Shown: in pieces, positions 1 to 64,000 of the stretch
Layout: the number at the start of each line of letters is the position of its first letter
Position numbering within the stretch: position 1 is the stretch's first letter
Source of the DNA: Minisyncoccota bacterium
Lineage (GTDB): Bacteria; Patescibacteriota; Minisyncoccia; Phycocordibacterales; SBAW01
Length of the DNA stretch: 64,000 nucleotides
Direction of reading: 5' to 3'
Assembly (NCBI GenBank): GCA_035546575.1
Contig: DASZWN010000002.1
Coordinates: forward strand, 257,056-321,055
Position numbers and translations under genes: made by a program
Notes under the pieces: generated by a model
Told to the model about the DNA's origin: nothing
What the model saw: the letters and a program-made list of their open reading frames with translations, nothing else
Databases searched by the model: none

Positions 1-567
1 AGCAAAGTTGAGGAGGGCGATAGGGTACAAGTGCTTTTCAAACAAAAATCGCGGCACTACTATGCGTACAACAAGCCGCGCGGTATTATCACGCATTCGC
101 CGCAAGAGGGCGAGAAAGATATTCTGGAAAGCATTCCGCTCAAAGGAGTATTCCCTATCGGCCGACTCGATAAAGACTCCGAGGGTTTGATTATATTGAC
201 CGACGACGGCCGCATTACCGACAAACTACTTAACCCTGAGTACGAACACGAGAAGGAGTATGTGGTAACTACTAAAGAAAAGCTCGTGTCCGGCTTCCAA
301 CATAAAATGGAGCGCGGTGTCGATATAGAGGAGTATGTTACAAAACCCGCCCAGATAAAGATCTTGAGCGACCACTCCTTCTCAATCGTGCTTACCGAGG
401 GCAAAAAGCATCAGATCCGCCGCATGTGTGCCGCGGTGGGCAACACTGTCGATACGCTTAAACGTACTCGGGTTATGAATATCAAACTAGGTACCCTCAA
501 GGCAGGAGAGTATCGCGAGATCACGGGCGCAGAGCTTCAGGAATTCTTAAAAATTTTAGAGCAGTAG
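1..567 (+). CDS. pseudouridine synthase, RsuA/RluB/RluF family (5' partial, frame continues off the window start)
   Basis: GRLDKDSEGLIILTDDG and KKHQIRRMCAAVG motifs; the frame is open from nt 1 (KVEEGDRVQV... is the S4-domain end). Confidence 0.8.
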   Translation, partial: SKVEEGDRVQVLFKQKSRHYYAYNKPRGIITHSPQEGEKDILESIPLKGVFPIGRLDKDSEGLIILTDDGRITDKLLNPEYEHEKEYVVTTKEKLVSGFQHKMERGVDIEEYVTKPAQIKILSDHSFSIVLTEGKKHQIRRMCAAVGNTVDTLKRTRVMNIKLGTLKAGEYREITGAELQEFLKILEQ

Positions 568-570
568 CTT

Positions 571-888
571 TTATTTAAATTCATAGAGTACGTCGCGAAA
601 GTTTTTTATACGATCGTCTTTGTCTAGTTCGATCCCCTCTTTTTTATACAGCTCCATTCGTTTTTTGCGATACTCCGCGTTGACCCACACGCGGCCGTCG
701 GCGTAGACAATTCTATGGAACGGGATTTTCTTCTCACCCGCGTCGTACGCTTTGCCTAAAATAGCGGTGATACTCTGCGAGGCCATCGGCCCTGCGCCCG
801 CTGCAATAGCGATCCGCCCATAGGTGCTCACTCGGCCTTTTGGGATCGAGAGCGCGAGCTCTACCACCTTTTCGCTAAATGTCCTCAT
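571..888 (-). CDS. MGMT-family DNA-binding domain protein (alkyltransferase-like; the catalytic PCHR Cys is replaced, PFHRIV)
   Basis: GRVSTYGRIA...IPFHRIV resembles the O6-alkylguanine-DNA alkyltransferase C-terminal domain but lacks the acceptor Cys. Confidence 0.6.
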   Translation of the reverse strand: MRTFSEKVVELALSIPKGRVSTYGRIAIAAGAGPMASQSITAILGKAYDAGEKKIPFHRIVYADGRVWVNAEYRKKRMELYKKEGIELDKDDRIKNFRDVLYEFK

Positions 889-1307
889 ACTCTCTTATCT
901 TGTACATAGCTAAGCGTGACACTCGTCGCCTTGTCATCGAGAGCAAGCGGTATCAGCCAATCGAGGTTATTGATGATGGGTGCGCTTCCTAGATCCTCGA
1001 TTTTATACCACGCAACCATTTCTTCGGTTTTAGACTCTATGTTGTAGTTTCCATGCGCAGCAAAAAAGTATACGTCGCAGTCTTGTTCGTGCATGAGTGC
1101 GTACTCTCGCCAACTCTCTACTGCAACTCCTGCCTCCTCTAAAAATTCGCGCTGCATAGCCTCAAGTGGAGTCTCGGCACCGTCTATGCCGCCGCCCACG
1201 CCATTGAGCTTGCCTTTTTGCCAGGCTGGGTGGGTCTTTGAAACCAGCGCGACTTCGCTCCTGTTTCGAAACAAAAATCCTACTACGTATCGCCTCCTCT
1301 CAGACAT
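885..1307 (-). CDS. NUDIX hydrolase
   Basis: Nudix box GGGIDGAETPLEAMQREFLEEAGV. Confidence 0.8.
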   Translation of the reverse strand: MSERRRYVVGFLFRNRSEVALVSKTHPAWQKGKLNGVGGGIDGAETPLEAMQREFLEEAGVAVESWREYALMHEQDCDVYFFAAHGNYNIESKTEEMVAWYKIEDLGSAPIINNLDWLIPLALDDKATSVTLSYVQDKRV

Positions 1308-1456
1308 GTCTCTATAGTACTACTCTTCAAGAGTAAGTACCTCGATAGGTGCCCCACTAAAGAAAGCTTTGATCTGCTGAGCTTTGCTTGGGTTGCGAGT
1401 TGAGAGAATAACTTCCATTATTCAAAATTATGATATAACACCCGAAAAGTCGAGGA

Positions 1457-2209
1457 TTACGGCAAGCACTGTACGCTAACCGAAAAGTTTGGCGAGAGAG
1501 TTGCGGTGCATACAATAGATTTGCGTTTATCCTCAAGTGCTTGCATGCGTGCACGGATATCGATAGCTCTGCTTTTAAGGCCGCTTATTTCGTTGCTCAT
1601 ATAGAGCGATGCGTGCCCTGCCTTAACGAGGCGGTCGGTGGTAGTGCCAAACGAGTTAAGTATCTTGGTGAGGTCGGAGGTTGCCGCAAGACTGATCATT
1701 GCCGTATCTGCACTGTGGTAGGTTTTGGCGTACGCTTTGTAGTGATAGAGATTCTCCAGATTCAGCTGATTGAGTGAGGCGATAGCCTTTTCTTTGCTTA
1801 ATTGGGCCGGGATAAACTCTACCCGTTTTATCTCGCTCATGAGTGCCTGGTTTCTATCGGTAATGTTGGGCGTGAGCGCCTGATAGCGGCGATACGCCTC
1901 AGCGAGTGCATCGGCAAACTTTTGGATTTTAGGGCTGTAACTGTTGACCGACTTGGTGCATTTTGCATCGCATACATTCCTGAGCTGGTTCGCGTAGTCA
2001 GCAACATCCTGTACAAACGGCTTAAGGATAGCGTACTCGCGCTCGCGGATCTCAATCTGCGCGTTGAGTTTTGCAAAATTTTCTACCGCGGTAAGAAGCT
2101 TGTCGTACTTTCTCGGAGTCTTCTTTATTACTGTTTGGGCGCTTGCCGCACCTGGCATAGCAGAAACAAGGACCGCCCCGAGCACTAGTGCCGCAATATA
2201 TGTCTTCAT
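1457..2209 (-). CDS. secreted hypothetical protein (Sec signal peptide)
   Basis: N-terminus MKTYIAALVLGAVLVSAMPGAASA; no recognisable domain. Confidence 0.5.
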   Translation of the reverse strand: MKTYIAALVLGAVLVSAMPGAASAQTVIKKTPRKYDKLLTAVENFAKLNAQIEIREREYAILKPFVQDVADYANQLRNVCDAKCTKSVNSYSPKIQKFADALAEAYRRYQALTPNITDRNQALMSEIKRVEFIPAQLSKEKAIASLNQLNLENLYHYKAYAKTYHSADTAMISLAATSDLTKILNSFGTTTDRLVKAGHASLYMSNEISGLKSRAIDIRARMQALEDKRKSIVCTATLSPNFSVSVQCLP

Positions 2210-2386
2210 AGTGCAGCAATAATAGTTGGTATCTTTTTTGCCGCAACTAGAAAAATGCTAGGGTTTGTTGCCTGCTAGCGATCATACATAGATCAGTATT
2301 TGTCCGGTAACTCCCTATATCCCGCAAGTACGGGAGATTGCCTGCGACAGCAAGCAGGGCCGCAATAATTGCTAAAGATTCTTTTA

Positions 2387-2785
2387 TTACTTCCTGTTCA
2401 TCGCCGTGACGGTGAGTTGAAGCACCGAAGCAAAGCTCACCCAAGCCAGGTATGGCAGGTTACTATAGGTGACCCATGGTATGAGTGGAAGAATCACCAC
2501 AAGCGCCCATACGAGCGTTGCCCACACGGCCAGTACATCAAGGGTCGCGAGCATAAAGTTGTGCCAACGGAACTGAATAGTGGTAAACAGCGCGTTAAAG
2601 ATAAGGTTGAGCGCAAACGGAATCGCCACCACAGTAGCAATGGCACCGCTGATCCACATATAACCCACATAACCAAAGGATATAGCAATGAGGATATACA
2701 ACACTGTCCATACCGGGCCGAAAACCCAACTGGGCGGTGCCCACGAGGGTTTTTTGTAGGAGCGATATTGAGCATAGGTGCTCAT
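2387..2785 (-). CDS. tspO: TspO/MBR family tryptophan-rich membrane protein
   Basis: KPSWAPPSWVFGPVWTVLYILIAISFGYV, a typical TspO N-terminal motif; multi-TM. Confidence 0.65.
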   Translation of the reverse strand: MSTYAQYRSYKKPSWAPPSWVFGPVWTVLYILIAISFGYVGYMWISGAIATVVAIPFALNLIFNALFTTIQFRWHNFMLATLDVLAVWATLVWALVVILPLIPWVTYSNLPYLAWVSFASVLQLTVTAMNRK

Positions 2786-2845
2786 GATGAGATAAGTATA
2801 CCGCTTAAAAAATTAACAACGACGCGACTCGAACGCGTCGTCTTC

Positions 2846-3361
2846 TTATAACTTCCTGCCGTCATACGCCCAATGCAGCACCGCCTGCCGTTGTCTGGCG
2901 TGGCAGGCAAAGTCCCCTTTGCGGCAATGCTTTTTAATCTGCGCGATATGCCGGCGAATAGCTATCCAGCGTTTAATTTGCCTGTCGTCATCGGGCCCGC
3001 GTCGACCCGTGTAGTACCGGCAATACCATTGAAACCAGCCGCGCGGGTCGTCTTTATATATCCAGCCCTTCTTGCGCCAGACCGAGAGCGGCTGGCTGGC
3101 GTTGACGCGAAAAAAGTTGAGGTTCGGGTCGTGCACATAGCTCCCCTTCTTTTGAAACTTGGCTTTCGCAAACCAGTCCTTGGGGAATTCCTTGCCGCAG
3201 TCGCGCATGTACACCCCGCCAAAGACTCCGAGCGCAAGCATTTGCTTGGGAGTGAGTTCCGGCTTGAAGCGCGAGTCGAAGCGTCTCCCTACTGGTTCGC
3301 TACGAATGTAGCGGTAGCCCCGCTGCATCCGATCGTTCACCACAATAGTGCGCGGTTCCAC
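2846..3361 (-). CDS. conserved hypothetical protein, basic and Trp/Tyr-rich
   Basis: 171 aa ORF with coding-like composition; family not recognised by me. Confidence 0.4.
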   Translation of the reverse strand: MEPRTIVVNDRMQRGYRYIRSEPVGRRFDSRFKPELTPKQMLALGVFGGVYMRDCGKEFPKDWFAKAKFQKKGSYVHDPNLNFFRVNASQPLSVWRKKGWIYKDDPRGWFQWYCRYYTGRRGPDDDRQIKRWIAIRRHIAQIKKHCRKGDFACHARQRQAVLHWAYDGRKL

Positions 3362-3452
3362 AGTGTTATTGTATCCGAAGACGAAGATAAAAAGAAAGCA
3401 TAAAAAGGTAACGATGGAATAAGATTGTGCTAAATTTTGTAGCCTGTTTAAA

Positions 3453-3668
3453 TTACTTTATCTCAACGTTCTTCGCGAGAGTCTTGAATCGTTCACCGTT
3501 TCCCTGCAATACAGTAATGGTCACAGCTCCGGTTTTACTCGTCTTTATATCTTGGACTGTTCCCGATTTACCCGCATGCGTGCCAGCAACAACCTTACAC
3601 TTAGCACCATCTTTCAATTTTTTATTTGATGTCTGTTTCATTGAATACATTATGCCATTAGAATCCAT
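3453..3668 (-). CDS. small KOW-domain protein; start uncertain (3668, 3650 or 3641)
   Basis: GAKCKVVAGTHAGKSGTV is a KOW-like motif; the ORF-track start overlaps the upstream terminator hairpin, so the true start must be an internal Met. Confidence 0.4.
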   Translation of the reverse strand: MDSNGIMYSMKQTSNKKLKDGAKCKVVAGTHAGKSGTVQDIKTSKTGAVTITVLQGNGERFKTLAKNVEIK

Positions 3669-3672
3669 AATC

Positions 3673-3700
3673 AAAAAGACCCGCAATTGCGGGTCTTTTT
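3673..3700. terminator. rho-independent terminator (bidirectional hairpin) after the hsp20 gene
   Basis: AAAAAGACCCGCAATTGCGGGTCTTTTT. Confidence 0.8.
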
Positions 3701-3702
3701 GA

Positions 3703-4206
3703 TTACTCAACATCTATCTTGACGCGTTTCTTCATTTCTTCTTCCGACTTCGGGAGAGTGATTGTGAGGACTCCGTTTTTAGATTTTGCCACAATGGAAT
3801 CCTTGTTCACCCGAGCAGGCAACGAAAATTCGCGCCTGAACTCTCCGTACTCTCTCTCATATCGGTAGACCTTACCATTCTTTTCGTCTTTATTTTCTTT
3901 TTCGATCTTTCCCGACAGTGAGAGATAGTCGTCCCCAACTTCTACATTGATATCTTTCGGATCAATACCAGGAACATTGGCTGTTACCTTGATTTCATTG
4001 TCCGTCTCTTCGACATCAACCTTAGGGAAGACTGTTGAGACATTACCAAGCCCGCGACTTCGGAAGAGACTCGGCGTCATCATGTTGAACGGATCCCACA
4101 CAGAATCGTCGAAGAATCTATCAATGAGAGAGAAGGGGCTCGCGAAGTCATCGCGTCGAGACAGTGCCTGATTCTGGTTATCTCTCTTTTGGATTTCTGT
4201 TTTCAT
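3703..4206 (-). CDS. Hsp20/alpha-crystallin small heat-shock protein
   Basis: alpha-crystallin domain (EIKVTANVPGIDPKDINVEV...GVLTITLPK). Confidence 0.9.
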   Translation of the reverse strand: MKTEIQKRDNQNQALSRRDDFASPFSLIDRFFDDSVWDPFNMMTPSLFRSRGLGNVSTVFPKVDVEETDNEIKVTANVPGIDPKDINVEVGDDYLSLSGKIEKENKDEKNGKVYRYEREYGEFRREFSLPARVNKDSIVAKSKNGVLTITLPKSEEEMKKRVKIDVE

Positions 4207-4546
4207 ATCTTATGCGATTAACTTCTGGTAATGCCCCTTGTATTCGACCTCAAACAAGGGATTAGAATTCCTTACACACCAGCCTAGGGATGTTATCTCT
4301 GATTTCCCCTAGACTCTAGAGAACCTCTGTTCTCCTATTTTCGCTTCTCGCGATTTAATTACGCACTATTCAATTTTGACTGACAGGAGATGCTAAGTGG
4401 CATCAGAAATTGAACGAATGAATTTCTTTAGCCAAGCACCTTCACTTTTTTGTCCTGCTAAAGTCATACAATCTTTATTTCTGCTTAGCGGTGGTCGACC
4501 ACTCCGCCTACACTTTATTAAACGCGAGAGTCCTCAAAAGGTGTCA

Positions 4547-4894
4547 TCAGAAATTTCTCCAAAAGTCTCTAAAAAACTTCTCCTGCTCCTCAAAGTATTC
4601 GTCCATAGCCTTCATTCTCGCTTCGGTTTGTTTTCTCATCTGTTCCAAATCTTTTTCTGTAATTGGAGTAGTCGTAGAATATGTCTTTGCCTTCCCATTC
4701 TCGTAAACAGTGACAACCTCACTGCGGAATCCGTACGGCGATTCAATAGCCAGAGACGCCTCCGAGGAAGTGGCTTGTGAAGTATTTAGTATGGGTACCT
4801 GCCTGGACTCGGGCTTCTTCCAAAGATATATATTGGCGAGGAAACTTACCACGAGCAAAGCAGACACAAAATAAAGAATCTGCCTATCTTTCAT
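4547..4894 (-). CDS. membrane-anchored hypothetical protein downstream of the ECF sigma factor (possible cognate regulator)
   Basis: N-terminal TM helix; immediately follows the sigma factor gene on the same strand. Confidence 0.4.
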   Translation of the reverse strand: MKDRQILYFVSALLVVSFLANIYLWKKPESRQVPILNTSQATSSEASLAIESPYGFRSEVVTVYENGKAKTYSTTTPITEKDLEQMRKQTEARMKAMDEYFEEQEKFFRDFWRNF

Positions 4895-4926
4895 ACCCTA
4901 GTAAACGAAGGATGAGCAAAAAGGTG

Positions 4927-5511
4927 TCATTTCTTGAGAAATCGAGGCTTAGTATATGCTCGTTTTTTCTGCCCAAAACCAGCCATGTCCTTAAGATATG
5001 GGTGAGCAGAAAGTTTTCTTCTCGTTCTAGAGAGATTGAGTTTCACCGCATTTTCTGTTGACTTTGTGATAGTTGCGATATCCTTAATTGATTTTTCGTC
5101 TTGGTAGTGCATGAGAAGAACGTCCCGATTTGATGAGGGGAGTGTTTGAATTGCATGCCAAAGTGCTTCGGCATCACTTTTGCGTTCAATATCCTCCGTG
5201 ACCTCATATGGTATATCTTCAACGTCTTCGATTGGTACCGATTTTGGTTTGCGGTAGTGGTCTATGAGAAGATGCCGGGCTATCGTTAAAAGATATGTCA
5301 GGTATGAATATCCTCTAATACGGAATTTTTGTAAATTCTGAAACGCCTTCAAAAAAGTCTCTTGCATTAAATCTTCCGACAGCGCTTTGTCGTGACCGGT
5401 TCGATACCAGAAATAATTAAATACTTTATCCGCGTATTTCTTGTACAGATCTTCAAAAGACTTTGGATCGCCTTTAGCAATTTCTACGAGTTTTGTATCT
5501 TCATTATTCAC
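4927..5511 (-). CDS. RNA polymerase sigma-70 factor, ECF subfamily
   Basis: sigma-70 regions 2 and 4 (FLKAFQNL...; DVLLMHYQDEKSIKDIATI). Confidence 0.85.
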   Translation of the reverse strand: MNNEDTKLVEIAKGDPKSFEDLYKKYADKVFNYFWYRTGHDKALSEDLMQETFLKAFQNLQKFRIRGYSYLTYLLTIARHLLIDHYRKPKSVPIEDVEDIPYEVTEDIERKSDAEALWHAIQTLPSSNRDVLLMHYQDEKSIKDIATITKSTENAVKLNLSRTRRKLSAHPYLKDMAGFGQKKRAYTKPRFLKK

Positions 5512-5525
5512 GGGTAAATTTTAGC

Positions 5526-5556
5526 AAAAAACCACCAATTTGTGTTGGTGGTTTTT
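5526..5556. terminator. bidirectional hairpin terminator
   Basis: AAAAACCACCAATTTGTGTTGGTGGTTTTT. Confidence 0.7.
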
Positions 5557-5731
5557 GCTCTGAATACCGCACTCAGCGGGTATGCCATTTTCGGAATAGA
5601 TGCCTATGCGTGTCAGTCTCCTGACTTAGCATATGGTGGCTGGCCGACTTGGGCTCGAACTTTTATCAGCCAAGCCCTGCAAGGCGGATTAGTTACATTT
5701 TACACTTTTCAAACAACGCGTCTTGAGCGCA

Positions 5732-6148
5732 CTAAATTTTAGACCATTTACCCTCGGAGATCACCTCAATAGCCCCATCTACAACCTTGATGGCGGTTTG
5801 ATCGTCTATTTGATACAGAGGATTTTTAGAAGTTTTTTTGTACTCTTCATTGCTTGCATGGCTTACGTGCTCTGGAGCGTGAGGAGATATTTCAAAATCT
5901 ACGAGCCCTACCCCGGTTAAATCAGTAAGTCCCGGCAAATTCACATCTCCTCCATCTATGCTCGCAATTGCAATACTTGGAGTAATGATAATGGTTCCAG
6001 CGCTGATGCCTACATATACTTTTGTATTGATATTTTCTTTCAACCAAATATCGAAACCTGATTTCCGCATCTGATCGAGTAAGTAGAATGTATTGCCTCC
6101 GCTCACTAAAATAATGTCTACTTCGGCAAGGCGTTTCTTCCAGTCCAC
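5732..6148 (-). pseudogene. peptidase S51 (PepE-like) family, N-terminally truncated (only about the C-terminal 60%, with GISAG Ser and PH His)
   Basis: ILVSGGNTFYLL...VGISAGTII...ISPHAPE; about 70 N-terminal residues are missing and there is only a 100 nt gap to the divergent MOSC gene. Confidence 0.5.
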
Positions 6149-6248
6149 TTCTGCCGCCCGGCTGACGGTGTTGGATAATATCCGAACCGTGCTTGAGCTG
6201 GATTGAATAATACATTAGGGTAAATAGAGTTCGTTCCCACTGCCACTT

Positions 6249-6728
6249 TTGGAAGGAAAACCCATGGCAAACGGCACAATCGTCGCGATCTGCATCAGCC
6301 CGGCCGCGGGCGCACCGATGCAGCAAGTGCAGGAAGTCGAAGCAATTGCCGGAGAAGGTCTTGCGGGTGACCGCTATTCTCGAGGCGAAGGCAGCTTCAA
6401 CAAAGGCAAGAAGGGTCGCCGGCAAGTTACCCTGATCAATGCACTCTTTGTCGAGGGAAGCGGGTTCGCCTACCACGAGACACGCCGCAACATCGCGGTG
6501 CGTGGCATCGAACTCATGGATCAAATCGGCCAAGAGTTCCACATCGACGGCGTACGTTTGCGCGGCATCAAATATTCCGACCCGTGCATGCGGCCCACCA
6601 AGCTAAGCGGCAACAAGCTAGCCTTCCGTGACGTCTTTCATGACCGCGGTGGCATCGTCGCCGAGATTCTCGAAGGCGGCACTATCAAAGTTGGCAGCGT
6701 CGTGATTCCTCGCACTAAGGACTACTGA
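6249..6728 (+). CDS. MOSC domain protein
   Basis: GDRYS...RQVTLI...conserved Cys (DPCMRP), the MOSC signature. Confidence 0.75.
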   Translation: MEGKPMANGTIVAICISPAAGAPMQQVQEVEAIAGEGLAGDRYSRGEGSFNKGKKGRRQVTLINALFVEGSGFAYHETRRNIAVRGIELMDQIGQEFHIDGVRLRGIKYSDPCMRPTKLSGNKLAFRDVFHDRGGIVAEILEGGTIKVGSVVIPRTKDY

Positions 6729-6750
6729 TCGATTCGGTGCCAACTTCTCG

Positions 6751-6782
6751 AAGACCGCTGCGCAAGCGGTCTTTTCTTTTTA
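6751..6782 (+). terminator. rho-independent terminator
   Basis: GACCGCTGCGCAAGCGGTC followed by TTTTCTTTTT. Confidence 0.8.
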
Positions 6783-6839
6783 TTATAAAGTTCGAACGGT
6801 ACAATTCCCCTACCTAGAAAACCCTTGCACCATAACGAG

Positions 6840-6910
6840 CTGGGGTACATGGATTCGAACCACGATTAAAGGCTTCAAAGGCCTCTGTCCTACCATTAGA
6901 CGATACCCCA
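6840..6910 (-). tRNA. tRNA-Gln(TTG)
   Basis: cloverleaf TGGGGTA...TACCCCAG; anticodon loop CTTTGAA. Confidence 0.6.
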
Positions 6911-7034
6911 ATACGCATTGAGGATATCAATATAGACACAAAAATGAAAGCCTGAACCTTCTTCATGAAAGACTCATAGAATGTGCGGTATTACTAGCGC
7001 AGGTCGGGAATAATTAGAAATTAGCTAAATATAA

Positions 7035-7580
7035 ATGAATATGAACAGAAACGTTGGTATAGGCGTTATTGTCATTTTGATACTTGCACTCGGCGCATGG
7101 TGGTTCTGGGGCTCTTCTAGCATGAACAGCTCTGACACATCAAACACCGCCTCAAGCACCGATGTAACTACCGGTACTAATGGTACTAATGGCCAGACAC
7201 AGACAACCTCGGGCACCGGCACCTTCCGCACGCTTGTAACGCAGGGTGGCAACTACACTTGTACGGTTATGACGACTCCTACAGAGAGCAGCCGCACAAC
7301 CGGTACGATCTACAGCGCAGGCGGCAAGACGCGCCTCGACCTCAAGATCACGACCAATGGCACAGATGTAACGATGCACACCATCCGCAGCGGTGGCACT
7401 GCATACACGTGGGTTGACGGTCAGACAAAGGGCACCAAGAGCACGATCACTGCGTCGAGCGCGATAGTGCCGCAGCCAACCGGCGCGACGATTTCGGACG
7501 ACTCGGAGATTTCTTCGGACTGCCATCCCTGGTCGCCGGTCGCATCGCAGTTTGTGGTACCGGCAGGGATAACGTTCTAA
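7035..7580 (+). CDS. membrane-anchored Thr/Gly/Ser-rich surface protein
   Basis: N-terminal TM, low-complexity T/G/S-rich. Confidence 0.45.
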   Translation: MNMNRNVGIGVIVILILALGAWWFWGSSSMNSSDTSNTASSTDVTTGTNGTNGQTQTTSGTGTFRTLVTQGGNYTCTVMTTPTESSRTTGTIYSAGGKTRLDLKITTNGTDVTMHTIRSGGTAYTWVDGQTKGTKSTITASSAIVPQPTGATISDDSEISSDCHPWSPVASQFVVPAGITF

Positions 7581-8629
7581 GCAGGCAGTCGATAGATAGC
7601 TAGCTCCAAAGGCAGCGAAGGTACGGGGGCTCGCGGGATCTCAATCAAGGCGGTCAACATTTCCGCCAGCATCTGAGAATTCACGCGAGTCCCCTCTTTG
7701 CTTGCCAGAGTTTCTAAAAATGCAAGATCGTCTGCGCCAAACTGCTCCGCTAGATCCTTTTTCATGCTCGGAGCAAACCGCAGAAGGAGCACGCCTCTCA
7801 TTTTGTTGATAGTAAGGAGCGCGAATACATGCGGCTCGGAGCCTTGCGCGAGCGCTCGGTGGAGCACGGAGAGCGCCTTTTCGATATCGTGCACCGAAAG
7901 TGCCGAGAGAAAGTCGTTGACGAGCTTGCCAGGCGGAGCGCCCACAACACGTGCAATCTCCTCTTCAGAAAGCGCATCATCTTGAGAGATCGTGAGTACT
8001 TTCTGGAGGGTCCCTAGCGTGTCGCGGAAAGAGCCGTCGCCCATAAGCGCAATTAATTCAGCCCCGGCAGGCTCCAGTTTGTAGCCCTCTTTTTTGGCCA
8101 CATCGAGCACCAACTTTTTGAGCGTCTCGTGGCTAGGCTTTTTAAAGCGGAATACCTGGCAGCGCGACTGGATAGTCTCCGGCACGCGGTCGAGCTCGGT
8201 AGTTGCGAGTACAAATATTGCATGTGCGGGCGGCTCTTCAAGCGTTTTCAAAAATGCGCCCCATGCGTCTTTAGTGAGCGCATGCGCCTCGTCGATTATG
8301 TAGAACTTGTACTTAGAGTCAAACGGGAGCGTCGAGACACCCTCGCGCAGCGCGCGGACCTCGTCGATGCCGCGATTGCTCGCCGCGTCCATCTCGTAGA
8401 TATCCTGGTCGCTTGTCTCAAGTGCATGCGCCAAGATGCGCGCCATGCTGGTCTTGCCCGTGCCGCGCCCGCCAGAAAACAAGTAGGCATGAGCGATTTC
8501 TCCCTTCTTAATCGCCGCCTCAAGCACCGAGACCACTTCCTCTTGCCCGCGTACCTCAGAGAATTTAGAAGGGCGATACTTCCGGTAAAGCGCCGTGGGC
8601 GCCTGTATCTCGTCATTAGATTTTGCCAT
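7577..8629 (-). CDS. dnaX: DNA polymerase III subunit gamma/tau (short form)
   Basis: Walker A GGRGTGKTS; SRC motif (TIQSRCQVFRF). Confidence 0.9.
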   Translation of the reverse strand: MAKSNDEIQAPTALYRKYRPSKFSEVRGQEEVVSVLEAAIKKGEIAHAYLFSGGRGTGKTSMARILAHALETSDQDIYEMDAASNRGIDEVRALREGVSTLPFDSKYKFYIIDEAHALTKDAWGAFLKTLEEPPAHAIFVLATTELDRVPETIQSRCQVFRFKKPSHETLKKLVLDVAKKEGYKLEPAGAELIALMGDGSFRDTLGTLQKVLTISQDDALSEEEIARVVGAPPGKLVNDFLSALSVHDIEKALSVLHRALAQGSEPHVFALLTINKMRGVLLLRFAPSMKKDLAEQFGADDLAFLETLASKEGTRVNSQMLAEMLTALIEIPRAPVPSLPLELAIYRLPA

Positions 8630-8652
8630 GGGCCTATTGTACCCTTTTCTCT

Positions 8653-9069
8653 TTATTTTTTCGAAACCGCTTTCTTGGCTTTCTTTGCTGTTTTTTTGGC
8701 TGTGCGCTTTGCAGTCTTGGCACCCTTAGCACCGCTCTTTTGTGCTGCTTGCATATGCACCCACGCGCTCTTAAAGTCCTTTGCCATCTGAGACATCTCA
8801 GCTGCCGAGGCTCCGGCTTTGCTTCCGTACTGCTTCAAGACTCGCTCTGCGAGCGCGATGTACTGCTCTTTATCGATATCGTTGAGCTTCTCTACTGCAT
8901 CGAGCACTTCTGCACGCGCTTTAAGCATCCAGCTTTTAGCCATCTTGCGGTGCTGCGCCGAGTGCTTGGCGCCATAGAGCCAGTATGCTGCCGCACCCGC
9001 AGTAGCCGCTGCGGCAAGACCTGCTCCCATGCCAACCGACATCTTCATTCCTGAGTTTTTCTTTGCCAT
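8653..9069 (-). CDS. hypothetical protein with a Lys/Ala-rich C-terminal tail
   Basis: ORF with a histone-like K/A-rich tail; no known domain. Confidence 0.4.
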   Translation of the reverse strand: MAKKNSGMKMSVGMGAGLAAAATAGAAAYWLYGAKHSAQHRKMAKSWMLKARAEVLDAVEKLNDIDKEQYIALAERVLKQYGSKAGASAAEMSQMAKDFKSAWVHMQAAQKSGAKGAKTAKRTAKKTAKKAKKAVSKK

Positions 9070-9127
9070 ATGAATTTTCAGATAAGTAATTAATGAACCG
9101 TTACCTAGTAGTAGTACACCATCAAAA

Positions 9128-9439
9128 CTATAGTTCTGATGAAGGCGGCTGCTTTTTGGTGCGTGGCTTAGTGGGCGGCTGGAGCGTGCGCGTTAAAAAT
9201 CCAAATACAAGATTGAGTATCGTCTTACCCTTCGTCCCCTCCTCGCGCAAGTTGGCGCGCAGCGCCTCAAAGTCCTTCTCTACCTCGTCTCCGGCCTTGC
9301 GGATCTTGCCGACTATCTCGCGGAGGTCGCGAGCCACAGGAATAAGGTAGTACAACACCATCAATATACCGATCGTAATGCAGAGAACTGCAAGCGATGT
9401 GATAAAAAAGAAGATATCGGCATGTACTACCTCGTTCAT
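9128..9439 (-). CDS. small membrane protein
   Basis: one TM helix plus a charged helix. Confidence 0.4.
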   Translation of the reverse strand: MNEVVHADIFFFITSLAVLCITIGILMVLYYLIPVARDLREIVGKIRKAGDEVEKDFEALRANLREEGTKGKTILNLVFGFLTRTLQPPTKPRTKKQPPSSEL

Positions 9440-9448
9440 ACCTAGAGA

Positions 9449-10492
9449 CTACCTCGAAGCGAGGAAACTTTCAATCAAACTCTCCACCTCCGCGGCGTTT
9501 TTTGCCTCCATTAATTGCATGCGCAGCTCTTTTGCGCCGTCAAAACCTTCGACATACGCTTTAAAGTGCTTTTTCATGATCGCAAAGTTTTTGATATCGC
9601 CTAACAGCTCTTCAAATAGCTTGGTGTGCTCTACAGCAATCTGAAGTCGAAATGCGTCCGGGAAAATAGTCTGGCCCGCAAGGGCGCCCCAAAGAGGGCG
9701 CCGCGAGACGGGAGACCCGAGGACTTTTTCTTGGGCGCTTTCGACGGAAGAAAAGAGCCACGGTTTGCCAAAAATCGCGCGCCCAAGCATGACGCCGTCG
9801 GCTCCACTCTCAGTCGCCTTCTTTCTTGCATCGGCAACATCGAGCGCATCGCCGTTGCCGATAATGAGCGTTTTGCTGCCCAACTCATTTCGGATCTCGA
9901 CGGCGCGCTTAACCCTCTCCCAATGCGCAGGCACGAGCGACATTTCTTTGCGCGTGCGAGCGTGGAGCGTAAGCGCCGCCGGCTCTGCAGCCAAAAGCTT
10001 TGGCAGCCACTCCTCCAAAATATCTTTGTTGTAACCTAAACGAGTTTTAACCGAAATCGGCAGGTTGGGCGCACCACGCTTGGCCGCTGCGATAAGCTCA
10101 ACCGCCCGCTCGGGGTTTAAAATGAGTTTTGCTCCCGCGCCTTGCTTTTCGATTGTTTTATCGGGGCAGCCCATGTTGATATCGATCCCGTCAAACCCAA
10201 GCTCTTGAGCGAGCGCCGCAGCATGCTCCATATGCTCGGGTGTGGCGGTAAAAAACTGCGCAACAATGGGCCGCTCGGCCTCGCTGTATAGCAAATCGCG
10301 CAGTAACTTGTTGCGGCCCTCTTCATGCGCCAACGCAAGTCCATCAGCAGAAACGAATTCGGTCCAAAAAACGTTGGGTCCTTCCGGCTTGCTGTACTTT
10401 GCGATAATACGGCGAAAAGCCGCGTCAGTGACGTTAGCTAAAGGCGCAAGCACAAAGAAAGGCCGCGGCAGAGAGTCCCAGAAATTTTTCAT
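9449..10492 (-). CDS. dus: tRNA-dihydrouridine synthase carrying an in-frame repeat-element insertion
   Basis: Dus TIM-barrel motifs (VLAPLANVTD, IDINMGCP); the C-terminal region contains translated element B (VLGSPVSRRPLWGALAGQTIF). Confidence 0.85.
   Translation of the reverse strand: MKNFWDSLPRPFFVLAPLANVTDAAFRRIIAKYSKPEGPNVFWTEFVSADGLALAHEEGRNKLLRDLLYSEAERPIVAQFFTATPEHMEHAAALAQELGFDGIDINMGCPDKTIEKQGAGAKLILNPERAVELIAAAKRGAPNLPISVKTRLGYNKDILEEWLPKLLAAEPAALTLHARTRKEMSLVPAHWERVKRAVEIRNELGSKTLIIGNGDALDVADARKKATESGADGVMLGRAIFGKPWLFSSVESAQEKVLGSPVSRRPLWGALAGQTIFPDAFRLQIAVEHTKLFEELLGDIKNFAIMKKHFKAYVEGFDGAKELRMQLMEAKNAAEVESLIESFLASR
9646..9744. repeat. MITE-like structured repeat element B, copy 1 (inside dus, translated in frame)
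   Basis: shares AAAATAGTCTGGCCCGCAAG-[hairpin]-GCGAGACGGGAGACCCGAGGACTTTTT with copies at about 49230 and 61410; flanked by the inverted repeat GTCGAAATGCG/CGCTTTCGAC. Confidence 0.75.
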
Positions 10493-10501
10493 ATACTCAC
10501 C

Positions 10502-11317
10502 CTACTGGTTTTTCAACTTGTAGTACAGCTTGTCGCCAAAGCGCAGATCGAGATACTCAAATTGCGAGAGGTCGTGGGTTGTAAACGGATCGGCAGTGAG
10601 GGCTAACCTAAAGCGCTCCAGCACGTCGGCGGTATCGTCTTTAAGCGCAAACATGAGTGCAAATCCGTTTGCAAATCGCATGGTTGCAGCAGTATCACTC
10701 ACCGAGACGCTCGCTACGGCAACCTTTGCCTGCTGCGCTGCAGCGGCGGCAAACGCGGCAAGCGAGCGAAATTGCTCGGGATTCAAAAATTGTTTTGGCT
10801 GGCTATTGGTCGTGCTACCAAAGTATTTTACATATACCTCTCCGGAAAAATCTGCCGCAGGAGCATAGACAACACCTACAGCATCGAGTAAGAAACAGGG
10901 TGACGGCGTAGTGGTTGATTCTCCGCACCACAGCGCATGCGGCCCGCGCTCAACAATATCTATGCGCAGATTTGTAAAATCCTGCACTTTGAGCGAGACG
11001 CTTTCAAAAACCGGAAATTGTTTTGTGAGTTGCGCTTGTACTTGGTCGCGCGGATAAAAAAGCGCATTATCTTTTGCAAACACTAAGCCATAAGTACCTC
11101 CGATCTCCTCACGCACCATGATCTCAATCGTGCTTGTCCCGACAGACGAGGCGCCTACTATCTCGATCGTCTGGATACGCAGAAATGGCGCCCAAGAGAG
11201 TGCAGTCGCCCCTGCTGCCAAAACCAACAGTAAAAACACGGCCACAGAAATAAGTACCATGCGTCGCTTACGCCGACGCGCTTTAAGCTTTGATTGCGGC
11301 AGTACGACCCGAGCCAT
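10502..11317 (-). CDS. ftsQ: cell division protein FtsQ/DivIB-like
   Basis: basic N-terminus, TM, POTRA-like IQTIEIVG; sits in a division/cell-wall gene context. Confidence 0.6.
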   Translation of the reverse strand: MARVVLPQSKLKARRRKRRMVLISVAVFLLLVLAAGATALSWAPFLRIQTIEIVGASSVGTSTIEIMVREEIGGTYGLVFAKDNALFYPRDQVQAQLTKQFPVFESVSLKVQDFTNLRIDIVERGPHALWCGESTTTPSPCFLLDAVGVVYAPAADFSGEVYVKYFGSTTNSQPKQFLNPEQFRSLAAFAAAAAQQAKVAVASVSVSDTAATMRFANGFALMFALKDDTADVLERFRLALTADPFTTHDLSQFEYLDLRFGDKLYYKLKNQ

Positions 11318-11321
11318 AGTA

Positions 11322-12608
11322 CTAATTCACTTTTTCTATCGTGTTTTTGCCAATGTAGGAGCGGAGTACTTCCGGAACTGAAACCGTGCCGTCTGCCTGT
11401 TGATAGTTTTCCAAAATTGCGATTAGGATGCGGCCGATAGCAAATGCCGTCGCGTCGTTCATATGTACCGGCTCAATAGCGCCATCTGCACGCTTGATAC
11501 GGGTGTTAAGCCGGCGTGCCTGAAAGCCGCCTACGTAGTCGGCGCTGTGCGTCTCTCTATACGTATCTTGTCCCGGCATCCATGTCTCAATGTCGATCTG
11601 ACGCTGGTCGGGAAAGCCCATATCACCGGTGCACACAAGCACCACTTGGTACGGAAGTTTCAACTGTTGGAGCAAATATTCTTGCACGGCAACCAGGAGT
11701 TCTTGCTCGGCTAAGCCGTCTTCGGGTTTGGTAAAGCACTCCATCTCGATTTTATCGAACTGATGCTGGCGCAAAATGCCTTTGGTGTCTTTGCCGTACG
11801 AGCCCGCTTCGCGGCGGAATGCGGTGGAGTAGCCAACATAGCGGATCGGGAGCTTTTCCTCATGCACAACCTCGTCCATATGGAGCGGTCCTAGTGTGTG
11901 TTCGGCACTACCGATAAGCATCGTATCTTCCTCAGGGAAAAGATAGTGCTCTTCCGGTGTGAGGAATCGCGCCATGCGCACCTGCACCTGCTTTTTTACA
12001 AATACCGGCGGCACGACCGGTATAAACGGTTTGGGGTTAATAGAAAGCCCCGCATTGGCAATAACTTTCTCCATTCCCTCTTTTGTAGAAAGCGTCTGCA
12101 TCACAAACTGTACGAGTGCAAACTGTAAGAGGGCTAGATCGCCCTTCACATAGGTAAAACGTGCGCCAGAAACCTCGGTTGCTTTTTCGGAGTCGATAAT
12201 GCCAAGCTCGCGGCCGATGTCCCAATGCGCTTTTACAGGAAAATTAAATTGCGGCTTTTCGCCCCACTGTTTGATAATCTTGTTGCCGCTCTCATCTGGG
12301 CCGATAGGCGTATCAGCAGACGGAATATTAGGGAGTTTTATCAAAAGCCCTACAAGCTCCTTTTCGAGCGTCTGATACTTTTCTTCAGCTGCTTTCAACT
12401 CCTCTTTTAAGCGCTTGCCTGCCTCCCCATCGCGTGCGGCCTGCGCCTCATTGCGCTTTTGGTTGATTTGGCTTATCTCGGTCGATGCCTGCTTGCGCTC
12501 GTCGGCAAGCGCCAAGATGCGGTCGAGGTCTACGCCCTCGCGGTTCTTGTTTTTGAGCGCAGCGCGGACGATATCTGGATTTTCCCGGATAAAAGTGATA
12601 TCTAACAT
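11322..12608 (-). CDS. serS: seryl-tRNA synthetase
   Basis: MLDITFIRENPD N-terminal coiled coil; class II motifs (FRREAGSYGKDTKGILRQHQFDKIE); start re-derived to the ATG at 12608. Confidence 0.9.
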   Translation of the reverse strand: MLDITFIRENPDIVRAALKNKNREGVDLDRILALADERKQASTEISQINQKRNEAQAARDGEAGKRLKEELKAAEEKYQTLEKELVGLLIKLPNIPSADTPIGPDESGNKIIKQWGEKPQFNFPVKAHWDIGRELGIIDSEKATEVSGARFTYVKGDLALLQFALVQFVMQTLSTKEGMEKVIANAGLSINPKPFIPVVPPVFVKKQVQVRMARFLTPEEHYLFPEEDTMLIGSAEHTLGPLHMDEVVHEEKLPIRYVGYSTAFRREAGSYGKDTKGILRQHQFDKIEMECFTKPEDGLAEQELLVAVQEYLLQQLKLPYQVVLVCTGDMGFPDQRQIDIETWMPGQDTYRETHSADYVGGFQARRLNTRIKRADGAIEPVHMNDATAFAIGRILIAILENYQQADGTVSVPEVLRSYIGKNTIEKVN

Positions 12609-12633
12609 ATGTTTCTGATACCCATAGCGTACA

Positions 12634-13494
12634 ATGACTTTCCCTCTGCGACAACTAGTATTTAATGACTTTCCTGAACTACTAAAGGAAATTCCTGACG
12701 CTCCGAGCACGCTCTGGTATCGCGGAGAAATGCCTCCAAAAGAGTACAAGATGCTGTGCGTTGTCGGCTCGCGCGCCACTACTCCCTACGGCAAACGTAT
12801 GTGCCAAAAACTTATTGCAGGTTTAGCCGGACAGCCAATCGCAATCATCTCCGGCATGGCGCTTGGGATCGACAGCGAGGCCCACAATGCCGCGATGGAC
12901 GTCGGGCTGCCCACCGTTGCAGTGCTCCCCTCGTCGTGCGACGAGAAGAGCCTCTACCCTTCTACCAATAAAGCGCTCGCGCAACGGATTCTGAGTCGCG
13001 GCGGAGCGCTCCTGAGCGAGACAAAAGGCCCATACAAAGCGATGCTGCACGACTTTGCAAAACGCAATCGCATCGGCGCGGGCATGTCGCTTGTGACACT
13101 TATCATCGAAGCGGGAGAGAAATCGGGTACTTTGATTACCGCGCGCCTTGCACTCGATTACAATCGCGAGGTACTTGCGGTGCCGCACGAGATCGGCCGC
13201 GAGACTGGAGCAGGTGTTAATGCACTGATCCGTGAAGGGGCAACCCTGGTGCGAAACTCCGAGGACGTGCTCCAAGCGCTTGGGCTCAAAGCCGCAGAGC
13301 CCGAGCAAGGCACGCTCCCAACCGATCTAACAGAGGTGGAAATAAAAGTCTTAACTGCACTAACCGAAGCGCTCGTTAAAGACGAAGTAATCGAGTATGC
13401 CGAGGTCTCCGCACAAGAAGCAAACATCGCGCTCTCCTCGCTCCTCATACGCGGCCTCATAACCGAGCGTCTTGGCAAAATTGAGCGCGTGTAG
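12634..13494 (+). CDS. dprA: DNA processing protein DprA/Smf
   Basis: VVGSRATTPYG...GIDSEAHNAA...GTLITA. Confidence 0.85.
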   Translation: MTFPLRQLVFNDFPELLKEIPDAPSTLWYRGEMPPKEYKMLCVVGSRATTPYGKRMCQKLIAGLAGQPIAIISGMALGIDSEAHNAAMDVGLPTVAVLPSSCDEKSLYPSTNKALAQRILSRGGALLSETKGPYKAMLHDFAKRNRIGAGMSLVTLIIEAGEKSGTLITARLALDYNREVLAVPHEIGRETGAGVNALIREGATLVRNSEDVLQALGLKAAEPEQGTLPTDLTEVEIKVLTALTEALVKDEVIEYAEVSAQEANIALSSLLIRGLITERLGKIERV

Positions 13495-13518
13495 TATCTG
13501 GTATAGTACTACGTATAT

Positions 13519-15756
13519 ATGAAGTTGGTGATCGTTGAGTCGCCCGCTAAGGCGAAGACTATTGAGAAGTACCTTAACGATATTGTTAAGGATGGGCGCC
13601 TGCCTGCCGGTAGGCAGGACTTTGTCGTGCGCGCCTCGGTGGGCCATGTCCGCGATCTTCCGAAGTCTAATAAAAAAGCGATCGATATTCCTGCCGGCTT
13701 TGTGCCGCACTACGAGGTTGTGGCAGGCAAGATGAAGGTGATCGACGAGTTAAAAACGCTCGCTAAAAAAGCCGACGAGGTAATACTCGCGACCGACCCC
13801 GACCGCGAGGGCGAGGCTATTGCCTGGCACATTGGCCAGGAACTCAAGCTCAAAAAGCCGGAGCGCATCGTGTTCCACGAGATCACCAAAGAGGCTATCG
13901 CCGAGGCGCTTGCTAACCCGCGTCAGATCGACGAGCACTTGCGTTATGCACAAGAGGCACGCCGCGTGCTCGACCGCCTGGTGGGCTACGACCTCTCGGG
14001 GCTTATCTGGAAGAAGGTTCGATACGGGCTCTCCGCAGGGCGCGTACAATCGCCGGCTTTGCGCATCATTATGGAGCGCGAGCGCGAGATCCGCGCATTT
14101 ATCCCTGAGACCTACTGGGTTATTACCGCACAGACCCAGACCGAGCATAAAGATGCACTCAACCTCACCTGTGTTGAGGAGCCGCGCGACAAAAAACAAG
14201 TCGACCATATTATCGAGGCGGTTAAAAAAGACGGGCTTACTGTCGCCGACGTAACCGAGAGCGAAATGAAGCGGGCTCCAAGAGCGCCATTTACCACCTC
14301 CACCCTCCAGCAGGCGGCATCAACGCGCCTTGGCTTCTCCCCCTCCAACACCATGCGTATTGCGCAAAAACTCTACGAAGCCGGCCACATTACCTACATG
14401 CGCACCGACTCGGTAAACCTTGGCGCTCCTGCACGCGCAGCACTGCTTGCTCATGTTGAGAAAAAGTACGGCAAAGAGTACGTGCAGCCGCATACATTTG
14501 CGACAAAATCTAAAAATGCGCAGGAGGCTCATGAAGCAGTGCGCCCGACTCATATAGAAAAGGAGTCGGTTGGCACAACGCCCGAACAAAAGAAGCTCTA
14601 TGAGCTGATTTGGGCCCGCACGCTCGCATCGCAAATGGCTGATGCAAAACTGCTCAAGACAAAAATAATTGCCGAGACAAAAGATGCAAAGGTTCCGCAA
14701 TTTGCAGCCAATGGATCGCGCGTGATGTTTGACGGCTGGCTGCGTGCCGACCCTGCAGCACGCGGCGAAGATGTCGAGCTGCCAAAAGTCTCTCCAAAAG
14801 AAACACTCGATGTTAAAGATGTTTCTGCGGAGGAAAAGGCTACCACCCCACCGCAGCGCTACTCCGAGGCCGGGCTGATCAAAGAGCTCGAGAAGCGCGG
14901 TATCGGCCGGCCGTCAACGTACGCAAGCATCATGAAGACGCTCCAAGACCGCGGCTACGTACTCAAGGAAGGGCGCTCGCTAATACCTACCGACACCGGC
15001 GATGTGGTCTCAACATTCCTTGAAGACAACTTCCCTACCTATATCTCGGATACGTTTACTGCAGAGATGGAAGACGAGCTCGACGAAATTGCTCTTGGCA
15101 AACGCGAGTATGCAAAGACGCTCGGCGACTTCTATACCCCGTTTCTTAAAGACGTAAAACTCAAAGACAAAGAAGCCGGTAAGATTACCGATCTGGGGCC
15201 GGCACCAAAAGAGTATACCTGCCCCATATGCGGCAGCCCGATGGTGTTTAAGCTCTCTCGCCAGGGCAAATTTATGTCTTGCTCGCGCTTCCCCGACTGT
15301 TTGGGTGCTCGTACAGAAACCGGCGAGGTAATCTCAAACGAGCCGCCAAAACCAATCGGCACGTATCCGGAAAATGGCGAACCTATTTATGTGCTCACCG
15401 GCCGCTTTGGCCCTTATGTGCAAGTTGGCGAAACTCCGACCGGCAAAGGCTCAAAGTCTAAAAACAAACCCAAACGCGGCTCAATTCCTAAAGAAAAAAT
15501 CCCTGAGGAGGTGACTCTCGAAGATGCGCTTAAATATTTGAGCCTCCCGCGTGTACTTGGCAAACATCCGGACACCGAAGAAACTATTACCGCCAACATC
15601 GGCCGCTTCGGTCCCTACATTGCGCACAACACCAAACCAAAGCCGGACTTCCGCTCGCTAAAAACCGACGACGTATATGCAATAACGCTTGAAAGAGCCC
15701 TCGAAATCTTAAGCGAAGAAAAGAAGCGCCGCGGGTTTACAAAGAAAGCAAAATAA
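13519..15756 (+). CDS. topA: DNA topoisomerase I, with an in-frame 20 bp palindrome (LPAGRQ) in the TOPRIM N-terminus
   Basis: KLVIVESPAKAKTIEKYL, SVGHVRDLP, C-terminal Zn ribbons. Confidence 0.95.
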   Translation: MKLVIVESPAKAKTIEKYLNDIVKDGRLPAGRQDFVVRASVGHVRDLPKSNKKAIDIPAGFVPHYEVVAGKMKVIDELKTLAKKADEVILATDPDREGEAIAWHIGQELKLKKPERIVFHEITKEAIAEALANPRQIDEHLRYAQEARRVLDRLVGYDLSGLIWKKVRYGLSAGRVQSPALRIIMEREREIRAFIPETYWVITAQTQTEHKDALNLTCVEEPRDKKQVDHIIEAVKKDGLTVADVTESEMKRAPRAPFTTSTLQQAASTRLGFSPSNTMRIAQKLYEAGHITYMRTDSVNLGAPARAALLAHVEKKYGKEYVQPHTFATKSKNAQEAHEAVRPTHIEKESVGTTPEQKKLYELIWARTLASQMADAKLLKTKIIAETKDAKVPQFAANGSRVMFDGWLRADPAARGEDVELPKVSPKETLDVKDVSAEEKATTPPQRYSEAGLIKELEKRGIGRPSTYASIMKTLQDRGYVLKEGRSLIPTDTGDVVSTFLEDNFPTYISDTFTAEMEDELDEIALGKREYAKTLGDFYTPFLKDVKLKDKEAGKITDLGPAPKEYTCPICGSPMVFKLSRQGKFMSCSRFPDCLGARTETGEVISNEPPKPIGTYPENGEPIYVLTGRFGPYVQVGETPTGKGSKSKNKPKRGSIPKEKIPEEVTLEDALKYLSLPRVLGKHPDTEETITANIGRFGPYIAHNTKPKPDFRSLKTDDVYAITLERALEILSEEKKRRGFTKKAK
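13599..13618. repeat. 20 bp palindromic element A (CCTGCCTGCCGGTAGGCAGG), in frame in topA
   Basis: identical or near-identical copies at 19515, 21599, 42963, 45769, 47486 (21 bp variant), 49072 and 52984. Confidence 0.9.
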
Positions 15757-15762
15757 AAAGAA

Positions 15763-15789
15763 GAAGCGCGGGACTAAGTCCCGCGCTTC
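15763..15789. terminator. hairpin terminator between topA and the convergent gene
   Basis: GAAGCGCGGGACTAAGTCCCGCGCTTC with an A/T run on the minus side. Confidence 0.7.
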
Positions 15790-15804
15790 GCGCATCTGAA
15801 ATCG

Positions 15805-16188
15805 TTAGTGGTTCTTGACGCGCTGCACCCGGCGATGCCGCGTAGGACGCGGCACACGGCCCTGCAGCGGCGACCGCGGCGTCTGATTGCGCAGATGCCA
15901 GTCCTGCCGCTCAAACGGCCGTACGTGATGAAAGGGCATGTCGCGAAGGATACTGCCTAGTGCAATTCTCATGTCTCTCTCTTCTCGCTCGATGTACTCG
16001 ATGCTGATCGCCATGAATGGCGTATGCGGAGCCGTAAGATCAAATAGATCCGGTGTTTCGGGGAAGAAGCGGTCGATCGCAGATACGGCCATATCGATTA
16101 TGACGAGGGTGTCGGATTGCTTGGGGTATTCGACCTCAGCAACAACAGTGTCCCCTTCCAGATGAAGGGTAATGCCTGGGCCTGCCAT
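15805..16188 (-). CDS. hypothetical protein
   Basis: ORF with coding-like composition; start chosen at MAGPGITLHL. Confidence 0.35.
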   Translation of the reverse strand: MAGPGITLHLEGDTVVAEVEYPKQSDTLVIIDMAVSAIDRFFPETPDLFDLTAPHTPFMAISIEYIEREERDMRIALGSILRDMPFHHVRPFERQDWHLRNQTPRSPLQGRVPRPTRHRRVQRVKNH

Positions 16189-16281
16189 GTATGCTCCCTG
16201 TCTCTCGGTGAACTTGCTAAAAAACAAAATAGCACGAGATAAAAGATGCGTCAAAATTTAAAAGGAGTACTATAGGTATAT

Positions 16282-17859
16282 ATGCCAAGCGCTCGCGACA
16301 TAGTGAGCAAGATGAGCTCTCCTACCGCAGAGGATACTGCCTTTGTAGAAAAAGCGTACGCGTTTGCGGCCGAGGCGCACAAGGACCACAAGCGCTTTTC
16401 CGGCGAGCCATTTCTGACACACCTTGCCGCAACTGCCGAGTCTCTGGCCGAGCTTGGCATGGGAGCAAAGACGATCGCTGCCGGGCTGCTCCACGACACT
16501 ATCGAGGATATGGGGGTAGACCGGGCAGTAATAGAAAAAGAGTTCGGAAAAGACATGCTCTTTTTGATTGAGGGCGTTACCAAGCTCGGGCACCTTAAGT
16601 ATCGCGGCACCGAGCGGCATCGCGAGTCACTGCGCAAACTACTTGTGGCAACCGGCAAAGATGTACGTGTGCTGATTATCAAGCTCATGGACCGCTTACA
16701 TAACATGCGCACGCTTGAGCACGTGCCGGAAGCAAAGCGCAAACGCATCGCGCTTGAGACGCTCGAGATCCACGCGGCAATCGCACACCGGTTGGGTATG
16801 GGCGTGGTACGCAAAGAGCTCGAGGACTTGGCGTTCCGCTGGGCATACCCGGAGGAATACGCCGAAGCGCAAAAACTATTGACCGAAAAGTCAAAGGAGA
16901 CGCAGGAGCGTCTCGAGGAGATGAGTCGTACGCTCAAAAAAGAGCTCGCCAAAAATGAGATTACTCGATTTGAAACAGACTACCGGGTAAAAGGGCTCTG
17001 GAGCCTGTGGCAAAAGCTCAAGCGTAAAGAGGGCGATGTGGCAAAGGTGTACGACATTGCGGCGCTGCGCGTGGTGGTAGACAGCGTTGCCGACTGCTAC
17101 CGTGTGCTTGGCATCGTTAACAACCTCTGGCAGCCGCTCCCCTATAAAATCAAAGATTATATCGCTTTCCCCAAGCCAAACGGGTATCAGTCGCTCCACA
17201 CCACGGTGTTTGCTGGCGATGGTGGGATCGTGGAGGTGCAGATCCGCACCAAAGAAATGCATCGCGATGCACAATTTGGCATCACTGCGCACGTGGTCTA
17301 CAAAGAGCGCGGTAGAGGCGCGTCTCATGCGTCAGATCAGGCACGCGGCAGAGGCACAAGCTTTGACTGGATACGCTCGCTTTTGCCCGGTTTTAGGCGT
17401 GCGCCAGTACAAGACACCAAAGGCGCAGCGGCGCCTGCGGATACCAATGAGAGCAAACCTTCGCGCACGCGATATGGCTCGGCGCCAGTGCCTGAGTGGC
17501 TCTCGGGGATTGAAGAAAACGAGCTTGAGGACCCCGACTTTGATACTGCGGTACGCGGCGACATCTTTTCGCACCGAGCGTTCGTATTTACGCCGCGCGG
17601 CGACGTGGTAGACCTGCCCACGCAAGCGACGCCAATAGATTTTGCATACGCCATACACTCAGACTTGGGCGACCGCGTATCTGGCGCCAAAGTAAACGGT
17701 AAGCTTGTGCCTCTTGATACCGAGCTCCACAACGGCGACATTGTCGAGATCCAGACTAAAAAGAGTGCTCGGCCTAAACAGAAGTGGCTCGACTTTACCA
17801 AAACAACGCTAGCGCGCCGACATATCCGCAACGCGCTGGAGGAAGAAACTAAAAACTAA
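16282..17859 (+). CDS. rel: bifunctional (p)ppGpp synthetase/hydrolase Rel/SpoT (short form: HD, synthetase and TGS; no ACT)
   Basis: HD motif (LLHDTIED), RelA_SpoT synthetase (YQSLHTTV), TGS (GDIVEIQT); low-complexity linker. Confidence 0.9.
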   Translation: MPSARDIVSKMSSPTAEDTAFVEKAYAFAAEAHKDHKRFSGEPFLTHLAATAESLAELGMGAKTIAAGLLHDTIEDMGVDRAVIEKEFGKDMLFLIEGVTKLGHLKYRGTERHRESLRKLLVATGKDVRVLIIKLMDRLHNMRTLEHVPEAKRKRIALETLEIHAAIAHRLGMGVVRKELEDLAFRWAYPEEYAEAQKLLTEKSKETQERLEEMSRTLKKELAKNEITRFETDYRVKGLWSLWQKLKRKEGDVAKVYDIAALRVVVDSVADCYRVLGIVNNLWQPLPYKIKDYIAFPKPNGYQSLHTTVFAGDGGIVEVQIRTKEMHRDAQFGITAHVVYKERGRGASHASDQARGRGTSFDWIRSLLPGFRRAPVQDTKGAAAPADTNESKPSRTRYGSAPVPEWLSGIEENELEDPDFDTAVRGDIFSHRAFVFTPRGDVVDLPTQATPIDFAYAIHSDLGDRVSGAKVNGKLVPLDTELHNGDIVEIQTKKSARPKQKWLDFTKTTLARRHIRNALEEETKN

Positions 17860-18494
17860 CCCAGATGCGCGTGATCGTTAATGACCGAAATCGACCACGG
17901 CCAAGACGGATTTTTTTCGCTGTCATAGACCAGAATAGATAGACCTGTATTTTTAGTACTGATACCGTTTACAAACGCTCCGCACTCGCGCGGCGTAACG
18001 TCCTTTCCAAATAATGCGTACGCCAAAAGGACTTTGAGGAACCAGCCGTGTGTTACTACTAAGATATGTTCGTGCGGCAAGTCTTCCAAGTATTTAAGCG
18101 CAGAAGAGACCCTCGCTGTTACCTCTGCAAAATCCTCTTCGTCGGAGTACCGGGGTTTATTATTATAAAAGTTGTCGTCAATAATTTTTTGTATACGGCT
18201 ACCTTCTCCATCAATTTCTGATATACCGATTAACTCTGAAGCATTACGGCCTTCTACGAACAGGGCTGAGCTTGTGATAACTCGCCCGGTCTTGTCGGCA
18301 ATATGCTGAGCGGTTTGTTGAGCACGCGTCATGGTGCTTGCAACAATGATGTCCAGAGGCAGCTTCATTGCTCGCTCAGCAATAAACTCTGCCTGTTCGT
18401 GGCCTTTTTGAGTAAGCGGGCTTTCAGAAGACGCGTGCACCTTTATCGCATTTGCCTCGCTTTCTCCATGCCGGACAAGATAGATTGTCTTCAT
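17856..18494 (-). CDS. histidine phosphatase family protein (phosphoglycerate-mutase-like)
   Basis: LVRHGESEAN ... VVTHG. Confidence 0.8.
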   Translation of the reverse strand: MKTIYLVRHGESEANAIKVHASSESPLTQKGHEQAEFIAERAMKLPLDIIVASTMTRAQQTAQHIADKTGRVITSSALFVEGRNASELIGISEIDGEGSRIQKIIDDNFYNNKPRYSDEEDFAEVTARVSSALKYLEDLPHEHILVVTHGWFLKVLLAYALFGKDVTPRECGAFVNGISTKNTGLSILVYDSEKNPSWPWSISVINDHAHLG

Positions 18495-19469
18495 TTATAT
18501 AGAGAAGCTATTTGGGTCAAAAGTGTTTTCGTCTTTTGTTTTTTCTTCAAGGCTCCGGTCATCGAGTGCTTGCGCGGGCGCAACGTCTGAAGCTAGAGGC
18601 TCTTCAGGGCTCGGGGTGTGCTCAACTTCCTTGCCTTGCGCGATGCGGCTTGCAAGCGCGCCAAACAGTACTCTAAGATCGTCCTCGTTGGTAAAATCGA
18701 TAGAGAGTTTACCGCCCCGCTCTTTTGGCTCAATAGCTACGCGCGTACCAAGTGCCTGAGTTAATTCGCGCTCCATTTCTAGTATTTCTGGCGCATAGAG
18801 ATACTCCTTTTTGCGCACTTTATCAAATGCAATGCGTCTTGCGATCGATTCTGTATCGCGCACTGTGAGTCGCTTGAGCATGATTTCCTTAAATAACGTG
18901 GTCTGCTCTTCCGGCCGCTCGGCAAGCATTAAAAGCGGGCGGGTATGGCCTTCGGAAATCTTGCCGTCGGCAAGCGCCTGCTGCATGTCCTCAGGGAGCC
19001 CGAGCAAACGGATGGTGTTGGAGACATACTCGCGGCTCTTCCCCACCCTTGCCGCAACCTCCGTGTGCTTAAACCCGAAGTCATTCACCAGTTGCGCAAA
19101 AGCTTTGGCACGATCTATCGGGTTGAGGTCCTCGCGCTGCAGGTTCTCTATTATTGCGAGTTCGAGCTTTGTTTTGTCATCGTCAAAAGAGTCGCGGATA
19201 AGTACCGGTACTTGCGCAATACCCGCGAGCTTTGCCGCGCGCAGGCGGCGCTCGCCGGCAATCAACTCATACTCTGCAGCCAAGCCGCCGCCCTCCTTCT
19301 CTACCTCGCGGCGCGAGACGGTAAGCGGCTGTATCACGCCATATTGGCGCACCGAGTTGGCCAGATCGCGCAGCTTTGCCTCGTCAAACTCTTTGCGGGG
19401 TTGGAAAGGATTCGGCTTTATTTTGTCTACCTCGACCCAAAAAATCGCATTGTTGTAAAAGCCTGACAT
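18495..19469 (-). CDS. parB: chromosome partitioning protein ParB/Spo0J
   Basis: ParB box (VIQPLTVSRRE...LIAGERRLRAAKLAG); start re-derived at 19469, since the ORF-track extension reads through a repeat. Confidence 0.85.
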   Translation of the reverse strand: MSGFYNNAIFWVEVDKIKPNPFQPRKEFDEAKLRDLANSVRQYGVIQPLTVSRREVEKEGGGLAAEYELIAGERRLRAAKLAGIAQVPVLIRDSFDDDKTKLELAIIENLQREDLNPIDRAKAFAQLVNDFGFKHTEVAARVGKSREYVSNTIRLLGLPEDMQQALADGKISEGHTRPLLMLAERPEEQTTLFKEIMLKRLTVRDTESIARRIAFDKVRKKEYLYAPEILEMERELTQALGTRVAIEPKERGGKLSIDFTNEDDLRVLFGALASRIAQGKEVEHTPSPEEPLASDVAPAQALDDRSLEEKTKDENTFDPNSFSI

Positions 19470-19499
19470 AAACGATATTCTAACACAGCAGAGTAGTTT

Positions 19500-19558
19500 G
19501 CCGGAGTGGCGGAACCTGCCTGCCGGCAGGCAGGTTGGTATACGCGCACGACTCAAAA
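19500..19558 (+). repeat. duplicated 5' half of tRNA-Leu(CAA) (nt 1-38), interrupted by the 20 bp palindrome A
   Basis: GCCGGAGTGGCGGAA-[CCTGCCTGCCGGCAGGCAGG]-TTGGTATACGCGCACGACTCAAAA is identical to 19803-19843 apart from the insertion. Confidence 0.85.
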
Positions 19559-19568
19559 GAGACGATGT

Positions 19569-19802
19569 ATGTATTACGTATACGCCATCAAAAGTAGCCT
19601 TAGAAACTATCTGTACGTCGGCCTAACTGCGGATATTGAGAGACGATTAAGTGAGCACAATAAAGGCCGAAATAAAACGACTCGACCATATAGACCATTT
19701 ACGCTAGTGTATAGCGAGGCCTTGTCGGATAGAAGGTCGGCAAGGAGTAGAGAAAAATACCTTAAATCAGGAGTTGGTAAGGAATTCCTGAAAAATAAAT
19801 AA
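19569..19802 (+). CDS. small GIY-YIG nuclease-domain protein (COG2827/YhbQ-like)
   Basis: MYYVYAIKSS...YVGLTADIERRLSEHNKG; sits between the duplicated tRNA half and the intact tRNA-Leu. Confidence 0.7.
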   Translation: MYYVYAIKSSLRNYLYVGLTADIERRLSEHNKGRNKTTRPYRPFTLVYSEALSDRRSARSREKYLKSGVGKEFLKNK

Positions 19803-19884
19803 GCCGGAGTGGCGGAATTGGTATACGCGCACGACTCAAAATCGTGTCTCGCAAGGGATGGGAGTTCGACTCTCCCCTCCGGCA
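19803..19884 (+). tRNA. tRNA-Leu(CAA)
   Basis: long variable arm, anticodon loop CTCAAAA, T-loop GTTCGACTC. Confidence 0.8.
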
Positions 19885-19949
19885 CAACGTTTATTTTCCA
19901 CTAGTTTATGATATTGTGCTGCTAGCTCGAACCTTGAAGGAGATATTCC

Positions 19950-20669
19950 GTGGCTTCAACAAGACTGGTTTTCGCATGTGACGTGAGTGAGCCTGGTCTA
20001 GGACGCCATCTGATTAACCTGGCGGCTCCTGAGATAGACGTCGTTAAGACCGGCCTCGAGGCAATGACTGCCGAGGACGACATGGGCGAGACTCTTGCGA
20101 GAGGATTTCGCATCAGAGCCCAGGAGCTTGGGAAAGGTTGCATGTGGGACATGAAGCTTCTCGACATCGGCAATACAATGGCCGCTGCAGTGCGCAACAT
20201 CGTGCGACATGGCTCGACCCTTTTCACCCTCCATGCCATGGCCAGCAACGACGCACTGCAAGCAGTGGTGCAAGCCACAGCTGGCACAAAATCTCTGCCG
20301 CTCGCGGTCACGGTCTTGACCGACTTGGACGATCCGCAGTGTATCTCACGCTTTGGAGTTGATTCCAACACGTCAGTACTGCATTTCGCGAAGATCGCCT
20401 ACGATTGCGGTATTCGCGGATTTGTCTGCTCAGCAAAAGAAGCGAGGGCAATTCGCGATAAATTCCCCGACGTCGTAATCGTCACGCCGGCTATCCGCCC
20501 GTTATGGGCAGTCGGTAAAGATGAGCAGAAGCGGGTTACTACCCCGACCGAGGCAGCGCAAGCTGGGGCTGACTATATCGTCGTCGGTCGGCCTATCTCG
20601 AATCCGCCACTTTCCATGAATCACCGCCAGGCCGCCCGTGAGATCCGCGAGGAACTCTTGGCAGCCTGA
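19950..20669 (+). CDS. pyrF: orotidine 5'-phosphate decarboxylase (GTG start)
   Basis: DMKLLDIGNT motif; RBS GAAGGAGA. Confidence 0.85.
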   Translation: MASTRLVFACDVSEPGLGRHLINLAAPEIDVVKTGLEAMTAEDDMGETLARGFRIRAQELGKGCMWDMKLLDIGNTMAAAVRNIVRHGSTLFTLHAMASNDALQAVVQATAGTKSLPLAVTVLTDLDDPQCISRFGVDSNTSVLHFAKIAYDCGIRGFVCSAKEARAIRDKFPDVVIVTPAIRPLWAVGKDEQKRVTTPTEAAQAGADYIVVGRPISNPPLSMNHRQAAREIREELLAA

Positions 20670-20768
20670 ATCAATACCGCGCTCCGCCGACTACAATCGG
20701 CAGAGCGCTTTCTTTTTTATACCCAAATGATATGCTCTCCGCAGTTTGTTCCAACCCGGAGAAAAACG

Positions 20769-21425
20769 ATGAACTTCTTGAAGACATTCAAGGAATTGGG
20801 TGCCATCTGGCAGCACGACAGGCACCCCGATCGGCCTTACGCGCTTCTTACGTCGGGCAAAATCAGCGATTTCTTCTTCAATGCGAGCAAGGTGATCGAG
20901 CAGCCACGCGTGCTCGGCGCAGTATCCGACGAGCTCGTGCGCCTGGCGAAGCAGGAAGATCCGGAGCTCTCTCCCGACTTTGTGGTCGGTCCCGCGCAAG
21001 GAGCTATTAGCCTTGCACATGAGGTGGCTGGTTCCTTGCCACCGGCACGCTCCTGGTTTACTGAGCTACCCAAGAATCCCGAAGATGGCACGGATCAGGA
21101 GCTTTTGCGTTTCGAGCCTGGCAGCGAAGCCCTGCTTGGCGTGCGAGTCGAAGATGTGGTGACAACTGGCGGCAGTGCGATGAAGACGAAAGACGCAGTG
21201 TTGCGTCGAAATTCGGCCGTTAAGTTCGCTCCCTTTCTGCTATGCATCGTGAATCGCTCAGGTTCGCCGACGCTTAGCGATGGGACAAAAATCATCTCGC
21301 TCATCTCCGTCACCCCCAAGACCTGGGATCGCGGGTCCAACCCGTTTGTCCCGGGCCGCGGAGAACTGGTGGAGCCTGTACGGCCCAAGGTAAACTGGGA
21401 CGCACTCACTCGTGCATACGACTAG
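20769..21425 (+). CDS. pyrE: orotate phosphoribosyltransferase
   Basis: PRTase motif VEDVVTTGGS; start re-derived at MNFLKT. Confidence 0.75.
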   Translation: MNFLKTFKELGAIWQHDRHPDRPYALLTSGKISDFFFNASKVIEQPRVLGAVSDELVRLAKQEDPELSPDFVVGPAQGAISLAHEVAGSLPPARSWFTELPKNPEDGTDQELLRFEPGSEALLGVRVEDVVTTGGSAMKTKDAVLRRNSAVKFAPFLLCIVNRSGSPTLSDGTKIISLISVTPKTWDRGSNPFVPGRGELVEPVRPKVNWDALTRAYD

Positions 21426-21509
21426 AAAAAGCTTAGGAAGAGCTGTTGCGCTTCGCCCATACAGGGCGGAGCGCTTTCTTTTTATACATACATTCGCTAG
21501 ATTGAAGCC

Positions 21510-22418
21510 GTGCACAAGCCAAAAATCATCGCTATCGTTGGTCCTACCGCCTCGGGCAAGTCTGCCCTTGGTATTTTTCTCGCGCAAAAGCTCAGGCGCC
21601 TGCCTGCCGGTAGGCAGGGCGAGATCATCTCTGCCGATTCTCGGCAGGTATACAAAGGCCTCGATATAGGGACCGGCAAAGTAACCAAAAAAGAGATGGC
21701 TGGTATTTCCCACCACCTGCTTGATGTGGCCTCACCTAAAAAAGTATTTACTGTCGACGACTTTATAAAAAAAGCCTCTGCTACAATCACTACCATATAT
21801 GGTAGTGGCCATACGCCGATTATTGTGGGTGGTACCGGCTTGTATATCGATGCGCTTCTGGGCCGCATAAGCATCCCCAGCGTACCGCCCAACGAAGAGC
21901 TACGTACGCAGCTGGAGAAAAAGAGTGCTACTACGCTATTGAAAATACTCCAAAGACTCGACCCCGAGCGCGCTGAAACAGTCGACCAAAAAAACCCTCG
22001 CAGGCTTGTCCGCGCTATCGAGATAGCCAGGGCAATCGGCAAAACTCCGCCCAAAAAAATCGAGGAAAAGTACGAGATCCTATGGCTCGGCCTGAATCCG
22101 TCTGACCAGGTACTCAAGAAAAATATCCATACTCGCCTGCTTGTCCGCATGAAATTAGGAATGGTCGCCGAAGCTAAACGACTTCACGCACAAGGCCTTT
22201 CCTACAAACGCATGCGGGAGCTCGGGCTCGAGTATCGATATCTTGCAATGTACTTGCAAGATACATTAACTAGAGGCGATTTTGAAATACAGCTTGAGCG
22301 CGCCATCTGGCACTACGCCAAACGCCAGCGCACTTGGTTTAAGCGCAATCAAGAGATCCATTGGATAAAAAACAAAACAGAAGCCCTACGGCTAGCAAAA
22401 GGCTTCCTTTCACGCTAA
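21510..22418 (+). CDS. miaA: tRNA dimethylallyltransferase (GTG start), with an in-frame palindrome A (RRLPAGRQ) after the P-loop region
   Basis: IIAIVGPTASGKS ... ISADSRQVYKGLDIGTGK. Confidence 0.9.
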   Translation: MHKPKIIAIVGPTASGKSALGIFLAQKLRRLPAGRQGEIISADSRQVYKGLDIGTGKVTKKEMAGISHHLLDVASPKKVFTVDDFIKKASATITTIYGSGHTPIIVGGTGLYIDALLGRISIPSVPPNEELRTQLEKKSATTLLKILQRLDPERAETVDQKNPRRLVRAIEIARAIGKTPPKKIEEKYEILWLGLNPSDQVLKKNIHTRLLVRMKLGMVAEAKRLHAQGLSYKRMRELGLEYRYLAMYLQDTLTRGDFEIQLERAIWHYAKRQRTWFKRNQEIHWIKNKTEALRLAKGFLSR

Positions 22419-22430
22419 TATAGCGCCATT

Positions 22431-22504
22431 GGGCGCTTAGTTTAGTGGTAGAACAGCGGTCTCCAAAACCGCTAGTGGGGGTTCGATTCCCTCAGCGCCC
22501 GCCA
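22431..22504 (+). tRNA. tRNA-Trp(CCA)
   Basis: anticodon loop CTCCAAA; CCA end encoded. Confidence 0.8.
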
Positions 22505-22509
22505 AGGTA

Positions 22510-22668
22510 TTATTTCTTAGCCTCTTTGTGCACGGTTTGAGCCCGGCACCATTTGCAGTACTTTTTGAGCTCTATCTTGCGCTCGACAAGCTTCTTGTTC
22601 TTTGAGCTCCAATAGTTGATCCGCTTGCACTTGGTGCAGGCGAGTTTTATGAGTCTATCTTGTGACAT
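22510..22668 (-). CDS. rpmG: 50S ribosomal protein L33
   Basis: hand-translated MSQDRLIKLACTKCKRINYWSSKNKKLVERKIELKKYCKWCRAQTVHKEAKK, with the L33 Cys4 pattern; under the ORF-track size cutoff. Confidence 0.75.
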   Translation of the reverse strand: MSQDRLIKLACTKCKRINYWSSKNKKLVERKIELKKYCKWCRAQTVHKEAKK

Positions 22669-22706
22669 GGCAGAGAGAATATACCCTATAACCCCTTATT
22701 TGGCAA

Positions 22707-23297
22707 CTAAAACTGCATGGCACCTTGGCAAAAGCTGAAACCAAGATTTTGTCCTGCATACAAAGGATTAACTCTCCAAGAAACACTCACCGTATATTTA
22801 AGTTGACACATTTGCGCTTCTGATAACCCAAGCTTGCTCATAAGGAATTTCTCCATATCTTGTCTTACTGTGCCAATTGGTTCCTGCAATAAATCAATAG
22901 TAAAAGTCTGATCTTGGTCTATATACTCTATAACATATGGGGGATTATCGCTGGCAGTAGGATCATCAATACCCTCATTAACATGTGGTCCTATGTAATA
23001 GTGACCAGGGTTTAGTGGATCTTTTGTAGTTGCTGGGTCATTTTTAAAGTCCTTTGCGGCTATTACTCCTCCTCCATATGCCTGTATTGAGCTTTGAGTG
23101 TTTGTTTGAGATGACGAATTAGATCCTGACGGTGAGTTAGTCACAACCGAAGTATTATTACCCGTACCTAGAGTTGTGGGATTATTGGTATTAGTATCAG
23201 GCTCACTCGAAGTGCCCGATATTAATTTCAAAAATATAAACGCGCATATTCCGATAATTACTACCGCCGCTATGATAATAGTTATGAGTTTATTCAT
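22707..23297 (-). CDS. membrane-anchored Ser/Thr/Asn-rich protein (AT-rich islet)
   Basis: N-terminal TM, low-complexity linker, C-terminal globular part; about 40% GC against roughly 55% in flanking DNA. Confidence 0.45.
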   Translation of the reverse strand: MNKLITIIIAAVVIIGICAFIFLKLISGTSSEPDTNTNNPTTLGTGNNTSVVTNSPSGSNSSSQTNTQSSIQAYGGGVIAAKDFKNDPATTKDPLNPGHYYIGPHVNEGIDDPTASDNPPYVIEYIDQDQTFTIDLLQEPIGTVRQDMEKFLMSKLGLSEAQMCQLKYTVSVSWRVNPLYAGQNLGFSFCQGAMQF

Positions 23298-23303
23298 ATA
23301 AAT

Positions 23304-24794
23304 TTAGTAGCCTCCATATTTGTCTACACACGCTTGAGATTGAGTATTGTCAGAATTCTGCACCCAAGGTTTATATCCGTCTTGTTGAACAAGGTATGCG
23401 GTTGTTTGAGCATTGCATAGATAGTTGTTAGCGGCTTCGAAACACGGTTGGCAGGCTGCAGTTTTAACTGCAACTCCATTTGCTCCTTTACACATTGCAG
23501 GACAGTTAAGTTCTCCTGTGGGGCTACAAGCAGATCCTACCAGCTTGTTTACTGTAATCATTACTTGCTGCGTGCCACAGGCATTACCATTACAACCAGT
23601 TGATCTGCCGCTATTCTCGGTCATAGCAATGCAAGACATCACATTAGCTTGCGCTGAGGTCAAACCTGCACTCATATAGGTATCTACACTGCAGTTAAGG
23701 TTAGTACATTGAGTCCCCGACCCTCCTTTGCTAGTCCTCCTAATCATAACCGGCTGCGCTATAACACTACCTTGAGCATTAACGCAGGCTTCCTGCTTGT
23801 CGTTATACGTACCCTGCTCGCAGGTAGCCACAACTTCTGTTGCAAGGACTGTGAGTTGAGCGCCTGGCGTACCCAGCACCTGTGTAAGAAGATCCCCAAT
23901 ATTTTTTCCTGTCGGCCTATCATCATTGTCTACGCATTCGATTTTATTCCACCCTTGGAAATACTTATCATTTAAGATCCCGTGCAAGATTGTTTCAATA
24001 ATAAGATAAGCGCCTAGAGCTACTACAAATCCTATAATGGCACTACTAAATATCGCTTTTGCATGCTCAATGTTGTGAAGATTGGTTGCAGAGGTGTAGT
24101 ACAACACTCCTGCCCACGCAAAGAGCGCCATCGCAATAGGAATGGAGAGACCAATTGCAAAGTTAATCACATTTTGTATGAGGCTCACTACACTGCAGGC
24201 TTGGCAGTCGGTGCCATTACATGGGATAAGACCACTTATCTGTCCGGAATTTGAGTTAGTAACACTATTACTTGTACCAGTAGTATTGGCTGATGTGTTA
24301 GTAGTATTGTTAGAATTGAGACTCGATCCTAGACTCCCCGCTTGAGGCGATTGCCCAGCAGCCTGAGATGACTGTTGCTGCGTAGAAGTAGGTTGAGGAT
24401 TTGGTACTACGGCTGGAGCGTCGGGACCGCCGATGTGGACTCTACCCTGAAGGTCGATGTAATTAGTTACTAGGAAATTACCGTCAGGATTTTTGATGTC
24501 TTGCCGGGTGCCAAGCTTGGTACCGGACGTATTCTTCCAGTCGGTGTACGTATAGACAAAGTTCGGCTGCGGCGAATCTATGGCAGATATAGCGCCATGC
24601 GTATCAATAAAATTACTAAAATATCTCCCGCTTATTACATCGTGCAAACCCTGTATTGTACCAACACCGTCACGGCCGGAATATGCGGTGTAAAAATAAT
24701 CGTTTGGAGACATCGGGGCAGCAAGAGCCATCAGCGGCAACAGGAGCCCGATACATGACGCAAAAAAGAGCAGGACACGGCGTCTAAAAGCCAT
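23304..24794 (-). CDS. secreted Cys-rich protein with an embedded VirB2/TrbC-like two-helix pilin-like domain
   Basis: signal peptide; S/T/N-rich linker; IQNVINFAIGLSIPIAMALFAWAGVLYY...AIFSSAIIGFVVALGAYLIIETIL matches the two-helix paralogs at 36007-37500; C-terminus has more than 20 Cys. Confidence 0.5.
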   Translation of the reverse strand: MAFRRRVLLFFASCIGLLLPLMALAAPMSPNDYFYTAYSGRDGVGTIQGLHDVISGRYFSNFIDTHGAISAIDSPQPNFVYTYTDWKNTSGTKLGTRQDIKNPDGNFLVTNYIDLQGRVHIGGPDAPAVVPNPQPTSTQQQSSQAAGQSPQAGSLGSSLNSNNTTNTSANTTGTSNSVTNSNSGQISGLIPCNGTDCQACSVVSLIQNVINFAIGLSIPIAMALFAWAGVLYYTSATNLHNIEHAKAIFSSAIIGFVVALGAYLIIETILHGILNDKYFQGWNKIECVDNDDRPTGKNIGDLLTQVLGTPGAQLTVLATEVVATCEQGTYNDKQEACVNAQGSVIAQPVMIRRTSKGGSGTQCTNLNCSVDTYMSAGLTSAQANVMSCIAMTENSGRSTGCNGNACGTQQVMITVNKLVGSACSPTGELNCPAMCKGANGVAVKTAACQPCFEAANNYLCNAQTTAYLVQQDGYKPWVQNSDNTQSQACVDKYGGY

Positions 24795-24839
24795 GCACTA
24801 ATCATAGCACCAGTTTTTGGTGCAAACCCTAGGGTGTGT

Positions 24840-24923
24840 GCGCCGGGCAGGATTCGAACCTGCGTAGCCCGAAGGCGACAGATTTACAGTCTGTTGTAAT
24901 TGACCACTCTACCACCGACGCGT
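24840..24923 (-). tRNA. tRNA-Tyr(GTA)
   Basis: anticodon stem-loop ACAGA-CTGTAAA-TCTGT, long variable arm, T-loop GGTTCGAATCC. Confidence 0.65.
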
Positions 24924-24961
24924 GGGAGAACCTCTATAAAATACTCTATAAATCCAAAAAC

Positions 24962-24991
24962 TAAAAGGCACCCTAGAAGGGTGCCTTTTGT
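24962..24991. terminator. bidirectional hairpin terminator (clpB 3' end)
   Basis: AAAAGGCACCCTAGAAGGGTGCCTTTT. Confidence 0.75.
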
Positions 24992-25005
24992 CTATTATTT
25001 TAATT

Positions 25006-27705
<2,700 letters not shown>

Positions 27706-27717
27706 ATATATAGTGTA

Positions 27718-28536
27718 TTACGAACTAACGGGAGCGCCAGTGGTGCTGGGAGGAGGGTTTGCAGGTGCTTGAACAGTTGCTTTTTGCTGCGCTGCGAGCG
27801 TGTAGGAACCTGCGTCGTTGTCTGCGGTATAGATCCCTATCACTTCTCCGAACAGAGTCATCAAAACGGAGCCCGAGGTTGCAGAGGATACGCTTGCCTG
27901 TATGAGATTTGGATTATCTTTGCTCGGGAGGGTCGCTATGACACCGCTTCCAACGGTATCGGCACCGCCGCCGCCTATTCTTATTACACTTTGGCCGAGA
28001 GAAAGTTTCGTGGCGTCGGCAAGCACAGCAGGAGCAAATCCGGTCGAGGTTCCTACTGCCACGTCTATATATAAGAGCGATGTCGTAGTTGCTGCCGTGC
28101 GCGGAACTGCCGCAAATCGCTCGCCCGACGGGAGGATTGCCTCAAACTCGGTTGCTGTTGACGCAGTAAGTGCCGACTTGTCGGTGATCGCGGCGCCTTT
28201 GCTGTCGATAATCAGCCCGCGAGCAATCAAGGTATCGCCGCCCTTTGCGACAATGCGGATCATGCTTTTTTGCACTTTTGCTATCGACTGAGCCGCGAGG
28301 TCGTCGTCTTTTACTACCACCGTCTTTTCGGTCGTGGTGACCGCTGCGGCACCCTGGGTAGCCGGGATAACCTTTTCTACCGTATGCTCGACAATCTGAT
28401 TAACCACCCTGGTGACCCCTGCCGGCGCCTGATCCATCAATGAAACGGTGACGATACCGGTTGCTATAGATGTGACGAACGAGACCAGAAGTGTGAGCAG
28501 AATGATTTGGTGTTTAGTCAGTTGCTCGAGGTTCAT
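27718..28536 (-). CDS. membrane-anchored protein with a degenerate trypsin-like (S1C/HtrA-like) domain
   Basis: N-terminal TM; SATSGSVLMTLFGEVIGIY resembles GNSGGPL..G.VIGI. Confidence 0.4.
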   Translation of the reverse strand: MNLEQLTKHQIILLTLLVSFVTSIATGIVTVSLMDQAPAGVTRVVNQIVEHTVEKVIPATQGAAAVTTTEKTVVVKDDDLAAQSIAKVQKSMIRIVAKGGDTLIARGLIIDSKGAAITDKSALTASTATEFEAILPSGERFAAVPRTAATTTSLLYIDVAVGTSTGFAPAVLADATKLSLGQSVIRIGGGGADTVGSGVIATLPSKDNPNLIQASVSSATSGSVLMTLFGEVIGIYTADNDAGSYTLAAQQKATVQAPANPPPSTTGAPVSS

Positions 28537-28624
28537 ACAGTTAGCCTTATTCTATCACTAAAAGTAGAAATCGCCAGGCCCGCGAGGGTCTGGCGATTGT
28601 TTTTGGAGCGAAAGTCAGATTGGT

Positions 28625-30451
28625 CTACTCGACCGTCACCGACTTCGCGAGATTGCGCGGCTGGTCGACGTCGGTCCCGAGCTTCACGGCCGTGTGATAG
28701 GCCAAGAATTGCACCGGGATCGCGTATACAAGCGGCGTAAGCACGGAGGCCATCTCCGGAAGGACAAAGGTTGCCATGGTTTTGACAGCCGCGGCTTTCT
28801 TGCCCTTCTGGTCGGTGATCAAGATGATTCGGCCTCCGCGAGCGGCGACCTCCTGCATGTTTGACACCGTTTTCTCGAAGATCTCGTTGTGCGGAGCGAT
28901 GACGATAACCGGCATCGCTTCGTCGATCAGCGCGATCGGTCCATGCTTGAGCTCGCCTGCGGCGTAACCCTCGGCATGAATGTAGGAGATCTCCTTGAGT
29001 TTGAGTGCGCCCTCCATCGCGATCGGGAACGAAGTCCCCCGACCAAGATACAGAACGTCCTTGGCTTGCATGAGATCTTGCGCCAATGCCTCGAACTGAG
29101 GCTCCAGACGCAACGCCTCACTCATGAGCCGCGGCACCTCGCTGATCGCGTGGACGAGATCTTTCTCGTCTGCTTCAGTGAGATATCCCCGCGCCTTCCC
29201 CGCCGCAACCGCGAGCGAGACAAGCACCGCGAGCTGCGAGGTAAAGGCCTTGGTCGACGCGACACCGACTTCCGGCCCTGCCAGAGTCGGCAGAATGTAG
29301 TCGGCTTCGCGAGCGATCGTCGAGCCTTGCACGTTGACGATCGCCGCGACCTTCTGGCCTTGCGACTTGGCGTAGCGCAGCGAGGCCAGCGTGTCCGCCG
29401 TCTCGCCCGACTGCGACACTACGATCGAAAGTCCGTGTTTCGGGAGCGGTTGCTCCCGATAGCGAAATTCCGACGCGATGTCGATGTCGACCGGAAGCCT
29501 CGCAAGCCGCTCGAACCAATACTTGGCGACAAGCCCGGCGTAGTATGCCGTGCCGCACGCCGTGATCGAAAGCCGATCAAGGCTTGCGAAGTCGATATGG
29601 ACGCCTTCCGGCAAGACTGCGTATCCTGCCGAAAAGTCGAGATAGCGAGCCAGCGTATGGCCTACAACCTCGGGCTGTTCGTGGATTTCCTTCGCCATGA
29701 AGTGGCGATAATTTCCCTTGTCAGCCATCAGGCTCGAAGCATTCGTGTACACCATCGGCCGCTTAACCGTGATATTGTTCTCGTCGTAGATCTTGGCACC
29801 CGAGCGAGTAAGCACTGCCCAGTCACCATCCTCGAGATACGTCACGCGATTGGTAAACGGAGCGAGCGCTACGGCGTCGGAGCCGAAGAACATCTCTCCA
29901 TCGCCGTGACCAATAGCAAGCGGCGCGCCTTTCCGAGCGCCGATCATCAGATTGTCCTGGCCCTCGAAGATGATCGCGAGCGAGAACGCACCGGTGAGGC
30001 GCTTGAGCACGTCTCGAACGACATTCTCGGGCACGGGCTCCTTCTTGAACCCTTGCTCAAGAAGCTGCGCCACCACTTCGGTGTCGGTGTCGGTATCGAA
30101 CTGCACGCCGCCTGCGATCAGCTCGTCCTTGAGCTCACGGAAGTTCTCGATGATGCCGTTGTGCACCAGCGCGAGACGCGGGGTTGCGTGCGGGTGCGCA
30201 TTGCGCTCCGTCGGAGCGCCGTGCGTTGCCCAACGCGTATGACCGATGCCGGTCTTGCCGGACAGCGGCTCTTGGTCGAGCTTCGCTTCGAGATTCTTGA
30301 GCTTCCCCTCGGCGCGACGCCGAGTGAGATGCCCATCTTCGAGAGTTGCCACGCCCGCGGAATCGTATCCGCGGTACTCAAGGCGCTTGAGAGCGTCGAC
30401 GAGTAGCGGGGCTACGGGACCTTGCCCGAGTATTCCAACGATTCCACACAT
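28625..30451 (-). CDS. glmS: glutamine--fructose-6-phosphate aminotransferase
   Basis: MCGIVGI N-terminal nucleophile, two SIS domains, C-terminal ...VTVE; start re-derived at 30451. Confidence 0.9.
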   Translation of the reverse strand: MCGIVGILGQGPVAPLLVDALKRLEYRGYDSAGVATLEDGHLTRRRAEGKLKNLEAKLDQEPLSGKTGIGHTRWATHGAPTERNAHPHATPRLALVHNGIIENFRELKDELIAGGVQFDTDTDTEVVAQLLEQGFKKEPVPENVVRDVLKRLTGAFSLAIIFEGQDNLMIGARKGAPLAIGHGDGEMFFGSDAVALAPFTNRVTYLEDGDWAVLTRSGAKIYDENNITVKRPMVYTNASSLMADKGNYRHFMAKEIHEQPEVVGHTLARYLDFSAGYAVLPEGVHIDFASLDRLSITACGTAYYAGLVAKYWFERLARLPVDIDIASEFRYREQPLPKHGLSIVVSQSGETADTLASLRYAKSQGQKVAAIVNVQGSTIAREADYILPTLAGPEVGVASTKAFTSQLAVLVSLAVAAGKARGYLTEADEKDLVHAISEVPRLMSEALRLEPQFEALAQDLMQAKDVLYLGRGTSFPIAMEGALKLKEISYIHAEGYAAGELKHGPIALIDEAMPVIVIAPHNEIFEKTVSNMQEVAARGGRIILITDQKGKKAAAVKTMATFVLPEMASVLTPLVYAIPVQFLAYHTAVKLGTDVDQPRNLAKSVTVE

Positions 30452-30540
30452 GGGTTTTGTACCCTTTCTAACTGTTGTTATAGAAGAACGTTCCATCCGT
30501 ATAGACGGACGAAATTGCTGGGCAATACAGTACTACAAAC

Positions 30541-31731
30541 TCAGCTTTGGCGATAGAGCGCGACAGCTTTTACAAGAGCTTTAGCAACACTTCTAGCCTG
30601 GCCTTTCGTAGCGCCTGGAAGCAGCGTAATGCGTATAGAATTTTTAGCTTTTGTACTTGAGATGCCGATCGCCGAGAGTACATGCGAGGGCGACTCGTCT
30701 TCGGTATCGCAAGCGGAGCGGGTCGAGATAGCGACACCCTGCGCATCAAGTGCGACAACCGCCATGTCACCGTTTAATTGCGGGATAGAAATATTGAGAT
30801 TATTAGGAGCGCGCAACTTCCCTACGGCACCATTGAGAGTTACGCCAAGAATTGCTTTTTCTATATGCTGCAAAAGATAGTCGCGAACTGCTGCCGTTTT
30901 TTCCGCTCGAGCTTCAACGCTTTGTTGCGCCTCTCTCAGCGCAATCGCGCACGCCCCAGCCAACAAGACATTTTCGGTTCCGCTCCTGCGGCCAGCCTCC
31001 TGTCCGCCTCCATATATATGCGGCTCAAGCCGTACCCCGCGACGCGCAAATAATACGCCGGCTCCTTTCGGCCCCAGCATCTTTTGCGCATCAAGCGTGA
31101 GCAGGTCGACACCCAGCTGCTCAACACCTATCTTGAGCCACAGCGGCGCTTGTGACGCATCGGTATGAAAGTAGACTGCACGCTCGGTCTCGCGGACTTT
31201 GCGTGCATGCCGAACTTCTTTTGCAAGCTCGCGAATGTTTTGTATCGTGCCCACCTCGCTATTGACCATTTGGACTGAAACAAAAAATGTTTTATCAGTC
31301 AGCGCCTCGCGCAGCGACTTATATGAAACAAGGCCCTGCTCGTCGACCGGGAGCTCTGTCAGCAGCAGCCCCTCTTTTTGGAGCGCGCGCAGGGGCTCGA
31401 GCACCGAGGAGTGCTCGATAGCAGTTGTTATCGCGTGCACATCTTCGCCCACGCGCAACAAGCGCCGCAGGGTGCCAAAAATAGCGAGGTTATTTGCCTC
31501 GGTGCCGCCGCTGGTAAAAATAATCTCGTCGGCATGCGCGCCGATTGTAGCGGCAATACTTTCGCGTGCGCGCTCCAGCTCATTTTTTGCCGCCACTGCC
31601 TCTGCATGCAACGCGCTCGGGTTGCCAAAGAGGCCCAGCAGCCGCCGCATCTCTTTGAGCACCGGTCGCGAGACCGGCGTAGCCGCCGCCGCATCGGCAT
31701 ATATTCTATTTTTTAACCTCAAAAACTTCAT
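30541..31731 (-). CDS. cysteine desulfurase (class V aminotransferase, IscS/NifS-like)
   Basis: PLP Lys region (DAQKMLGPKGAGVLF); active-site loop RSACDT. Confidence 0.85.
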   Translation of the reverse strand: MKFLRLKNRIYADAAAATPVSRPVLKEMRRLLGLFGNPSALHAEAVAAKNELERARESIAATIGAHADEIIFTSGGTEANNLAIFGTLRRLLRVGEDVHAITTAIEHSSVLEPLRALQKEGLLLTELPVDEQGLVSYKSLREALTDKTFFVSVQMVNSEVGTIQNIRELAKEVRHARKVRETERAVYFHTDASQAPLWLKIGVEQLGVDLLTLDAQKMLGPKGAGVLFARRGVRLEPHIYGGGQEAGRRSGTENVLLAGACAIALREAQQSVEARAEKTAAVRDYLLQHIEKAILGVTLNGAVGKLRAPNNLNISIPQLNGDMAVVALDAQGVAISTRSACDTEDESPSHVLSAIGISSTKAKNSIRITLLPGATKGQARSVAKALVKAVALYRQS

Positions 31732-31791
31732 TCTTTTTATGCAGCACCCCGCTCGCCCCGCGTTGCAATCTACTATATACTGCGTTTACGT

Positions 31792-33315
31792 ATGAGCGAA
31801 GGTATGCCCACAGCGGGGGCTCGACCCCCTATTGTTGCTATTGTAGGACACATCGACCACGGCAAGTCGACGCTTTTGGACTATATCCGCAAAACAAATG
31901 TGGTTGAGGGCGAAGCCGGCGGTATTACCCAGCACCTCTCGGCCTACGAAGCGGTGCATAAAAACATATCTGGCGAGCACCGCATCACCTTTCTCGACAC
32001 TCCGGGCCACGAGGCATTTAAAGCGATGCGCTCGCGCGGCCTTGAGGTTGCCGACGTCGCTATCTTGGTTGTCTCTGCCGAGGACGGCGTAAAGCCGCAG
32101 ACAATCGAGGCGCTCAAGCTGATAGAGAGCGTCAAAATCCCCTACATTGTCGCGCTTACAAAAATCGACAAAGAAAGCGCGAATGTAGAGAAAGCGAAGA
32201 TGTCTTTGCTTGAACACGGCATCTACTTGGAGGGACTCGGCGGCGAGGTGCCGTACATCGGGATCTCAAGCAAAACCGGCGAAGGAGTGCCCGAGTTACT
32301 TGATCTGATTTTGCTCGCTGCAGAACTGGAGGGCATCTCAGCTGACCCGACGCTGCCGGGCGAAGGCACAGTCATTGAGACGCATGTAGACAAGCGCCGC
32401 GGCAACAGCGCAACGCTGATTATCCAAAACGGCAGCATTGCAAGCGGCAACTATATTGTCTCGGGCGAGTCGTCTGCCCCGGTGCGCATCATGGAAAACT
32501 TTTTGGGTAAATCGATAAAAGAAGCAGGCCCTGGAAGCGCCGTGCTTATCGTCGGCTTCTCAACGCTGCCGCAGGTAGGTGCCACGTGGAAACAGATCGG
32601 AAATAAAAAAGAGGCCGAGGCGCTCGCGCAAGCGGCGCGCGTGCCAAAAGTGCAGCCGGCAGCAAAAGCAGCCACCCCACTCGCCGAAGGCGAGGAGGAA
32701 AAGATCCATATCATTTTGCCGCTCGTTATTAAAACCGATGTTGCCGGCACTGCCGAGGCCGTTATGCACGAGCTCGACAAGATTCCTAAAGACGAGCGCC
32801 TCGAGGTGCGCATTGTCTCGCGCGGCGTGGGCCCAGTATCCGAGAACGACGTAAAACTTGCCGGCAGCGGCACGCCGGGCATCGTGGTGGGCTTTAACGT
32901 AAAGGCAGAGAATACCGCGCGCGAACTTGCAGAACGCCAAGGGGTCTCGATCGGACTCTTCGACATCATCTACAAACTCTCAGAATGGCTTGCTGAGGAG
33001 CTCCTTAAGCGCCAACCGCGCGAGCAGCAAGAAGAGGCGGTCGGTAGTGCCAAAATTATTAAGATATTCAGTACCGCAAAAGGCAAAGTGATAGTAGGCG
33101 GCCGCGTCGAGAGCGGCGTGCTCACACAAGGCGCGGAGGTTAAGATCATGCGCCGCGACTTGGAACTTGGTCGCGGCACTATCGTGAGCCTCCAAACGCA
33201 AAAAGCTGCTGTAAAAGAGCTCGAGAGTGGCAAAGAATTTGGCGCGCAGATCAAAACCTCGTGCGAGCCGGCAAGCGGCGACACGATCGAGGCATTCACC
33301 ATGGTTCTTAAGTAA
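31792..33315 (+). CDS. infB: translation initiation factor IF-2 (short form, G domain onward)
   Basis: [26 protein letters not shown]. Confidence 0.9.
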
Positions 33316-33321
33316 ACTATC

Positions 33322-33639
33322 ATGGCATCGATACATCACGAGAGAATGCAAGAAGCGCTGCGCGAAATTTCGGCAGAGTTTCTCGCGCGCGAGGCAAACC
33401 GCAACACGCTTGTTACCGTTACCCGCACGATGTTGAGCGAGGACGGCAAGCGCGCAAGCATCTACATCACCGTCCTACCCGACACTGCCGAGGTTGAGGC
33501 CCTCGCGTTTGCCAACCGCAACCGCACCGAATTGCGCGACTTTTTTAAAACCCGCGTGCGCGGCGCATTGCCGCCGGACATCACCTTTGAGATAGACATG
33601 GGCGAGAAAAATCGCCTGCGCCTCGACGAACTCTCTTAA
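33322..33639 (+). CDS. rbfA: ribosome-binding factor A
   Basis: RbfA KH-like core (LVTVTRTMLSEDGKRASIYITV); follows infB. Confidence 0.75.
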   Translation: MASIHHERMQEALREISAEFLAREANRNTLVTVTRTMLSEDGKRASIYITVLPDTAEVEALAFANRNRTELRDFFKTRVRGALPPDITFEIDMGEKNRLRLDELS

Positions 33640-33643
33640 TCGG

Positions 33644-33715
33644 AGGCCACGGCGGGAATCGCACCCGCGTATACAGGATTTGCAGTCCCGTGCCTTACTA
33701 CTTGGCTACGTGGCC
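33644..33715 (-). tRNA. tRNA-Cys(GCA)
   Basis: GGCCACG...CGTGGCC acceptor; anticodon loop CTGCAAA. Confidence 0.7.
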
Positions 33716-33759
33716 GATGGGTTGTACTCTAGCATATTTTCCGCGTAAGATTAGTGCAC

Positions 33760-33847
33760 GCCGGGGTGATGGAATTGGTAGACATACAGGACTTAAAATC
33801 CTGAGAGGCCTTAACTCCTCGTGTGGGTTCGATTCCCACCCCCGGCA
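33760..33847 (+). tRNA. tRNA-Leu(TAA)
   Basis: anticodon loop CTTAAAA, long variable arm. Confidence 0.8.
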
Positions 33848-33923
33848 CAAACTCCCGACAGTATAGAAAAATAGAAGATCTGTGCTATTATTTTTCGGAA
33901 CGCGCGATTGGCGCGTGATACAT

Positions 33924-33996
33924 GCGCCCATAGCTCAGTTGGTAGAGCAGCTCCCTCTTAAGGAGACGGTCCAAGGTTCGAATCCTTGTGGGCGCA
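33924..33996 (+). tRNA. tRNA-Lys(CTT)
   Basis: GCGCCCATAGCTCAGTTGGTAGAGC...anticodon loop CTCTTAA. Confidence 0.8.
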
Positions 33997-34005
33997 CAAA
34001 ACGCC

Positions 34006-34034
34006 AAAAATCTGCCCTGCGGCAGATTTTTTGG
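34006..34034 (+). terminator. rho-independent terminator after tRNA-Lys
   Basis: AAAAATCTGCCCTGCGGCAGATTTTTTGG. Confidence 0.75.
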
Positions 34035-34168
34035 TTTTGTGCGAGGCGCAGCCTTATCCCGCATTGGCGGGATGGCGAGCCGGGGTCGCGAGCGAATTCT
34101 GCGACGGCAGAATTCGACTTGTGACCACTCGTGCGAGGAGGTTCATTTCAGAGTAGAATGCGGTAATT

Positions 34169-34250
34169 GCTGGGGTGGCGGAATTGGTATACGCACGTGC
34201 CTTAGGAGCACGCGGGGCAACCCATGGAGGTTCAAGTCCTCTCCCCAGCA
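34169..34250 (+). tRNA. tRNA-Leu(TAG)
   Basis: anticodon loop CTTAGGA, long variable arm. Confidence 0.8.
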
Positions 34251-34328
34251 CAAGCAGCACAACCGGCTTTTTGGGCGGTTTTGTGCTTAGAGGCGTTTTT
34301 TGAGCCTTATGTTACAAGGCTTTTTTAC

Positions 34329-34358
34329 TTGACAAAATGGTATGTATTGTGATATAAT
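34329..34358 (+). promoter_or_regulatory. near-perfect sigma70-type promoter (TTGACA, 18 nt spacer, TGaTATAAT) followed by a strong SD AAGGAGG before the ATG at 34431
   Basis: sequence TTGACAAAATGGTATGTATTGTGATATAAT read directly from the window. Confidence 0.6.
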
Positions 34359-34430
34359 ATTGGGTAGAGCGTAAGGCCGTAAAAAGCCCCGCGCGCTCAT
34401 CGACAATTACATAGCAAAAAGGAGGGCGAA

Positions 34431-35477
34431 ATGCCCGATACAACGGCACCAGCGCCTGATCCCTCAAAAGAGGGATACTTTCTCGATTTACCCAGTCCGC
34501 GCGATAGCACGGTTGAGCGCGATCGAGCATCTCGTGCGCTCGACTTCGCGATCTCAACCATTGTGCTGTGGGGCGGACCGATCGTTCTCCTCCTCTGGTG
34601 GTCAATGTTGGTGTCTCCCTCACTCGCACCCTTCGCGATCCTGATCGGATTCGTGATCGGCGCATTCCTGGAATATCTGGGGACGCAGAAGCTGATCATC
34701 TACAACGAGGAATGGACGGCCTATGCGACAAACGACCCGTTTAGCGGGGACAACGTCGCATACGGACCGGGAGCCCATCTGTCCCACTTCTGGGAACAGC
34801 GCAACAAGAGCGGTATCTATTCGCTCGAGCGCATAACCAGGGTGTTTACCGTCGATGTGGCGACGACGACCAGCAAGGTCACGGCAACCGTTACCTACCA
34901 ATACGCCGTGTACTTGCCTTGGTTGCTCAACTTCATCGGCAACGACATATCGACAATCGAGAGCGGCTTCATCGGCTTTCTCCAAAGCTTCCTCACGGAA
35001 AAACTCGCCGGAGATACCGCCGAAAGTGCGCGGAAGAAAATCCGCGAACTGAACACCTTACTTGCGCAGGAGTTCATGCAGGTTAAAAACCTCGCAGGAA
35101 CGAGTGCGCGGGAATTCGAGGAAAAGAACGGGATTCTTAGTGTGAGCATCCTGATTACCGGGCTCGCATTGCCGGAAGCCGTTCAGAAAACTCGCGACGC
35201 CGTCGAGGAAGCGCGAGTCCTGATGGAAGTTGCCGCTCGGATGATGGGCAAGGATCCTGAAAAATTCATGCAGCAAGTGCTTGATGGAACGATCCCGTGG
35301 TCGCAGTACGAGAAGATCCTCAACCGCGCCATGGCTGTCTCCGAGAACGCACAGCTGGAGCTGTTTGCGGTCGAAGGAGATATCGGCAATCTTGGAGCCG
35401 CTGCTCTTGCTCGCTTTGCCAAGCATGGTCTTGGCGGCGGCGAAGAAGGCGGCAAGAAAAAAGGTAAAGGAAAGTGA
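34431..35477 (+). CDS. membrane protein (2 TM), possibly SPFH/band-7-like
   Basis: two TM helices, then a roughly 250 aa domain, then a Gly/Lys-rich tail; family assignment is weak. Confidence 0.45.
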   Translation: MPDTTAPAPDPSKEGYFLDLPSPRDSTVERDRASRALDFAISTIVLWGGPIVLLLWWSMLVSPSLAPFAILIGFVIGAFLEYLGTQKLIIYNEEWTAYATNDPFSGDNVAYGPGAHLSHFWEQRNKSGIYSLERITRVFTVDVATTTSKVTATVTYQYAVYLPWLLNFIGNDISTIESGFIGFLQSFLTEKLAGDTAESARKKIRELNTLLAQEFMQVKNLAGTSAREFEEKNGILSVSILITGLALPEAVQKTRDAVEEARVLMEVAARMMGKDPEKFMQQVLDGTIPWSQYEKILNRAMAVSENAQLELFAVEGDIGNLGAAALARFAKHGLGGGEEGGKKKGKGK

Positions 35478-35947
35478 ACCTTCAGGAAGCAAAGACCAAG
35501 GCTGAAGCAACCGGCACCGCGGGCGTGAAGAAGTTCCGGATATTCATCCGGAACGGCATCATTGCCATTTCGGTAATCATCGTGTTGGTGGTGAGTCCGT
35601 TCTTCTTCATCCATCGCCAGGATACGGTAACCGCAACCACGGCACCGGCCCCAGTGGCCGTCGCTCCGATCATACCCTGTCTCGAGCGTGTCTGTTCGGT
35701 GACGTTGACACCCAACCAATCCAAACAGATAAACCCGGACGGGTACTACGTCTACCCGAGGGTCGACTATGGAAGCGTCGAACTCTCCGGACCTGGAGGC
35801 AGCATGTCTCTCGGTCCGGACGGTGCCGACTTCCAGCCCTACCTGGTGACGACGGTTCAGGCAGATGGCGGTGGCGCGAGCATGCGCTACATTCTCTGCC
35901 CTGGACCCAAGACAAAGGAAGGCATGTCCCGGTGGGACTGTTCCTAA
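35474..35947 (+). CDS. membrane-anchored hypothetical protein (GTG start, overlaps the upstream stop)
   Basis: N-terminal TM; translationally coupled to the upstream gene. Confidence 0.4.
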   Translation: MNLQEAKTKAEATGTAGVKKFRIFIRNGIIAISVIIVLVVSPFFFIHRQDTVTATTAPAPVAVAPIIPCLERVCSVTLTPNQSKQINPDGYYVYPRVDYGSVELSGPGGSMSLGPDGADFQPYLVTTVQADGGGASMRYILCPGPKTKEGMSRWDCS

Positions 35948-35957
35948 ACACGAAAAC

Positions 35958-35988
35958 ACGGCGCGCATCCCACAAGGGTGCGCGCCGT
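35958..35988. terminator. bidirectional hairpin terminator
   Basis: ACGGCGCGCA-loop-TGCGCGCCGT. Confidence 0.65.
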
Positions 35989-36006
35989 ATTGCTTTGTAT
36001 ATATGG

Positions 36007-36288
36007 TTAGTGAGGCAGGGGCGCGTTGATCGTGTTCGCTACAATTTTGAGTATGGTATATGCGGCAACCATGATAAACATGCCGATTATCCCCCAGAGC
36101 ATATGTTGCTTCCCTTTTGATTTATCCGCTTCGCCTCCCTGCATGCCCCACATAAACTCGACAATGCCGTACACGAACACGAGCAGCCCTGCAGCAAAAA
36201 TAAGTGCAATGATCGGGTTGATCACTACGTTGGTAAGGCAATTAGCGATAGCCTCGGCGCTATCAAGACATCTGGTTGATGCACCCAT
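36007..36288 (-). CDS. VirB2/TrbC-like two-helix pilin-like membrane protein (paralog 1)
   Basis: hydrophobic helix, then a GG[E/D]-K loop, then a second hydrophobic helix; paralogous to the next three genes. Confidence 0.5.
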   Translation of the reverse strand: MGASTRCLDSAEAIANCLTNVVINPIIALIFAAGLLVFVYGIVEFMWGMQGGEADKSKGKQHMLWGIIGMFIMVAAYTILKIVANTINAPLPH

Positions 36289-36296
36289 GGGAGTTA

Positions 36297-36590
36297 TTAC
36301 TGGTTATTGTACTGCGGGACAGTCGGAGCCGGGAGTGCACCGCCGCCGCTGATGCCGAGCGTATTTTGCGCCAAACGAATGATGCCCCAAACCGATACCA
36401 TCACAAAGAGCGCTACGAGACCGGCTATCATAATATTGCGACCCTGCGTGTGGTCCTCGCCGCCGCTGATGACATATTTGACCAAGCCCCAGAAAAAAGC
36501 GACGAGCGCGAGTGCAATAAAGAGCGGTATAAGCGAGTTGAGGATCCCGCCTGCAAAAGTGATAAGACTTTGAAGATTATTACCTGGCAT
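36297..36590 (-). CDS. VirB2/TrbC-like two-helix pilin-like membrane protein (paralog 2)
   Basis: same architecture; the ...WGIIRLAQNTL motif is shared. Confidence 0.5.
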   Translation of the reverse strand: MPGNNLQSLITFAGGILNSLIPLFIALALVAFFWGLVKYVISGGEDHTQGRNIMIAGLVALFVMVSVWGIIRLAQNTLGISGGGALPAPTVPQYNNQ

Positions 36591-36661
36591 AAAAGTGGTT
36601 TACGAGTATGAGTTAACTCTAGCAAGAGCGTTGCACACTACAAGGAGTGCGTGTGGATAGC

Positions 36662-36997
36662 CTACTTGGCGTTGGGAGGAATAATATTAATAGGATTCCC
36701 TGTTGCTTGAGGCTCATTACTACCACCGCCTGTGCCTAGGAAGGTGTTGGTTAGTATTTTGAGTATCCCCCAGATAGAAAAGAGTACGAACAGAGCGATA
36801 AGTCCCCACAAAAGCGCCTCACGCTCAGGACCTTTGCCACCGCTCTCTTCTGCTCTTGTGACATAGCGCACACCGGAGTACATAAAGATAACCACAGCGA
36901 GCACGGTGAGCACCGGTATCGCAAGATTAATAATGCCTATCAAAAACAGGACAACATCTTTAATCGATGATGCATTGGAGAGCATAGTTAGCCGCAA
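36662..36997 (-). CDS. VirB2/TrbC-like two-helix pilin-like membrane protein (paralog 3)
   Basis: same architecture; ...WGILKILTNTF. Confidence 0.5.
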   Translation of the reverse strand: MRLTMLSNASSIKDVVLFLIGIINLAIPVLTVLAVVIFMYSGVRYVTRAEESGGKGPEREALLWGLIALFVLFSIWGILKILTNTFLGTGGGSNEPQATGNPINIIPPNAK

Positions 36998-37500
36998 GAG
37001 CTGATGCCAGTAACGCCCAATTGCTGGAGCGTGTTCATGATCACAGCGGCAATGAGCGAAGCGCCGACAAATATCCCGATACCGATAATGACGTTCAAGA
37101 AGTTGCTTCTCGCTTCGGTCAGCTCGCCGGGGTTGCCTTGCGCAAGCACGAACTTAAACCCAGCCCAGACAATAAAGAGTATGGCTACTGGAATACCGAT
37201 TACCATCACCGCCTTGAGCAGGCCGGTTACCAACCCGCAAACCGTTTTAAATTTTAGCGGGTTGCAGAGCGTGCCCGGCTGGCAGTCTGAAGGATTAACT
37301 GTATTCCCGGTAAAGCCTGCGTTTGGTCCACTACCGAGACCAGCATTAGGCCCACTTCCAGTACCTGCATTAGGACCTGAACCGAAACCAGCATTTGGCC
37401 CGTCAGTTGCGCCCTGCACGAACATGAGCGGCAAAAGAAAAACCACAATCGTAAAAAAGATACTTATTGATTGTCTGTATTTAAAAAGAAATATGCTCAT
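36988..37500 (-). CDS. VirB2/TrbC-like pilin-like protein (paralog 4) with a signal peptide, four SGPNAGxG repeats and a Cys pair
   Basis: signal peptide; tandem 24 bp repeats at about 37290-37400; C-terminal two-helix domain. Confidence 0.5.
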   Translation of the reverse strand: MSIFLFKYRQSISIFFTIVVFLLPLMFVQGATDGPNAGFGSGPNAGTGSGPNAGLGSGPNAGFTGNTVNPSDCQPGTLCNPLKFKTVCGLVTGLLKAVMVIGIPVAILFIVWAGFKFVLAQGNPGELTEARSNFLNVIIGIGIFVGASLIAAVIMNTLQQLGVTGISSCG

Positions 37501-38795
37501 CGTCGTGGCAAAAGTTGCTGCAAAGCCTGCGCGCCTTCCGAAACCGCGGTGGCCGGAGTCGACTTGCCACTCACCACAGATTCTATCATGCTCTGAAATA
37601 CGCTATCACTCTGGAGCGGGTTCGGGTCGAGCCAGCCGCGCGCAATAAGTGCCGACTGCACAAACACGCTCGCTGCAGCCGAGCCCGCGGTGTCAACAGC
37701 CACGTCGCGGCGCACCGGCGGCAAGCTGAGTGCCCCCGAGATAAGTCCGATCGAATTCTGCGCGCTAAACTTTTCGGCAACCGCCAGCGCGCCTTGGATA
37801 TTGCGGGCACTGCGCGGGATAGCAAAACCGGTGATGTGCGCTGTAGTTACCTGCGAAGTGTTTCCGTCGATCTGCGGCACCGACGCAACCGAAAAGCGGA
37901 GGTTAGGATTGCGCTGAGCGATGGCAGTATACTCACTCGCCAAGCCAAAGTAGACACCTACATCACCCGCCACAAATGCATCTTGCGCAGACGGCAGCGA
38001 GCGATTCCACGAGTAGCTCGTCTTACTTGGGTTTGCAAACTCGGTATAAAAGCGCAGCGCCGACTCTGCCGGGTTAGAAGTCGCACCTTCGGCATTGCTG
38101 CCAAACACCACCACAGGAGCGCCCGAGGAGTTACGCATGATTATGTTGTCGCCCACTTGCATAAAGAGCGCCGAAAGGATCTCTTTAGCGTTTGGGATAT
38201 TGCGCCACTCACCAAGCGCAACCGCGCTCTTTTTAACCGTGGAGCGGGAATCGAGCGAGGTTATCTTTGGTGCGATAGTCAAAAAATCGTTCCAATGTGC
38301 CGGAGGTGCCGCGATGCCTGCGGAGGCAAAGAGGTCGCGGTTCCAGTACATCACAAGCGGATCAATCGTAAACGGCAGCGCCAACTCCCCTTGCGGCGTC
38401 AAAAATATATCCGACGCGTCGACATACGAGGCGTTGTAGCTCCCCTGAGAGAGCGCACTGTATGGAATGGTAAGTATCTTGTCGGAAAACGAGAGCAGGT
38501 CGTCGCCCGAGAGCAAAAAGAGGTCGGGCCCACTGCCTGCGGCCATCGCGTTAACGAGCGTTTCGTTGTAGGAGCCCGCGTTTTTTTGCACGTAGGTCAC
38601 ACTGTCGAGCGATTTGTCGGTCGAGTGGAGCGTGTCGATAAGCCCCTGCATCGTTTGCGAGTCGAGCGTACCCCAGATGGTCACCTGGCCGATAGTTTTG
38701 CCGCCAAGCACGCCGCCAAACAGCGCAAAGACGCCGATGCCTACCATGATGAGCGAAGCAAATATGCCGAGAACGATTATCTGAAACGTGGACAT
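37497..38795 (-). CDS. membrane-anchored extracellular solute-binding protein (SBP family 1-like), orphan
   Basis: N-terminal anchor; ...LVMYWNRDLF and HWNDF hallmarks of SBP_bac_1; no adjacent permease or ATPase. Confidence 0.5.
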   Translation of the reverse strand: MSTFQIIVLGIFASLIMVGIGVFALFGGVLGGKTIGQVTIWGTLDSQTMQGLIDTLHSTDKSLDSVTYVQKNAGSYNETLVNAMAAGSGPDLFLLSGDDLLSFSDKILTIPYSALSQGSYNASYVDASDIFLTPQGELALPFTIDPLVMYWNRDLFASAGIAAPPAHWNDFLTIAPKITSLDSRSTVKKSAVALGEWRNIPNAKEILSALFMQVGDNIIMRNSSGAPVVVFGSNAEGATSNPAESALRFYTEFANPSKTSYSWNRSLPSAQDAFVAGDVGVYFGLASEYTAIAQRNPNLRFSVASVPQIDGNTSQVTTAHITGFAIPRSARNIQGALAVAEKFSAQNSIGLISGALSLPPVRRDVAVDTAGSAAASVFVQSALIARGWLDPNPLQSDSVFQSMIESVVSGKSTPATAVSEGAQALQQLLPRR

Positions 38796-38815
38796 GACTG
38801 TTGTAATAATGCGGC

Positions 38816-39361
38816 CTAGGCCGACTTTTTGCGAACGACAAATCCCCAATGGTATGCGCCTGCGTCTACTTTTGGCCCGATACTAAACCCGTGTTGCTCA
38901 AAAAGTTTCTGCGCCTTTTCTTGCGTAATAATATGGTCTGGGTGCGGCCCGAGGCCGCCAAACGAGCCTGACCAATCTATAACAAGTGCTCGACCGGTAT
39001 TTTTGAGCACACGGCGCATCTCGGCCAAGCATTCGCCGCGATCCTCCAGGCTAAAAAGCACGTTGGTAAGAAGCACGAAGTCGAACGTACCCGCGGGCAG
39101 GCTCGTGCCGCCGGCCTTTTCTATGTCTCCATGGAGCACCTCTACGTTATTGAGGCCCTCGCTGCTTGCTAAATTTTTGATGCGGGGCAGAAGCTCGCGG
39201 TTGATATCGACCGCCCATACCACCCCGCTCTCGCCTACCGCGCGTGCTGCCGCGCGGGTAAAAAAGCCCGCGCCCGCGCCGAAGTCGGCGACTTTAAGAC
39301 CCTCGTGTATGCCGGCGGCCGCAACCGCCTTGCCCGGATGTAAAAAAGCACTTTCCTCCAT
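38816..39361 (-). CDS. class I SAM-dependent methyltransferase
   Basis: VADFGAGAGFF (motif I) ... VIDW. Confidence 0.8.
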   Translation of the reverse strand: MEESAFLHPGKAVAAAGIHEGLKVADFGAGAGFFTRAAARAVGESGVVWAVDINRELLPRIKNLASSEGLNNVEVLHGDIEKAGGTSLPAGTFDFVLLTNVLFSLEDRGECLAEMRRVLKNTGRALVIDWSGSFGGLGPHPDHIITQEKAQKLFEQHGFSIGPKVDAGAYHWGFVVRKKSA

Positions 39362-39514
39362 TACACACTAGTGTATCACCTCCCAAAAAGGAGGCCCTGG
39401 TTTATCCGAGGAGCATCGAGCCCCAATACGCGTAGCCCACCACAACCACAGCCACAAGCGCAACAACAGCGAGTTCGCTGCCATACTCTTTTTTTACTTT
39501 GTTGATGCGGGCTT

Positions 39515-39964
39515 TCATAGCTTTTGTGTTGAGGCGACCTGGAATGTTCCTACAGTGTCATAGTTCAAGTGAAGCTGGTCTGTAGTTACGGTAACTCCAG
39601 TTAATCGAACATGGTCACCGACGTCCGCGTCGGAGGGATAGTTGAATGTTGTGAGCGCGTAATACTGGCCGGAGTCGGTTTTGAGGCCTATTGCACACTC
39701 CATGGTGTGCGGACCGTCGCCTTTGTGCGGGAGGCATGCAATCGTACCGGTTATAGACTCTGCTGTAGGAGACTTTTTGCCGCCGGCGGTCGGATTGCTA
39801 GAGGTTGAAGTGCTTACAGGCGAGGAGGTGGCAGTATCATGCGAAGAGACTTCTTGGTTAGATGCTATAACGGGTGTTTTTGAGTTATCCCACGATGAGT
39901 AGGCCCAAACGCCCACAAGAGCTAAGACTGCCACTAGAAATCCTGCGAAAAATTGTAACTTCAT
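39515..39964 (-). CDS. secreted hypothetical protein
   Basis: signal peptide or N-terminal TM plus an S/T-rich linker. Confidence 0.45.
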   Translation of the reverse strand: MKLQFFAGFLVAVLALVGVWAYSSWDNSKTPVIASNQEVSSHDTATSSPVSTSTSSNPTAGGKKSPTAESITGTIACLPHKGDGPHTMECAIGLKTDSGQYYALTTFNYPSDADVGDHVRLTGVTVTTDQLHLNYDTVGTFQVASTQKL

Positions 39965-40278
39965 GCACCTATAGACGCATGATTCATGAAATTATTACAA
40001 AAAGAGCCCCCTCGGCCAGGTTTTGGGTCGAGGGAGCATAGACAGGAATTGGATGAGACGACTTCCAGAGCATGATGCCGATCACGGCAATGATGACGAA
40101 GATGACCGCTGCCGCAGCAACAATCAGGTCCCGCCTGGTGATGGGCCGCTTCGTACCCTGGTTGATTTCCATAGCCATGGATCTCTCCCTAGTTACTTTC
40201 CTATCCCTAGGGTAATCCCTCCTGACCATGCTGTCTATATAAAGAGAGCCCGCCGGTTCGGAAACCGGCGGGCAAGAC

Positions 40279-40638
40279 TCATTTCTTTTTCTTGAAGGCG
40301 CGCGTACGCACCTGCGGCTTCTTGGGCCTAAGCTCCGGCGAACGCGGAAAGTCGAAGTGCTGGTCCATCGTCGCCCGAAAGGCCTCCCAGTGCTTCCGGG
40401 TGGTAAGGAACGTCCCCATCACGCTAACCTTGGGGGCTTTCTTGCGGCTATAAAACACAGCCGCAACCATATCTTTGCTGCGGTCGGTTTCGTCCTCGCC
40501 GCAATAGAGCGTCAGGTATGGTGGTCGCGCGACGGAGAGGTCGATGGTCCCAACCGGCGCACCCGACTGTCGCTTGAAGGTGCTTCGGACCTCATTCGCC
40601 GGCCGGACAGGTTCCGGACACACATGTCGCTTGCCCAT
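40279..40638 (-). CDS. hypothetical protein with a basic tail
   Basis: ORF only. Confidence 0.3.
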   Translation of the reverse strand: MGKRHVCPEPVRPANEVRSTFKRQSGAPVGTIDLSVARPPYLTLYCGEDETDRSKDMVAAVFYSRKKAPKVSVMGTFLTTRKHWEAFRATMDQHFDFPRSPELRPKKPQVRTRAFKKKK

Positions 40639-40786
40639 TTAAAAATCTCCCGTGTTGGTGTTCTCCTGCCCTGAGTTATATCAGCTTCTACTACTTTGCA
40701 CCATCAAATACACGAATTTGAAAAATCCATGTAAAGTGTTACCTTTGGCGGCAGTTCCTTACCAAAGAGACAGCGGGAGAAGCCTC

Positions 40787-41296
40787 ATGAAAGCTATATA
40801 TGTCGGGCAACAGCCGGCAAAACGGGACCTCAAGAAAGATAGCATCTTCCTTGCCGGTCCAAGCCCTCGCAAGGACAATATATTTTCCCCTACAGGTTCA
40901 AACCCTGGCGAGAATATCGGTGAGAATTGGCGCCTGGAGGCGCTAGACGTACTTGAGCAACAAAAGTTCAAAGGCATTGTCTATGTGCCGCTCCTTGAGG
41001 ACGGCTCATGGCATACCAACTTTGATATGCAGATGGACTGGGAACTGAAGTATCTCGACTACGCCGACGTGATCGCGTTCTGGGTTCCCCGCAACATGCA
41101 GACACTGCCGGGCCTCACGACCAATATTGAGTACGGCATGTATGTGGACTCCGGCAAGATCGTGTTGGGGTATCCATTCAATGCTCCTCATACGCGTTAC
41201 ATGGCGAGGCTTGCGCAGATGCGCAAGGTTCCAACAGCACAAACGCTCTTTCAGACTCTCTGCCTTGCTATCGACAAGCTCAAGTCCGAAGAGTAA
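40787..41296 (+). CDS. nucleoside 2-deoxyribosyltransferase-like protein
   Basis: IFLAGPSP...VIAFWVP...GMYVD are motifs typical of this fold; start re-derived (RBS GGGAGA). Confidence 0.5.
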   Translation: MKAIYVGQQPAKRDLKKDSIFLAGPSPRKDNIFSPTGSNPGENIGENWRLEALDVLEQQKFKGIVYVPLLEDGSWHTNFDMQMDWELKYLDYADVIAFWVPRNMQTLPGLTTNIEYGMYVDSGKIVLGYPFNAPHTRYMARLAQMRKVPTAQTLFQTLCLAIDKLKSEE

Positions 41297-41350
41297 GGCC
41301 ATGATCGTACAAAAACAGAAGCCGCCCAAAACTCGGGCGGCTTTGATTTT

Positions 41351-41689
41351 TTATATTTTCTTAAACTTGATCCCTACTACACCATATTTTGCTTCCTCAT
41401 CGGCGAAGTAGTACTCGCGCATTTCTTCCACCTTCTTTTCTAAATCGTCTACACCAAACTCTTGGAGCGGGCGCAGGGCAAACAGCTCGCGGAACGATGG
41501 CACATGTAAAAGTTCGGTTACTTCTACCTCTTCTTTCTCTATAAAATCCGGGCGCAGTAAAAAGGTAAGTTGATCGCCTACTTTGATTCTTTGGCGCTTC
41601 TCGTCATTGAGCCGAGACTCGATTATCTGACTCCCCGTCCGTATCCGTGAGAAAGGCTCAAGATGCATCCGCATTTCATGCATATTCAT
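41351..41689 (-). CDS. ASCH (PUA-like) domain protein
   Basis: MHLEPFSRIRTGSQIIESRLNDEKRQRIKVGD. Confidence 0.6.
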   Translation of the reverse strand: MNMHEMRMHLEPFSRIRTGSQIIESRLNDEKRQRIKVGDQLTFLLRPDFIEKEEVEVTELLHVPSFRELFALRPLQEFGVDDLEKKVEEMREYYFADEEAKYGVVGIKFKKI

Positions 41690-41697
41690 AACTTGTG

Positions 41698-42345
41698 CTA
41701 TATACCAACTTGCCCTACACCTCCCGCCTCTTTTCTACATCGTTCACAAAGAGAAGTTCGGCCAATAACTCCAGGAGAGAATATTTGCGGAAAATATATC
41801 CCGCCGTTACTTGCTCGGTCTGAATATAGCGCACCGCATTTAGAGCAGACTTTTGCATTTAGATTCCCCGGTGGAGACACAAAACTTGAAGTGACCGATC
41901 CTCCGAATCCTCCACTAAATACCGAGGAGTTGGCGCCCGAAACTGTTACAAAAGTTTTATCTTCAAGTCTTTCTATTGCTCTTTTTGCCTTTTCCTCAAA
42001 ATTTTTTAGTTCGGCTTGAGCGTGTTCGATGGTGCCCTTTTTCCCTTTAATCTGTTCGAGGAGATTTTTTCCTTCGTCTTCGATATATTTTATGACCTCT
42101 CTACCGTCATCTCTTAGTTTCTGAGCATCCTTCACCATTTGGTTCTTCTGCTTACCGAGTTGTCGATATGCAATAAAACCAAAAGCGAACACGATTCCCC
42201 ATAAAATTGTGATGACCGTAAACAATACGGCAATTGCCGCTAAAATAGTATTTATAGGAGTCCACTGCTGGGTAAGAACTTCGTTGGCTTTTTGTAAAGT
42301 TTCAATAGTCTGCTGAAGAACCAGGATTTGTTGTTCTAGGTTCAT
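41698..42345 (-). CDS. membrane coiled-coil protein with a C-terminal CxxC...CxxC zinc ribbon
   Basis: TM helix, heptad-like region, CSKCG...CERC. Confidence 0.4.
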   Translation of the reverse strand: MNLEQQILVLQQTIETLQKANEVLTQQWTPINTILAAIAVLFTVITILWGIVFAFGFIAYRQLGKQKNQMVKDAQKLRDDGREVIKYIEDEGKNLLEQIKGKKGTIEHAQAELKNFEEKAKRAIERLEDKTFVTVSGANSSVFSGGFGGSVTSSFVSPPGNLNAKVCSKCGALYSDRASNGGIYFPQIFSPGVIGRTSLCERCRKEAGGVGQVGI

Positions 42346-42347
42346 CT

Positions 42348-44846
42348 CTATAAGCAGACAAAGCTTGCTATTGCATCCCCGTCGCGGAGCTTCATTATGC
42401 GTACGCCTTGGGTTGAACGGCTGAGAGATGGGATTTCTACAAGGCCGGTGCGGATCACTTGGCCTTTTTTGGACATTACTACCATCTCGTCTTCGCCTAC
42501 GCCTTCTTCTTTAGACACTACTCTTGCGGCAACAAGCGGGCCTGTTTTTGGAGTCACCTTTACCGTCTTGATGCCCGAGCCGCCGCGGTTTTGTGTTTTA
42601 TATTCCGAGACCGGAGTTGTCTTGCCGTAGCCGTTGCGCGAGACAACAAGCACTTCGAGGTCCTTGCGGCCCTTGGGCACCACATCGGCGCCCACGATGG
42701 TGTCGCCGCCCGATAGCTTCATGCCGCGCACGCCGCCGGCACCGCGACCCATCGCGCGAATGTCGCTTTCTTTAAACCGGATCGACTGCCCTTTTGCCGA
42801 GGAGAGGAATATCTCGTCGCCCTTTTCCACAAGCAGTGCCGCAATGAGCTCGTCGCCCTTTTGGAGCTTGATAGCGATGAGGCCGCTGCGGCGCACATCG
42901 TGGAAACTTGCTGCATCTACCTTCTTAGCGACACCCTGCTTGGTGATCATATAGAGGAACTCCTGCCTACCGGCAGGCAGGTCTCCCCTCCCTTTTTCTA
43001 CTTTACGCATCGGCAAAACGCTGGAGACCTTCTCGGTGTCGGTGAGTGAGAGGAAGTTAACTATCGCCTTGCCCTTGGTCGAGCGTTTGCCCTCCGGGAT
43101 ATCATAGAACTTGAGCTGGTACGCCTTGCCCACATCGGTAAAGAAGAGCAGGTCGCTATGGGTCGAGGTCGTGAGGAATGTCGTTACAAAGTCTTCCTCT
43201 TTTGTGTCGAGGTCTATCACGCCGACACCCCCGCGCTTTTGGCGGCGGAACTCGTCGGGGTTCGTGCGCTTTACGTAGCCGCCTTGGGTGAGCACGAGCA
43301 CAGCCTCCTCGTCGGGTACGAGGTCTTCGAGGTTGATCACTCCTGCGGCGCCCTTCATCACCTTGGTGTTGCGGTCGTCGCCGTACTTCTCGACGATTGT
43401 CTGGATCTCGGTCTTGATAACCGTCATCATCTTTTTCTCCGATGCCAAGAGCGAGGTAAGCTCCTCTATGAGCGCCTGAACCTCTTTCAATTCGTCCTCG
43501 ATCTTTTTGCGCTCAAGGTTTGCGAGCTTTTGGAGGCGCATCTCAAGAATAGCGGTAGCCTGGAGCTCGCTAAACTTGAACTTTTTCATCAGGTTGGCGT
43601 GCGCGTCCTGTACATCTTTCGATGCACGGATTGTTTTGATGATCTCGTCGATGATATCGAGCGCCTTTTTGAGGCCGAGCAAAATGTGCTCACGCGCCTG
43701 CGCGCCCTTAAGGTCAAACTCGGTGCGGCGGCGCACCACCTCCTGGCGATGCTTGATAAACTCTTGGAGAATCCCTTTGAGGCTGAGCGTTTGCGGCACG
43801 CCGTCTACCAGCACCACCATGTTGAAATGGAAGGTGTCCTCAAGCGCGGTGTGCTTGTAAAGATAGTTGAGCACCTTCTGCGGGTGTGCACCTTGTTTAA
43901 GCTCCACCACGACGCGGATGTCTTTGGTGGACTCGTCGCGCAGGCCGCGGATACCCTCGAGCTTTTTGTCGCGCACCAGGTCGGCGATGCGCATGATCAT
44001 GTCGGCCTTGTTAACACGATACGGGATAGAGGTAATCACAATCTGGAAGTTCCCCTTTTTGTCCTCGACAATCTCGGCTACGCCGCGCACCACAACGCCG
44101 CCTTTGCCGGTGGTGTAGGCATGCAATAGATCTTTTTTATTAAATGCGACTGCGCCAACCGGGAAGTCCGGCCCCGTGATGTGCTGCATCAGGTCCTCAA
44201 CCGTTGCGTCTTTGTTTTCTATCAAATGTATGAGCGCGTTTGAGACTTCGGTGAGGTTATGCGGCGGGATCGAGGTTGCCATGCCCACCGCGATGCCGAG
44301 CGTGCCGTTGAGCAAAATGTTTGGCACTGCGGCCGGCAACACCTCGGGCTCCTTAAGGCTGCCGTCGTAGTTGGGGCGCCAGTCGATGGTCTCCTTTTCG
44401 ATATCGCCCAGCAATTGTTCCGCCATGCGCGACATTTTTGCCTCGGTGTAGCGCATTGCCGCGGCCGAGTCGCCGTCGATAGAGCCAAAGTTACCTTGGC
44501 CGAGCACCAGCGGATAGCGCATCGAAAACTCTTGCGCCATTTTTACCATCGCGTCGTACACGGAAGCGTCGCCATGCGGGTGATACTTGCCGAGCACATC
44601 GCCCACCACCAGTGCCGACTTGCGGAAGCGCGCCGAGGGTGTGAGCCCCAAGCGATGCATGGTGTAGAGGATGCGACGGTGCACCGGCTTGAGTCCGTCG
44701 CGCACGTCGGGGAGCGCGCGATCGGTAATCACGCTCATTGCGTAGTCGATAAAGCTCTCGCGCATCTCAGCCGAGATGTTGCGACCTACGATGCCGGTGC
44801 CGCCGTCTGGTCGCGGTTCTTTTTTAATTTCGTCTTGATCAGCCAT
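42348..44846 (-). CDS. gyrA: DNA gyrase subunit A, with an in-frame palindrome A (GDLPAGRQE) in the C-terminal domain
   Basis: catalytic-Tyr region AAMRYTE, QRR loop; full length. Confidence 0.95.
42963..42982. repeat. palindrome A copy (inside gyrA)
   Basis: CCTGCCTACCGGCAGGCAGG. Confidence 0.9.
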
Positions 44847-44855
44847 ACCGAAAAT

Positions 44856-45095
44856 TTAGTATCCAGGAATGAGCGTCTGGTTGCTCGAGCTTGCCGCCTG
44901 CACCGCCTGAAGCGTCGCGGCAGTATTTGCGGTGTTGGTTGGCTGCTGGGAGCCGCTGCCCGCCAAGCGCACACCAAGCGTCGAGATCCACACCACAAAC
45001 ATAACCGCAGTAACAGTGCCGGCCACGCGCAGCGCAATCTGCCGGCGCTCGTGCGTCGATTTTTCTGCCTTTAATTTTTCGATATACGCTTGCAT
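44856..45095 (-). CDS. small membrane protein
   Basis: single TM; weak. Confidence 0.3.
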   Translation of the reverse strand: MQAYIEKLKAEKSTHERRQIALRVAGTVTAVMFVVWISTLGVRLAGSGSQQPTNTANTAATLQAVQAASSSNQTLIPGY

Positions 45096-45101
45096 GATTT
45101 T

Positions 45102-45734
45102 TTAGACGGAGAGCACAATGATCTCGCCCTCTTTGCCGTCGAGATCTTTTTTCTTGACGGTGAGCTTGTCGACTGGCTGTACGTCCTCGGCACCAGCCTC
45201 TTTTAGAAACGCCTTGAGCGCATCTTTGCCGCCCATGTCGCCATAGTGCATCGGAACAATTGCCTTCGGCTCCAATTGTACCGCAAGCTTGTAGGCAGCC
45301 CCGTGGTCAAGCACGCCATCGCCACCTACCGGCAAGAAAAGAATATCGATATTGTCGAGCTCTTGCTTTGCTGCCTGCGGCAACTCCGGCTTGGAGAGCG
45401 CTCCCAAAAAACAGAGGTTCATACCCTCGAGGGCCACACTATATATAGTATTAATCGACGGTGAGCCGCCATACTCGCTCTCTGCACCAAAGCCGCGTAC
45501 CGCAACACCCTTTACCTCGTACTCGCCGGGGCCGGTGATTGCAAACGGCTCGCGGTCGCCAAAAGCGGCATTTTCGATGCCGTTAAAGTCCTCGTGATCG
45601 GTCGAGACGAGCGCGATGTCGGAGCCAAACTTAGACGTTTTGAGGCTGGAATCGCGAGAGGGAGGGTTGAAAGCGAGCGTCAAATCACCCTGCGAAATCT
45701 TAAAACATTCGCCCCCCATGTAGCTGATAACCAT
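45102..45734 (-). CDS. metallo-beta-lactamase-fold hydrolase
   Basis: MBL-fold UPF0173-like core. Confidence 0.75.
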   Translation of the reverse strand: MVISYMGGECFKISQGDLTLAFNPPSRDSSLKTSKFGSDIALVSTDHEDFNGIENAAFGDREPFAITGPGEYEVKGVAVRGFGAESEYGGSPSINTIYSVALEGMNLCFLGALSKPELPQAAKQELDNIDILFLPVGGDGVLDHGAAYKLAVQLEPKAIVPMHYGDMGGKDALKAFLKEAGAEDVQPVDKLTVKKKDLDGKEGEIIVLSV

Positions 45735-45768
45735 ACACTAATTATAGCATATTTTAGGGCGTTTTGCA

Positions 45769-45788
45769 CCTGCCTACCGGCAGGCAGG
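45769..45788. repeat. palindrome A copy (intergenic)
   Basis: CCTGCCTACCGGCAGGCAGG. Confidence 0.9.
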
Positions 45789-45955
45789 CGCCAAAAATTG
45801 AGTGAAAATGAACGCTACCGGTGTAGGGGATTTCTTTTGTTGAAAAAATTATGTGCGGCGATATAGTTGGTAGATGCCCTATAAAACTGACTTTGGTCAG
45901 AAAAGGGACGATACAAGTTCTCGACAACTAAAACTCGTTTAGGGAGACCTCTTAG

Positions 45956-46279
45956 ATGCGACGATTGCTACTCGGCCTTTTCGCCGACGATTCGCTTACC
46001 GAGCCCCCGCACTTTTGCTCTGTGGGGCCGTACGACCCAAAGGAACGCCACCCCGAGGAGCGGGCGGCGTTCAATGCAGTACATGGGGGCAAGAAGCTTC
46101 CGGTATTTTATCAGCCTGATGAGCGGCATGACGACCACGCGCCCAAGCAACAGCAACAGCAGGGCGAGATGGGCTCAACTGGCCAAGGAGACGCTGGTCT
46201 CGGGGATTTACCCGACGACTCGCGTTCATTTGACCGGCCGCGGCAGGTCATGGACGGCGGCTTCGTTCCCGATTTGTAG
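45956..46279 (+). CDS. acidic Gln/Asp-rich hypothetical protein with its own promoter and terminator
   Basis: putative promoter TTGAAA-16-TATAGT about 110 nt upstream, RBS AGGGAGA, terminator 46296-46338. Confidence 0.4.
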   Translation: MRRLLLGLFADDSLTEPPHFCSVGPYDPKERHPEERAAFNAVHGGKKLPVFYQPDERHDDHAPKQQQQQGEMGSTGQGDAGLGDLPDDSRSFDRPRQVMDGGFVPDL

Positions 46280-46406
46280 GGAATAGCTCGATTTCGGCCC
46301 CACCGGCGTTTTGCGTCGGTGGGGCTTCACTCTTTTTACATACCGCATGTGAAGCGCCAAAAAAGCCTTGTGTATAGGCTTATTTTTGTATATCTGCTTA
46401 TTTGAC

Positions 46407-46435
46407 TTGACAAGAATAGTGGGTTGGTATATACT
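46407..46435 (+). promoter_or_regulatory. consensus sigma70-type promoter (TTGACA, 17 nt spacer, TATACT)
   Basis: read directly; followed by an RBS and a 41-codon ORF at 46509. Confidence 0.6.
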
Positions 46436-46508
46436 TGCTATTACCAATCGGCTCGAAAGTTATGCCGTTTGGGTGAACGTCCCTCGAAGAAACCAGAAGG
46501 AGATATCG

Positions 46509-46634
46509 ATGCGCAAGCATCTCATCAATTTTTCCCCAGGTCACGACTTCGGCCACTTGAAAAGCTGGATGTTCTCCACCACGTCGATCGCCGGCGTCGG
46601 CGCCGCCTCGGTACCGTCGTCCCAGGCAGCCTGA
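46509..46634 (+). CDS. 41 aa small ORF (MRKHLINFSPGHDFGHLKSWMF...) with its own promoter, then about 70 nt of untranslated sequence and a terminator; could be a leader peptide or part of an ncRNA
   Basis: RBS AGGAGA 6 nt upstream; terminator at 46701-46745. Confidence 0.3.
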   Translation: MRKHLINFSPGHDFGHLKSWMFSTTSIAGVGAASVPSSQAA

Positions 46635-46775
46635 CCGGAAGCGGCTAGGCCTTCTAGCCATCGCTTGACCGCGAAAATTTGAAGGTATGTGCTAACCCCC
46701 GACCCCCCCAAAGCTAACGCTGCGGGGGGTCACTGCTTTTTTATATAGAGGTTCCAGGCCTGTTTACAACACTGA

Positions 46776-46804
46776 TTGACCAATCTGTCCCCTTCATGTA
46801 GATT
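46776..46804 (+). promoter_or_regulatory. sigma70-like promoter (TTGACC, 17 nt spacer, TAGATT)
   Basis: read directly; upstream of the secreted-protein gene. Confidence 0.45.
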
Positions 46805-46886
46805 TTGCTGGTGCTCCAGTAACTAGTTTTGCTTTTCTGGAGACGACTTGTTTCTTCAACATCTAGAAAGAGGAGGAATACCGGGC

Positions 46887-47243
46887 ATGACCTTGAAAGG
46901 GTTCATGTTGGGAGCTGCCGCGGCTTTTGCCGTAGCTAGCTCTGCTTTCGCCGCGGATACCGCTCATCACGGGACTGGTCCCCCGGCAATCGTCGGGCAT
47001 GCCCTGAAGGATATCCTCGCAGCGGACATCTTCCCCGCGATCAACGTCGACCATGTCATCTCTCTGGCCATCAAGGAAACGAAGCTCGGCTCGATGTCGG
47101 TCGCCGAAGTCTTCCTGTCCCCGGTCGGTCACGCCCCGCCGCTCATCGTCGCGCTCGAAACTGACGATGGTCTCGGCATGTACCTCGAAGGCGACAACGG
47201 CCTCGACCTCAAGAAGGAGCTCGGCCTCACGGCCCTCTCCTGA
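46887..47243 (+). CDS. small secreted protein (118 aa)
   Basis: very strong SD AAAGAGGAGGAAT; signal peptide MTLKGFMLGAAAAFAVASSAFA/AD; terminator at 47281-47335. Confidence 0.5.
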   Translation: MTLKGFMLGAAAAFAVASSAFAADTAHHGTGPPAIVGHALKDILAADIFPAINVDHVISLAIKETKLGSMSVAEVFLSPVGHAPPLIVALETDDGLGMYLEGDNGLDLKKELGLTALS

Positions 47244-47456
47244 TGTAAAGCCCGCGCTCGGCTAAAAGAGCGCAAAAATCCCTCGGCACCATTTGAGCTT
47301 CCCTCTTACGGTGCCGAGGGTATTTCTTTTTATATAATTGCCTTTTAAAACGTTCTGAGGTATAGTCTTTGGTAATAAAGAGCAGGTCGCCCTTTATAAA
47401 AAACACAGCGCATAGGAGTAAATCCCGAACGGGACCCCTATCGTACAAAACAATAT

Positions 47457-48599
47457 ATGGCAAAAACAAAAGAAGCCGTCTTAGACCTGCCTACCGGACA
47501 GGCAGGCGCGGCCGATATCGCAACTACCGAAGCAGTCGCAACCCTCATGCAGGGTCTTTCTGAGCGTGCACCAGAGCCGCCTAAGGAGGGCGATATTGTC
47601 GAGGGTCCGGTCATTGCTCTTGACCGCGCAAAGCTCTACATCGACCTGCCTCCGTTTGGTACCGGCGTAATCTTTGGCCGCGAGTACCTCAACGCGCGAG
47701 AGGTTATCAAGCGCACCAATGTCGGCGACCGCATCGCTGCAAAGGTTATCTCGGTCGACAGTAAAGAGGGCTATATCGAACTTTCTCTCAAAGAGGCTCG
47801 CCAGGCTATTATTTGGGCCGAGGCAGAGTCTGCAGTTAAAGAAAAACGCTTGGTTGAGATCCTCGTTAAAGAGGCAAACAAGGGCGGTCTTATTTTGGAG
47901 TGGCAAGGTATCGCCGGCTTCCTCCCGGCATCTCAGCTCAAGGCTGAGCACTACCCGCGCGTACTCGACGGCGACAAAGACAAGATCCTCGACGAGCTGC
48001 GCAAGCTTGTTGGCACCAAGTTGATGGTCTCTATCATCTCGGCAACTCCTAAGGAGGGCAAACTTATCTTCAGCGAGAAGGGCGTCGACGACAAAGAAAA
48101 GAAGCAGCTCATCGCGTCGTACCAGGTTGGCGACATTGTCGAGGGCGAGATCACCGGCATGGTGGACTTTGGCGCCTTTGTAAAACTTGAGGAGGGTCTC
48201 GAGGGCTTGGTCCATATTTCCGAAATTGACTGGGGCTTAGTAGACGATCCTCGCCACTTCTTTAAGGTGGGCGACAAGGTAAAAGTGAAAATAATTGATA
48301 TTAAAGACGGCAAGATCTCCCTTTCTGCAAAACAGCTTAAGGAAAACCCTTGGCAGACTGCTATCACCAAGTACAACAAGGGCGACAAGGTTGAGGGCGT
48401 GGTTATCAAGTTTAACAAGCACGGCGCGCTCGCCTCGATTGAGGAAGGCATTGCAGGTTTGGTACACGTGAGCGAGTTCGGCAGCGAGGAAAAGCTCCGC
48501 TCAAGCCTCGAGCTCGGCAAGCGCTATCCATTTACCATTTCCCTCTTTGAGCCAAAAGAGATGCGCATGGCGCTCGCCTTTGCGGGAGATAAGAAGTAG
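47457..48599 (+). CDS. rpsA: 30S ribosomal protein S1 (four S1 domains), with a 21 bp variant of palindrome A in the N-terminal extension (LPTGQAG)
   Basis: repeated S1 motifs (GDIVEG...V..F...G..G..HISE). Confidence 0.9.
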   Translation: MAKTKEAVLDLPTGQAGAADIATTEAVATLMQGLSERAPEPPKEGDIVEGPVIALDRAKLYIDLPPFGTGVIFGREYLNAREVIKRTNVGDRIAAKVISVDSKEGYIELSLKEARQAIIWAEAESAVKEKRLVEILVKEANKGGLILEWQGIAGFLPASQLKAEHYPRVLDGDKDKILDELRKLVGTKLMVSIISATPKEGKLIFSEKGVDDKEKKQLIASYQVGDIVEGEITGMVDFGAFVKLEEGLEGLVHISEIDWGLVDDPRHFFKVGDKVKVKIIDIKDGKISLSAKQLKENPWQTAITKYNKGDKVEGVVIKFNKHGALASIEEGIAGLVHVSEFGSEEKLRSSLELGKRYPFTISLFEPKEMRMALAFAGDKK

Positions 48600-48602
48600 C
48601 CG

Positions 48603-48630
48603 AAAAATCTTTTCTCAAAAAGATTTTTCT
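48603..48630. terminator. bidirectional terminator between rpsA and pth
   Basis: AAAAATCTTTTCTCAAAAAGATTTTT. Confidence 0.75.
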
Positions 48631-48631
48631 G

Positions 48632-49204
48632 CTACTTTGAGTGTATCTGCATCATCGCGGCATCTACACCTTCTTTCAGGATTATTTCCAGCGCCTCGCT
48701 CACTACTTTTTTTGCTTTTTTGAGCTTTTCTTGCTCTGCGGGTTTAAATTTGCCGAGTACAAAGTCCACTATCTTCTCGGCATCAGGCCGCTTGAGCTTG
48801 CCCGAGGGAGTTGTAGGGCTGATCCCCACACGCACACGCACAAAGTCCTGCGTCTTGAGCGCTTTAATCACCGACTTAACGCCGTTATGGCCGCCTGCGC
48901 TGGAGCCAAACGAGATTTTGACTCTCCCCAGCGGCAAATCGAGCTCATCATGCACCACAATAAGCCTCTGCGCAGCGGCTTTAGAGGGCACCATCTTTTT
49001 TAAAGGGCCGCCAGAGTTGTTCATATATACATCGGGCGTTATAAGCGTGGCTTTAACGCCAAACAGGCTTCCCTGCCTACCGGCAGGCAGGCCTTTTTCG
49101 CCCTCTTTCTTCTCTATATCGCGCAAAAAGTCGCGACCGATGTTGTGGCGCGTGCCTACGTACTCTTCATCTGGATTTCCGAGGCCTGCTACTACCCATT
49201 GCAT
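48632..49204 (-). CDS. pth: peptidyl-tRNA hydrolase, with an in-frame palindrome A (KGLPAGRQGS)
   Basis: GLGNPDEEYVGTRHNIG, HDELDLPLG, GGHNG. Confidence 0.9.
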   Translation of the reverse strand: MQWVVAGLGNPDEEYVGTRHNIGRDFLRDIEKKEGEKGLPAGRQGSLFGVKATLITPDVYMNNSGGPLKKMVPSKAAAQRLIVVHDELDLPLGRVKISFGSSAGGHNGVKSVIKALKTQDFVRVRVGISPTTPSGKLKRPDAEKIVDFVLGKFKPAEQEKLKKAKKVVSEALEIILKEGVDAAMMQIHSK

Positions 49205-49226
49205 GGCTCAAACTATAGCATATGGA

Positions 49227-49335
49227 GTCCGCAGCAAAAAAATGCACAAAAATAGTCTGGCCCGCAAGAATTCCGCGAAGACGGAATTGCGAGACGGGAG
49301 ACCCGAGGACTTTTTTAGGCGTTTTTTTGCTGCGG
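49227..49335. repeat. element B copy 2 (intergenic, between divergent pth and lepB)
   Basis: AAAAATAGTCTGGCCCGCAAG-GAATTCCGCGAAGACGGAATTGC-GAGACGGGAGACCCGAGGACTTTTTT, flanked by the 15 bp inverted repeat TCCGCAGCAAAAAAA/TTTTTTTGCTGCGGA. Confidence 0.8.
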
Positions 49336-49371
49336 ACTTGCATACCTACTTGCGGGGAGTACAATAGTTCC

Positions 49372-49929
49372 ATGCCACAGGAGAATCGTGATAACTTTTT
49401 CACCGAACTCCTGAAATTTGCTCTCATTGCCATCATCATTGTCGTCCCGCTGCGCATTTTTGTAGCAAAACCGTTCATTGTATCGGGTGCCTCGATGGAG
49501 CCAACGTTCGACACCGGCCAATACTTGATTGTCGACGAGCTCTCCTATCGTCTTGAGGCACCGCAGCGCCTCGATGTCGTTATTTTTAAGTATCCGCGCG
49601 ATACCTCGCAATATTTCATCAAACGTATCATCGGGCTGCCTGGCGAAACCGTGATCATCTCCGGCGGGCAAGTATCTATCAAGACAGCAGACGGTAAAAC
49701 AGTAGCGCTCAGCGAGCCGTACATTAAAAACCTTGGTAACGGCGGCGACATGCAGGTAACTCTCAAGACAGATGAGTACTTTGTGATGGGTGACAATCGG
49801 CCAGAGAGCTCCGACTCGCGCATTTGGGGAGTGCTCCCGCGCGCAGACATTGTTGGCCGCGCATTTTTGCGACTGCTCCCCGTCTCGACCCTTGGCGTAT
49901 TCCCCGGCAGCGCAACCGCACAGCAGTAA
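49372..49929 (+). CDS. lepB: signal peptidase I
   Basis: SGASMEPT (Ser box), KRIIGLPGE, GDNRPESSDSR; start re-derived at 49372. Confidence 0.85.
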   Translation: MPQENRDNFFTELLKFALIAIIIVVPLRIFVAKPFIVSGASMEPTFDTGQYLIVDELSYRLEAPQRLDVVIFKYPRDTSQYFIKRIIGLPGETVIISGGQVSIKTADGKTVALSEPYIKNLGNGGDMQVTLKTDEYFVMGDNRPESSDSRIWGVLPRADIVGRAFLRLLPVSTLGVFPGSATAQQ

Positions 49930-49936
49930 TATCGCA

Positions 49937-51124
49937 ATGAGCACCTCTTCATCATCTTCTCGCTCCCCGCATCGCGAAGCGTCCGCTTCATTCATTAAAC
50001 ACGCAAGCGAGGTGGCGAGTTTTTACGGATTCCGCCCCGTACGCGAGATCGAAAAGGAGCATCGTGCGCAATCAGATGTAAAAAATCAAAAACGCATGGG
50101 CCAGGGCGTCTACTCGTTCCAAAGCGCCGCACTTATCGGCGCCGCGCGCGCTGCGTCACGACCGCAAGACCCGGTACTCGCGTTTTATGCAACGCCCGTG
50201 CCAGAACATACCCCAAGTGCGGTACCTCAGCGCGAGGCTGGAGAATTTGGGCTCCAAGTAATTGGGACTCAGGAGAGCGTCGGCGAAATCGTGCTGCTTA
50301 AAACAATTACTATGATCGCCTCTGAATGGGGCACGCCGCTTATGAAAGTGCGCGTCAACGCGCTAGGCGACAAAGACTCTCAGCAGCGCTTCGCGCGCGA
50401 GCTGGGCGGCTACCTGCGCAAACATCTCGACGAGATCGACGAGGCGCTCCGGCGCGGCGTGATGGACGATCCATTCTCGTTTTACCGGATAGGTACGCAG
50501 GTGAGCCGCGATATTCTGGCCGAGGGTCCGCGGCCGATGCATTTCCTTTCAGAAAAGAGCCGCGTGCATTTCCGCTCGGTGCTTGAACATCTCGAGCATC
50601 TTGGCGTGCCGTATGAGCTTGACGATCTTTTAGGCGGCGACGAGCGTGGGCCGCATATTGCCTTTGCGCTCGATTTTGCCGAGGGAGACACGACCATTTT
50701 GGGCGCGCTTGGCGGCCGTTTTGACGAGTACCTTAAACGCGAAACGCATCGCAAAGACTCCGCGGGCGCGGGCGCTTCAATCTACTTCCGCAAAAAGGGC
50801 GCGAACAAGACAAACTTTATGGCGCAGGTGCCGCCGATCAAGCCGAAGATATACTTCGCCCAGCTCGGGCTGCGCGCCAAACTGCAGGGACTCGCCGTTG
50901 TAGATATGCTTCGAGTTGCTCATGTACCGGTGCTCCAATCGTTTGACGCCGCTCGGCTCTCCAACCAGCTTGCTACCGCAGCGCAGCTTGGAGTCTCTCA
51001 CCTGTTTATTATGGGCCAGCGCGAGGCTCTGGACGGCACTATAATTGTGCGCTCGACCCGAAACAGCTCGCAGAACATCATTAGCCTAAACGACGTACCC
51101 CGCTTCCTGCGCAGCTTGCGCTAG
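49937..51124 (+). CDS. divergent class II aaRS-like protein of the HisRS family (histidyl-tRNA synthetase or a HisZ-like paralog) with an anticodon-binding-type C-terminal domain
   Basis: GALGGRFDEY resembles HisRS motif 3 (GGGRYD); the C-terminal ...LFIMGQREALDGTIIVRS resembles the HGTP anticodon domain; the N-terminal motifs are divergent. Confidence 0.45.
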   Translation: MSTSSSSSRSPHREASASFIKHASEVASFYGFRPVREIEKEHRAQSDVKNQKRMGQGVYSFQSAALIGAARAASRPQDPVLAFYATPVPEHTPSAVPQREAGEFGLQVIGTQESVGEIVLLKTITMIASEWGTPLMKVRVNALGDKDSQQRFARELGGYLRKHLDEIDEALRRGVMDDPFSFYRIGTQVSRDILAEGPRPMHFLSEKSRVHFRSVLEHLEHLGVPYELDDLLGGDERGPHIAFALDFAEGDTTILGALGGRFDEYLKRETHRKDSAGAGASIYFRKKGANKTNFMAQVPPIKPKIYFAQLGLRAKLQGLAVVDMLRVAHVPVLQSFDAARLSNQLATAAQLGVSHLFIMGQREALDGTIIVRSTRNSSQNIISLNDVPRFLRSLR

Positions 51125-51155
51125 CCCTAAGCGCGTGCTATTCTAGAGTCCACAT

Positions 51156-51410
51156 ATGGCAGTAAACGCAGAGGTCAAGAAGAACGATGGCGAGACGGCG
51201 GTAAACCTGATCCGCCGCTTTTCTAAGCGCGTACAAGGCGCCCAGGTGCTTGTACGTATGCGCTCACGCCGCTACTACTCGCGCCTTAAGTCTCCGGCAG
51301 TTACTCGCAAACACGCTCTCAAGGTATTGCGCCGCCGCGAGGAAATCCAGGAGCTCATCAAGCTCGGCAAACTCGTTGAGCGCATGCCAGGCGAGCGCCG
51401 CCCTCGATAA
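51156..51410 (+). CDS. rpsU: 30S ribosomal protein S21
   Basis: basic 84 aa protein, ...NLIRRFSKRVQGAQVLVRMRSRRYY... Confidence 0.7.
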   Translation: MAVNAEVKKNDGETAVNLIRRFSKRVQGAQVLVRMRSRRYYSRLKSPAVTRKHALKVLRRREEIQELIKLGKLVERMPGERRPR

Positions 51411-51424
51411 CTTCCTACTCCCGC

Positions 51425-51826
51425 ATGGGGTCAACTTTTTCTCTCAGTAATAAGACGCGCAGGAACCTCCCTCGCGTCCCTTTTCGTCTTATAAAAGAAA
51501 GCATACTCGGTAAAGAGTATGATCTTTCTGTGGCACTGGTCCCGCCGGCCCAGATGCGCTCGATAACCCTCAAGACAAAAAACAAAGACAAAGTTTCTAA
51601 CGTACTGTCGTTCCCGCTCACCGAAAACTCCGGCGAAATACTCATCTGTCCAACGGCCGCAGCTCCGTATACGGTTGGCTATTTGTTTATCCACGGTTGT
51701 CTGCACCTTAAGGGCCATAAACATAGTGATACAATGGAGCGCATTGAGCACGCCCTGCTTAAGCGCTTCGAGCTATGCAAAAAATCGTCACAGGAATCGA
51801 CATCGGCACGTACCAGGTCAAGGTAG
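51425..51826 (+). CDS. ybeY: endoribonuclease YbeY (rRNA maturation factor)
   Basis: HGCLHLKGHKH matches the YbeY H-x3-H-x5-H metal motif; the 3' end overlaps ftsA by about 50 nt. Confidence 0.7.
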   Translation: MGSTFSLSNKTRRNLPRVPFRLIKESILGKEYDLSVALVPPAQMRSITLKTKNKDKVSNVLSFPLTENSGEILICPTAAAPYTVGYLFIHGCLHLKGHKHSDTMERIEHALLKRFELCKKSSQESTSARTRSR

Positions 51827-52953
51827 TTATTGCCGCACGTCCGGAGCATCACGGCGAGCCTCCAAAAATCCTCGGTACCGGCTACGCGGAGAGCCGCGGC
51901 ATGAAGCAGGGCTACATACTCTCGATCCCCGAAGTCTCTCGCTCCATAGCCGCAGCAGTTGTACAAGCCTCTAAAGCCGCGCAGGTAAAGGTGAAGCGCG
52001 CTTACATCGGGATCGGCGGCGTTGGGCTGGACGAGGCCTTCTCGCGGGGCGAGACGGTTGTTGAGCGCGGCGACTCGGAGATCAGCTATCGCGACACTAC
52101 GCGGGTACTCTCGGCTGCCGAGGGCGCACTTTCGCCTGCCGCGCTCCTTAATCGCAAAGTACTGCACACCATTCCCCTGCGCTACTCGGTAGACGGCGTG
52201 CGCGTGATGGGCCGCTCGCCTATCGGCATGAAGGGCATGCGGCTCTCCGCTGAGACGCTTTTTATCACGTGTCTCGACAGGCACGTAAACGACCTCGTTG
52301 CCGCAGTGGAGGAAGCCGGGATCGAGGTCGAGGACATTGCAGCCTCGCCGCTTGCGGCAAGTTTTGTCGCACTTTCAAAGATGCAGAAGCGCGTCGGCTG
52401 CGTGCTCGCAAACATCGGGTCCGAAACACTTTCGATAATCGTATTTGAGGACGGCATTCCGATTTCGGTACGCGTGTTCCCTGTGGGCGCGGCCGACATT
52501 ACGCACGACATCGCGCTCGGTCTGCGCATTTCTCCCGAAGATGCCGAGCAGCTCAAACAAGGCGCTGTGTTGGGGGCCCCGTTTCCGCAGCGCAAGATCG
52601 ACGATCTCATCTCGCGCCGCGTGTCCGACATGTTTAAGCTGGTTGAAGCGCAGCTCAAAAAAATCGGCAAGAACGAGCTCCTGCCGGCTGGCATTGTGCT
52701 CACGGGCGGCGGCTCATCAGTCCAGACTATTTCCGATCTTGCAAAAGCAGTGCTGCGCCTCCCCTCGCGCGTCGCATCGCTCTCCGAGGGCGTCGGCTCA
52801 AAAGTACATCTCAAAGACGGCTCATGGGCGGTAGCCTACGGCCTTACTATATGGGGCTTTACCCAAGGCGAAGACGGCGAGGGTTCGCCGGGCGCCGGTT
52901 TGCGCGACGTACTGCGCATGTTTGTGCATTGGCTCCAGAAGTTCCTGCCGTAG
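51775..52953 (+). CDS. ftsA: cell division protein FtsA
   Basis: actin-fold motifs (GIDIGTYQVKVV; IGIGGVGLDE; VLTGGGS). Confidence 0.85.
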   Translation: MQKIVTGIDIGTYQVKVVIAARPEHHGEPPKILGTGYAESRGMKQGYILSIPEVSRSIAAAVVQASKAAQVKVKRAYIGIGGVGLDEAFSRGETVVERGDSEISYRDTTRVLSAAEGALSPAALLNRKVLHTIPLRYSVDGVRVMGRSPIGMKGMRLSAETLFITCLDRHVNDLVAAVEEAGIEVEDIAASPLAASFVALSKMQKRVGCVLANIGSETLSIIVFEDGIPISVRVFPVGAADITHDIALGLRISPEDAEQLKQGAVLGAPFPQRKIDDLISRRVSDMFKLVEAQLKKIGKNELLPAGIVLTGGGSSVQTISDLAKAVLRLPSRVASLSEGVGSKVHLKDGSWAVAYGLTIWGFTQGEDGEGSPGAGLRDVLRMFVHWLQKFLP

Positions 52954-52983
52954 TAGACAGAACAAAAGAGTAAAAAGTCAAAC

Positions 52984-53003
52984 CCTGCCTGCCGGCAGGC
53001 AGG
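52984..53003. repeat. palindrome A copy (intergenic; extended 28 bp perfect palindrome AAACCCTGCCTGCCGGCAGGCAGGGTTT)
   Basis: read directly. Confidence 0.9.
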
Positions 53004-53152
53004 GTTTGCATTATAGGCAGGGGTGGTATACTTCTACAACTGCTCTTCTATAGTCTCCTCACGTGTTACAGCGGTGCAAAGAGCAATCTTTGCATCTCAC
53101 CTCGTGCGCGACTATACTAGGCGGCGCTACTTACCAAACACTTTTACACTTT

Positions 53153-54322
53153 ATGCCACAAGTACAACCAGACATTGAAGCATTCGCTCGGATCCGCGTC
53201 GTTGGTGTGGGCGGCTCTGGAAACAATGCGGTCAATCACATGGTTGAGGCAAAGGTCCGCGGCGTTGATTTTATCGCGGTCAATACCGACGCGCAGGATC
53301 TCCATCACAGCTTAGCCAAGAAAAAGATCCATATCGGCAAAAATTTAACGCGCGGTCTCGGCACCGGCATGAACCCAGAGTTGGGCAAGCGCGCCGCCGA
53401 CGAAACAAAAGAGGAAATCCAGCAGGCCATGAAGGGCAGCGACATGGTGTTTGTAGCCGGCGGCATGGGCGGCGGCACGGGCACGGGCGCCGCGCCGGTT
53501 GTCGCAAAAACAGCTAAAGAGTCCGGAGCGCTCACCGTTGCGGTGGTTACCAAACCATTCTCATTTGAGGGCGCGCAGCGCCTGCGCTTGGCTGAGCAGG
53601 GTCTCGACGAGCTCAGAAAAGAGGTGGACGCGCTTATCGTGATCCCCAACGACCGCTTACTTGCAACCGTTGCAAAAGAGACAACGCTTAAAGACGCATT
53701 TGCGATGTGCGACGATGTGCTCAAACAAGCGGTCGAGGGTATTTCCGATCTCATCACCAACCCAGGTATTATAAACGTCGACTTTGCCGATGTACGCGCG
53801 GTTATGGAAAACTCCGGTTCGGCGCTCATGGGTATCGGCATCGCTTCGGGTGAGAATCGCGCGCAAGCTGCAGCACAGGCAGCGGTCTCTTCTCCTCTTC
53901 TTGAGCTTTCGATCAACGGCGCAAAAGGTGTCTTGTTTGCTATCGCAGGCGGCGAGGACCTCGGCATGGTCGAGGTACACGAGGCGGCAAAGATCATCAC
54001 CGAGTCGGTCGACCCGAATGCAAAGATCATCTTTGGCGCCATCAAGGACGACAAGCTCAAAAAGAACGAGATCCGCGTAACGGTTATCGCAACCGGCTTC
54101 CCTGCTGCTGGCATCAACCCGCGCGGTACGCAGCTCTTCACCTTCTCGCGCGAGAAGGATAAGGAAGCAGATGCGCAACCGCTCGGTAAGATCTACAACG
54201 CTCCAGCTATGCCGATTAAGGACGAAAAGGCCGACTCTAACACCAAACCAAAACCCGAGGATAAAGAAGAGGACGATTGGGGCGCTGTCCCTTCGTTTTT
54301 GCGAAGACCTAAGATTAAATAA
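53153..54322 (+). CDS. ftsZ: cell division protein FtsZ
   Basis: GGGTGTG tubulin signature; start re-derived at MPQVQP. Confidence 0.95.
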
Positions 54323-54326
54323 AAGG

Positions 54327-54358
54327 AAAACCCCGGCCATTAGGTCGGGGTTTTTTCT
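54327..54358. terminator. bidirectional rho-independent terminator (ftsZ and the convergent gene)
   Basis: AAAACCCCGGCCATTAGGTCGGGGTTTTTTCTT. Confidence 0.8.
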
Positions 54359-55116
54359 TGTGCTACCGGATCTTTCAGAAGATGCCAGGCATCTTCGTAC
54401 TGAAGAATATCAATTCGAGGAGCTGTCCCACCCCTTGCCTTCTTGCGCATGAGGCGGATGTTAACCATTGTCCTGACTTCTCCATTCGCAAACATACTCT
54501 TTTGGATCTGTTCGGTTGGAACGACAAAGAAGCGTACTGGATAATCAGGAATTAACACAAGAAAGATCGCGAATTTAACTTTAGCTACCGAAGACTTGAA
54601 GATTGCATATCGCGCGTATGCTTGGTTGCCTCGAACAACTCGGTGTTGCGTATTTGCATAAAAGAGTACGCACGAAATCCAATTTATTCGAAAGAAACGA
54701 GCCATCGGCAGCCATTCCGCGGCATGGTCCGAATACCAGGTCTTGTTACGGACAACGAAACCTTCTTTTTCTGCACGATTCTTAAGCGTTAGCACATATT
54801 CCCGTTGATTAGGCCCTTGTTCTGCTGCTTGCTTACGCCGATTGCGCTTGATAGCGGCCACGTGGAGCCGTCTCTCCATACCGCTACGATTGTCGCAAAA
54901 CGGTTTAAAAAGCAGGTAGAGATTTTCTATGTACCTCACAGAGACATGCATCTTCTGCGCTATCTCCACAAAAGAAAAGACTCCACGATACAGGAAGAAA
55001 AGCGTGTCAAAAAGACCGTGGACTTTCGTTCCTTTTCGAAATCGCCTTTCGTAAGCTTCCCTAGCCTTCCTCACCTCCGGATGATCAAGGGTGAAGTCTG
55101 GGATATTTTGACCCAT
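54340..55116 (-). CDS. hypothetical protein (258 aa), low-GC gene
   Basis: SD GAGAGGA upstream of the ATG at 55116; about 40% GC; the ORF-track extension to 55857 is read-through antisense to trxB. Confidence 0.45.
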   Translation of the reverse strand: MGQNIPDFTLDHPEVRKAREAYERRFRKGTKVHGLFDTLFFLYRGVFSFVEIAQKMHVSVRYIENLYLLFKPFCDNRSGMERRLHVAAIKRNRRKQAAEQGPNQREYVLTLKNRAEKEGFVVRNKTWYSDHAAEWLPMARFFRINWISCVLFYANTQHRVVRGNQAYARYAIFKSSVAKVKFAIFLVLIPDYPVRFFVVPTEQIQKSMFANGEVRTMVNIRLMRKKARGGTAPRIDILQYEDAWHLLKDPVAQEKTPT

Positions 55117-55185
55117 AGCTATCCTCTCTTGGCTTGTGTCGGTCCTTCTATTGGAGTTTTTAGCACAAAACGATATGCTATAGCA

Positions 55186-56232
55186 ATGTATGACCTTGCG
55201 ATTGTTGGTGGCGGCCCTGCGGGGGTTGCCGCTGGAGTATATGCCGCCCGCAAAAAACTCAAAACTGTTTTTATCGCAGAGCAGATAGGCGGCCAGAGCA
55301 TGGACTCGGTCGATATTCAAAACTGGATCGGCACGCAGCACATAAGCGGCATGGGGCTCGCCAAACAGCTCGAGATGCACCTGCATGCGTACGCGGCGGA
55401 TGTTGTCGACATGCACCTGGGCGAGCGCGCGCAAAAGGCGCAGAAGATTGATGGAGGATTTTCTATAACTACAGGCAAAGGCACCTACGATGCAAAGGCG
55501 CTCCTTGTCGCAACCGGCGGCATGCGCCGCAAGCTCGATATTTCTACTGCCGCACCATTTGAGAACAAGGGCCTCACCTACTGTGCCTCTTGCGATGGGC
55601 CGCTTTTCTCGGGCCAAGACGCAGTAGTAGTGGGCGGCGGCAACGCCGCGTTTGAGACTGCCGCCCAGCTTTTGGCCTACTGTAAAAGCGTCACGCTTAT
55701 CGCACGCAGCGACTTTGCTAAAGCAGATGCCGCAACGGTAGACGCGGTGCTCGCACACCCAAACATGAAGGCGCTTCAATACACGGTGCCGGTTGAGGTA
55801 AAAGGAGAGATGTTTGTCTCGGGACTTGTTGTAAAAAATACGCAGACAAACGAGCAAAGCGAGTTGCCGGTAGCTGGTATTTTTGTCGAGATAGGTATGT
55901 TGCCATCAACCGATTGGGTAAAAGACCTCGTAAAACTAGATGAGTATGCTCGCGTGGTAGTGGATGCAAGAAATCAGCGCACATATGGAGTTGTAACTCC
56001 AAAAAATTCTTCGGATGCAAGGCGCGGGGAAAGCGGAGAGGGAGACGTACTGAATGGTGCGGCGACCGAGACGCAGGAGCCCCGCAACGCCGCAGCCGGT
56101 GAATTTTTTGGAGTTTGGGCTGCGGGCGATTGTACTGATGAGTTATATCACCAGAACAACATCGCCGCAGGCGATGCCGTAAAGGCGCTTGAGGATATCT
56201 ACTACTGGGTTAAGCAGCAAAAAAGTAAATAA
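55186..56232 (+). CDS. trxB: thioredoxin-disulfide reductase
   Basis: FAD motif IVGGGPAG, redox CASCDG, NADPH motif VVGGGNAA; low-complexity insertion near the C-terminus. Confidence 0.85.
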   Translation: MYDLAIVGGGPAGVAAGVYAARKKLKTVFIAEQIGGQSMDSVDIQNWIGTQHISGMGLAKQLEMHLHAYAADVVDMHLGERAQKAQKIDGGFSITTGKGTYDAKALLVATGGMRRKLDISTAAPFENKGLTYCASCDGPLFSGQDAVVVGGGNAAFETAAQLLAYCKSVTLIARSDFAKADAATVDAVLAHPNMKALQYTVPVEVKGEMFVSGLVVKNTQTNEQSELPVAGIFVEIGMLPSTDWVKDLVKLDEYARVVVDARNQRTYGVVTPKNSSDARRGESGEGDVLNGAATETQEPRNAAAGEFFGVWAAGDCTDELYHQNNIAAGDAVKALEDIYYWVKQQKSK

Positions 56233-56319
56233 AATAAAAAATCTAGGTGGGGGCGTGCCGTTTCGCGAAGCGAAATGGGGCTAAGGATTTTTTATTTTAT
56301 TTACTTTTTTGCCGGGCTT

Positions 56320-56835
56320 CTACCAAAAGCCGTGTTCGTTGCGCACGCCTGCGGCATACGCTTGTATGCGGCGGCGGTTTGCGGGAGAAATATCGAGCGG
56401 TAGATGCTCAATTTCAAAAAGTCCGCGATCCATCACCTCTAAGTTAGGCACAAAACGCATACTGCCCTCAAAGTCGTCCGTATAGAGCACGATCACCGAG
56501 TCGCGGCGCCCCATGCGGCCTTGGTAGACGCCCACTGCTCCGCCAAAGGTACGGATCGTGTAGCCTATCTCCTCTTTGACCTCGCGCTTACCAGCCTCGT
56601 TGGGAGTCTCGTCTTTGTGGATGCCGCCGCCTGGGAGCGTCCAGATGCCAGGGCTGAACCAATGCCGGATTAAAACCACGCGGCCGTCGCGCACCAATAT
56701 GACGCGTACGCCTTTAACGTCCTCCTGGCTGCCAAATGTGTGCAGCAGCCAGTAGCGCGCGACATATGCGCACCATTCAATGGCGAGAGACAAATAAAAA
56801 AAGACCCGTTTGATATAGCTCATAGGGGTAGGCAC
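56320..56835 (-). CDS. NUDIX hydrolase
   Basis: Nudix box GGGIHKDETPNEAGKREVKEEIG. Confidence 0.8.
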   Translation of the reverse strand: MPTPMSYIKRVFFYLSLAIEWCAYVARYWLLHTFGSQEDVKGVRVILVRDGRVVLIRHWFSPGIWTLPGGGIHKDETPNEAGKREVKEEIGYTIRTFGGAVGVYQGRMGRRDSVIVLYTDDFEGSMRFVPNLEVMDRGLFEIEHLPLDISPANRRRIQAYAAGVRNEHGFW

Positions 56836-56980
56836 TAACGATACTCGGTTTTAGGGGTGGTGGCTAGGTTAGAAAAACTTTGCAAATTTAACTACCTGTG
56901 GTATAGTATCTTCAGCGTTGGACTTTTAATAACCGAACTACGGCGGCACTCCGTAGAATCGTACACAAAGGGAGATTCTT

Positions 56981-57505
56981 ATGAATCGGAGGCAATTTCT
57001 GGTCTCTGGCGGTTCGTTGTTCGCGCTTGCGCTTGGTCCGTCGATAACGATGGCTGTGCCGGTCGCACCGTTCGTACCGCCGACAACCAACATCGTGCAT
57101 CTCGCCGGCCGGATCGCCAGTCTATACTCGATTCCTTCCGACGACCTTCTCCATATACTGGGTCTCAACCCGGATCAGGTCGAGAAGGTAAAGGAGGAAG
57201 CCGCGCAAGCTATATACGCCGACGAAAACAGAAATTGGTTGAACCCTGAAAAGGCTCAATACTACGCTGAATTGGACGGGGTGCATTCGCTCGCCGAAGG
57301 CGGCAACCAGGATATCTACGAGCGAGCCCGGCTGGTGATCGATATCAAACGCAAGATGAACACGCGCTTCAACTTCGATCGCGTGCTGCAGACCGACTGG
57401 CTGTATTGGACTAATCCGCATCTGAAGGGCATGACCTTTCACGAGGTCATGAAGGCCGACCTGCGTTTAGCAGCGGAGGTCGTCGATCTGGCTTTGCAGG
57501 GTTAA
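56981..57505 (+). CDS. secreted protein with a twin-arginine (Tat-type) signal peptide
   Basis: MNRRQFLVSGGSLFALALG...AVP; no known domain. Confidence 0.45.
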   Translation: MNRRQFLVSGGSLFALALGPSITMAVPVAPFVPPTTNIVHLAGRIASLYSIPSDDLLHILGLNPDQVEKVKEEAAQAIYADENRNWLNPEKAQYYAELDGVHSLAEGGNQDIYERARLVIDIKRKMNTRFNFDRVLQTDWLYWTNPHLKGMTFHEVMKADLRLAAEVVDLALQG

Positions 57506-57527
57506 CTGTAGGATCGAACGGGAGCAT

Positions 57528-57564
57528 AGAGCGCACGACCGAAAGGTACGGCGCTCTCTTTTAT
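57528..57564 (+). terminator. rho-independent terminator
   Basis: AGAGCGC-loop-GCGCTCT followed by CTTTTATTA. Confidence 0.7.
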
Positions 57565-57853
57565 TACACACGAGCACCGGGAGTATCTTCCACAAGTTTT
57601 TGCTCTACCCTGGCCCACAACTCAAGAAGCGTGCGTGAGCCACAATAATTTTCTCGCCGTCGCAAAACTACCGGGAATCGGCTACAAGTCGAATTTTCTC
57701 GTCAGAAAATTCGCTCGCAGCCCCGACTCGCGGCCGTGCAAGTGCACGGCAACGCTCCGTCTTTCGATTCCCGGCCGCAAGCAACTCAAGTTGCTTGCTT
57801 AGGGTCAGCGTGCGAAAAAGGCCGCCCTATTGGCGGCATCTTTTTCTGTGCGC

Positions 57854-57925
57854 TGACCCTACCGGGAATCGAACCCGGATTAACGGCTTGAAAAGCCGGC
57901 GTCCTAACCGTTAGACGATAGGGCC
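57854..57925 (-). tRNA. tRNA-Glu(TTC)
   Basis: GGCCCTA...TAGGGTCA; anticodon loop TTTTCAA; T-loop GGTTCGATTCC. Confidence 0.65.
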
Positions 57926-57926
57926 G

Positions 57927-58013
57927 CGGAGAGGGAGAGATTCGAACTCTCGATCCAGTTTCCCAGATGCCGGTTTTCGAAACCGGTGCCTTCGACCACT
58001 CAGCCACCTCTCC
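57927..58013 (-). tRNA. tRNA-Ser(CGA)
   Basis: GGAGAGG acceptor, anticodon loop TTCGAAA, long variable arm, T-loop GAGTTCGAATCTC. Confidence 0.8.
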
Positions 58014-58130
58014 ATATACTTCGTGTGGAGACCGCGCTTGGCGCGGCATGGGTAGCTGAGTGGTCCAGCCACTTCGTGTGCTGGCTCGAAAGAAAGCAGT
58101 TTCTTTCTCGCCCAGCTCAGCCACCTCTCC
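58014..58130 (-). other. tRNA-Ser-derived structured fragment (begins with the first 19 nt of tRNA-Ser, then non-tRNA hairpins)
   Basis: GGAGAGGTGGCTGAGCTGG...; hairpins GAAAGAAA/TTTCTTTC, CCAGC/GCTGG, CCGCGC/GCGCGG; no T-loop. Confidence 0.4.
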
Positions 58131-58235
58131 CCGACGTCTTCGAACAGCAATCAAAGTACCATTTTTATACGTTTTCGGCAAAAAAGCGTTCAGTTGCCAG
58201 AAACTCAAAAACCCTTACACTTGTTCTACTTTTAT

Positions 58236-58913
58236 ATGCAAGCAGTGATTCTGGCAGCAGGAGAAGGAGTGCGCATGCGGCCGCTCACACTTGAGCGGCC
58301 TAAGCCGCTCATTGAAGTGGCTGGCATGCCGATACTCGAGCATGTCGTGCGTGCGCTACCTCAAGAAGTCGACCAGATCATTCTGGTTGTAAAATACATG
58401 CAGGAAAAAATCCGCAAGTACTGTGGCGATAACTTCTTTGGTAAGAAAATCACCTATGTTGAGCAGGGCGAACACAAAGGTACTGCTGCAGCACTTACTT
58501 ACGCAAAGCCGTTTTTAAAAGATCGTTTTCTTGTTACCTTTGCTGACGATATTTTGGCAAAACAAGACCTTGAAGAGCTTACTAAACATGAATATGCATG
58601 GCTGGTAACAGAAAGTGATACACCAGAGCGTTTTGGCGTCGTGTCGCTCAACCCCGACGGCACACTACGTACAATCATAGAAAAACCAGAACATCCGGAA
58701 ACAAATTTAATATCGACCGGCGTGGCAGTACTTACGCAAAAAATCTTTGACTACACACCGAGCAAAGACAAAGGCGAGCTTGGCATACCGGGAATGATCA
58801 CTGCATTGGCAAAAGACTTCCCTGTTGCTGTTGTAAAGGCCTCTTTTTGGCAACCAGTTGGATACATTGAACATATTGCAGTTGCAGAAACTGCTCTAGC
58901 AATACGTTCATAA
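58236..58913 (+). CDS. sugar-phosphate nucleotidyltransferase (NTP_transferase family)
   Basis: MQAVILAAGEGVRMRPLT...KPL. Confidence 0.8.
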   Translation: MQAVILAAGEGVRMRPLTLERPKPLIEVAGMPILEHVVRALPQEVDQIILVVKYMQEKIRKYCGDNFFGKKITYVEQGEHKGTAAALTYAKPFLKDRFLVTFADDILAKQDLEELTKHEYAWLVTESDTPERFGVVSLNPDGTLRTIIEKPEHPETNLISTGVAVLTQKIFDYTPSKDKGELGIPGMITALAKDFPVAVVKASFWQPVGYIEHIAVAETALAIRS

Positions 58914-58989
58914 GAACTTAATAGAAGCTGCGTTAGCGTGAAGAAGTGGTTTAGTAAGCCACGCTTTAGCAGCATAACTTTTAACTCGT

Positions 58990-59211
58990 ATGAAACTTCT
59001 AAAGAAAACATTTCAGGTCAGTACTGCATCGCTTCTGGCATGGACCGTGGCTGGCATTGCCTCAGCACAAACTACAGCAACTACTACGCCGGGAGTACCC
59101 AACACTGGCGCGGGCGGCGACACGATTCTCAACCTCGTGATCCTCGCAATTGCGGCAGTGGTCGTTGCAGCAGGCGTAGCATTCCTCAGCTCTCGATGGG
59201 CACAGGTATAG
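58990..59211 (+). CDS. minimal sortase substrate: signal peptide, about 13 aa Thr-rich peptide, and a cell-wall sorting signal (VPNTG, hydrophobic stretch, basic tail)
   Basis: MKLLKKTFQVSTASLLAWTVAGIASA | QTTATTTPG-VPNTG-AGGDTILNLVILAIAAVVVAAGVAFL-SSRWAQV. Confidence 0.55.
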   Translation: MKLLKKTFQVSTASLLAWTVAGIASAQTTATTTPGVPNTGAGGDTILNLVILAIAAVVVAAGVAFLSSRWAQV

Positions 59212-59224
59212 CGTTTCTTTAAAA

Positions 59225-59254
59225 ACAGCGGGTGCTCACAGCGGCACCCGCTGT
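59225..59254 (+). promoter_or_regulatory. intergenic hairpin between the substrate gene and the sortase gene (possible attenuator)
   Basis: ACAGCGGGTGC-TCACAGCG-GCACCCGCTGT, an 11 bp stem with no T-run. Confidence 0.4.
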
Positions 59255-59270
59255 TCGTCGTATCACAGCT

Positions 59271-59912
59271 ATGAGAGAGAAAGTCCTTATTGCAACGGTA
59301 GGTATTGTGACGCTGGCGGCAGCGGGGGTGTTTGCCTCTACCTTTGCGCATGCAATGTGGTACTCCTCTCCAGACGACATCGAGGTTGCGGCCAGTCCAA
59401 CTGTTTGGGGCGATGCCGCCTCAGCCACCGCAACCTCAACAACCGGTAGCTATGTGCTGCGCGACTCGGGTATGCGTTTGAGGATCCCCGCTATTGCGCT
59501 TGATGCTCGCGTGCAGAGTGTCGGTGTTTCCAAAAGCGGCAATATGGCGGTGCCGACCAATTACACCGACGTGGGCTGGTATCGAGGCGGAACCAAGCCG
59601 GGCGATATCGGTAGCGCTGTGATTAACGGACACGTGGATAATGGATTTGGGTTACCAGCAGTGTTTCGCCATCTGACTGACCTTTCAGTTGGCAGCGATA
59701 TTTTTATAGAAACAGCCGGGGGCAAAGAGCTCCATTTTGTAGTAACCGACATAGAGACATATGCCGCGAGCGATGTGCCGCTCGACGAGCTCTTCAACCG
59801 CAGCGATACAGCAAGGCTTAATCTGATAACCTGTGCCGGAGAATGGCTACCCGACAGGCAGGCCTACGACCACCGCACAGTCGTATATAGCGAGCTCATG
59901 AATGACAACTGA
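59271..59912 (+). CDS. sortase (transpeptidase)
   Basis: N-terminal TM, His in VINGHVD, catalytic LITCAG (TLxTC) motif, conserved Arg downstream. Confidence 0.8.
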   Translation: MREKVLIATVGIVTLAAAGVFASTFAHAMWYSSPDDIEVAASPTVWGDAASATATSTTGSYVLRDSGMRLRIPAIALDARVQSVGVSKSGNMAVPTNYTDVGWYRGGTKPGDIGSAVINGHVDNGFGLPAVFRHLTDLSVGSDIFIETAGGKELHFVVTDIETYAASDVPLDELFNRSDTARLNLITCAGEWLPDRQAYDHRTVVYSELMNDN

Positions 59913-59939
59913 GCACTTTTTTGCTATCGTTTCTTCGAC

Positions 59940-60015
59940 GCGCGGTTAGCTCAGTTGGTAGAGCGTCCCCTTGACGTGGGGAAGGTCACAGGTTCGATCC
60001 CTGTATCGCGCACCA
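59940..60015 (+). tRNA. tRNA-Val(GAC)
   Basis: anticodon loop TTGACGT; CCA encoded. Confidence 0.8.
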
Positions 60016-60794
60016 TGAAACTGGTGTCGCTAAACGCATGGGGCGGGACTCAATTCAACCAGCTGCTTTCTTTTGTAGAAAAGCACGCAAACTCCACCGA
60101 CGTCTTTTGCTTTCAGGAAGTAGCGGTATCCGAGCGTATACAGAGCAAGGAAGAAAAACCTCGCCATAACTTATTGCGCGACTTATCTGAAGTGCTGCCT
60201 GGATTCCAGGTTATATATGCTCCATTTCAAGAAGGATTTAATTGGGAGCCTATAGAAAAAGATATTGCCTTGTGTAACGCAATGTTTGTTCGCAATGGTC
60301 TTAACATTCTTGAGCACGGCCATGTATTTGTGCACGGCGAAAAGAACGGTTTAGACTTTGCGCAGGCAGCAGAGGGCAACTGGTATACCATGCCTCGCCT
60401 GGTGCAGTTTACGCAGATAGATGGCTTCCCCACTATTTTTAACTTCCACGGTTTTTGGCATAAAGACGGCAAGCACGACACGCCCGAACGCATCAAACAG
60501 TCTGAGAAAATAGTCGAGGTTGTACAAAAGTTTAATAATCCGCGCATTTTGTGCGGAGACTTTAACCTCAATATCGATACCGAAAGTCTGGCTATGCTTG
60601 AAGACCGCGGCGGTCTGCGCAACTTAATCAAGGATCACAAAATTGGCACGACCCGCAGCGACCTGTATCCTAAAAAGTCGATCATGCCCTATGCCGACTA
60701 TATGTTTGTCTCGCCCGATATTACTATCAACTCCTTTTCGGTACCCGATGAGCCGGCATCCGACCATTTGCCCATGATCCTTGAATTCAAATGA
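60015..60794 (+). CDS. endonuclease/exonuclease/phosphatase (EEP) family protein; the start codon overlaps the last nt of the tRNA-Val CCA
   Basis: CGDFN and SDHLP motifs; ATG at 60015-60017. Confidence 0.75.
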   Translation: MKLVSLNAWGGTQFNQLLSFVEKHANSTDVFCFQEVAVSERIQSKEEKPRHNLLRDLSEVLPGFQVIYAPFQEGFNWEPIEKDIALCNAMFVRNGLNILEHGHVFVHGEKNGLDFAQAAEGNWYTMPRLVQFTQIDGFPTIFNFHGFWHKDGKHDTPERIKQSEKIVEVVQKFNNPRILCGDFNLNIDTESLAMLEDRGGLRNLIKDHKIGTTRSDLYPKKSIMPYADYMFVSPDITINSFSVPDEPASDHLPMILEFK

Positions 60795-61960
60795 AAATCC
60801 TGGCAATAGAGACCTCGTGCGACGAGACCGGCATTGCCCTGCTTGAGGGAGAAAAAACCTCTGGCGGCTTTGCATTCACCATTCTAAAAGACGTACTACT
60901 TTCGCAGGCACAGCTGCATGCTGAGTATGGCGGCGTCTTCCCTAACCTCGCCAAGCGCGAGCATCAGAAAAACCTCCCTATATTGTTTGAGCAGTTTAAA
61001 GACGAGAAGGTAGACGCAATTGCAGTAACTCACGGCCCAGGGCTTGAGCCGGCACTCTGGACTGGTATCGAGTTTGCTAAAAAACTAGCAGAAGAGTGGC
61101 AAGTACCACTTTTGCCTACCAACCACATGGAGGGGCATCTTATTTCCTCTTTAATAAAACATTCTCAAATTCTCGAGAATTTGAGAATAAGTGTTGGGAC
61201 ACTCTCTGGCATCAAGCTACCAGTTCTGGGGCTGCTCGTATCAGGCGGCCACACAGAGTTTGTGCTTATGAAAGAGTGGTTTGAGTACGAAATAATCGGC
61301 GAGACACTCGACGACGCCGTGGGCGAGGCATTCGACAAAGTTGCGCGTATGCTCGGCCTACCGTACCCGGGAGGCCCACACATCTCAAAACTCGCAGCAC
61401 AATCGCGCCTGCAGGCAGAAAATTCTGACAAAGGTCCTCGGGTCTCCCGTATCGCAATTCCGTCTTTGCGGAATTCTCTCGGGCCAGACCATTTGCCAGA
61501 ACATTCTGCCTTTCGGCTCCCCCGCCCTATGATCAATACAGACTCATGCGATGTTTCTTTCTCCGGCCTTAAGACCGCTGCGCTTTACATGCTGCGCGAC
61601 ATGGGCGGGATACAAACATTATCTGCAGACCAAGTAGCCGACTTTGCCCGCGAGTTTGAGGACGCGGTTGGAGATATCTTTTCTGCCAAAACGCTGCGGG
61701 CACTTGAGCAGACGAGTGCAAAAACATTTGTAATTGGTGGCGGTGTTGCAGCAAATAGTTATTTACGCGCGAAACTTGGCGCAGTGGTTGCAAAAGAGTT
61801 CCCTGAGGTTGAGTTTAAACTCCCTGAGCATGCAATAACCGGCGACAACGCAATCATGATTGGCGAAGCCGCGCTAGCCCGCCGCCTTAGTGGCCTCGAC
61901 GACTCTAAATTTGAAGAAATCCGCGCCCAAGGCCAACTCTCGATTTCATCGCAGAAATAA
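60791..61960 (+). CDS. tsaD: tRNA N6-adenosine threonylcarbamoyltransferase carrying an in-frame element B insertion
   Basis: MKILAIETSCDETGIAL...HMEGH; about 30 aa inserted between ...GGPHISKLA and ...FRLPRPM. Confidence 0.9.
   Translation: MKILAIETSCDETGIALLEGEKTSGGFAFTILKDVLLSQAQLHAEYGGVFPNLAKREHQKNLPILFEQFKDEKVDAIAVTHGPGLEPALWTGIEFAKKLAEEWQVPLLPTNHMEGHLISSLIKHSQILENLRISVGTLSGIKLPVLGLLVSGGHTEFVLMKEWFEYEIIGETLDDAVGEAFDKVARMLGLPYPGGPHISKLAAQSRLQAENSDKGPRVSRIAIPSLRNSLGPDHLPEHSAFRLPRPMINTDSCDVSFSGLKTAALYMLRDMGGIQTLSADQVADFAREFEDAVGDIFSAKTLRALEQTSAKTFVIGGGVAANSYLRAKLGAVVAKEFPEVEFKLPEHAITGDNAIMIGEAALARRLSGLDDSKFEEIRAQGQLSISSQK
61414..61510. repeat. element B copy 3 (inside tsaD, reverse orientation, translated in a different frame from copy 1)
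   Basis: the reverse complement matches AAATGGTCTGGCCCGAGAG-AATTCCGCAAAGACGGAATT-GCGATACGGGAGACCCGAGGAC; flanked by the inverted repeat GGCAGAAAATTCTGAC/GCCAGAACATTCTGCC. Confidence 0.8.
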
Positions 61961-61975
61961 CGTAAACTGGGCTTC

Positions 61976-64000
61976 ATGCCTGAGAAGTTTCTAAAGCCTT
62001 ACGACCATACCGCCGTTGAGGGCCCCATCTACAAAAAATGGGAGGATTCCGGCTACTTTAACCCAGACAATCTGCCCGTTCGACTAGACGCTCAGGGCAA
62101 GCCGATGCCTCAAGAGACATTCTCTATAATCCTGCCGCCGCCAAACGTAACCGGCACGCTGCACCTCGGCCACGCCTATGAAGACGCGCTCCAGGACACC
62201 GTCGTGCGCTTTAAGCGCATGCTGGGATACAAAACACTCTGGGTGCCAGGTGCCGACTCTGCCGCTATTGCAACGCAGTCAAAAGTCGAAACCAATCTAT
62301 ATAAAGAGGAGGGCAAAACCCGCTACGACATCGGCCGCGACGAGCTGATGGAGCGCATCAAAAAGTTTACCGAGGAGAGTAAAAACACGATTCTCAACCA
62401 GGTGCGCCGCATGGGCTCCAGCCTCGACTGGAGCCGCTTTGCATACACGCTGGACGAAACTAGAAACAAAGCAGTAAACGAGGCGTTTGTACGCATGTTC
62501 AATGCCGACTTGATTTACCGCGGCGAGCGCATTGTTAACTGGGACCCGCGCATGCAGACCACGATCTCCGACGATGAGATCGAGCACAAAGAGCAAGTAG
62601 ATCCGTTCTACTACTTCCAATATGGCCCGTTTGTAATAGGCACCGTGCGGCCGGAAACAAAATTCGGTGACAAGTACGTAGTGATGCACCCGAACGACAA
62701 GCGCTATGCACAATATACACACGGCCAAAAAATTGAGCTTGAGTGGATCAATGGTCCGATTACCGCAACGGTTATCAAGGACGAAGCCGGCGACATGGAG
62801 TTTGGAAGCGGCGTTATGACCATCACTCCCGCGCACAGCGGCGTCGACTTTGAGATAGCGCAGCGCCATAAACTCGACTTTGAGCCGGTGATTGACTCAA
62901 AGGGCAAGCTCCTCCCCATTGCAGGCGAGTTTGCAGGCATGCACATCAAGAAAGCGCGGCCGCTGATTGTCGAAAAGCTCAAAGAAAAGGGTCTGCTCGT
63001 AAAGATAGACGAAAAGTATACGCACAATGTGGCGGTCAACAGCCGCGGCGGCGAGATGATCGAGCCGCAGCTCAAATTCCAGTGGTTTGTCGATGTGAAC
63101 AAAGAGTTTGTAATCCCTGACTCAGAGATACCGGGCATTGAGTCGGGCTCTACCACAACGCTCAAAAAACTTATGCGTGCGGCGGTTGAGCACAAAGGCA
63201 TGGTTATACTCCCCGACCATTTTGAAAAAATCTACTACCACTGGATCGACAACTTGCGCGACTGGTGCATCTCGCGCCAGATCTGGTTTGGGCACCGCAT
63301 CCCTGTGTGGTATCGCGGCGAGGAAGCCAGCGTAGGTAAGCCTGGCGAGGGCGAGGGCTGGGAGCAGGACCCAGATACGCTAGACACATGGTTCTCGTCT
63401 GGCTTATGGCCTATGTCGACGCTTGGCTGGCCGGAAGAGACATCTGACCTAAAGACGTATTTCCCTAACAGCATGATGGCGCCGGGATACGAGATACTCT
63501 TTTTCTGGGTAGCGCGTATGGTATTGATGTGCGGGTTTTTGCGCGGAGCAATCCCCTTCAAGACGGTATTCCTCCACGGTATTGTGCGCGACAAAAACGG
63601 AAAGAAGTTTAGCAAATCGATGGGTAACGGTATCGACCCGCTCGATATGATCGAAAAGTACGGCACCGATGCGCTGCGCATGTCCTTGCTTGTTGGGGCT
63701 GCAGCTGGAAGCGACATTAAATTTGATGAGGCTCGCGTTAAAGGCTATAAGCTTTTTGCAAACAAACTCTGGAACATTACGCGCTTTGTGTTTGATAACG
63801 CGAGCGACGCATCTGCAGACGCTCCGTTTACCCTAAAAGACGCAGAACGCGCGACCCAGTTTAAGGCGCTCGCACTCGATGTAACCAAAGACCTTGAGGA
63901 GTACCGCCTGTATATGGCAGCAGAAAAGCTCTACCACTATCTCTGGGATATTTTTGCCGCGGACATGATCGAGGAGAGCAAGCCGATATTCAAGACAGGC
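61976..64000 (+). CDS. valS: valyl-tRNA synthetase (3' partial, runs off the window)
   Basis: PPPNVTGTLHLGHA (HIGH), ...KFSKSMGN (KMSKS). Confidence 0.9.
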   Translation, partial: MPEKFLKPYDHTAVEGPIYKKWEDSGYFNPDNLPVRLDAQGKPMPQETFSIILPPPNVTGTLHLGHAYEDALQDTVVRFKRMLGYKTLWVPGADSAAIATQSKVETNLYKEEGKTRYDIGRDELMERIKKFTEESKNTILNQVRRMGSSLDWSRFAYTLDETRNKAVNEAFVRMFNADLIYRGERIVNWDPRMQTTISDDEIEHKEQVDPFYYFQYGPFVIGTVRPETKFGDKYVVMHPNDKRYAQYTHGQKIELEWINGPITATVIKDEAGDMEFGSGVMTITPAHSGVDFEIAQRHKLDFEPVIDSKGKLLPIAGEFAGMHIKKARPLIVEKLKEKGLLVKIDEKYTHNVAVNSRGGEMIEPQLKFQWFVDVNKEFVIPDSEIPGIESGSTTTLKKLMRAAVEHKGMVILPDHFEKIYYHWIDNLRDWCISRQIWFGHRIPVWYRGEEASVGKPGEGEGWEQDPDTLDTWFSSGLWPMSTLGWPEETSDLKTYFPNSMMAPGYEILFFWVARMVLMCGFLRGAIPFKTVFLHGIVRDKNGKKFSKSMGNGIDPLDMIEKYGTDALRMSLLVGAAAGSDIKFDEARVKGYKLFANKLWNITRFVFDNASDASADAPFTLKDAERATQFKALALDVTKDLEEYRLYMAAEKLYHYLWDIFAADMIEESKPIFKTG

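Follow-up and report, generated by a model that had tools for sequence, protein, structure and literature searches.

What kind of DNA can stand in the middle of a conserved reading frame, fold into a long hairpin and recur elsewhere in unrelated surroundings? This question is raised by the window, the whole stretch of 64,000 nucleotides that was analysed here. An earlier note on this DNA described a "MITE/RPE-like" structured element which is translated within dus and tsaD and has a third copy between genes. We located the copies, compared filled and empty sites in orthologues, and followed the element into other genomes.

Copies in the window and at orthologous sites

Exactly three copies of the element were present in the window, in dus, in tsaD and in the pth-lepB spacer. 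The 3′ arm GACGGGAGACCCGAGGAC occurred three times at ≤3 mismatches (expected 0.06), and 0 of 100 shuffles reached three. A covariance model built from 53 copies matched these three places only, with a next-best score of 20 bits. Both the sequence match and the model thus recovered the places that had been reported. Each copy has a near-invariant core, AAAATAGTCTGGCCCG – variable apical hairpin – CGGGAGACCCGAGGACTTTTT, within a locus-specific outer stem. Copy 1 has the apical hairpin GGGCGCC/GGCGCC, and copies 2 and 3 share GAATTCCG/CGGAATT, in agreement with the earlier description, and the inverted repeat flanking each copy was indeed a different one at all three loci. The full stretches of ~100 nt had folding energies of -57 to -61 kcal/mol (z = -5.7 to -7.9).

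Copy 1 (9646-9745, plus strand, 78.5 bits) is located inside dus, which encodes a tRNA-dihydrouridine synthase of 347 aa (9449-10492, minus strand, Pfam PF01207). Its outer arms are 9646-9662 and 9730-9745, and its core, from A-run to T-run, is 9663-9729 on the plus strand with the apical hairpin GGGCGCCCCAAAGAGGGCGCC. Copy 2 (49225-49339, plus strand, 75.5 bits) has its core at 49248-49316 on the plus strand and an outer stem GAGTCCGCAGCAAAAAAATGC/GCGTTTTTTTGCTGCGGACTT of ~21 bp. This copy is intergenic, as had been noted; it lies in the spacer of two divergent genes, pth on the left (peptidyl-tRNA hydrolase, 48632-49204, minus strand, PF01195) and lepB on the right (signal peptidase I, 49372-49929, plus strand, PF10502). 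Copy 3 (61413-61511, minus strand, 69.8 bits) is located inside tsaD, a gene for a protein of 389 aa (60791-61960, plus strand) assigned by PF00814 and ortholog alignments. Its core is 61430-61495 on the minus strand, between the arms 61413-61429 (AGGCAGAAAATTCTGAC) and 61496-61511 (CCAGAACATTCTGCCT).

The translations bear out that copies 1 and 3 lie within open dus and tsaD frames, that they are read in different frames, and that both are antisense to the T-run strand. Copy 1 is read within the Dus ORF as EKVLGSPVSRRPLWGALAGQTIF and copy 3 within the TsaD ORF as KGPRVSRIAIPSLRNSLGPDHL. Dus residues ~256-278 are encoded by the element, in the linker that joins the TIM barrel to the C-terminal helical domain. 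In the AlphaFold model of Dus, residues 242-276 had pLDDT <50 and no secondary structure, so the insert in this inter-domain linker falls at a site tolerated by the fold. The Dus of the window is 100% identical to P0121 of Candidatus Paceibacterota. In TsaD, residues ~208-240 are encoded by the element and its arms. The inserts in TsaD, RecJ and a MutY-like protein are bordered on both sides by segments alignable to empty orthologues or solved structures.

Dus proteins with an empty site are 320-327 aa long, those with a filled site 342-360 aa. The net gain with the element is +57 to 69 nt in dus and corresponds to the core only, the arm positions replacing ancestral linker residues. TsaD orthologues without the segment were P0003 (L058), P0005, P0006, P0013 and P0015, and 4 residues of E. 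coli TsaD correspond to 35 in the TsaD of the window; the net gain in tsaD is +81 nt. Empty MutY-like genes carry the linker KDGWGG (6 aa) against 32-33 aa in filled ones, and a RecJ with the element has 36 aa at the spot where the solved RecJ 8y30 has 3. Net insertion sizes differ by site (57 to 99 nt) and follow no single size rule. Insert lengths also vary among orthologues, and the frame is always kept. Comparison of the predicted proteins, the alignment proposed in the earlier note, shows the dus and tsaD copies to be lineage-specific in-frame insertions with empty counterparts. Degraded or internally deleted copies were seen in P0122 and at L036:2239-2288. The empty Dus and TsaD sites hold short GAATTC-centred palindromes, and the element may have entered palindromes that were already there.

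Conservation and distribution of the core

The core is 57-70 nt long. It starts with an A-run and (T)AGTCTGG-CCCG, which lead to the apical hairpin, variable in sequence though paired throughout the family; CGGG-AGACCCGAGGAC and the T-run complete it. It contains an invariant asymmetric internal loop, and this loop and a U:G pair (columns 19:69) were present in 53 of 53 sequences. Pairing was found in 93.1% of cells, against 80.2% in shuffles and 33-63% with partners slid. Changes on both sides occurred at 13 of 26 pairs; the pair C26:G55 was replaced by A:U in 17 sequences, and diverged copies showed the compensated change of CCCG/CGGG to CCTG/CAGG. The covariation expected from the earlier reading of the hairpins supports the fold. 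In the inner stem, 51 G:T pairs stood against 1 A:C, a strand-specific bias which indicates that one particular strand folds.

Among TsaD orthologues, codons for the same amino acid were identical at 10-11 of 10-11 positions in the core, against 41-53% in the host gene. Beyond what coding requires, and across deeply diverged genomes, the nucleotide sequence of the core itself is conserved. Together with the G:T bias of the inner stem, the perfect core of old copies may just as well stem from selection for a function. Old cores can also be kept identical by concerted evolution among copies, and the tsaD copy of L060 has the apical hairpin of the window dus copy. The 3′ end of the core is GGAC followed by T5-6, which would suit an intrinsic or SPRITE-like mobile terminator, as would the many intergenic copies shortly past ORF ends. 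A simple consensus terminator scan called 0 of the 3 window copies; the spacer of copy 2 is a divergent one, and the majority of copies are within ORFs.

A search with the exact-core pattern, which specifies 25 bases, gave 57 copies on ~50 contigs. They occupy the window and 54 other loci, and every one of them comes from Adlerbacteria, Paceibacterota or Patescibacteria. Of these 54 loci, 21 were in GTDB genomes (Candidatus Adlerbacteria, Paceibacterota, Patescibacteria) and 33 on metagenome contigs, so the search suggested in the earlier note revealed a dispersed family. The covariance model gave 59 matches across 359 kb of exact-core loci. Genome CAINNF01 alone contained at least 7 copies with a near-same apical hairpin at unrelated loci. 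Viral contigs contained no copy. Rfam returned 11 tRNAs only for the window at gathering thresholds, and only chance microRNA-precursor matches over the element for three loci searched at E up to 1. Full-text literature searches for the core sequence and for palindromic or in-frame repeats of CPR/Parcubacteria gave nothing relevant.

About 30 copies were located within open reading frames of ≥200 aa, 27 antisense and 4 sense. The host genes, which are functionally unrelated, include PolA, DnaE, RecJ, RecG, IleRS, ArgRS, MutY-like, TsaD and Dus. Stop codons are absent from five of the six reading frames of the core, and intragenic copies are read in at least 5 different frames. All gene-internal copies were in frame and stop-free. 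Among the loci examined, no copy split a gene, and none of those inside genes was out of frame or used the only closed frame. The predominance of antisense copies within genes is likely due to a TAG in one frame of the sense strand and to the stronger hairpin, followed by a U-run, on that strand. GC skew was weak, and replication-linked and transcription-linked orientation bias were not separable by skew. Intergenic copies lay 25-50 nt past ORF ends, often between convergent genes.

Outer stems and candidate explanations

The outer stems differ by locus and by orthologue, with ~93% Watson-Crick pairing retained. More than 14 nt outward of the core, 531 Watson-Crick pairs were counted against 37 mismatches (G:T 13, A:C 8). 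As G:T is not favoured over A:C, the symmetry of the outer stem is one of DNA. The arms of four TsaD orthologues differ, each being a near-perfect palindrome of 13-17 bp, and in one old tsaD insertion about half of the arm positions have changed between orthologues, yet the arms remain perfect palindromes. Host codons are found inside the stems (RecJ LPRDAF, the Dus R282 codon, MutY-like AKLL). P0247 has LRDIF beyond the hairpin, but in P0241 it makes up one of the arms, and the partner GAKMS is its reverse complement. Host codons thus provide part of the inverted repeats that flank the core. At one MutY-like site, L047 and L008 have an identical core that runs one way in L047 and the other way in L008; their arms are unrelated, and the total length is the same.

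Arms were compared by gapped extension alignment, as a bulged T defeats ungapped extension. The median arm length, A/T run included, was 22 nt. The arm consensus was weak (0.1-0.8 bit per position) and was gone past ~14 nt outside the A/T runs, while subfamily copies in one genome shared ~9-16 nt beside the core, TTCCTGAAG...CGGAGGGAA; the element may therefore carry some of the arm with it. Direct duplication of a palindromic target was tried as an explanation. The tsaD arms in the window match as direct repeats at 11 of 12 positions, but L059, with arms perfect as an inverted repeat only, and L017, with non-palindromic arms without direct similarity, contradict it; the L017 flanks TCGAAACCACCTCAG / CTGAGGTGGTTTCGA are reverse complements, not direct repeats. 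A fixed polarity, with the 5′ arm always host-derived, fitted RecJ and Dus and was rejected on MutY-like L046 and P0241, which are opposite. An ancestral MutY-like linker composed of the L047 upstream arm and the L008 downstream arm was also rejected, since empty genes carry only KDGWGG. Another palindrome family of this genome, CCTGCCTRCCGGYAGGCAGG with 7 copies, has unpaired flanks, and template switching as a general process at all hairpins would not account for arm growth in the present family alone.

The explanation that we favour, and consider probable, is that these are small non-coding, hairpin-forming, selfish RPE-like repeats of Paceibacterota which are tolerated in protein loops and acquire their arms via template switching. 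Copies would spread to unrelated places; those in intergenic spacers would persist, and so would those landing in frame in tolerant loops or linkers, an outcome made possible by the five stop-free frames of the core. The inserts are most likely translated, as 20-35 extra residues of disordered loop. The outer stem would not be carried along. It would arise locally when one flank is copied, as reverse complement, over or beside the other, and the same copying would then keep the stem symmetric. Replication template switching across the hairpin appears the most likely process, and is probably the cause of the arms. Template switching between the arms of inverted repeats homogenises the arms, lengthens them (5 to 16 bp in a single event) and inverts the spacer in coding DNA (PMC8604942), and a perfect stem can be created in one event (PMC8794818). 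No transposase, reverse transcriptase or HUH enzyme was found among the 40 largest ORFs of the window, and a search of 436 kb for a longer autonomous version or solo half-elements with the same ends gave only chance matches. Mobility is accordingly deduced from distribution only.

The conservation of the core also suits another reading, in which host selection maintains it as a structured nucleic-acid module with a function and the gene-internal copies have been domesticated. It could then serve as a protein-binding or processing site, as a bidirectional or antisense transcription stop, or as a hairpin related to replication or repair. Fully conserved synonymous sites of the core in genes whose codons for shared amino acids agree in only 41-53% of cases, the invariant internal loop with its U:G pair, the folding of one strand, the position of intergenic copies close behind ORF ends and the filling of the same loop sites across many lineages all speak for such a module. 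Yet the Dus, TsaD and MutY-like sites are frequently empty, and close orthologues do well without the element. The host genes are functionally unrelated, one site holds both orientations, degraded copies occur, Rfam contains no match, the terminator scan called none of the window copies, and concerted evolution can also hold old cores identical, as the apical hairpin of L060 illustrates. We therefore regard host selection as unlikely to be the main explanation. Similarly low is the probability we give to a bolder proposal, in which the core is either the substrate of a dedicated CPR insertion or maintenance process that writes the adjoining target sequence, inverted, beside the element (an inverted target-site duplication), or a domesticated selected signal across essential genes of Paceibacterota. 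If true, inverted target-site duplication would be a mode of DNA mobility without described counterpart.

A classical MITE or REP-type element, in which the whole ~100-nt unit with its arms is moved by a transposase encoded elsewhere, for example of IS200/IS605 or RAYT type, is improbable to about the same degree. The arms would then differ only through fast divergence under pairing constraint. Their fairly constant length, their weak consensus near the core and the arm sequence shared within a subfamily fit this account, as does the MutY-like unit, which was apparently flipped whole with its total length unchanged. Imperfect strand-specific hairpins also resemble the substrates of single-strand transposases. 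Against it stand the net gain of the core alone in Dus, where arms replace ancestral linker residues, the conserved host codons within arms, and the old tsaD arms, about half changed and still perfect palindromes; there was no direct target-site duplication, no GTAG or CGTC tag, no transposase among the 40 largest ORFs of the window and no solo end in 436 kb. It is far less probable that the inserts escape translation, the segment being removed from the mRNA like an intron or bypassed by the ribosome as in a translational hop. The long stem of each copy does bring the two host flanks together, and the elements sit in essential genes, but keeping the frame would be unnecessary if the segment were removed; the gene-internal copies are without exception in frame and stop-free, insert lengths vary among orthologues with the frame preserved, and no closed-frame or out-of-frame copy was seen inside genes. 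Least credible of all, and practically negligible, is the account that the segments are plain protein insertions of this lineage or stem from a recent duplication within the window. Host loops do vary in length among orthologues, and nothing further favours this account. It is refuted by the same 25 specified bases at 54 other loci, in unrelated genes of many assemblies, and by their occurrence in different frames and on both strands; one window copy, moreover, is intergenic.

Significance and comparison with known systems

New here are the conservation of the core at synonymous sites, the locus-specific stems with ~93% Watson-Crick pairing, the host codons within these stems and the flipped core. 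If the favoured explanation holds, in-frame palindromic repeats arose independently in the candidate phyla radiation, in tiny, host-dependent cells with reduced genomes, and affected core genes of replication, repair and translation (PolA, DnaE, RecJ, RecG, MutY-like, IleRS, ArgRS, TsaD, Dus). Some of the loop insertions in CPR proteins, and of their unexplained variation in length, may be due to the element, and annotators and structure predictors should take segments of this kind as repeat-derived. Paired host-codon stems and the flipped core offer a natural, highly replicated system for hairpin growth, symmetry and inversion, and could help to study how template switching acts on coding DNA. 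Since its nucleotide sequence is so extremely conserved, the core may have a function, or a mobilising machinery, that is worth seeking.

Template-switch (quasipalindrome) mutagenesis resembles the present case in its homogenised arms, sudden extension into coding sequence and spacer inversion (PMC8604942, PMC8794818, PMC5941160). It is, however, a mutational process and not an element. Spacers in the published yeast coding-sequence cases are a few bases long, against a structured core of ~60 nt here, and the CCTGCCTRCCGGYAGGCAGG palindromes of the same genome show no arm growth. REP/BIME sequences are 20-40 nt, extragenic, marked by a GTAG or CGTC tag and associated with RAYT (IS200/IS605-like) transposases (PMC3733652). 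They share with our element imperfect, strand-specific, multi-copy hairpins; ours is 60-110 nt, mostly intragenic and without the tag, and no RAYT gene was among the 40 largest ORFs of the window.

MITEs have terminal inverted repeats common to their copies, direct target-site duplications and a related IS (PMC10969869). Like the bacterial MITEs (Correia, ERIC, BOX, RUP, SPRITE), the element is a small non-autonomous repeat with hairpin potential and A/T-flanked stems, and like them it is sometimes intragenic and often at gene ends. In contrast to a strict MITE, its arms are inverted but not shared between copies, its flanks are reverse complements and not direct duplications, and no cognate IS or transposase was found in the 40 largest ORFs of the window or, as solo half-sites, in 436 kb. 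Of the label "MITE/RPE-like", the strict MITE part therefore finds no support, and the RPE-like part remains as a fair functional analogy.

RPEs are dispersed palindromic repeats of ~100-150 bp in a reduced genome (Ogata et al. 2000, 2002, summarised in PMC10969869). Many are in frame in unrelated housekeeping genes, adding a peptide at fold-compatible places, and they have no internal transposase (PMC10969869). The element resembles them as a palindromic repeat of ~100 bp in frame in unrelated protein genes, inserted where the fold tolerates it (the Dus linker, TsaD, RecJ, MutY-like) and encoding no transposase of its own. It differs in having a conserved central core with a locus-specific outer stem partly made of host codons, in a core read in at least 5 frames where each RPE family has one conserved peptide, and in a strong antisense bias. 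The host belongs to CPR/Paceibacterota and not to Alphaproteobacteria, and the sequences are probably unrelated. With Candidatus Paceibacterota as host, RPE membership by descent is very unlikely. The Paceibacterota element, often in frame within essential genes, would be a second, independent case of selfish DNA within protein-coding genes, best known from Rickettsia.

Structure and spread of the repeat

The earlier note had claimed three copies of a structured element in the window, with common arms. All three were found, at 9646–9745 (plus strand, in dus), 49225–49339 (plus strand, intergenic) and 61413–61511 (minus strand, in tsaD), and all have AAAATAGTCTGGCCCG in the 5′ part and, in the 3′ part, (G/T)ACGGGAGACCCGAGGAC with a T-rich stretch after it. 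At ≤3 mismatches, the window has three occurrences of the 18-mer from the 3′ arm, against 0.06 expected. A covariance model built from 53 family members detected exactly three copies in the 64 kb (78.5, 75.5 and 69.8 bits), the next match scoring 20 bits. When ∼120 nt around each copy were folded, a single long hairpin of −57 to −61 kcal/mol was obtained per copy (z = −5.7 to −7.9), and the T-run strand folded better than its complement. The dus and tsaD copies lie within ORFs of 347 and 389 amino acids. As the note had stated, both ORFs are open, and the two copies, each antisense to the T-run strand, are read in differing frames. The intergenic copy is flanked by the divergent genes pth and lepB.

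At this divergence the predominant gene orientation flips from minus to plus, and the element orientation also flips within the window, from plus (9646–9745 and 49225–49339) to minus (61413–61511). The cumulative GC skew has its minimum near 50–53 kb; the region of about 49000–53000 may, on this weak signal, be a replication origin region. Between convergent genes, at 56227–56302, lies a long hairpin in which a perfect, A/T-rich outer stem of 25 bp encloses a structured G+C-rich centre, TAGGTGGGGGCGTGCCGTTTCGCGAAGCGAAATGGGGCTAAG. Its match to the family model is weak (20 bits), so it may be a distant relative or simply a bidirectional terminator.

The exact pattern TCTGGCCCG-N15-45-CGGGAGACCCGAGGAC was found at 21 loci of species-representative genomes, all MAGs of Candidatus Adlerbacteria, Paceibacterota or Patescibacteria, and on 33 metagenome contigs; viral contigs gave no match to it. 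The wider search proposed in the note thus revealed a dispersed family. These loci and contigs rule out a local duplication in the window. No Rfam family matches the element, and full-text literature searches returned neither the core sequence nor a description of such repeats in CPR bacteria. The family is real and widespread in Paceibacterota, and the papers searched do not describe it.

All 57 copies share one plan. From the outside inwards, it comprises an outer stem with a sequence of its own in each locus, a small internal loop rich in purines, an A-run:T-run pairing with one T bulged, a GTC/GAC helix, an invariant asymmetric internal loop (TGG facing AGAC..CC..GA), a CCCG/CGGG helix and an apical hairpin variable in sequence and length. 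Among 53 distinct sequences, 93.1% of cells were paired, compared with 80.2% in shuffles and 33–63% with slid partners, and 13 of 26 pairs had changed on both sides, which bears out the covariation that the note had proposed. At the pair adjoining CCCG/CGGG, 31 sequences have C:G and 17 have A:U, and more diverged copies found by the model have the compensated CCTG/CAGG. One contig carries an internally deleted copy (L036:2239–2288) which keeps AAAATAGTCTGG, ACCCGAGGACTTTTT and its own paired flanks and is without the CCCG...CGGG helix and apical hairpin.

Insertions in protein-coding genes

Orthologues with empty sites were found for both Dus and TsaD, so the alignments identify the segments as lineage-specific insertions. 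Empty Dus proteins have 320–327 residues, 82–87% identity and the site PWLF-ATAPENSPSLEV-RLRIA, while filled ones have 342–360. The non-core linker is about equal at the DNA level (11–13 codons filled, 9–12 empty), so the net gain is essentially the core, 57–69 nt. A Dus protein from a Candidatus Paceibacterota MAG has 100% identity to that of the window. TsaD shows a net gain of about 81 nt. Its orthologues P0003 (84% identity), P0005, P0006, P0013 and P0015 are without the segment, and ten others have it at the identical place and frame; E. coli TsaD has 4 residues opposite 35 in the window protein. Further host genes encode ArgRS, PolA (five contigs), DnaE, RecJ, RecG, IleRS, a MutY-like glycosylase (five contigs), a glycosyltransferase, a transketolase and a protease. 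Net insertion size varies from the core only (Dus) through the core plus about one arm (TsaD, MutY-like) to about 99 nt (RecJ). In the AlphaFold model of the window's Dus, the insert lies in a linker of pLDDT <50 and no secondary structure, connecting the TIM barrel with the helical domain.

In open frames of ≥200 amino acids, 27 copies are antisense and 4 sense. All three antisense frames of the core are free of stop codons, compared with two of the three sense frames. The bias may result from the TAG in one sense frame and from the stronger hairpin of the sense strand followed by a U-run. Intergenic copies lie 25–50 nt past ORF ends, often between convergent genes. No gene split by a copy was seen.

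Other palindromes and inserts accompany the family. The 20-bp palindrome CCTGCCTRCCGGYAGGCAGG occurs seven times in the window against 0 expected, at 13599–13618, 19515–19534, 21599–21618, 42962–42981, 45769–45788, 49072–49091 and 52984–53003. Five copies are inside genes (topA, parB, miaA, gyrA and pth), where they may, by frame, read as an LPAGRQ-type peptide. In contrast to the focal family, their flanks are unpaired. A perfect 28-nt palindrome, ATTCTCAAATTCTCGAGAATTTGAGAAT, at 61161–61188 in tsaD encodes HSQILENLRI, a segment missing in E. coli TsaD and in orthologues P0002–P0004. The MutY-like gene of contig L046 has the similar HSQILKNMRIS, and this is probably a third in-frame palindromic family. 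First-order Markov simulations gave 1–7 perfect hairpins (stem ≥9 bp, loop ≤10 nt; mean about 2.5), against 23 in the whole window, many of which have terminator-like A/T-run flanks. Unrelated inserts occupy the same loop positions in orthologues from other genomes (P0002, P0014, P0052; P0135, P0139, P0142, P0144; P0243, P0266, P0290, P0298), reading VSNHPLADLQGGN in TsaD, KSLGGGGQ..KDFS in Dus and KKGEMNGSPTPFF in the MutY-like protein. These loops are hot spots for several insert families.

Outer stems, conserved core and a possible mechanism

Counting the A/T run, the median arm is 22 nt long, and arms extend to 36–49 nt. Beyond 14 nt from the core, Watson-Crick pairs number 531 and mismatches 37, with G:T not favoured (13, against 8 A:C), a pattern which points to symmetry at the DNA level and not to selection on RNA. 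The inner 14 nt, with 51 G:T against 1 A:C and a conserved purine-purine loop, is a strand-specific design of the element's own. The arm consensus is weak and reaches about 14 nt; copies of one subfamily have about 9–16 nt in common adjoining the core. In RecJ one arm encodes LPRDAF, aligned to LP-EAYA of the solved RecJ 8y30, and the reverse complement of this arm makes up the opposite one (EKASE). The Dus stem contains the codon of the nearly invariant R282, and its arms sit at positions of ancestral linker residues. In MutY-like proteins, the conserved AKLL forms an arm in L046, LRDIFAE is outside the hairpin in P0247, and LRDIFVQ is one arm in P0241, the other (GAKMS) being its reverse complement. 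Several such lines in RecJ, Dus and MutY-like genes show that the stems are local sequence in their outer parts. The arms of four tsaD orthologues differ at about half of positions, and each is still a near-perfect palindrome of 13–17 bp. At the same MutY-like site, the cores of contigs L047 and L008 are identical and point in opposite directions; the arms are unrelated and the total lengths equal.

The core itself is unusually stable. In four tsaD orthologues (68–79% protein identity), codons for identical amino acids match at 41–53% in the host gene and at 10–11 of 10–11 in the core blocks; the Dus core matches at 8–10 of 10–11. Different genes read the core in at least five frames, so protein-level selection cannot be the cause; the core is either still being copied, converted between copies or constrained as nucleic acid. 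On contig L060 the tsaD copy has exactly the apical hairpin of the window's dus copy, and the window's tsaD copy has another, suggesting that copies exchange sequence. A functional RNA or ssDNA signal would also agree with the strand-specific inner stem and the perfect conservation of old copies.

As the simplest account, we propose that a selfish core would spread, persist where harmless (in spacers, or in frame in protein loops) and, by its strong hairpin, promote template switching in replication or repair. Template switching between inverted-repeat arms is documented in coding DNA, where it homogenises arms and inverts the spacer, and in yeast REG2 it extended an arm from 5 to 16 bp in one event (PMC8604942); a perfect stem can also arise from it in a single step (PMC8794818). 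Such switching would account for stems that are perfect yet locus-specific, for paired changes that distinguish orthologues, for host codons within stems and for the flipped core. Which flank is kept and which overwritten would be decided by purifying selection on the protein, and the lack of a fixed arm polarity fits this. Some observations agree poorly with this account. Net insertion sizes differ among the host genes. The flanks of CCTGCCTRCCGGYAGGCAGG are unpaired, so arm growth is specific to the focal family, and a process coupled to insertion or a dedicated enzyme may take part. The window encodes no transposase, reverse transcriptase or HUH enzyme, and the search of 436 kb turned up no autonomous version. 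A reverse-transcriptase gene fragment (PF00078) with no established tie to the element lies directly downstream of a filled tsaD on a short Logan contig (L059:1249–1698).

Comparison with known repeat families

The earlier note had called the element MITE- or RPE-like. The strict MITE label does not stand: common terminal repeats and direct target duplications are lacking, and the window transposase search and the 436-kb search for an autonomous version found no cognate IS. The family also lacks the tag, size and extragenic position of REPs. The RPE-like part holds for behaviour. Rickettsia palindromic elements are palindromic repeats lying in frame in many housekeeping genes, at places tolerated by the protein fold (review PMC10969869), and the focal family likewise sits in frame in many housekeeping genes, at sites the fold can accommodate. 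The tests made give it no membership among them, and the likeness is one of function. Its apparently locally made, self-symmetrising outer stems and its unusually conserved core are the two features worth pursuing.

Follow-up and report, generated by a model that had tools for sequence, protein, structure and literature searches.

A hairpin repeat of CPR bacteria with a conserved core and locus-specific arms, and the case for inverted copying of the host flank

Here, we present an analysis of element B, a hairpin repeat of ultra-small CPR/Patescibacteria bacteria found three times in the window (the whole 64,000-nt stretch of DNA that was analyzed) and in 49 distinct copies when public genomes and metagenomes were scanned. 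We compared genes containing element B with orthologues lacking the insert; in four such comparisons, the orthologue has one arm of the hairpin, and the filled site has the core together with an inverted copy of that arm. Because one arm is native and the other is an inverted copy missing from the orthologue, the element appears to create the palindrome in which it lies. Our favored explanation, which we consider somewhat probable, is that element B is a small non-autonomous selfish hairpin repeat resembling the Rickettsia palindromic elements (RPEs) and accompanied by an inverted copy of the target flank beside its core.

Anatomy of element B in the window and across 49 copies

Using a core probe (GACGGGAGACCCGAGGAC, at most three mismatches), we found three matches in the window versus 0.06 expected, and a covariance model built from the 49 copies recovered these three only, with scores of 91.9 bits (copy 2), 84.0 bits (copy 1), and 79.7 bits (copy 3) (Table 1). 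Copy 3 has the opposite orientation to copies 1 and 2. The original prediction that a different inverted repeat flanks each copy is borne out, and all three flank pairs that it quoted are in place: GTCGAAATGCG from 9646 and CGCTTTCGAC up to 9745 for copy 1; TCCGCAGCAAAAAAA at 49228-49242 and its exact reverse complement at 49322-49336 for copy 2; and GGCAGAAAATTCTGAC at 61414-61429 and GCCAGAACATTCTGCC at 61495-61510 for copy 3. The arms are, however, somewhat longer than quoted, and A/T runs of 5-6 nt prolong the helix. Copies 1 and 3 are read through in open frames, the predicted Dus ORF peptide across copy 1 containing QEKVLGSPVSRRPLWGALAGQTIF and copy 3 within TsaD containing DKGPRVSRIAIPSLRNSLGPDHLPEHSA. 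Palindromes without the core also lie inside genes of the window, at 61161-61188 and in element A.

Table 1. Element B copies and neighboring genes in the window
Feature	Position	Strand	Remarks
Copy 1, whole hairpin unit	9646-9745	+	within Dus ORF of opposite strand, in frame
Copy 1, parts	left arm 9646-9662; core 9663-9729; right arm 9730-9745	+	core in repeat family D2
Copy 1, core	9663-9729	+	AAAATA GTCTGGCCCG CAAG-[GGGCGCCC CAAAGA GGGCGCC]-GCGAG ACGGGAGACCCGAGGAC TTTTT
Copy 2, whole hairpin unit	49226-49338	+	intergenic, divergent pth/lepB
Copy 2, parts	arms 49226-49248, 49316-49338; core 49249-49315	+	
Copy 3, whole hairpin unit	61413-61511	-	within tsaD, in frame
Copy 3, parts	arms 61413-61429, 61495-61511; core 61430-61494	-	
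Dus (tRNA-dihydrouridine synthase), host of copy 1, 347 aa	9449-10492	-	
tsaD, host of copy 3, 389 aa	60791-61960	+	
pth (peptidyl-tRNA hydrolase)	48632-49204	-	start codon ~22 nt from copy 2 left arm
lepB (signal peptidase I)	49372-49929	+	start MPQENRDNFF just right of copy 2

The 49 copies come from Paceibacteria (including Adlerbacteria) and Saccharibacteria, at densities of three per 64 kb in the window and up to two per 8-kb locus elsewhere. All 49 have the invariant core AAAATA-GTCTGGCCCG-(variable hairpin)-ACGGGAGACCCGAGGAC-TTTTT, of ~60-70 nt in a folded unit of ~100 bp, and all 49 have paired, locus-specific arms. Information per position is 2 bits in the core, an apparent conservation that is inflated by ascertainment because the scans demanded exact core matches, and 0.03-0.8 bit in the arms. 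Over 20 positions, there are 13.3 matches between a left arm and the reverse complement of the right arm of the same copy, versus 8.2 (the background level) when that right arm is read directly, 8.4 for the right arm of another copy, and a mean of 9.1 among the left arms of different copies. At loci L001, L002, L011, L016, L018, and L019 of a single genome (CAINNF), near-identical cores are flanked by unrelated arms of up to 26-27 bp, and the proximal arm bases are common to copies of one genome. The arms thus differ between copies as predicted, although not to the point of being wholly unrelated, since a weak consensus of 0.3-0.8 bit per position is present (GAAA at -16 to -19, pyrimidines at -10 to -14, GGG at +9 to +11, and TTTY at +15 to +18). 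Judged by arm information and arm-to-arm matches, the 49 aligned copies have locus-specific arms and share no single, consistent terminal inverted repeat, in agreement with the original prediction.

Native and copied arms at filled sites

The comparisons were L061/L062, L019/L059-L060, L027/window ORF 21501, and L001/L041, with window copy 1 as a partial case; the insert-lacking orthologues are 51-82% identical at the protein level and are not true pre-insertion alleles, and the loop alignments are uncertain by a few residues. The clearest case is recJ in L061 versus L062 (78% nucleotide identity), in which 69 nt are inserted beside the native AAAGAAATTCTTCC, a sequence that the new arm GGAAGAATTTCTT repeats in inverted form at 13 of 14 bases; the central base and the GG/CC ends show that the copy is inverted and not direct. 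L019 has 27-28 aa more than L059/L060, corresponding to the core plus one 24-nt arm, and its native arm encodes QQLLPRDA. L027 compared with window ORF 21501 and L001 compared with L041 argS gain 23 and 28 aa, respectively, with one native arm. In the window, the 27-28 aa gained with copy 3 correspond to the 65-nt core plus one 16-nt arm, while copy 1 has conserved R-L codons in the arm on the gene-downstream side. Dus orthologues without the insert are ~325 aa long versus 347 aa; the core by itself accounts for this net difference of 22 aa, implying that native residues were also lost or overwritten. The native arms carry conserved host codons (LPRD/KEILPE in RecJ, RL in Dus, and KV..GV in ArgS), and the native flank is 5' of the GTCTGG strand in four of the five informative cases, L061 being reversed.

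At the insert-lacking sites of L062, L059, L060, window ORF 21501, and L041 argS, there is no pre-existing palindrome, as the second arm is absent. The original prediction had left open whether the element inserts into palindromic target sites or creates them; the four comparisons support creation and speak against insertion. The inverted copy of the flank emerged from these comparisons, whereas no direct target-site duplication adjoins the element: flanks match inverted, not direct. Likewise, hairpin targeting as in IS200/IS605, which had been suggested, is unsupported because the empty sites lack a palindrome; moreover, across the copies we saw no fixed boundary motif or target tetranucleotide, and within flanks of up to 8 kb no transposase, HUH, integrase, reverse transcriptase, or other mobilizing gene linked to the element. 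When metagenomes were scanned for the 3' half-site by itself, 31 loci were recovered, all of them short forms, with no long autonomous form between the core halves in flanks of up to 8 kb. No recent presence/absence polymorphism was found among the compared loci.

The locus-specific outer stem is accounted for if one host flank was copied backwards beside the core, as it seemingly was. We infer that element B is mobile through a DNA or RNA intermediate, and that its mobile part would comprise the conserved core (A-run, GTCTGGCCCG, optional variable hairpin, ACGGGAGACCCGAGGAC, and T-run) and a few proximal bases, with the differing "terminal inverted repeats" staying behind at each locus. At insertion or soon after, ~13-25 nt of one host flank would be copied inverted across the core, which would place the core at the tip of a long locus-specific hairpin. 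The simplest route would be hairpin-primed snap-back synthesis, in which the 3' end, fresh from copying the self-complementary core, folds back and extends on its own upstream flank; arm complementarity may then be kept by the same within-strand templating or by selection for pairing. The inverted duplication of the target flank is best read as a new signature, one that mobile elements do not usually leave. Element B also occurs in degenerate and internally deleted forms, as expected of decaying selfish DNA. However, the core is identical across phyla, and also in orthologous copies whose host proteins are only ~70% identical, a degree of conservation beyond that expected of a decaying parasite, although part of it reflects ascertainment.

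Residence in protein loops, resident palindromes, and fold

Thirty-one of the 49 copies (~60%) are in frame within long ORFs, including those for TsaD, Dus, RecJ, ArgS, and MutY/Nth-like proteins, and the core is used there in all three frames and both orientations. The host genes are mostly housekeeping genes for tRNA, rRNA, and DNA metabolism; overall, the copies are in both orientations relative to genes, in coding loops, 5' regions, and intergenic regions, with no common gene context. The strand that is usually coding is stop-free in every frame and the unit length stays a multiple of three, which would let in-frame copies persist in essential proteins, within surface loops that tolerate them, and there they may be translated as disordered excursions. 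Consistently, residues 206-240 of TsaD have only four counterparts in E. coli TsaD, a four-residue turn being replaced by the insert, and in an AlphaFold2 model of TsaD (pTM 0.82) the insert (residues 213-236) has a pLDDT below 50; the element-encoded peptide is therefore predicted to form a disordered loop. An intron or intervening sequence is rejected, as all 31 intragenic copies keep the host frame without a stop codon. Loop lengths are bimodal among orthologues. The same loops have accumulated several palindrome families unrelated to one another.

Among the alternatives, it is conceivable, although we regard it as unlikely, that the element B core enters resident hairpins, or replaces their centers, by structure-specific single-strand recombination directed at palindromes or hairpin tips, in the spirit of IS200/IS605, integron attC, and IS1111; the resident palindromes would have been left by earlier elements or would be terminators or short coding palindromes. 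Consistent with this idea, cores that differ in orientation, reading frame, and family occupy the same loops in 30-58% of orthologues, which suggests site preference or core replacement and not random insertion filtered by selection. In TsaD, Dus, RecJ, a MutY/Nth-like protein, and two ~820-aa proteins, the same loop has different element B orientations or frames, or other centers, depending on the genome. Moreover, copy 2 and its orthologous copy in L004 have homologous arms and a different inner hairpin, and the orthologous sites of L039/L040/L046 likewise combine homologous arms with non-homologous inner hairpins. In L020, the empty TsaD site forms a 9/12 quasi-palindrome, matched by none of 101 background windows, and the empty Dus site in L056 has a perfect GAGAATTCTC at the insertion point. 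The core-less palindromes in genes of the window, a two- to threefold enrichment of self-palindromic AGAAnTTCT-like motifs in the arms, and conserved unpaired bases on one side of the stem fit as well. However, the second arm is missing from the insert-lacking orthologue in the four cleanest comparisons, a short native palindrome in L061/L062 is intact beside the core and not split by it, and L056, L057, L059, and L060 are no more palindromic than background. In addition, no Y1/HUH enzyme, integrase, target tetranucleotide, or long form was seen in flanks of up to 8 kb, and the source of the first palindrome is left unexplained. Still, a weaker form of targeting may operate, given the loops hit repeatedly by different cores and the quasi-palindromic L020 and L056 sites, so that some resident palindromes may have been re-targeted.

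A second alternative, in our judgment quite unlikely, is that element B is a structured nucleic-acid motif selected by the host, such as a protein-binding site, an antisense processing or termination signal, or a genome-wide signal, with mobility being secondary. Each whole unit folds much better than shuffled sequence, with z scores of -5.3, -7.9, and -6.1 for copies 1, 2, and 3, respectively, and an energy of -58.1 kcal/mol for copy 1. In the 49 aligned copies, pairing amounts to 80.8% in the arm helix, with two-sided changes at all 13 pairs; the structure as a whole has 90.3% of its cells paired versus 77.0% in shuffles, a value reached by none of 500 shuffles, and sliding the partners lowers pairing to at most 62%. 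Arm pairs covary between orthologous copies (window copy 3 versus L022, and L039/L040/L046), in line with the favored explanation as well. The GTCTGG strand has the better fold in 43 of the 49 copies, by a mean of 7.4 kcal/mol and whichever strand bears the gene; G-U arm pairs number 141 on this strand versus 55 on the other, the antisense strand has a covariance score of 18.6 versus 91.9 bits, and the unpaired purines (GA, AGAC, and a bulged A) are conserved. A core invariant from Saccharibacteria to Paceibacteria in any reading frame, and the mostly housekeeping hosts, also agree with a selected motif. However, the arm covariation is expected from inverted duplication alone, exact-match scans inflate the conservation, orientations and positions are mixed, and many orthologous sites hold decayed or deleted versions of the element. 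In Rfam 15, only tRNAs reached the gathering score in the window, with no match to element B, and the best match in a permissive search (E = 0.052) was far under its gathering score. As for an intrinsic terminator, the T-run is not a free U-tract but is base-paired to the A-run within a longer helix, copy 2 was not called in a terminator scan, and most copies are within ORFs.

Finally, the first option of the original prediction, an element of ~100 bp with fast-diverging terminal inverted repeats, gave the size of the folded unit correctly but not the origin of the arms: that these are the element's own repeats, merely diverged, with pairing restored by compensatory mutation, would fit the weak arm consensus, the proximal bases common within a genome, and the covariation between orthologous copies, but is very improbable given that arms contain native codons present also in insert-lacking orthologues, are unrelated between near-identical cores (left arms 9.1/20), show a conservation gradient the reverse of that in MITEs (invariant center, variable ends), and lack direct target-site duplications, and that the half-site metagenome scan gave no autonomous relative.

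Returning to the favored explanation of a selfish repeat with an inverted copy of its flank, we tentatively extend it to the possibility that element B and its sister families represent an undescribed type of DNA mobility in CPR, in which a conserved hairpin, possibly released from host mRNAs, would be copied to DNA and integrated by snap-back, giving an inverted target-site duplication and palindromes that serve in core swapping. If so, resident palindromes would be landing pads at which cores are flipped, swapped, and renewed, and the system would be self-sustaining and remodel surface loops of essential proteins across a whole superphylum.

Comparison with known systems

RPEs, described by Ogata et al. 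(2000, 2002), are palindromic repeats of ~100-150 bp with many dispersed copies in a reduced-genome bacterium, a large share of them in frame in unrelated housekeeping genes and translated as fold-compatible extra segments, and no cognate transposase is known for them (summarized in PMC10969869). Element B is similarly a multi-copy palindrome of ~100 bp with frequent in-frame insertion in fold-compatible surface loops. However, it resides in CPR and is at most an analogue, likened by features and not by sequence; moreover, only its center is conserved, while its outer stem is built at each locus from the host flank. To our knowledge, inverted flank duplication has not been reported for RPEs. 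Long inverted repeats with both arms translated also occur in functional coding genes of Nematomorpha mitochondria; unlike element B, these repeats have conserved protein regions encoded in each arm and no mobile core in common (PMC6649704).

Bacterial MITEs (Correia/CREE, ERIC, Nezha, QMITE, and BOX/RUP/SPRITE) resemble element B in being small, non-coding, hairpin-forming, multi-copy, and sometimes intragenic. However, MITEs have conserved terminal repeats recognized by a transposase and direct target-site duplications, whereas in element B the ends vary, the middle is conserved, and the flank duplication is inverted.

IS200/IS605 elements with PATEs, as well as REP/REPIN-RAYT systems, use single-strand, hairpin-based HUH transposition, with conserved subterminal hairpins of their own and a fixed target of 4-5 nt; a palindromic target is neither needed nor made. 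Like them, element B folds as a single strand in which the stems are imperfect and unpaired bases are conserved, folds clearly better on one strand, and has no classical terminal inverted repeats or target-site duplications, but its outer stems are host-derived, and no TnpA, RAYT, fixed target, or long form was found in flanks of up to 8 kb. Integron attC sites are also recognized by structure; they have conserved ends (R/L boxes) and a variable center and bound gene cassettes instead of lying inside ORFs. The variable yet always paired stems and the extrahelical bases that mark one strand recall element B, which has the opposite layout (conserved center and variable ends) and is often in ORFs.

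In quasi-palindrome template switching, or snap-back synthesis, a nascent strand forms a hairpin and serves as its own template, making or perfecting inverted repeats. It is known as a mutational process or an in vitro artefact, and we know of no repeat family for which it is a regular integration signature. The same process would both create the arms of element B and keep them complementary.

Element B and its conserved core

All three pairs of inverted flanks quoted in the original prediction were found at their positions in the window, and they enclose a genuine repeat present in three copies. The 18-mer GACGGGAGACCCGAGGAC occurs three times in the window when up to 3 mismatches are allowed, compared with 0.06 occurrences expected. 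Copies 1 and 2 of this repeat, element B, align directly, and copy 3 aligns as the reverse complement (see the table). Each unit, comprising a central core and locus-specific outer inverted repeats (arms), folds as one long hairpin, with z scores of −5.3, −7.9, and −6.1 relative to shuffled sequence. With a covariance model, exactly these three copies were detected in the window (92, 84, and 80 bits); the next-best score, 30 bits, belongs to a different palindrome. Using two core-pattern scans, one of GTDB genomes and one of JGI metagenomes, we identified 49 distinct copies in Candidatus Adlerbacteria, other Paceibacteria/Parcubacteria, and Saccharibacteria; the scans demanded exact core matches, which inflates core conservation and misses diverged copies, and all sequences compared are MAGs or metagenome contigs. 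The Dus protein of the window is 100% identical to one in an NCBI "Candidatus Paceibacterota" MAG.

On one strand, all copies share the same layout, i.e., the left arm, AAAATA, GTCTGGCCCG, a variable hairpin of 0–35 nt, (G)A(N)ACGGGAGACCCGAGGAC, TTTTT, and the right arm. The inner hairpin is optional, with five copies carrying just GTCTGGCCCGACCCAGACGGGAGACCCGAGGAC. The consensus fold has four parts, starting from the outside with the arm helix and the A-run/T-run helix, followed by the core pairings, in which AGUCU pairs with GGACU via an invariant U-G, GG with CC, and CCCG with CGGG. The 3′ strand of this fold holds all invariant unpaired positions (GA and AGAC) and the bulged A, and the base following CCCG and the one preceding ACGGG covary (C-G or A-U). 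In the 49-copy alignment, 90.3% of the cells are paired, compared with 77.0% in shuffles (none of 500 reached the observed value) and at most 62% with slid partners, and changes on both sides were found in 13 of 13 arm pairs. The strand on which the core reads GTCTGG folds better in 43 of the 49 copies (mean difference, 7.4 kcal/mol) and has 141 G-U pairs in the arms versus 55 on the opposite strand; known deamination biases predict an asymmetry in the opposite direction. With the covariance model, the opposite strand of copy 2 scored only 18.6 bits. Rfam searches of the whole window at gathering thresholds and of copy 2 at permissive thresholds returned only tRNAs and no family for B. Comparison of the core by eye with hammerhead, twister, HDV-like, SRP, RNase P, and 23S rRNA fragment sequences gave nothing convincing and had no Rfam support, and a reading of copy 2 as a terminator was rejected.

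Long open reading frames hold 31 of the 49 copies, and these frames are unbroken. The gene strand is opposite to the GTCTGG strand in 23–26 of the intragenic copies and the same in 5. The core has no stop codon in any frame on the strand opposite GTCTGG, and all three frames are in use (KVLGSPV..., KSSGLPS..., and GPRVSR...), arguing that the constraint acts at the nucleotide level rather than at the peptide level. Based on the reading frames, we suggest that the B unit is translated and not spliced out. Residues 206–240 of the window TsaD correspond to 4 residues in E. coli TsaD (PDB 4wq5), and in an AlphaFold2 model (pTM 0.82), insert residues 213–236 have a pLDDT <50 and are thus predicted to form a disordered excursion.

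Repeats and palindromes in the window
Feature	Position	Context
Element B, copy 1	9646-9745	In frame within the tRNA-dihydrouridine synthase (Dus) gene
Element B, copy 2	49226-49338	Intergenic, between divergent pth and lepB
Element B, copy 3 (inverted)	61413-61511	In frame within tsaD
20-nt palindrome CCTGCCTRCCGGYAGGCAGG, 7 copies	13599-13618, 19515-19534, 21599-21618, 42962-42981, 45769-45788, 49072-49091, 52984-53003	
Perfect 28-nt palindrome ATTCTCAAATTCTCGAGAATTTGAGAAT, no core	61161-61188	Inside tsaD, same gene as copy 3
Unit with 24-nt arms and 73-nt structured centre	55995-56115	In frame in ORF 54805..56232
Unit with perfect 27-nt AT-rich arms and 42-nt GC-rich hairpin	56217-56312	Just after ORF 54805..56232
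Two-hairpin repeat, ~80 nt	34044-34122 (+), 57684-57762 (-)	Each copy adjoins a tRNA cluster
Perfect/near-perfect palindromes, 19-20 bp arms, AT-rich runs	3668-3705, 48594-48637	Gene ends, e.g., just downstream of pth

Origin of the arms

Three lines of evidence argue that the arms do not travel with the element. The core has an information content of 2 bits per position and the arms only 0.03–0.8, a conservation gradient that is the reverse of that of a transposon. Arms of different copies match at 8.4–9.1 of 20 positions, which is no better than chance, while a left arm matches its own right arm at 13.3 of 20 positions as the reverse complement and at only 8.2 of 20 when read directly. In seven copies from a single genome, CAINNF, the inner hairpins are nearly the same, the arms are unrelated between copies, and the two arms of a copy are often perfect over up to 26–27 bp.

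Comparisons of genes carrying the insert with "empty" orthologues, which are 51–82% identical at the protein level and are not pre-insertion alleles, bear on which arm is native. The recJ genes L061 (filled) and L062 (empty) share 78% nucleotide identity. The empty gene reads ...GAA GAG GGG AAA GAA ATT CTC CCG GAA..., and L061 has 69 extra bases directly upstream of AAA GAA ATT CTT CCG GAA. This insert opens with GGAAGAATTTCTT, which agrees at 13 of 14 positions with the native AAGAAATTCTTCC read as its reverse complement; the outer GG/CC and the central base (A versus T) show that the copy is inverted and not direct. Compared with the empty recJ genes L059 and L060, L019 has gained 27–28 aa, equalling a 59-nt core plus one 24-nt arm. 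Its gene-downstream arm encodes the native QQLLPRDA, of which LPRD is conserved in all orthologues; its upstream arm (ASEEAIAS) mirrors the downstream arm and has no counterpart in the empty genes. In a MiaA-like gene (L027 versus the window ORF at 21501; +23 aa), it is the gene-upstream arm that can be aligned with the native ...AAAACTCCGCCCAAAAAA, with the insert beginning directly after the native A-run. In argS (L001 versus L041; +28 aa), the gene-downstream arm aligns with the native KV.GVKKI. The gene-downstream arm of copy 1 holds the conserved R-L codons of RL.I..EH, and copy 3 has a net gain of 27–28 aa, the size of its 65-nt core and a single 16-nt arm together. The native arm could be told from its copy at just five sites, and in four of these the native flank lies 5′ of the core on the GTCTGG strand. 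These comparisons argue that the arms, at least distally, consist of host sequence and its inverted copy. The differences between L030 and its window orthologue, and between L013/L045 and theirs, are variable linkers or another insert.

The original prediction envisaged insertion into, or creation of, palindromic targets. The second part is borne out at sites lacking a second arm, and we suggest, from these alignments, that the element creates its palindrome at the insertion locus. Pre-existing palindromes do not hold as the primary explanation, and insertion into the centre of such a palindrome at copy 3 in tsaD would require an 83-nt insert that breaks the frame. Direct duplication of a palindromic target was rejected based on the central and outer bases in L061/L062 and on the inverted versus direct matches of the arms; any target-site duplication would instead be an inverted copy of the flank. 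Hairpin targeting by a single-strand, IS200/IS605-like transposon is not supported, as we found no fixed target motif, no subterminal hairpin belonging to the element, no transposase gene in the flanks of up to 8 kb examined, and no long form between core halves in the scans. Fast-diverging terminal inverted repeats of the element itself are contradicted by arms that derive from host flank and are unrelated between CAINNF copies with near-identical cores.

Insertion hot spots and a candidate integration route

The TsaD, Dus, and RecJ loops are insertion hot spots. Among the 115–119 closest orthologues, 30–58% have a palindrome-derived insert of 15–30 aa in the same loop; loop lengths are bimodal, exceeding the base length by >8 aa in 69 of 118, 63 of 119, and 34 of 115 orthologues, respectively. 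Besides B, present in either orientation, the inserts include at least eight further peptide families, and some of these families are found at more than one of the three sites. The net gain at the Dus site corresponds to just the core, arguing that some native residues were lost or overwritten. In the tsaD orthologue of L021 (10540-10670), the loop occupied by copy 3 has a different centre, AACCATCCCCTTGCAGACCTGCAGGGC (peptide HPLADLQGG), flanked by perfect 21-bp arms (AGCGGCAGAAGTGCTGTTTCC and GGAAACAGCACTTCTGCCGCT); this peptide family is also present in other TsaD orthologues and in L016.

Independent scan matches recur at one site in orthologous proteins, with the core in a different frame or orientation, and the arms at such sites are homologous and co-vary (L039/L040/L046; L008/L047/L042/L048; L002/L029/L033). 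The core lies in opposite orientations and in different reading frames at orthologous sites in L006/L047 versus L008, L042, and L048, in L039/L040 versus L046, and in L002/L033 versus L029, and insert length is constant despite the flipped core, e.g., 33 aa in both L047 and L008. This pattern suggests in situ inversion between the arms with compensating changes in A-run and T-run length. Copy 2 and L004 are clearly orthologous: each is located between pth and lepB, their arms are related, and their core halves are identical. Their inner hairpins are nevertheless quite different, and copy 2 has its inner hairpin in common with copy 3 of the window. These observations require that cores are flipped in situ, are replaced or converted, or re-insert at palindromes already resident at the site.

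Targeting may, therefore, have a second layer in which existing palindromes are preferred. The hot-spot loops and the homologous arms around changed cores are consistent with such a preference, as is motif enrichment: the arms are non-random with a weak consensus, and short self-palindromic AGAAnTTCT-like motifs are enriched 2–3 times in them, with similar motifs at three empty sites. However, this preference fails as the primary explanation at sites without a second arm, and L020 is the only empty site with significant palindromic character.

To explain how B could create its own palindrome, we infer, as a proposal, a snap-back step during integration. A self-complementary core at a 3′ end would fold back on itself and be extended on its own upstream strand, generating flank-core-rc(flank); repeated templating within the strand would cause the arms to evolve in a compensatory manner. 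Reverse transcriptases and DNA polymerases are known to carry out snap-back synthesis. This step would account for arms that vary in length (13–27 nt) and show compensatory evolution, for the net size of the insert, and for the 4:1 polarity. The donor could be DNA or RNA; in host mRNAs, most copies would be transcribed as the strand that ends in ...CCAGAC UAUUUU, and an A-rich target end could serve as the pairing partner for this 3′ end (compare L027). Searches for a long autonomous form with the 3′ half-site alone returned only short forms, and a 17-mer scan of viral contigs gave two matches, both lacking the 5′ half, which we attribute to chance. In L022, the closest relative of the window, a reverse-transcriptase gene fragment (RVT_1, YADD motif; L022:1249-1698, minus strand) lies directly downstream of tsaD, at the position of an aminoacyl-tRNA synthetase gene in the window, L020, and L021. 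Linkage of B to this fragment was rejected, as phmmer detected no homologue in the window or the other loci examined.

Other palindromes and relation to known elements

Several repeat families lie side by side in this single 64-kb window. The 20-nt palindrome is probably "element A" of the earlier reading; at least four copies, among them one inside pth, are in frame in long ORFs, reading LPAGRQ. The LPAGRQ motif also occurs within TsaD and Dus orthologue inserts (P0097 and P0220). The tRNA gene located at 19803-19884 has a duplicate of its 5′ half ~280 nt upstream (19500-19560), in which an element A palindrome is inserted after GCCGGAGTGGCGGAA, giving a split pseudo-tRNA or tRNA fragment. 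The 28-nt palindrome in tsaD encodes HSQILENLRIS, an ~11-aa insert with low pLDDT in the AlphaFold2 model that is common to many TsaD orthologues and absent from L020 and L021. The units with 24- and 27-nt arms look like sister families of B. The two-hairpin repeat reads GCG.GGCG.AGC-hairpin-GCGAG.CGGGG..GCGAGCGAATT...GAATTCGACTTGT, has compensatory differences in both stems, and matched nothing in Rfam at the gathering score; it could represent a further repeat family or a structured RNA that lacks annotation. The palindromes at gene ends look like bidirectional terminators unrelated to B.

No standard transposition scheme accommodates an invariant centre with an outer stem of inverted host flank. 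If inverted target duplication is the signature of integration, B would represent an unrecognised hairpin-primed or template-switch insertion route. B also offers a handle on how mobile elements persist in ~1-Mb genomes with few recognisable transposases, and because the same core is present in cultivable, naturally transformable Saccharibacteria, this question is testable. Moreover, palindromic inserts affect gene calling, protein-length statistics, orthology, and structure prediction in CPR genomes. For work on mobile DNA and on CPR genomics, B is clearly of interest to specialists; its mechanism is still a proposal.

In the literature searched, we found no earlier account of such elements in CPR/Patescibacteria. 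Protein-coding palindromic repeats have so far been treated as a Rickettsia curiosity; the analogous phenomenon in Patescibacteria, which also have reduced genomes, is apparently much more widespread. The nearest described phenomenon is the Rickettsia palindromic elements, selfish palindromic repeats that lie in frame in housekeeping genes and are translated (PMC10969869, citing Ogata 2000, 2002). B resembles these elements in the functional features compared and is probably not a member of the family by sequence; it differs in having an invariant centre, an outer stem that derives from the host flank, and several families stacked in the same loops.

Follow-up and report, generated by a model that had tools for sequence, protein, structure and literature searches.

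Eight copies of a 20-nt palindrome are found in the 64,000-nt stretch of DNA analysed here (the window), and five of them are translated as part of conserved proteins. The locus raises the question of whether this palindrome is a mobile unit and, if so, what moves it.

The palindrome and its copies in the window

The unit, CCTGCCT(G/A)CCGG(C/T)AGGCAGG, is present as seven exact 20-mers and one 21-nt variant, the latter with an additional A beside the CCGG centre (Table 1). The density is 1 copy per 8 kb, whereas dinucleotide-preserving shuffles of the window gave 0 matches, and the count of eight made in an initial annotation of this DNA was confirmed. The same annotation had rightly extended the copy at 52984 to a 28-bp perfect palindrome; the gyrA copy, which it had placed at 42963-42982, actually lies at 42962-42981. 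Decayed copies were not found in the window, where matches with up to six mismatches stayed at the background level. As a single strand, the 20-mer forms a hairpin with a stem of 8 bp and a 4-nt CCGG loop (-8 kcal/mol), and an Rfam search of the window returned tRNAs only. The six oriented copies all change strand between 21.6 and 43 kb; the cumulative GC skew showed no turning point in this interval and a weak minimum near 52 kb.

Table 1. Copies of the 20-mer and components of the tRNA-Leu/GIY-YIG cassette in the window
Feature	Position	Strand	Remark
Solo 20-mer in topA	13599..13618	+	G..T form on + strand; peptide (R)LPAGRQ
Partial tRNA-Leu(CAA), 5' positions 1-39	19500..19558	+	Split by 20-mer 19515-19534 after tRNA position 15 (D loop)
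Intact stand-alone GIY-YIG nuclease gene, 77 aa	19569..19802	+	Stop codon abuts intact tRNA
Intact tRNA-Leu(CAA)	19803..19885	+	Restored downstream of nuclease gene
Solo 20-mer in miaA	21599..21618	+	G..T form on + strand; peptide (R)LPAGRQ
Solo 20-mer in gyrA	42962..42981	-	G..T form on - (sense) strand; peptide (D)LPAGRQ
Intergenic solo 20-mer	45769..45788	-	Upstream of metallo-beta-lactamase-fold gene (45102-45734, - strand)
21-nt variant in rpsA, codons 10-17	47486..47506	-	Peptide LPTGQAG
Solo 20-mer in pth	49072..49091	-	G..T form on - (sense) strand; peptide (G)LPAGRQ
Palindrome copy between ftsA and ftsZ	52980..53007		20-mer 52984-53003; flanks extend to 28 bp perfect

The five translated copies account for exactly 7 codons each, in TopA, MiaA, GyrA, Pth, and RpsA. 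As the initial annotation had stated, the copies in topA, miaA, gyrA, and pth share one orientation and phase, with the CCTGCCTGCCGGTAGGCAGG form on the sense strand, and read LPAGRQ; the element in rpsA has the opposite orientation. The annotation had further described the LPAGRQ frame as the only one free of stop codons. However, a stop codon occurs in just one of the six frames (CCT GCC TGC CGG TAG) and does not account for the choice of frame. Because the other five frames are open, the constancy of the LPAGRQ frame is the more notable, and the same frame recurs in FtsK, Trp/Tyr-tRNA synthetase, and further genes of other phyla. Frame-restoring indels were found together with inserted copies, and their existence rules out splicing or ribosomal bypass of the 20-mer. 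In gyrA, one additional base is present approximately 19 nt upstream of the insertion.

The window was compared with orthologs and with two relatives approximately 82% identical in DNA. Empty sites at the DNA level were recovered in L176, L178, and L179, covering gyrA, pth, rpsA, topA, miaA, 45769, 52984, and the tRNA-Leu locus. The gyrA copy interrupts GAGA^AGTT cleanly by 20 nt and is missing in L176 and L178. Both of these relatives show the empty site for 45769 as well (GAGCG^TGCAAAA), where exactly 20 nt have been inserted on the 5' side of the loop of a small hairpin, directly at its edge. At 52984, the empty site in L178 reads GCAAAC^TTTGAC and the inserted stretch is the 20-mer plus one G. 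The topA copy corresponds to a 7-codon gap in L179 and L124, and likewise in solved TopA structures, and the 7 residues of MiaA are missing in 117 of 120 orthologs, with an empty site in L179. In rpsA, the site is empty in L178 and holds an 18-nt form (central CG gone) in L176. The pth copy is found at the same site in P0122/L176, and the orthologs lacking exactly these 7 residues include P0123, P0124, and over 100 more. The earlier claim that the translated copies are lineage-specific insertions relative to orthologs was thus upheld, each of the five proteins having gained exactly 7 residues.

Among the relatives the copies form a patchwork, the gyrA copy being confined to the window and the pth and rpsA copies being shared with L176; translated copies have later decayed in L124 miaA and L176 rpsA. 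The palindrome is mobile, and the comparison of these sequences shows that the copies in the window, in-frame ones in essential genes included, are recent insertions. The unit that moves is 20 nt long. An asymmetric unit of about 23 bp with a GCGCC prefix, which had been proposed, was not sustained, since GCG is already present in the L178 empty site at 45769 and all 34 copies located in tRNA fragments are exact 20-nt insertions.

The tRNA-Leu/GIY-YIG cassette and its relatives in other genomes

Besides seven solo copies, the window contains one cassette (19500-19885). Over 15 + 24 nt, the tRNA fragment of this cassette matches the intact tRNA without a difference, and exactly 20 inserted nt separate the two parts. 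The initial annotation had correctly recognised a duplicated tRNA half at 19515, which is the 5' part of tRNA-Leu(CAA), but had overlooked the GIY-YIG gene between this half and the intact tRNA. The 77-aa product matches Pfam PF01541 (E = 1.1e-18, 67.7 bits versus a cut-off of 22.6). The match covers residues 1-68 only, and a separate DNA-binding domain of the kind found in I-TevI and I-BmoI is absent. Among solved proteins, UPF0213 BH0048 and EF2693 are closest, followed by I-TevI and SLX1, the sequence match being weak (E = 3e-4 for UPF0213 and 0.3 for SLX1). In L179, the GIY-YIG gene is absent and an undisturbed tRNA lies at the matching place. The cassette has the GIY-YIG domain, the location beside a conserved host gene, and the variable presence among close relatives that characterise homing genes. 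In a relative without the cassette, the 20-mer is absent from 41 kb of syntenic sequence, an agreement between cassette and solo copies that comes from one pair of genomes.

To place the cassette in a wider context, 76 metagenomic loci picked solely for a relative of the 77-aa nuclease were inspected. The 20-mer was found beside the gene in 63 of these 76 independent loci (83%), compared with 9 matches in the remaining ~194 kb of the same loci, which gives an approximately 44-fold local enrichment. Its location is an incomplete tRNA copy adjacent to the gene, nearly always adjoining an intact tRNA-Leu (58 of 66 neighbouring-tRNA calls), at 10-60 nt upstream of the GIY-YIG start codon and 4-24 nt from the fragment/cassette junction. 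A fixed spacing of the I-TevI kind between the 20-mer and the junction was rejected on account of this variation. GIY-YIG genes adjoining the 20-mer occur in Saccharibacteria, Bacteroidota, WWE3, Bdellovibrionota, and Thermodesulfobacteriota. The 20-mer is therefore tied to the GIY-YIG/tRNA cassette, and the suggestion in the initial annotation that it might be a nuclease or recombinase recognition site had pointed in the right direction.

The 20-mer itself is spread more widely, being found in identical form in at least 120 genome stretches of many phyla and in 48 viral-contig stretches, which contradicts the earlier description of the element as lineage-specific. Of the copies recovered in the sequence scans, more than 90% have no GIY-YIG gene within 8 kb. 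One 29.5-kb viral contig carries six copies, the GIY-YIG gene being absent from the parts examined, and relatives of this gene were found in viral contigs at one locus only. Pfam scans of 148 ORFs adjacent to the 20-mer in other genomes revealed no recurring family and no transposase. When positions 5, 8, 13, and 16 were freed to look for a covarying hairpin family, one viral locus only was added; therefore, the sequence itself is conserved, and not the fold alone.

Insertion sites and candidate explanations

None of the 34 tRNA-fragment copies is accompanied by a target duplication, and no fixed flanking repeat was found among 185 sites. The insertions in tRNAs are located at positions 14-15, 21-23, 31-32, 44, and 64-67, at loops, and some tRNA fragments carry two palindromes of different age. 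The 20-mer also inserts into itself, after position 9 or 11. Insertions mostly follow a purine, and hairpin loops, the element's own loop included, are overrepresented among the targets. Flanking stems of at least 6 bp were present at 5.8% of sites compared with 1.2% of controls (p = 1e-4), whereas 4-bp stems were not enriched, and a recognisable hairpin loop was seen at approximately 6-15% of solo sites only. Targeting of hairpin loops as a general rule is thus only partly supported.

Taken as a whole, we think it probable that the 20-mer is a very small selfish hairpin serving as DNA partner to a mobile GIY-YIG gene. Tiny GIY-YIG genes would insert beside tRNA genes, mostly tRNA-Leu, rebuild the tRNA, and leave behind a fragment that almost always bears the 20-mer; the window lineage would recently have gained its one cassette and later accumulated the solo copies. 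The GIY-YIG protein, a relative of structure-specific nucleases, may cleave DNA that is transiently single-stranded at the junctions between stem and loop. Ligation, or copying in the course of repair, may then install the hairpin, and copies away from the cassette would have arisen as by-products of this activity. In genes, an insertion would persist only if the frame is restored by altering 1-2 nt within it or in its vicinity, if it is read as Leu-Pro-Ala-Gly-Arg-Gln, and if the loop or terminus of the protein in which it falls tolerates it. Insertion at the edges of loops would agree with the activity of SLX1, which cleaves branched and stem-loop DNA at the junctions; SLX1 and YhbQ/UPF0213, the closest solved relatives by sequence albeit with a weak match, are repair enzymes and not mobile genes. 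GIY-YIG enzymes cut DNA, and we know of none that joins DNA. Since most copies lack a nearby GIY-YIG gene, action from a distance has to be assumed. Moreover, a purely structural target does not explain why the sequence hardly varies from phylum to phylum. Nuclease-driven insertion of the hairpin is what we infer from this pattern. We suggest more tentatively that the 20-mer and the mini GIY-YIG gene may form a new class of mobile element, in which the structure-specific nuclease would mobilise the hairpin and place it, with no target duplication, at stem-loop junctions of single-stranded DNA. The nuclease gene would maintain itself by settling in tRNA-Leu genes and rebuilding them, and the pair would have spread across phyla, adding LPAGRQ to essential proteins time and again. 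To our knowledge, the mobile DNA units described so far are all larger than a 20-nt hairpin.

The palindrome could instead be an independent selfish element, moved by another enzyme, e.g., a Y1/HUH transposase such as those of RAYT or IS200/IS605, or through template switching at replication, and accumulating passively in dead tRNA fragments, which are neutral and rich in loops. The lack of target duplication and the dependence on hairpins are typical of single-strand Y1 transposition, the T variant creates a GTAG motif, and self-nesting occurs just 5' of GTAG. The several tRNA positions and the doubly hit fragments of unlike age suggest repeated independent hits, and the many copies remote from any GIY-YIG gene also speak for this view. 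Nevertheless, we regard such independence as rather unlikely, because passive accumulation is hard to square with the occupancy and local enrichment at the GIY-YIG loci of unrelated metagenomes. The window ORFs tested included no transposase (no RAYT/Y1 gene; ~69 kb of genome examined), nor did the 148 genes flanking copies in other genomes, and REP sequences are species-specific, whereas the 20-mer is the same across phyla. A serving role for the cassette or host, as an operator bound by the nuclease, as a plug that destroys its cleavage site or interrupts the direct tRNA repeats and so guards the cassette against deletion, or as an RNA hairpin for transcript stability or termination, is less probable again. 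The place of a 20-bp perfect palindrome shortly before the start codon is the classic operator position, and I-TevI represses its own gene via a site resembling its target, a precedent in favour of the operator reading. The proximity to the fragment/cassette junction is also in line with such a role, and the sense strand holds the G-U-keeping RNA form in four of the five genes. However, it leaves unaccounted for the solo copies in topA, gyrA, miaA, pth, and rpsA, and in FtsK and tRNA synthetase elsewhere; besides, translated copies decay freely after insertion (L124 miaA, L176 rpsA), and copies are gained and lost between close relatives.

The initial annotation had also considered a DNA-uptake sequence of the competence machinery. 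Over-representation, palindromic form, and partly coding copies with a fixed frame would suit this function, a dprA-like ORF lies at 12634-13494 next to topA, and the homologous position in L124 is occupied by a DNA_processg_A gene. But every testable copy is a clean insertion relative to an empty site and not a match reached by point substitution, the same sequence is present in many unrelated phyla and in viral contigs, and a density of 1 per 8 kb contrasts with none in 41 kb of the close relative; we therefore hold an uptake signal to be very improbable. Even less credible is a sequencing or assembly artefact (adapter or chimera). A short GC-rich palindrome known mostly from metagenome assemblies may raise this suspicion, but the same insertions are present in independent assemblies of two sequencing runs, and the 20-mer occurs in cultured isolates, e.g., Winogradskyella, Olivibacter, Flagellimonas, and Longitalea. 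Kept reading frames, frame-restoring changes, and decayed copies likewise contradict an artefact.

Relation to known systems and implications

The selfish behaviour that the initial annotation had likened to REP, MITE, and RPE elements is borne out, but membership in these classes is not, as duplication, location, size, and species-specificity do not agree. Like the 20-mer, RPEs are selfish palindromes inserted in frame in conserved genes, translated, and tolerated in surface loops, and no enzyme is known to mobilise them; they are, however, approximately 100-150 bp long and restricted to Rickettsiales, whereas the unit described here has 20 nt, occurs in Patescibacteria and many other phyla, and is linked to a nuclease. 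REPs resemble it as short palindromes in many copies (dispersed, 20-40 nt) without target duplication, one enzyme being thought to act from afar. In contrast, REPs are extragenic and species- or genus-specific, with a GTAG outside the stem and a RAYT gene, while five of the eight copies in the window lie in genes, the sequence crosses phyla, and the link is to GIY-YIG. MITEs derive from insertion sequences and measure 50-500 bp, with terminal inverted repeats on either side of an internal region. This structure is absent, since the whole element is the 20-nt palindrome, and the fixed-length target-site duplication of MITEs is lacking as well.

GC-rich palindromes of mitochondria have been described as repetitive hairpin-forming elements in sponges (PMC2800124) and as palindromic repeats in Fusarium (PMC7218506). 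Such GC clusters of fungal, sponge, and algal mitochondria spread in the genome, insert into each other and occasionally into genes, as the 20-mer does, and coexist with homing-endonuclease genes. They differ in being organellar and usually longer, with lineage-specific sequences and no specific partner gene known. The cassette, for its part, recalls free-standing GIY-YIG genes such as I-TevI and phage T4 SegB in the tRNA region, which are located in or beside conserved genes and absent from close relatives. I-TevI has its cleavage site some distance from the insertion site. The known GIY-YIG homing enzymes possess a DNA-binding domain and have ~200-250 aa, whereas the window protein consists of the 77-aa catalytic domain alone. 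We know of no GIY-YIG homing gene accompanied by a palindromic satellite in dispersed copies, or by an interrupted partial tRNA next to a rebuilt one. A full-text literature search for the sequence, its peptides, and the GIY-YIG/tRNA pairing retrieved no published description, and a nuclease gene paired with so small a mobile element appears to be undescribed.

If the proposed partnership of hairpin and nuclease is true, it would offer a candidate enzyme for short palindromic repeats whose spread has been a puzzle for decades (RPEs, mitochondrial GC clusters, many REP-like repeats), and it would bring to light a so far overlooked lifestyle of the many GIY-YIG genes listed as 'hypothetical' in Patescibacteria, Bacteroidota, and other phyla. 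The system lends itself to direct tests by its small size, with one protein of 77 aa, one oligonucleotide of 20 nt, and one tRNA gene as its components. For practical purposes, the 20-mer marks recent insertions and can aid strain separation in metagenomes, and annotators should be aware that LPAGRQ-type peptides and short spurious ORFs derive from it. The insertions further reveal positions at which 7 additional residues are tolerated in TopA, GyrA, MiaA, Pth, RpsA, FtsK, and tRNA synthetase; in Pth, the insert is placed in a coil loop within the lowest-confidence part of the AlphaFold model.

Copies of the 20-mer in the window and in orthologs

A search of the window that allowed two mismatches to CCTGCCTGCCGGYAGGCAGG found seven sites, and 100 dinucleotide-preserving shuffles of the window gave no match, which upholds the over-representation proposed in the initial annotation. 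A search permitting insertions added a 21-nt variant, and the gyrA copy had initially been placed one base off. Matches with up to six mismatches showed no excess over Markov controls in the window; therefore, the copies are all perfect or one position off, and decayed copies are lacking. Two copies are perfect palindromes, and the other six deviate only at the loop-closing base pair (G8/T13, or A8/C13 on the opposite strand). The single-stranded 20-mer is predicted to form a hairpin with a CCGG loop on an 8-bp stem (-8 kcal/mol).

Features of the window, by position (a single number is the start of a copy)
Feature	Position	Strand
20-mer in topA	13599	
tRNA-Leu(CAA) positions 1-15, 20-mer, tRNA positions 16-39, 77-aa ORF, complete tRNA-Leu(CAA), in this order	19500-19885	
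20-mer in the tRNA-Leu fragment	19515	
20-mer in miaA	21599	
20-mer in gyrA	42962	
Intergenic 20-mer	45769	
Stretch beyond this 20-mer	45789-47318	
ORF	45956-46279	
ORF	46848-47243	
21-nt variant in rpsA	47486-47506	
20-mer in pth	49072	
20-mer in the ftsA-ftsZ spacer	52984	
Stretch beyond this 20-mer	53004-53148	
tRNA-Glu	57854-57925	-
tRNA-Ser	57926-58013	-

As first noticed, the copies in topA, miaA, gyrA, and pth are translated as LPAGRQ in one orientation and one phase; the rpsA copy lies in the opposite orientation and reads LPTGQAG. This frame had been regarded as the only stop-free one. However, only one of the six frames contains a stop codon, and stop-codon avoidance therefore does not explain the choice. 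LPAGRQ was found again in eight ORFs longer than 300 aa from other genomes that were compared with Pfam, six of them with clear domains (FtsK, sortilin-like, sugar dehydratase, Trp/Tyr-tRNA synthetase, histidine kinase, and PMT_2 glycosyltransferase); two exceptions, which are doubtful ORFs, used different frames. Since the remaining open frames bring in cysteine, the constant frame would most likely reflect selection.

Alignments with orthologs and relatives bore out that the topA, miaA, gyrA, and pth copies are insertions, of seven residues each. The MiaA motif LAQKLxGE(I/V)ISAD, present in 117 of 120 orthologs, reads LAQKLR-RLPAGRQ-GEIISAD in the window, exactly seven residues more. Within the same comparison, the insert recurs in ortholog P0009 and, as the decayed form GLPRRQA, in P0021. 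Each insert-bearing MiaA is nearest to an insert-free ortholog; the pattern would thus reflect either recurrent insertion at one codon or precise loss on several occasions. Another ortholog, P0057, has a local duplication, LAQHLRAGAGLAQKVK, at this loop. TopA of relatives L124 and L179 lacks the seven residues, and solved TopA structures likewise have a gap there. Two syntenic relatives were compared, L176 and L178/L179 (two stretches of one 81-kb contig), with DNA identities to the window of about 82-83% in gyrA and rpsA and 75-77% in pth. GyrA lacks the seven residues in both, and RpsA lacks them in L178 and keeps a shorter remnant in L176.

In Pth, GLPAGRQ occurs only in the window and ortholog P0122, and exactly these seven residues are absent from P0123, P0124, and more than 100 other orthologs. 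In the AlphaFold model (mean pLDDT, 91.7), the insert (residues 38-44) is coil, lies between helix 19-34 and strand 44-47, and falls in the part of lowest confidence. At this loop, the ortholog alignment also has unrelated seven-residue SNIKTGS-type inserts and a family of inserts of about 14 residues, and P0134, P0167, P0172, and P0203 are among the orthologs listed with other inserts. The P0145 loop, GLPTAKQ, resembles an oppositely oriented copy that has decayed. To judge from the alignment, the Pth loop is a hot spot of length change. A further relative, L125 (GCA_037975565.1, JBBCBH010007345.1), has topA, relA, and parB broken into several short ORFs, which suggests a low-quality, frameshifted assembly or pseudogenes; it was left out of the empty-site comparisons.

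The inserted unit was read from alignments of the DNA against empty sites, that is, matching places without the 20-mer. In the relatives, the sequence at 45769 is GAGCG^TGCAAAA; the caret marks the point at which exactly the 20-mer is added in the window. Therefore, the GCGCC prefix that had been considered a possible part of the element belongs to the target. The insertion in the tRNA-Leu fragment is also exactly 20 nt, and that in gyrA is a clean 20 nt (GAGA^AGTT). The extra base that keeps the gyrA frame lies about 19 nt upstream, so that the six codons in between are frame-shifted (NQKEGE to VEKGRG). At a single rpsA site, the window carries 20 + 1 nt (an A beside the centre) and L176 carries 20 - 2 nt (the central CG gone). 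The pth copy of L176 consists of the 20-mer and an additional G, which the window lacks, having an extra C five bases downstream instead. The ftsA-ftsZ insertion is the 20-mer plus one G. We infer that a 20-nt insertion comes first and that, in genes, only versions regaining the frame by small nearby changes survive. These frame-restoring changes show that the 20-mer is translated, and splicing out or bypass is ruled out by them. DNA similarity to both relatives ends exactly at the 45769 and 52984 copies; the 1.5 kb that follows 45788 has no alignable counterpart in them and contains two ORFs without a Pfam match.

A GIY-YIG cassette at tRNA-Leu genes

The 77-aa ORF between the split and complete tRNA-Leu(CAA) copies encodes a GIY-YIG nuclease domain (PF01541, E = 1e-18). 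Among solved proteins, BH0048 and EF2693, both of UPF0213, are closest to it; I-TevI and SLX1 come next, with weak matches. The matching place in L179 is a plain tRNA-Leu(CAA) without ORF, fragment, or 20-mer. The window's lineage bears the cassette together with eight copies, and neither is present in the 41 kb of L178/L179 that match it. Elsewhere in the window, tRNA-Glu and tRNA-Ser adjoin with zero spacer. The cumulative GC skew declines steadily as far as about 52 kb and flattens thereafter; a weak minimum of the kind seen at origins may lie near the ftsA-ftsZ copy, but the signal is too faint to rely on.

Among the 120 listed stretches with the 20-mer, GIY-YIG genes were found about 20-150 nt from a copy in seven stretches from five phyla. 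For a test not selected on the 20-mer, six of these GIY-YIG proteins were aligned and metagenome contigs were scanned for relatives. Of the resulting 76 non-redundant loci, 49 had the 20-mer (up to three edits allowed) no more than 130 nt before the start codon and 21 within 250 nt past the stop codon; 63 (83%) had it at one or both places. Only nine matches lay elsewhere in the approximately 194 kb of these loci, and several of the remaining loci hold indel variants. An intact tRNA lay within 120 nt after the gene at 41 loci and before it at 19; tRNA-Leu, with any anticodon, accounted for 58 of 66 neighbouring-tRNA calls. In all 34 partial tRNA copies alignable with an intact tRNA of the same locus, the 20-mer was an exact 20-nt insertion, at tRNA index 14-15, 21-23, 31-32, 44, or 64-67, positions that we read as cloverleaf loops or stem-loop junctions, and 4-24 nt from the end of tRNA homology.

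Related palindromes, among them CCTGCCTGTCGGCAGACAGG and CCTGACTGCCGTCAGGCAGG, are found at these positions in some loci, sometimes alongside the main form. Some loci (among them L185:1400-1500, L208:1400-1500, L190, L224, and L251, within L181-L260) have two palindromes per partial tRNA copy, one being the main 20-mer and the other an older or variant form (CCTGCCTGTCGGCAGACAGG, CCTGACTACCGTCAGGTAG, CCTGCATACCGATTAGGTATG). They occupy the two D-arm positions commonly used, which gives the look of successive waves of insertion. At L003:2400-2520, L021:4000-4165, and L044:3600-3790, partial tRNA copies with the 20-mer lie 30-63 nt from the intact tRNA, too close for a GIY-YIG gene; these may be remnants of cassettes that lost it.

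Origin of the solo copies

The data establish a composite mobile unit, in which a mini GIY-YIG gene sits at a tRNA gene, the tRNA has been rebuilt, and a remaining tRNA piece is split by the 20-mer; they also establish many solo 20-mers. Most simply, the solo copies would be side products of whatever activity maintains or mobilises the cassette. The nuclease would cut stem-loop junctions of transiently single-stranded DNA, and the hairpin would then be ligated in, or copied in during repair; the 1-nt errors near insertions would be consistent with a repair-based route. Insertion of the hairpin by the nuclease is a proposal; joining of DNA is not known for GIY-YIG enzymes, and most solo copies have no GIY-YIG gene within 8 kb. 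The main rival is that the 20-mer is an independent palindromic element, moved by another enzyme and merely piling up in dead tRNA pieces. Within the cassette, the 20-mer could plug the cleavage site, break up direct repeats that might delete the gene, or serve as an operator, roles that fit either explanation.

As to target choice, no fixed-length target duplication was found at 20-mer sites, and a 1-nt flanking repeat was mildly enriched (34% versus 25%). A purine preceded the 20-mer in 49 of 51 oriented copies. About 5% of copies lie within another copy, after position 9 or 11, that is, inside its loop. With nested cases excluded, flank stems of at least 6 bp spanned the insertion point at 5.8% of sites versus 1.2% of controls (odds ratio, 5; p = 1e-4), and 4-bp stems were not enriched. 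Loop targeting is real, yet it explains a minority of solo copies.

The 20-mer behaves like RPEs, REPs, and mitochondrial GC clusters but fails each family's defining features, and the cassette resembles free-standing GIY-YIG homing genes, except that its protein has no DNA-binding domain. No description of the 20-mer, the LPAGRQ peptide, or the cassette was found in a literature search mostly outside subscription journals, so earlier work is possible. There is a real, though less than even, chance that the 20-mer and cassette form a new class of nuclease-driven hairpin element.

Spread across phyla

The 20-mer is not confined to the window's lineage; the identical sequence occurs in many phyla and in viral contigs. 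With one genome scanned per species, CCTGCCTRCCGGYAGGCAGG was present in at least 120 stretches, and only a few chance matches would be expected in the 596-Gb collection by our own estimate. The hosts include Bacteroidota (among them cultured Winogradskyella, Olivibacter, Flagellimonas, and Longitalea), many Patescibacteria lineages, Omnitrophota, Planctomycetota, Bdellovibrionota, Nitrospirota, Chloroflexota, and metagenome-assembled gamma- and deltaproteobacterial genomes; viral contigs added 48 stretches. Relaxing positions 5, 8, 13, and 16 to any base gained one locus, so the sequence is near-invariant outside the transition at positions 8/13, where 80 copies were perfect, 46 had one change, and one had both among the matches listed. 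Among these, Pfam revealed no recurrent gene family beside the copies, the neighbours being unrelated housekeeping genes.

In viral contig IMGVR_UViG_3300033148_008720 (L158:2239-2330), ARAGORN called a 92-nt tRNA-Met in which the 20-mer itself (2284-2303) makes up the long extra arm; a working tRNA may thus tolerate a copy in its variable loop. Stretch L129 has a similar context without a tRNA call. The 20-mer is also nested in other short hairpin-like motifs that themselves recur across phyla (L070:900-1000, L085:5700-5790, L076:1590-1670, L098:1255-1330, L152, and L153), such as gtcattgcgaggagcg...cgacgaagcaatc, gtcatcctgag...cgaaggatc, and ctcccctctcctttggagaggg...ggggtgagg, which hints at a larger set of similar small elements.
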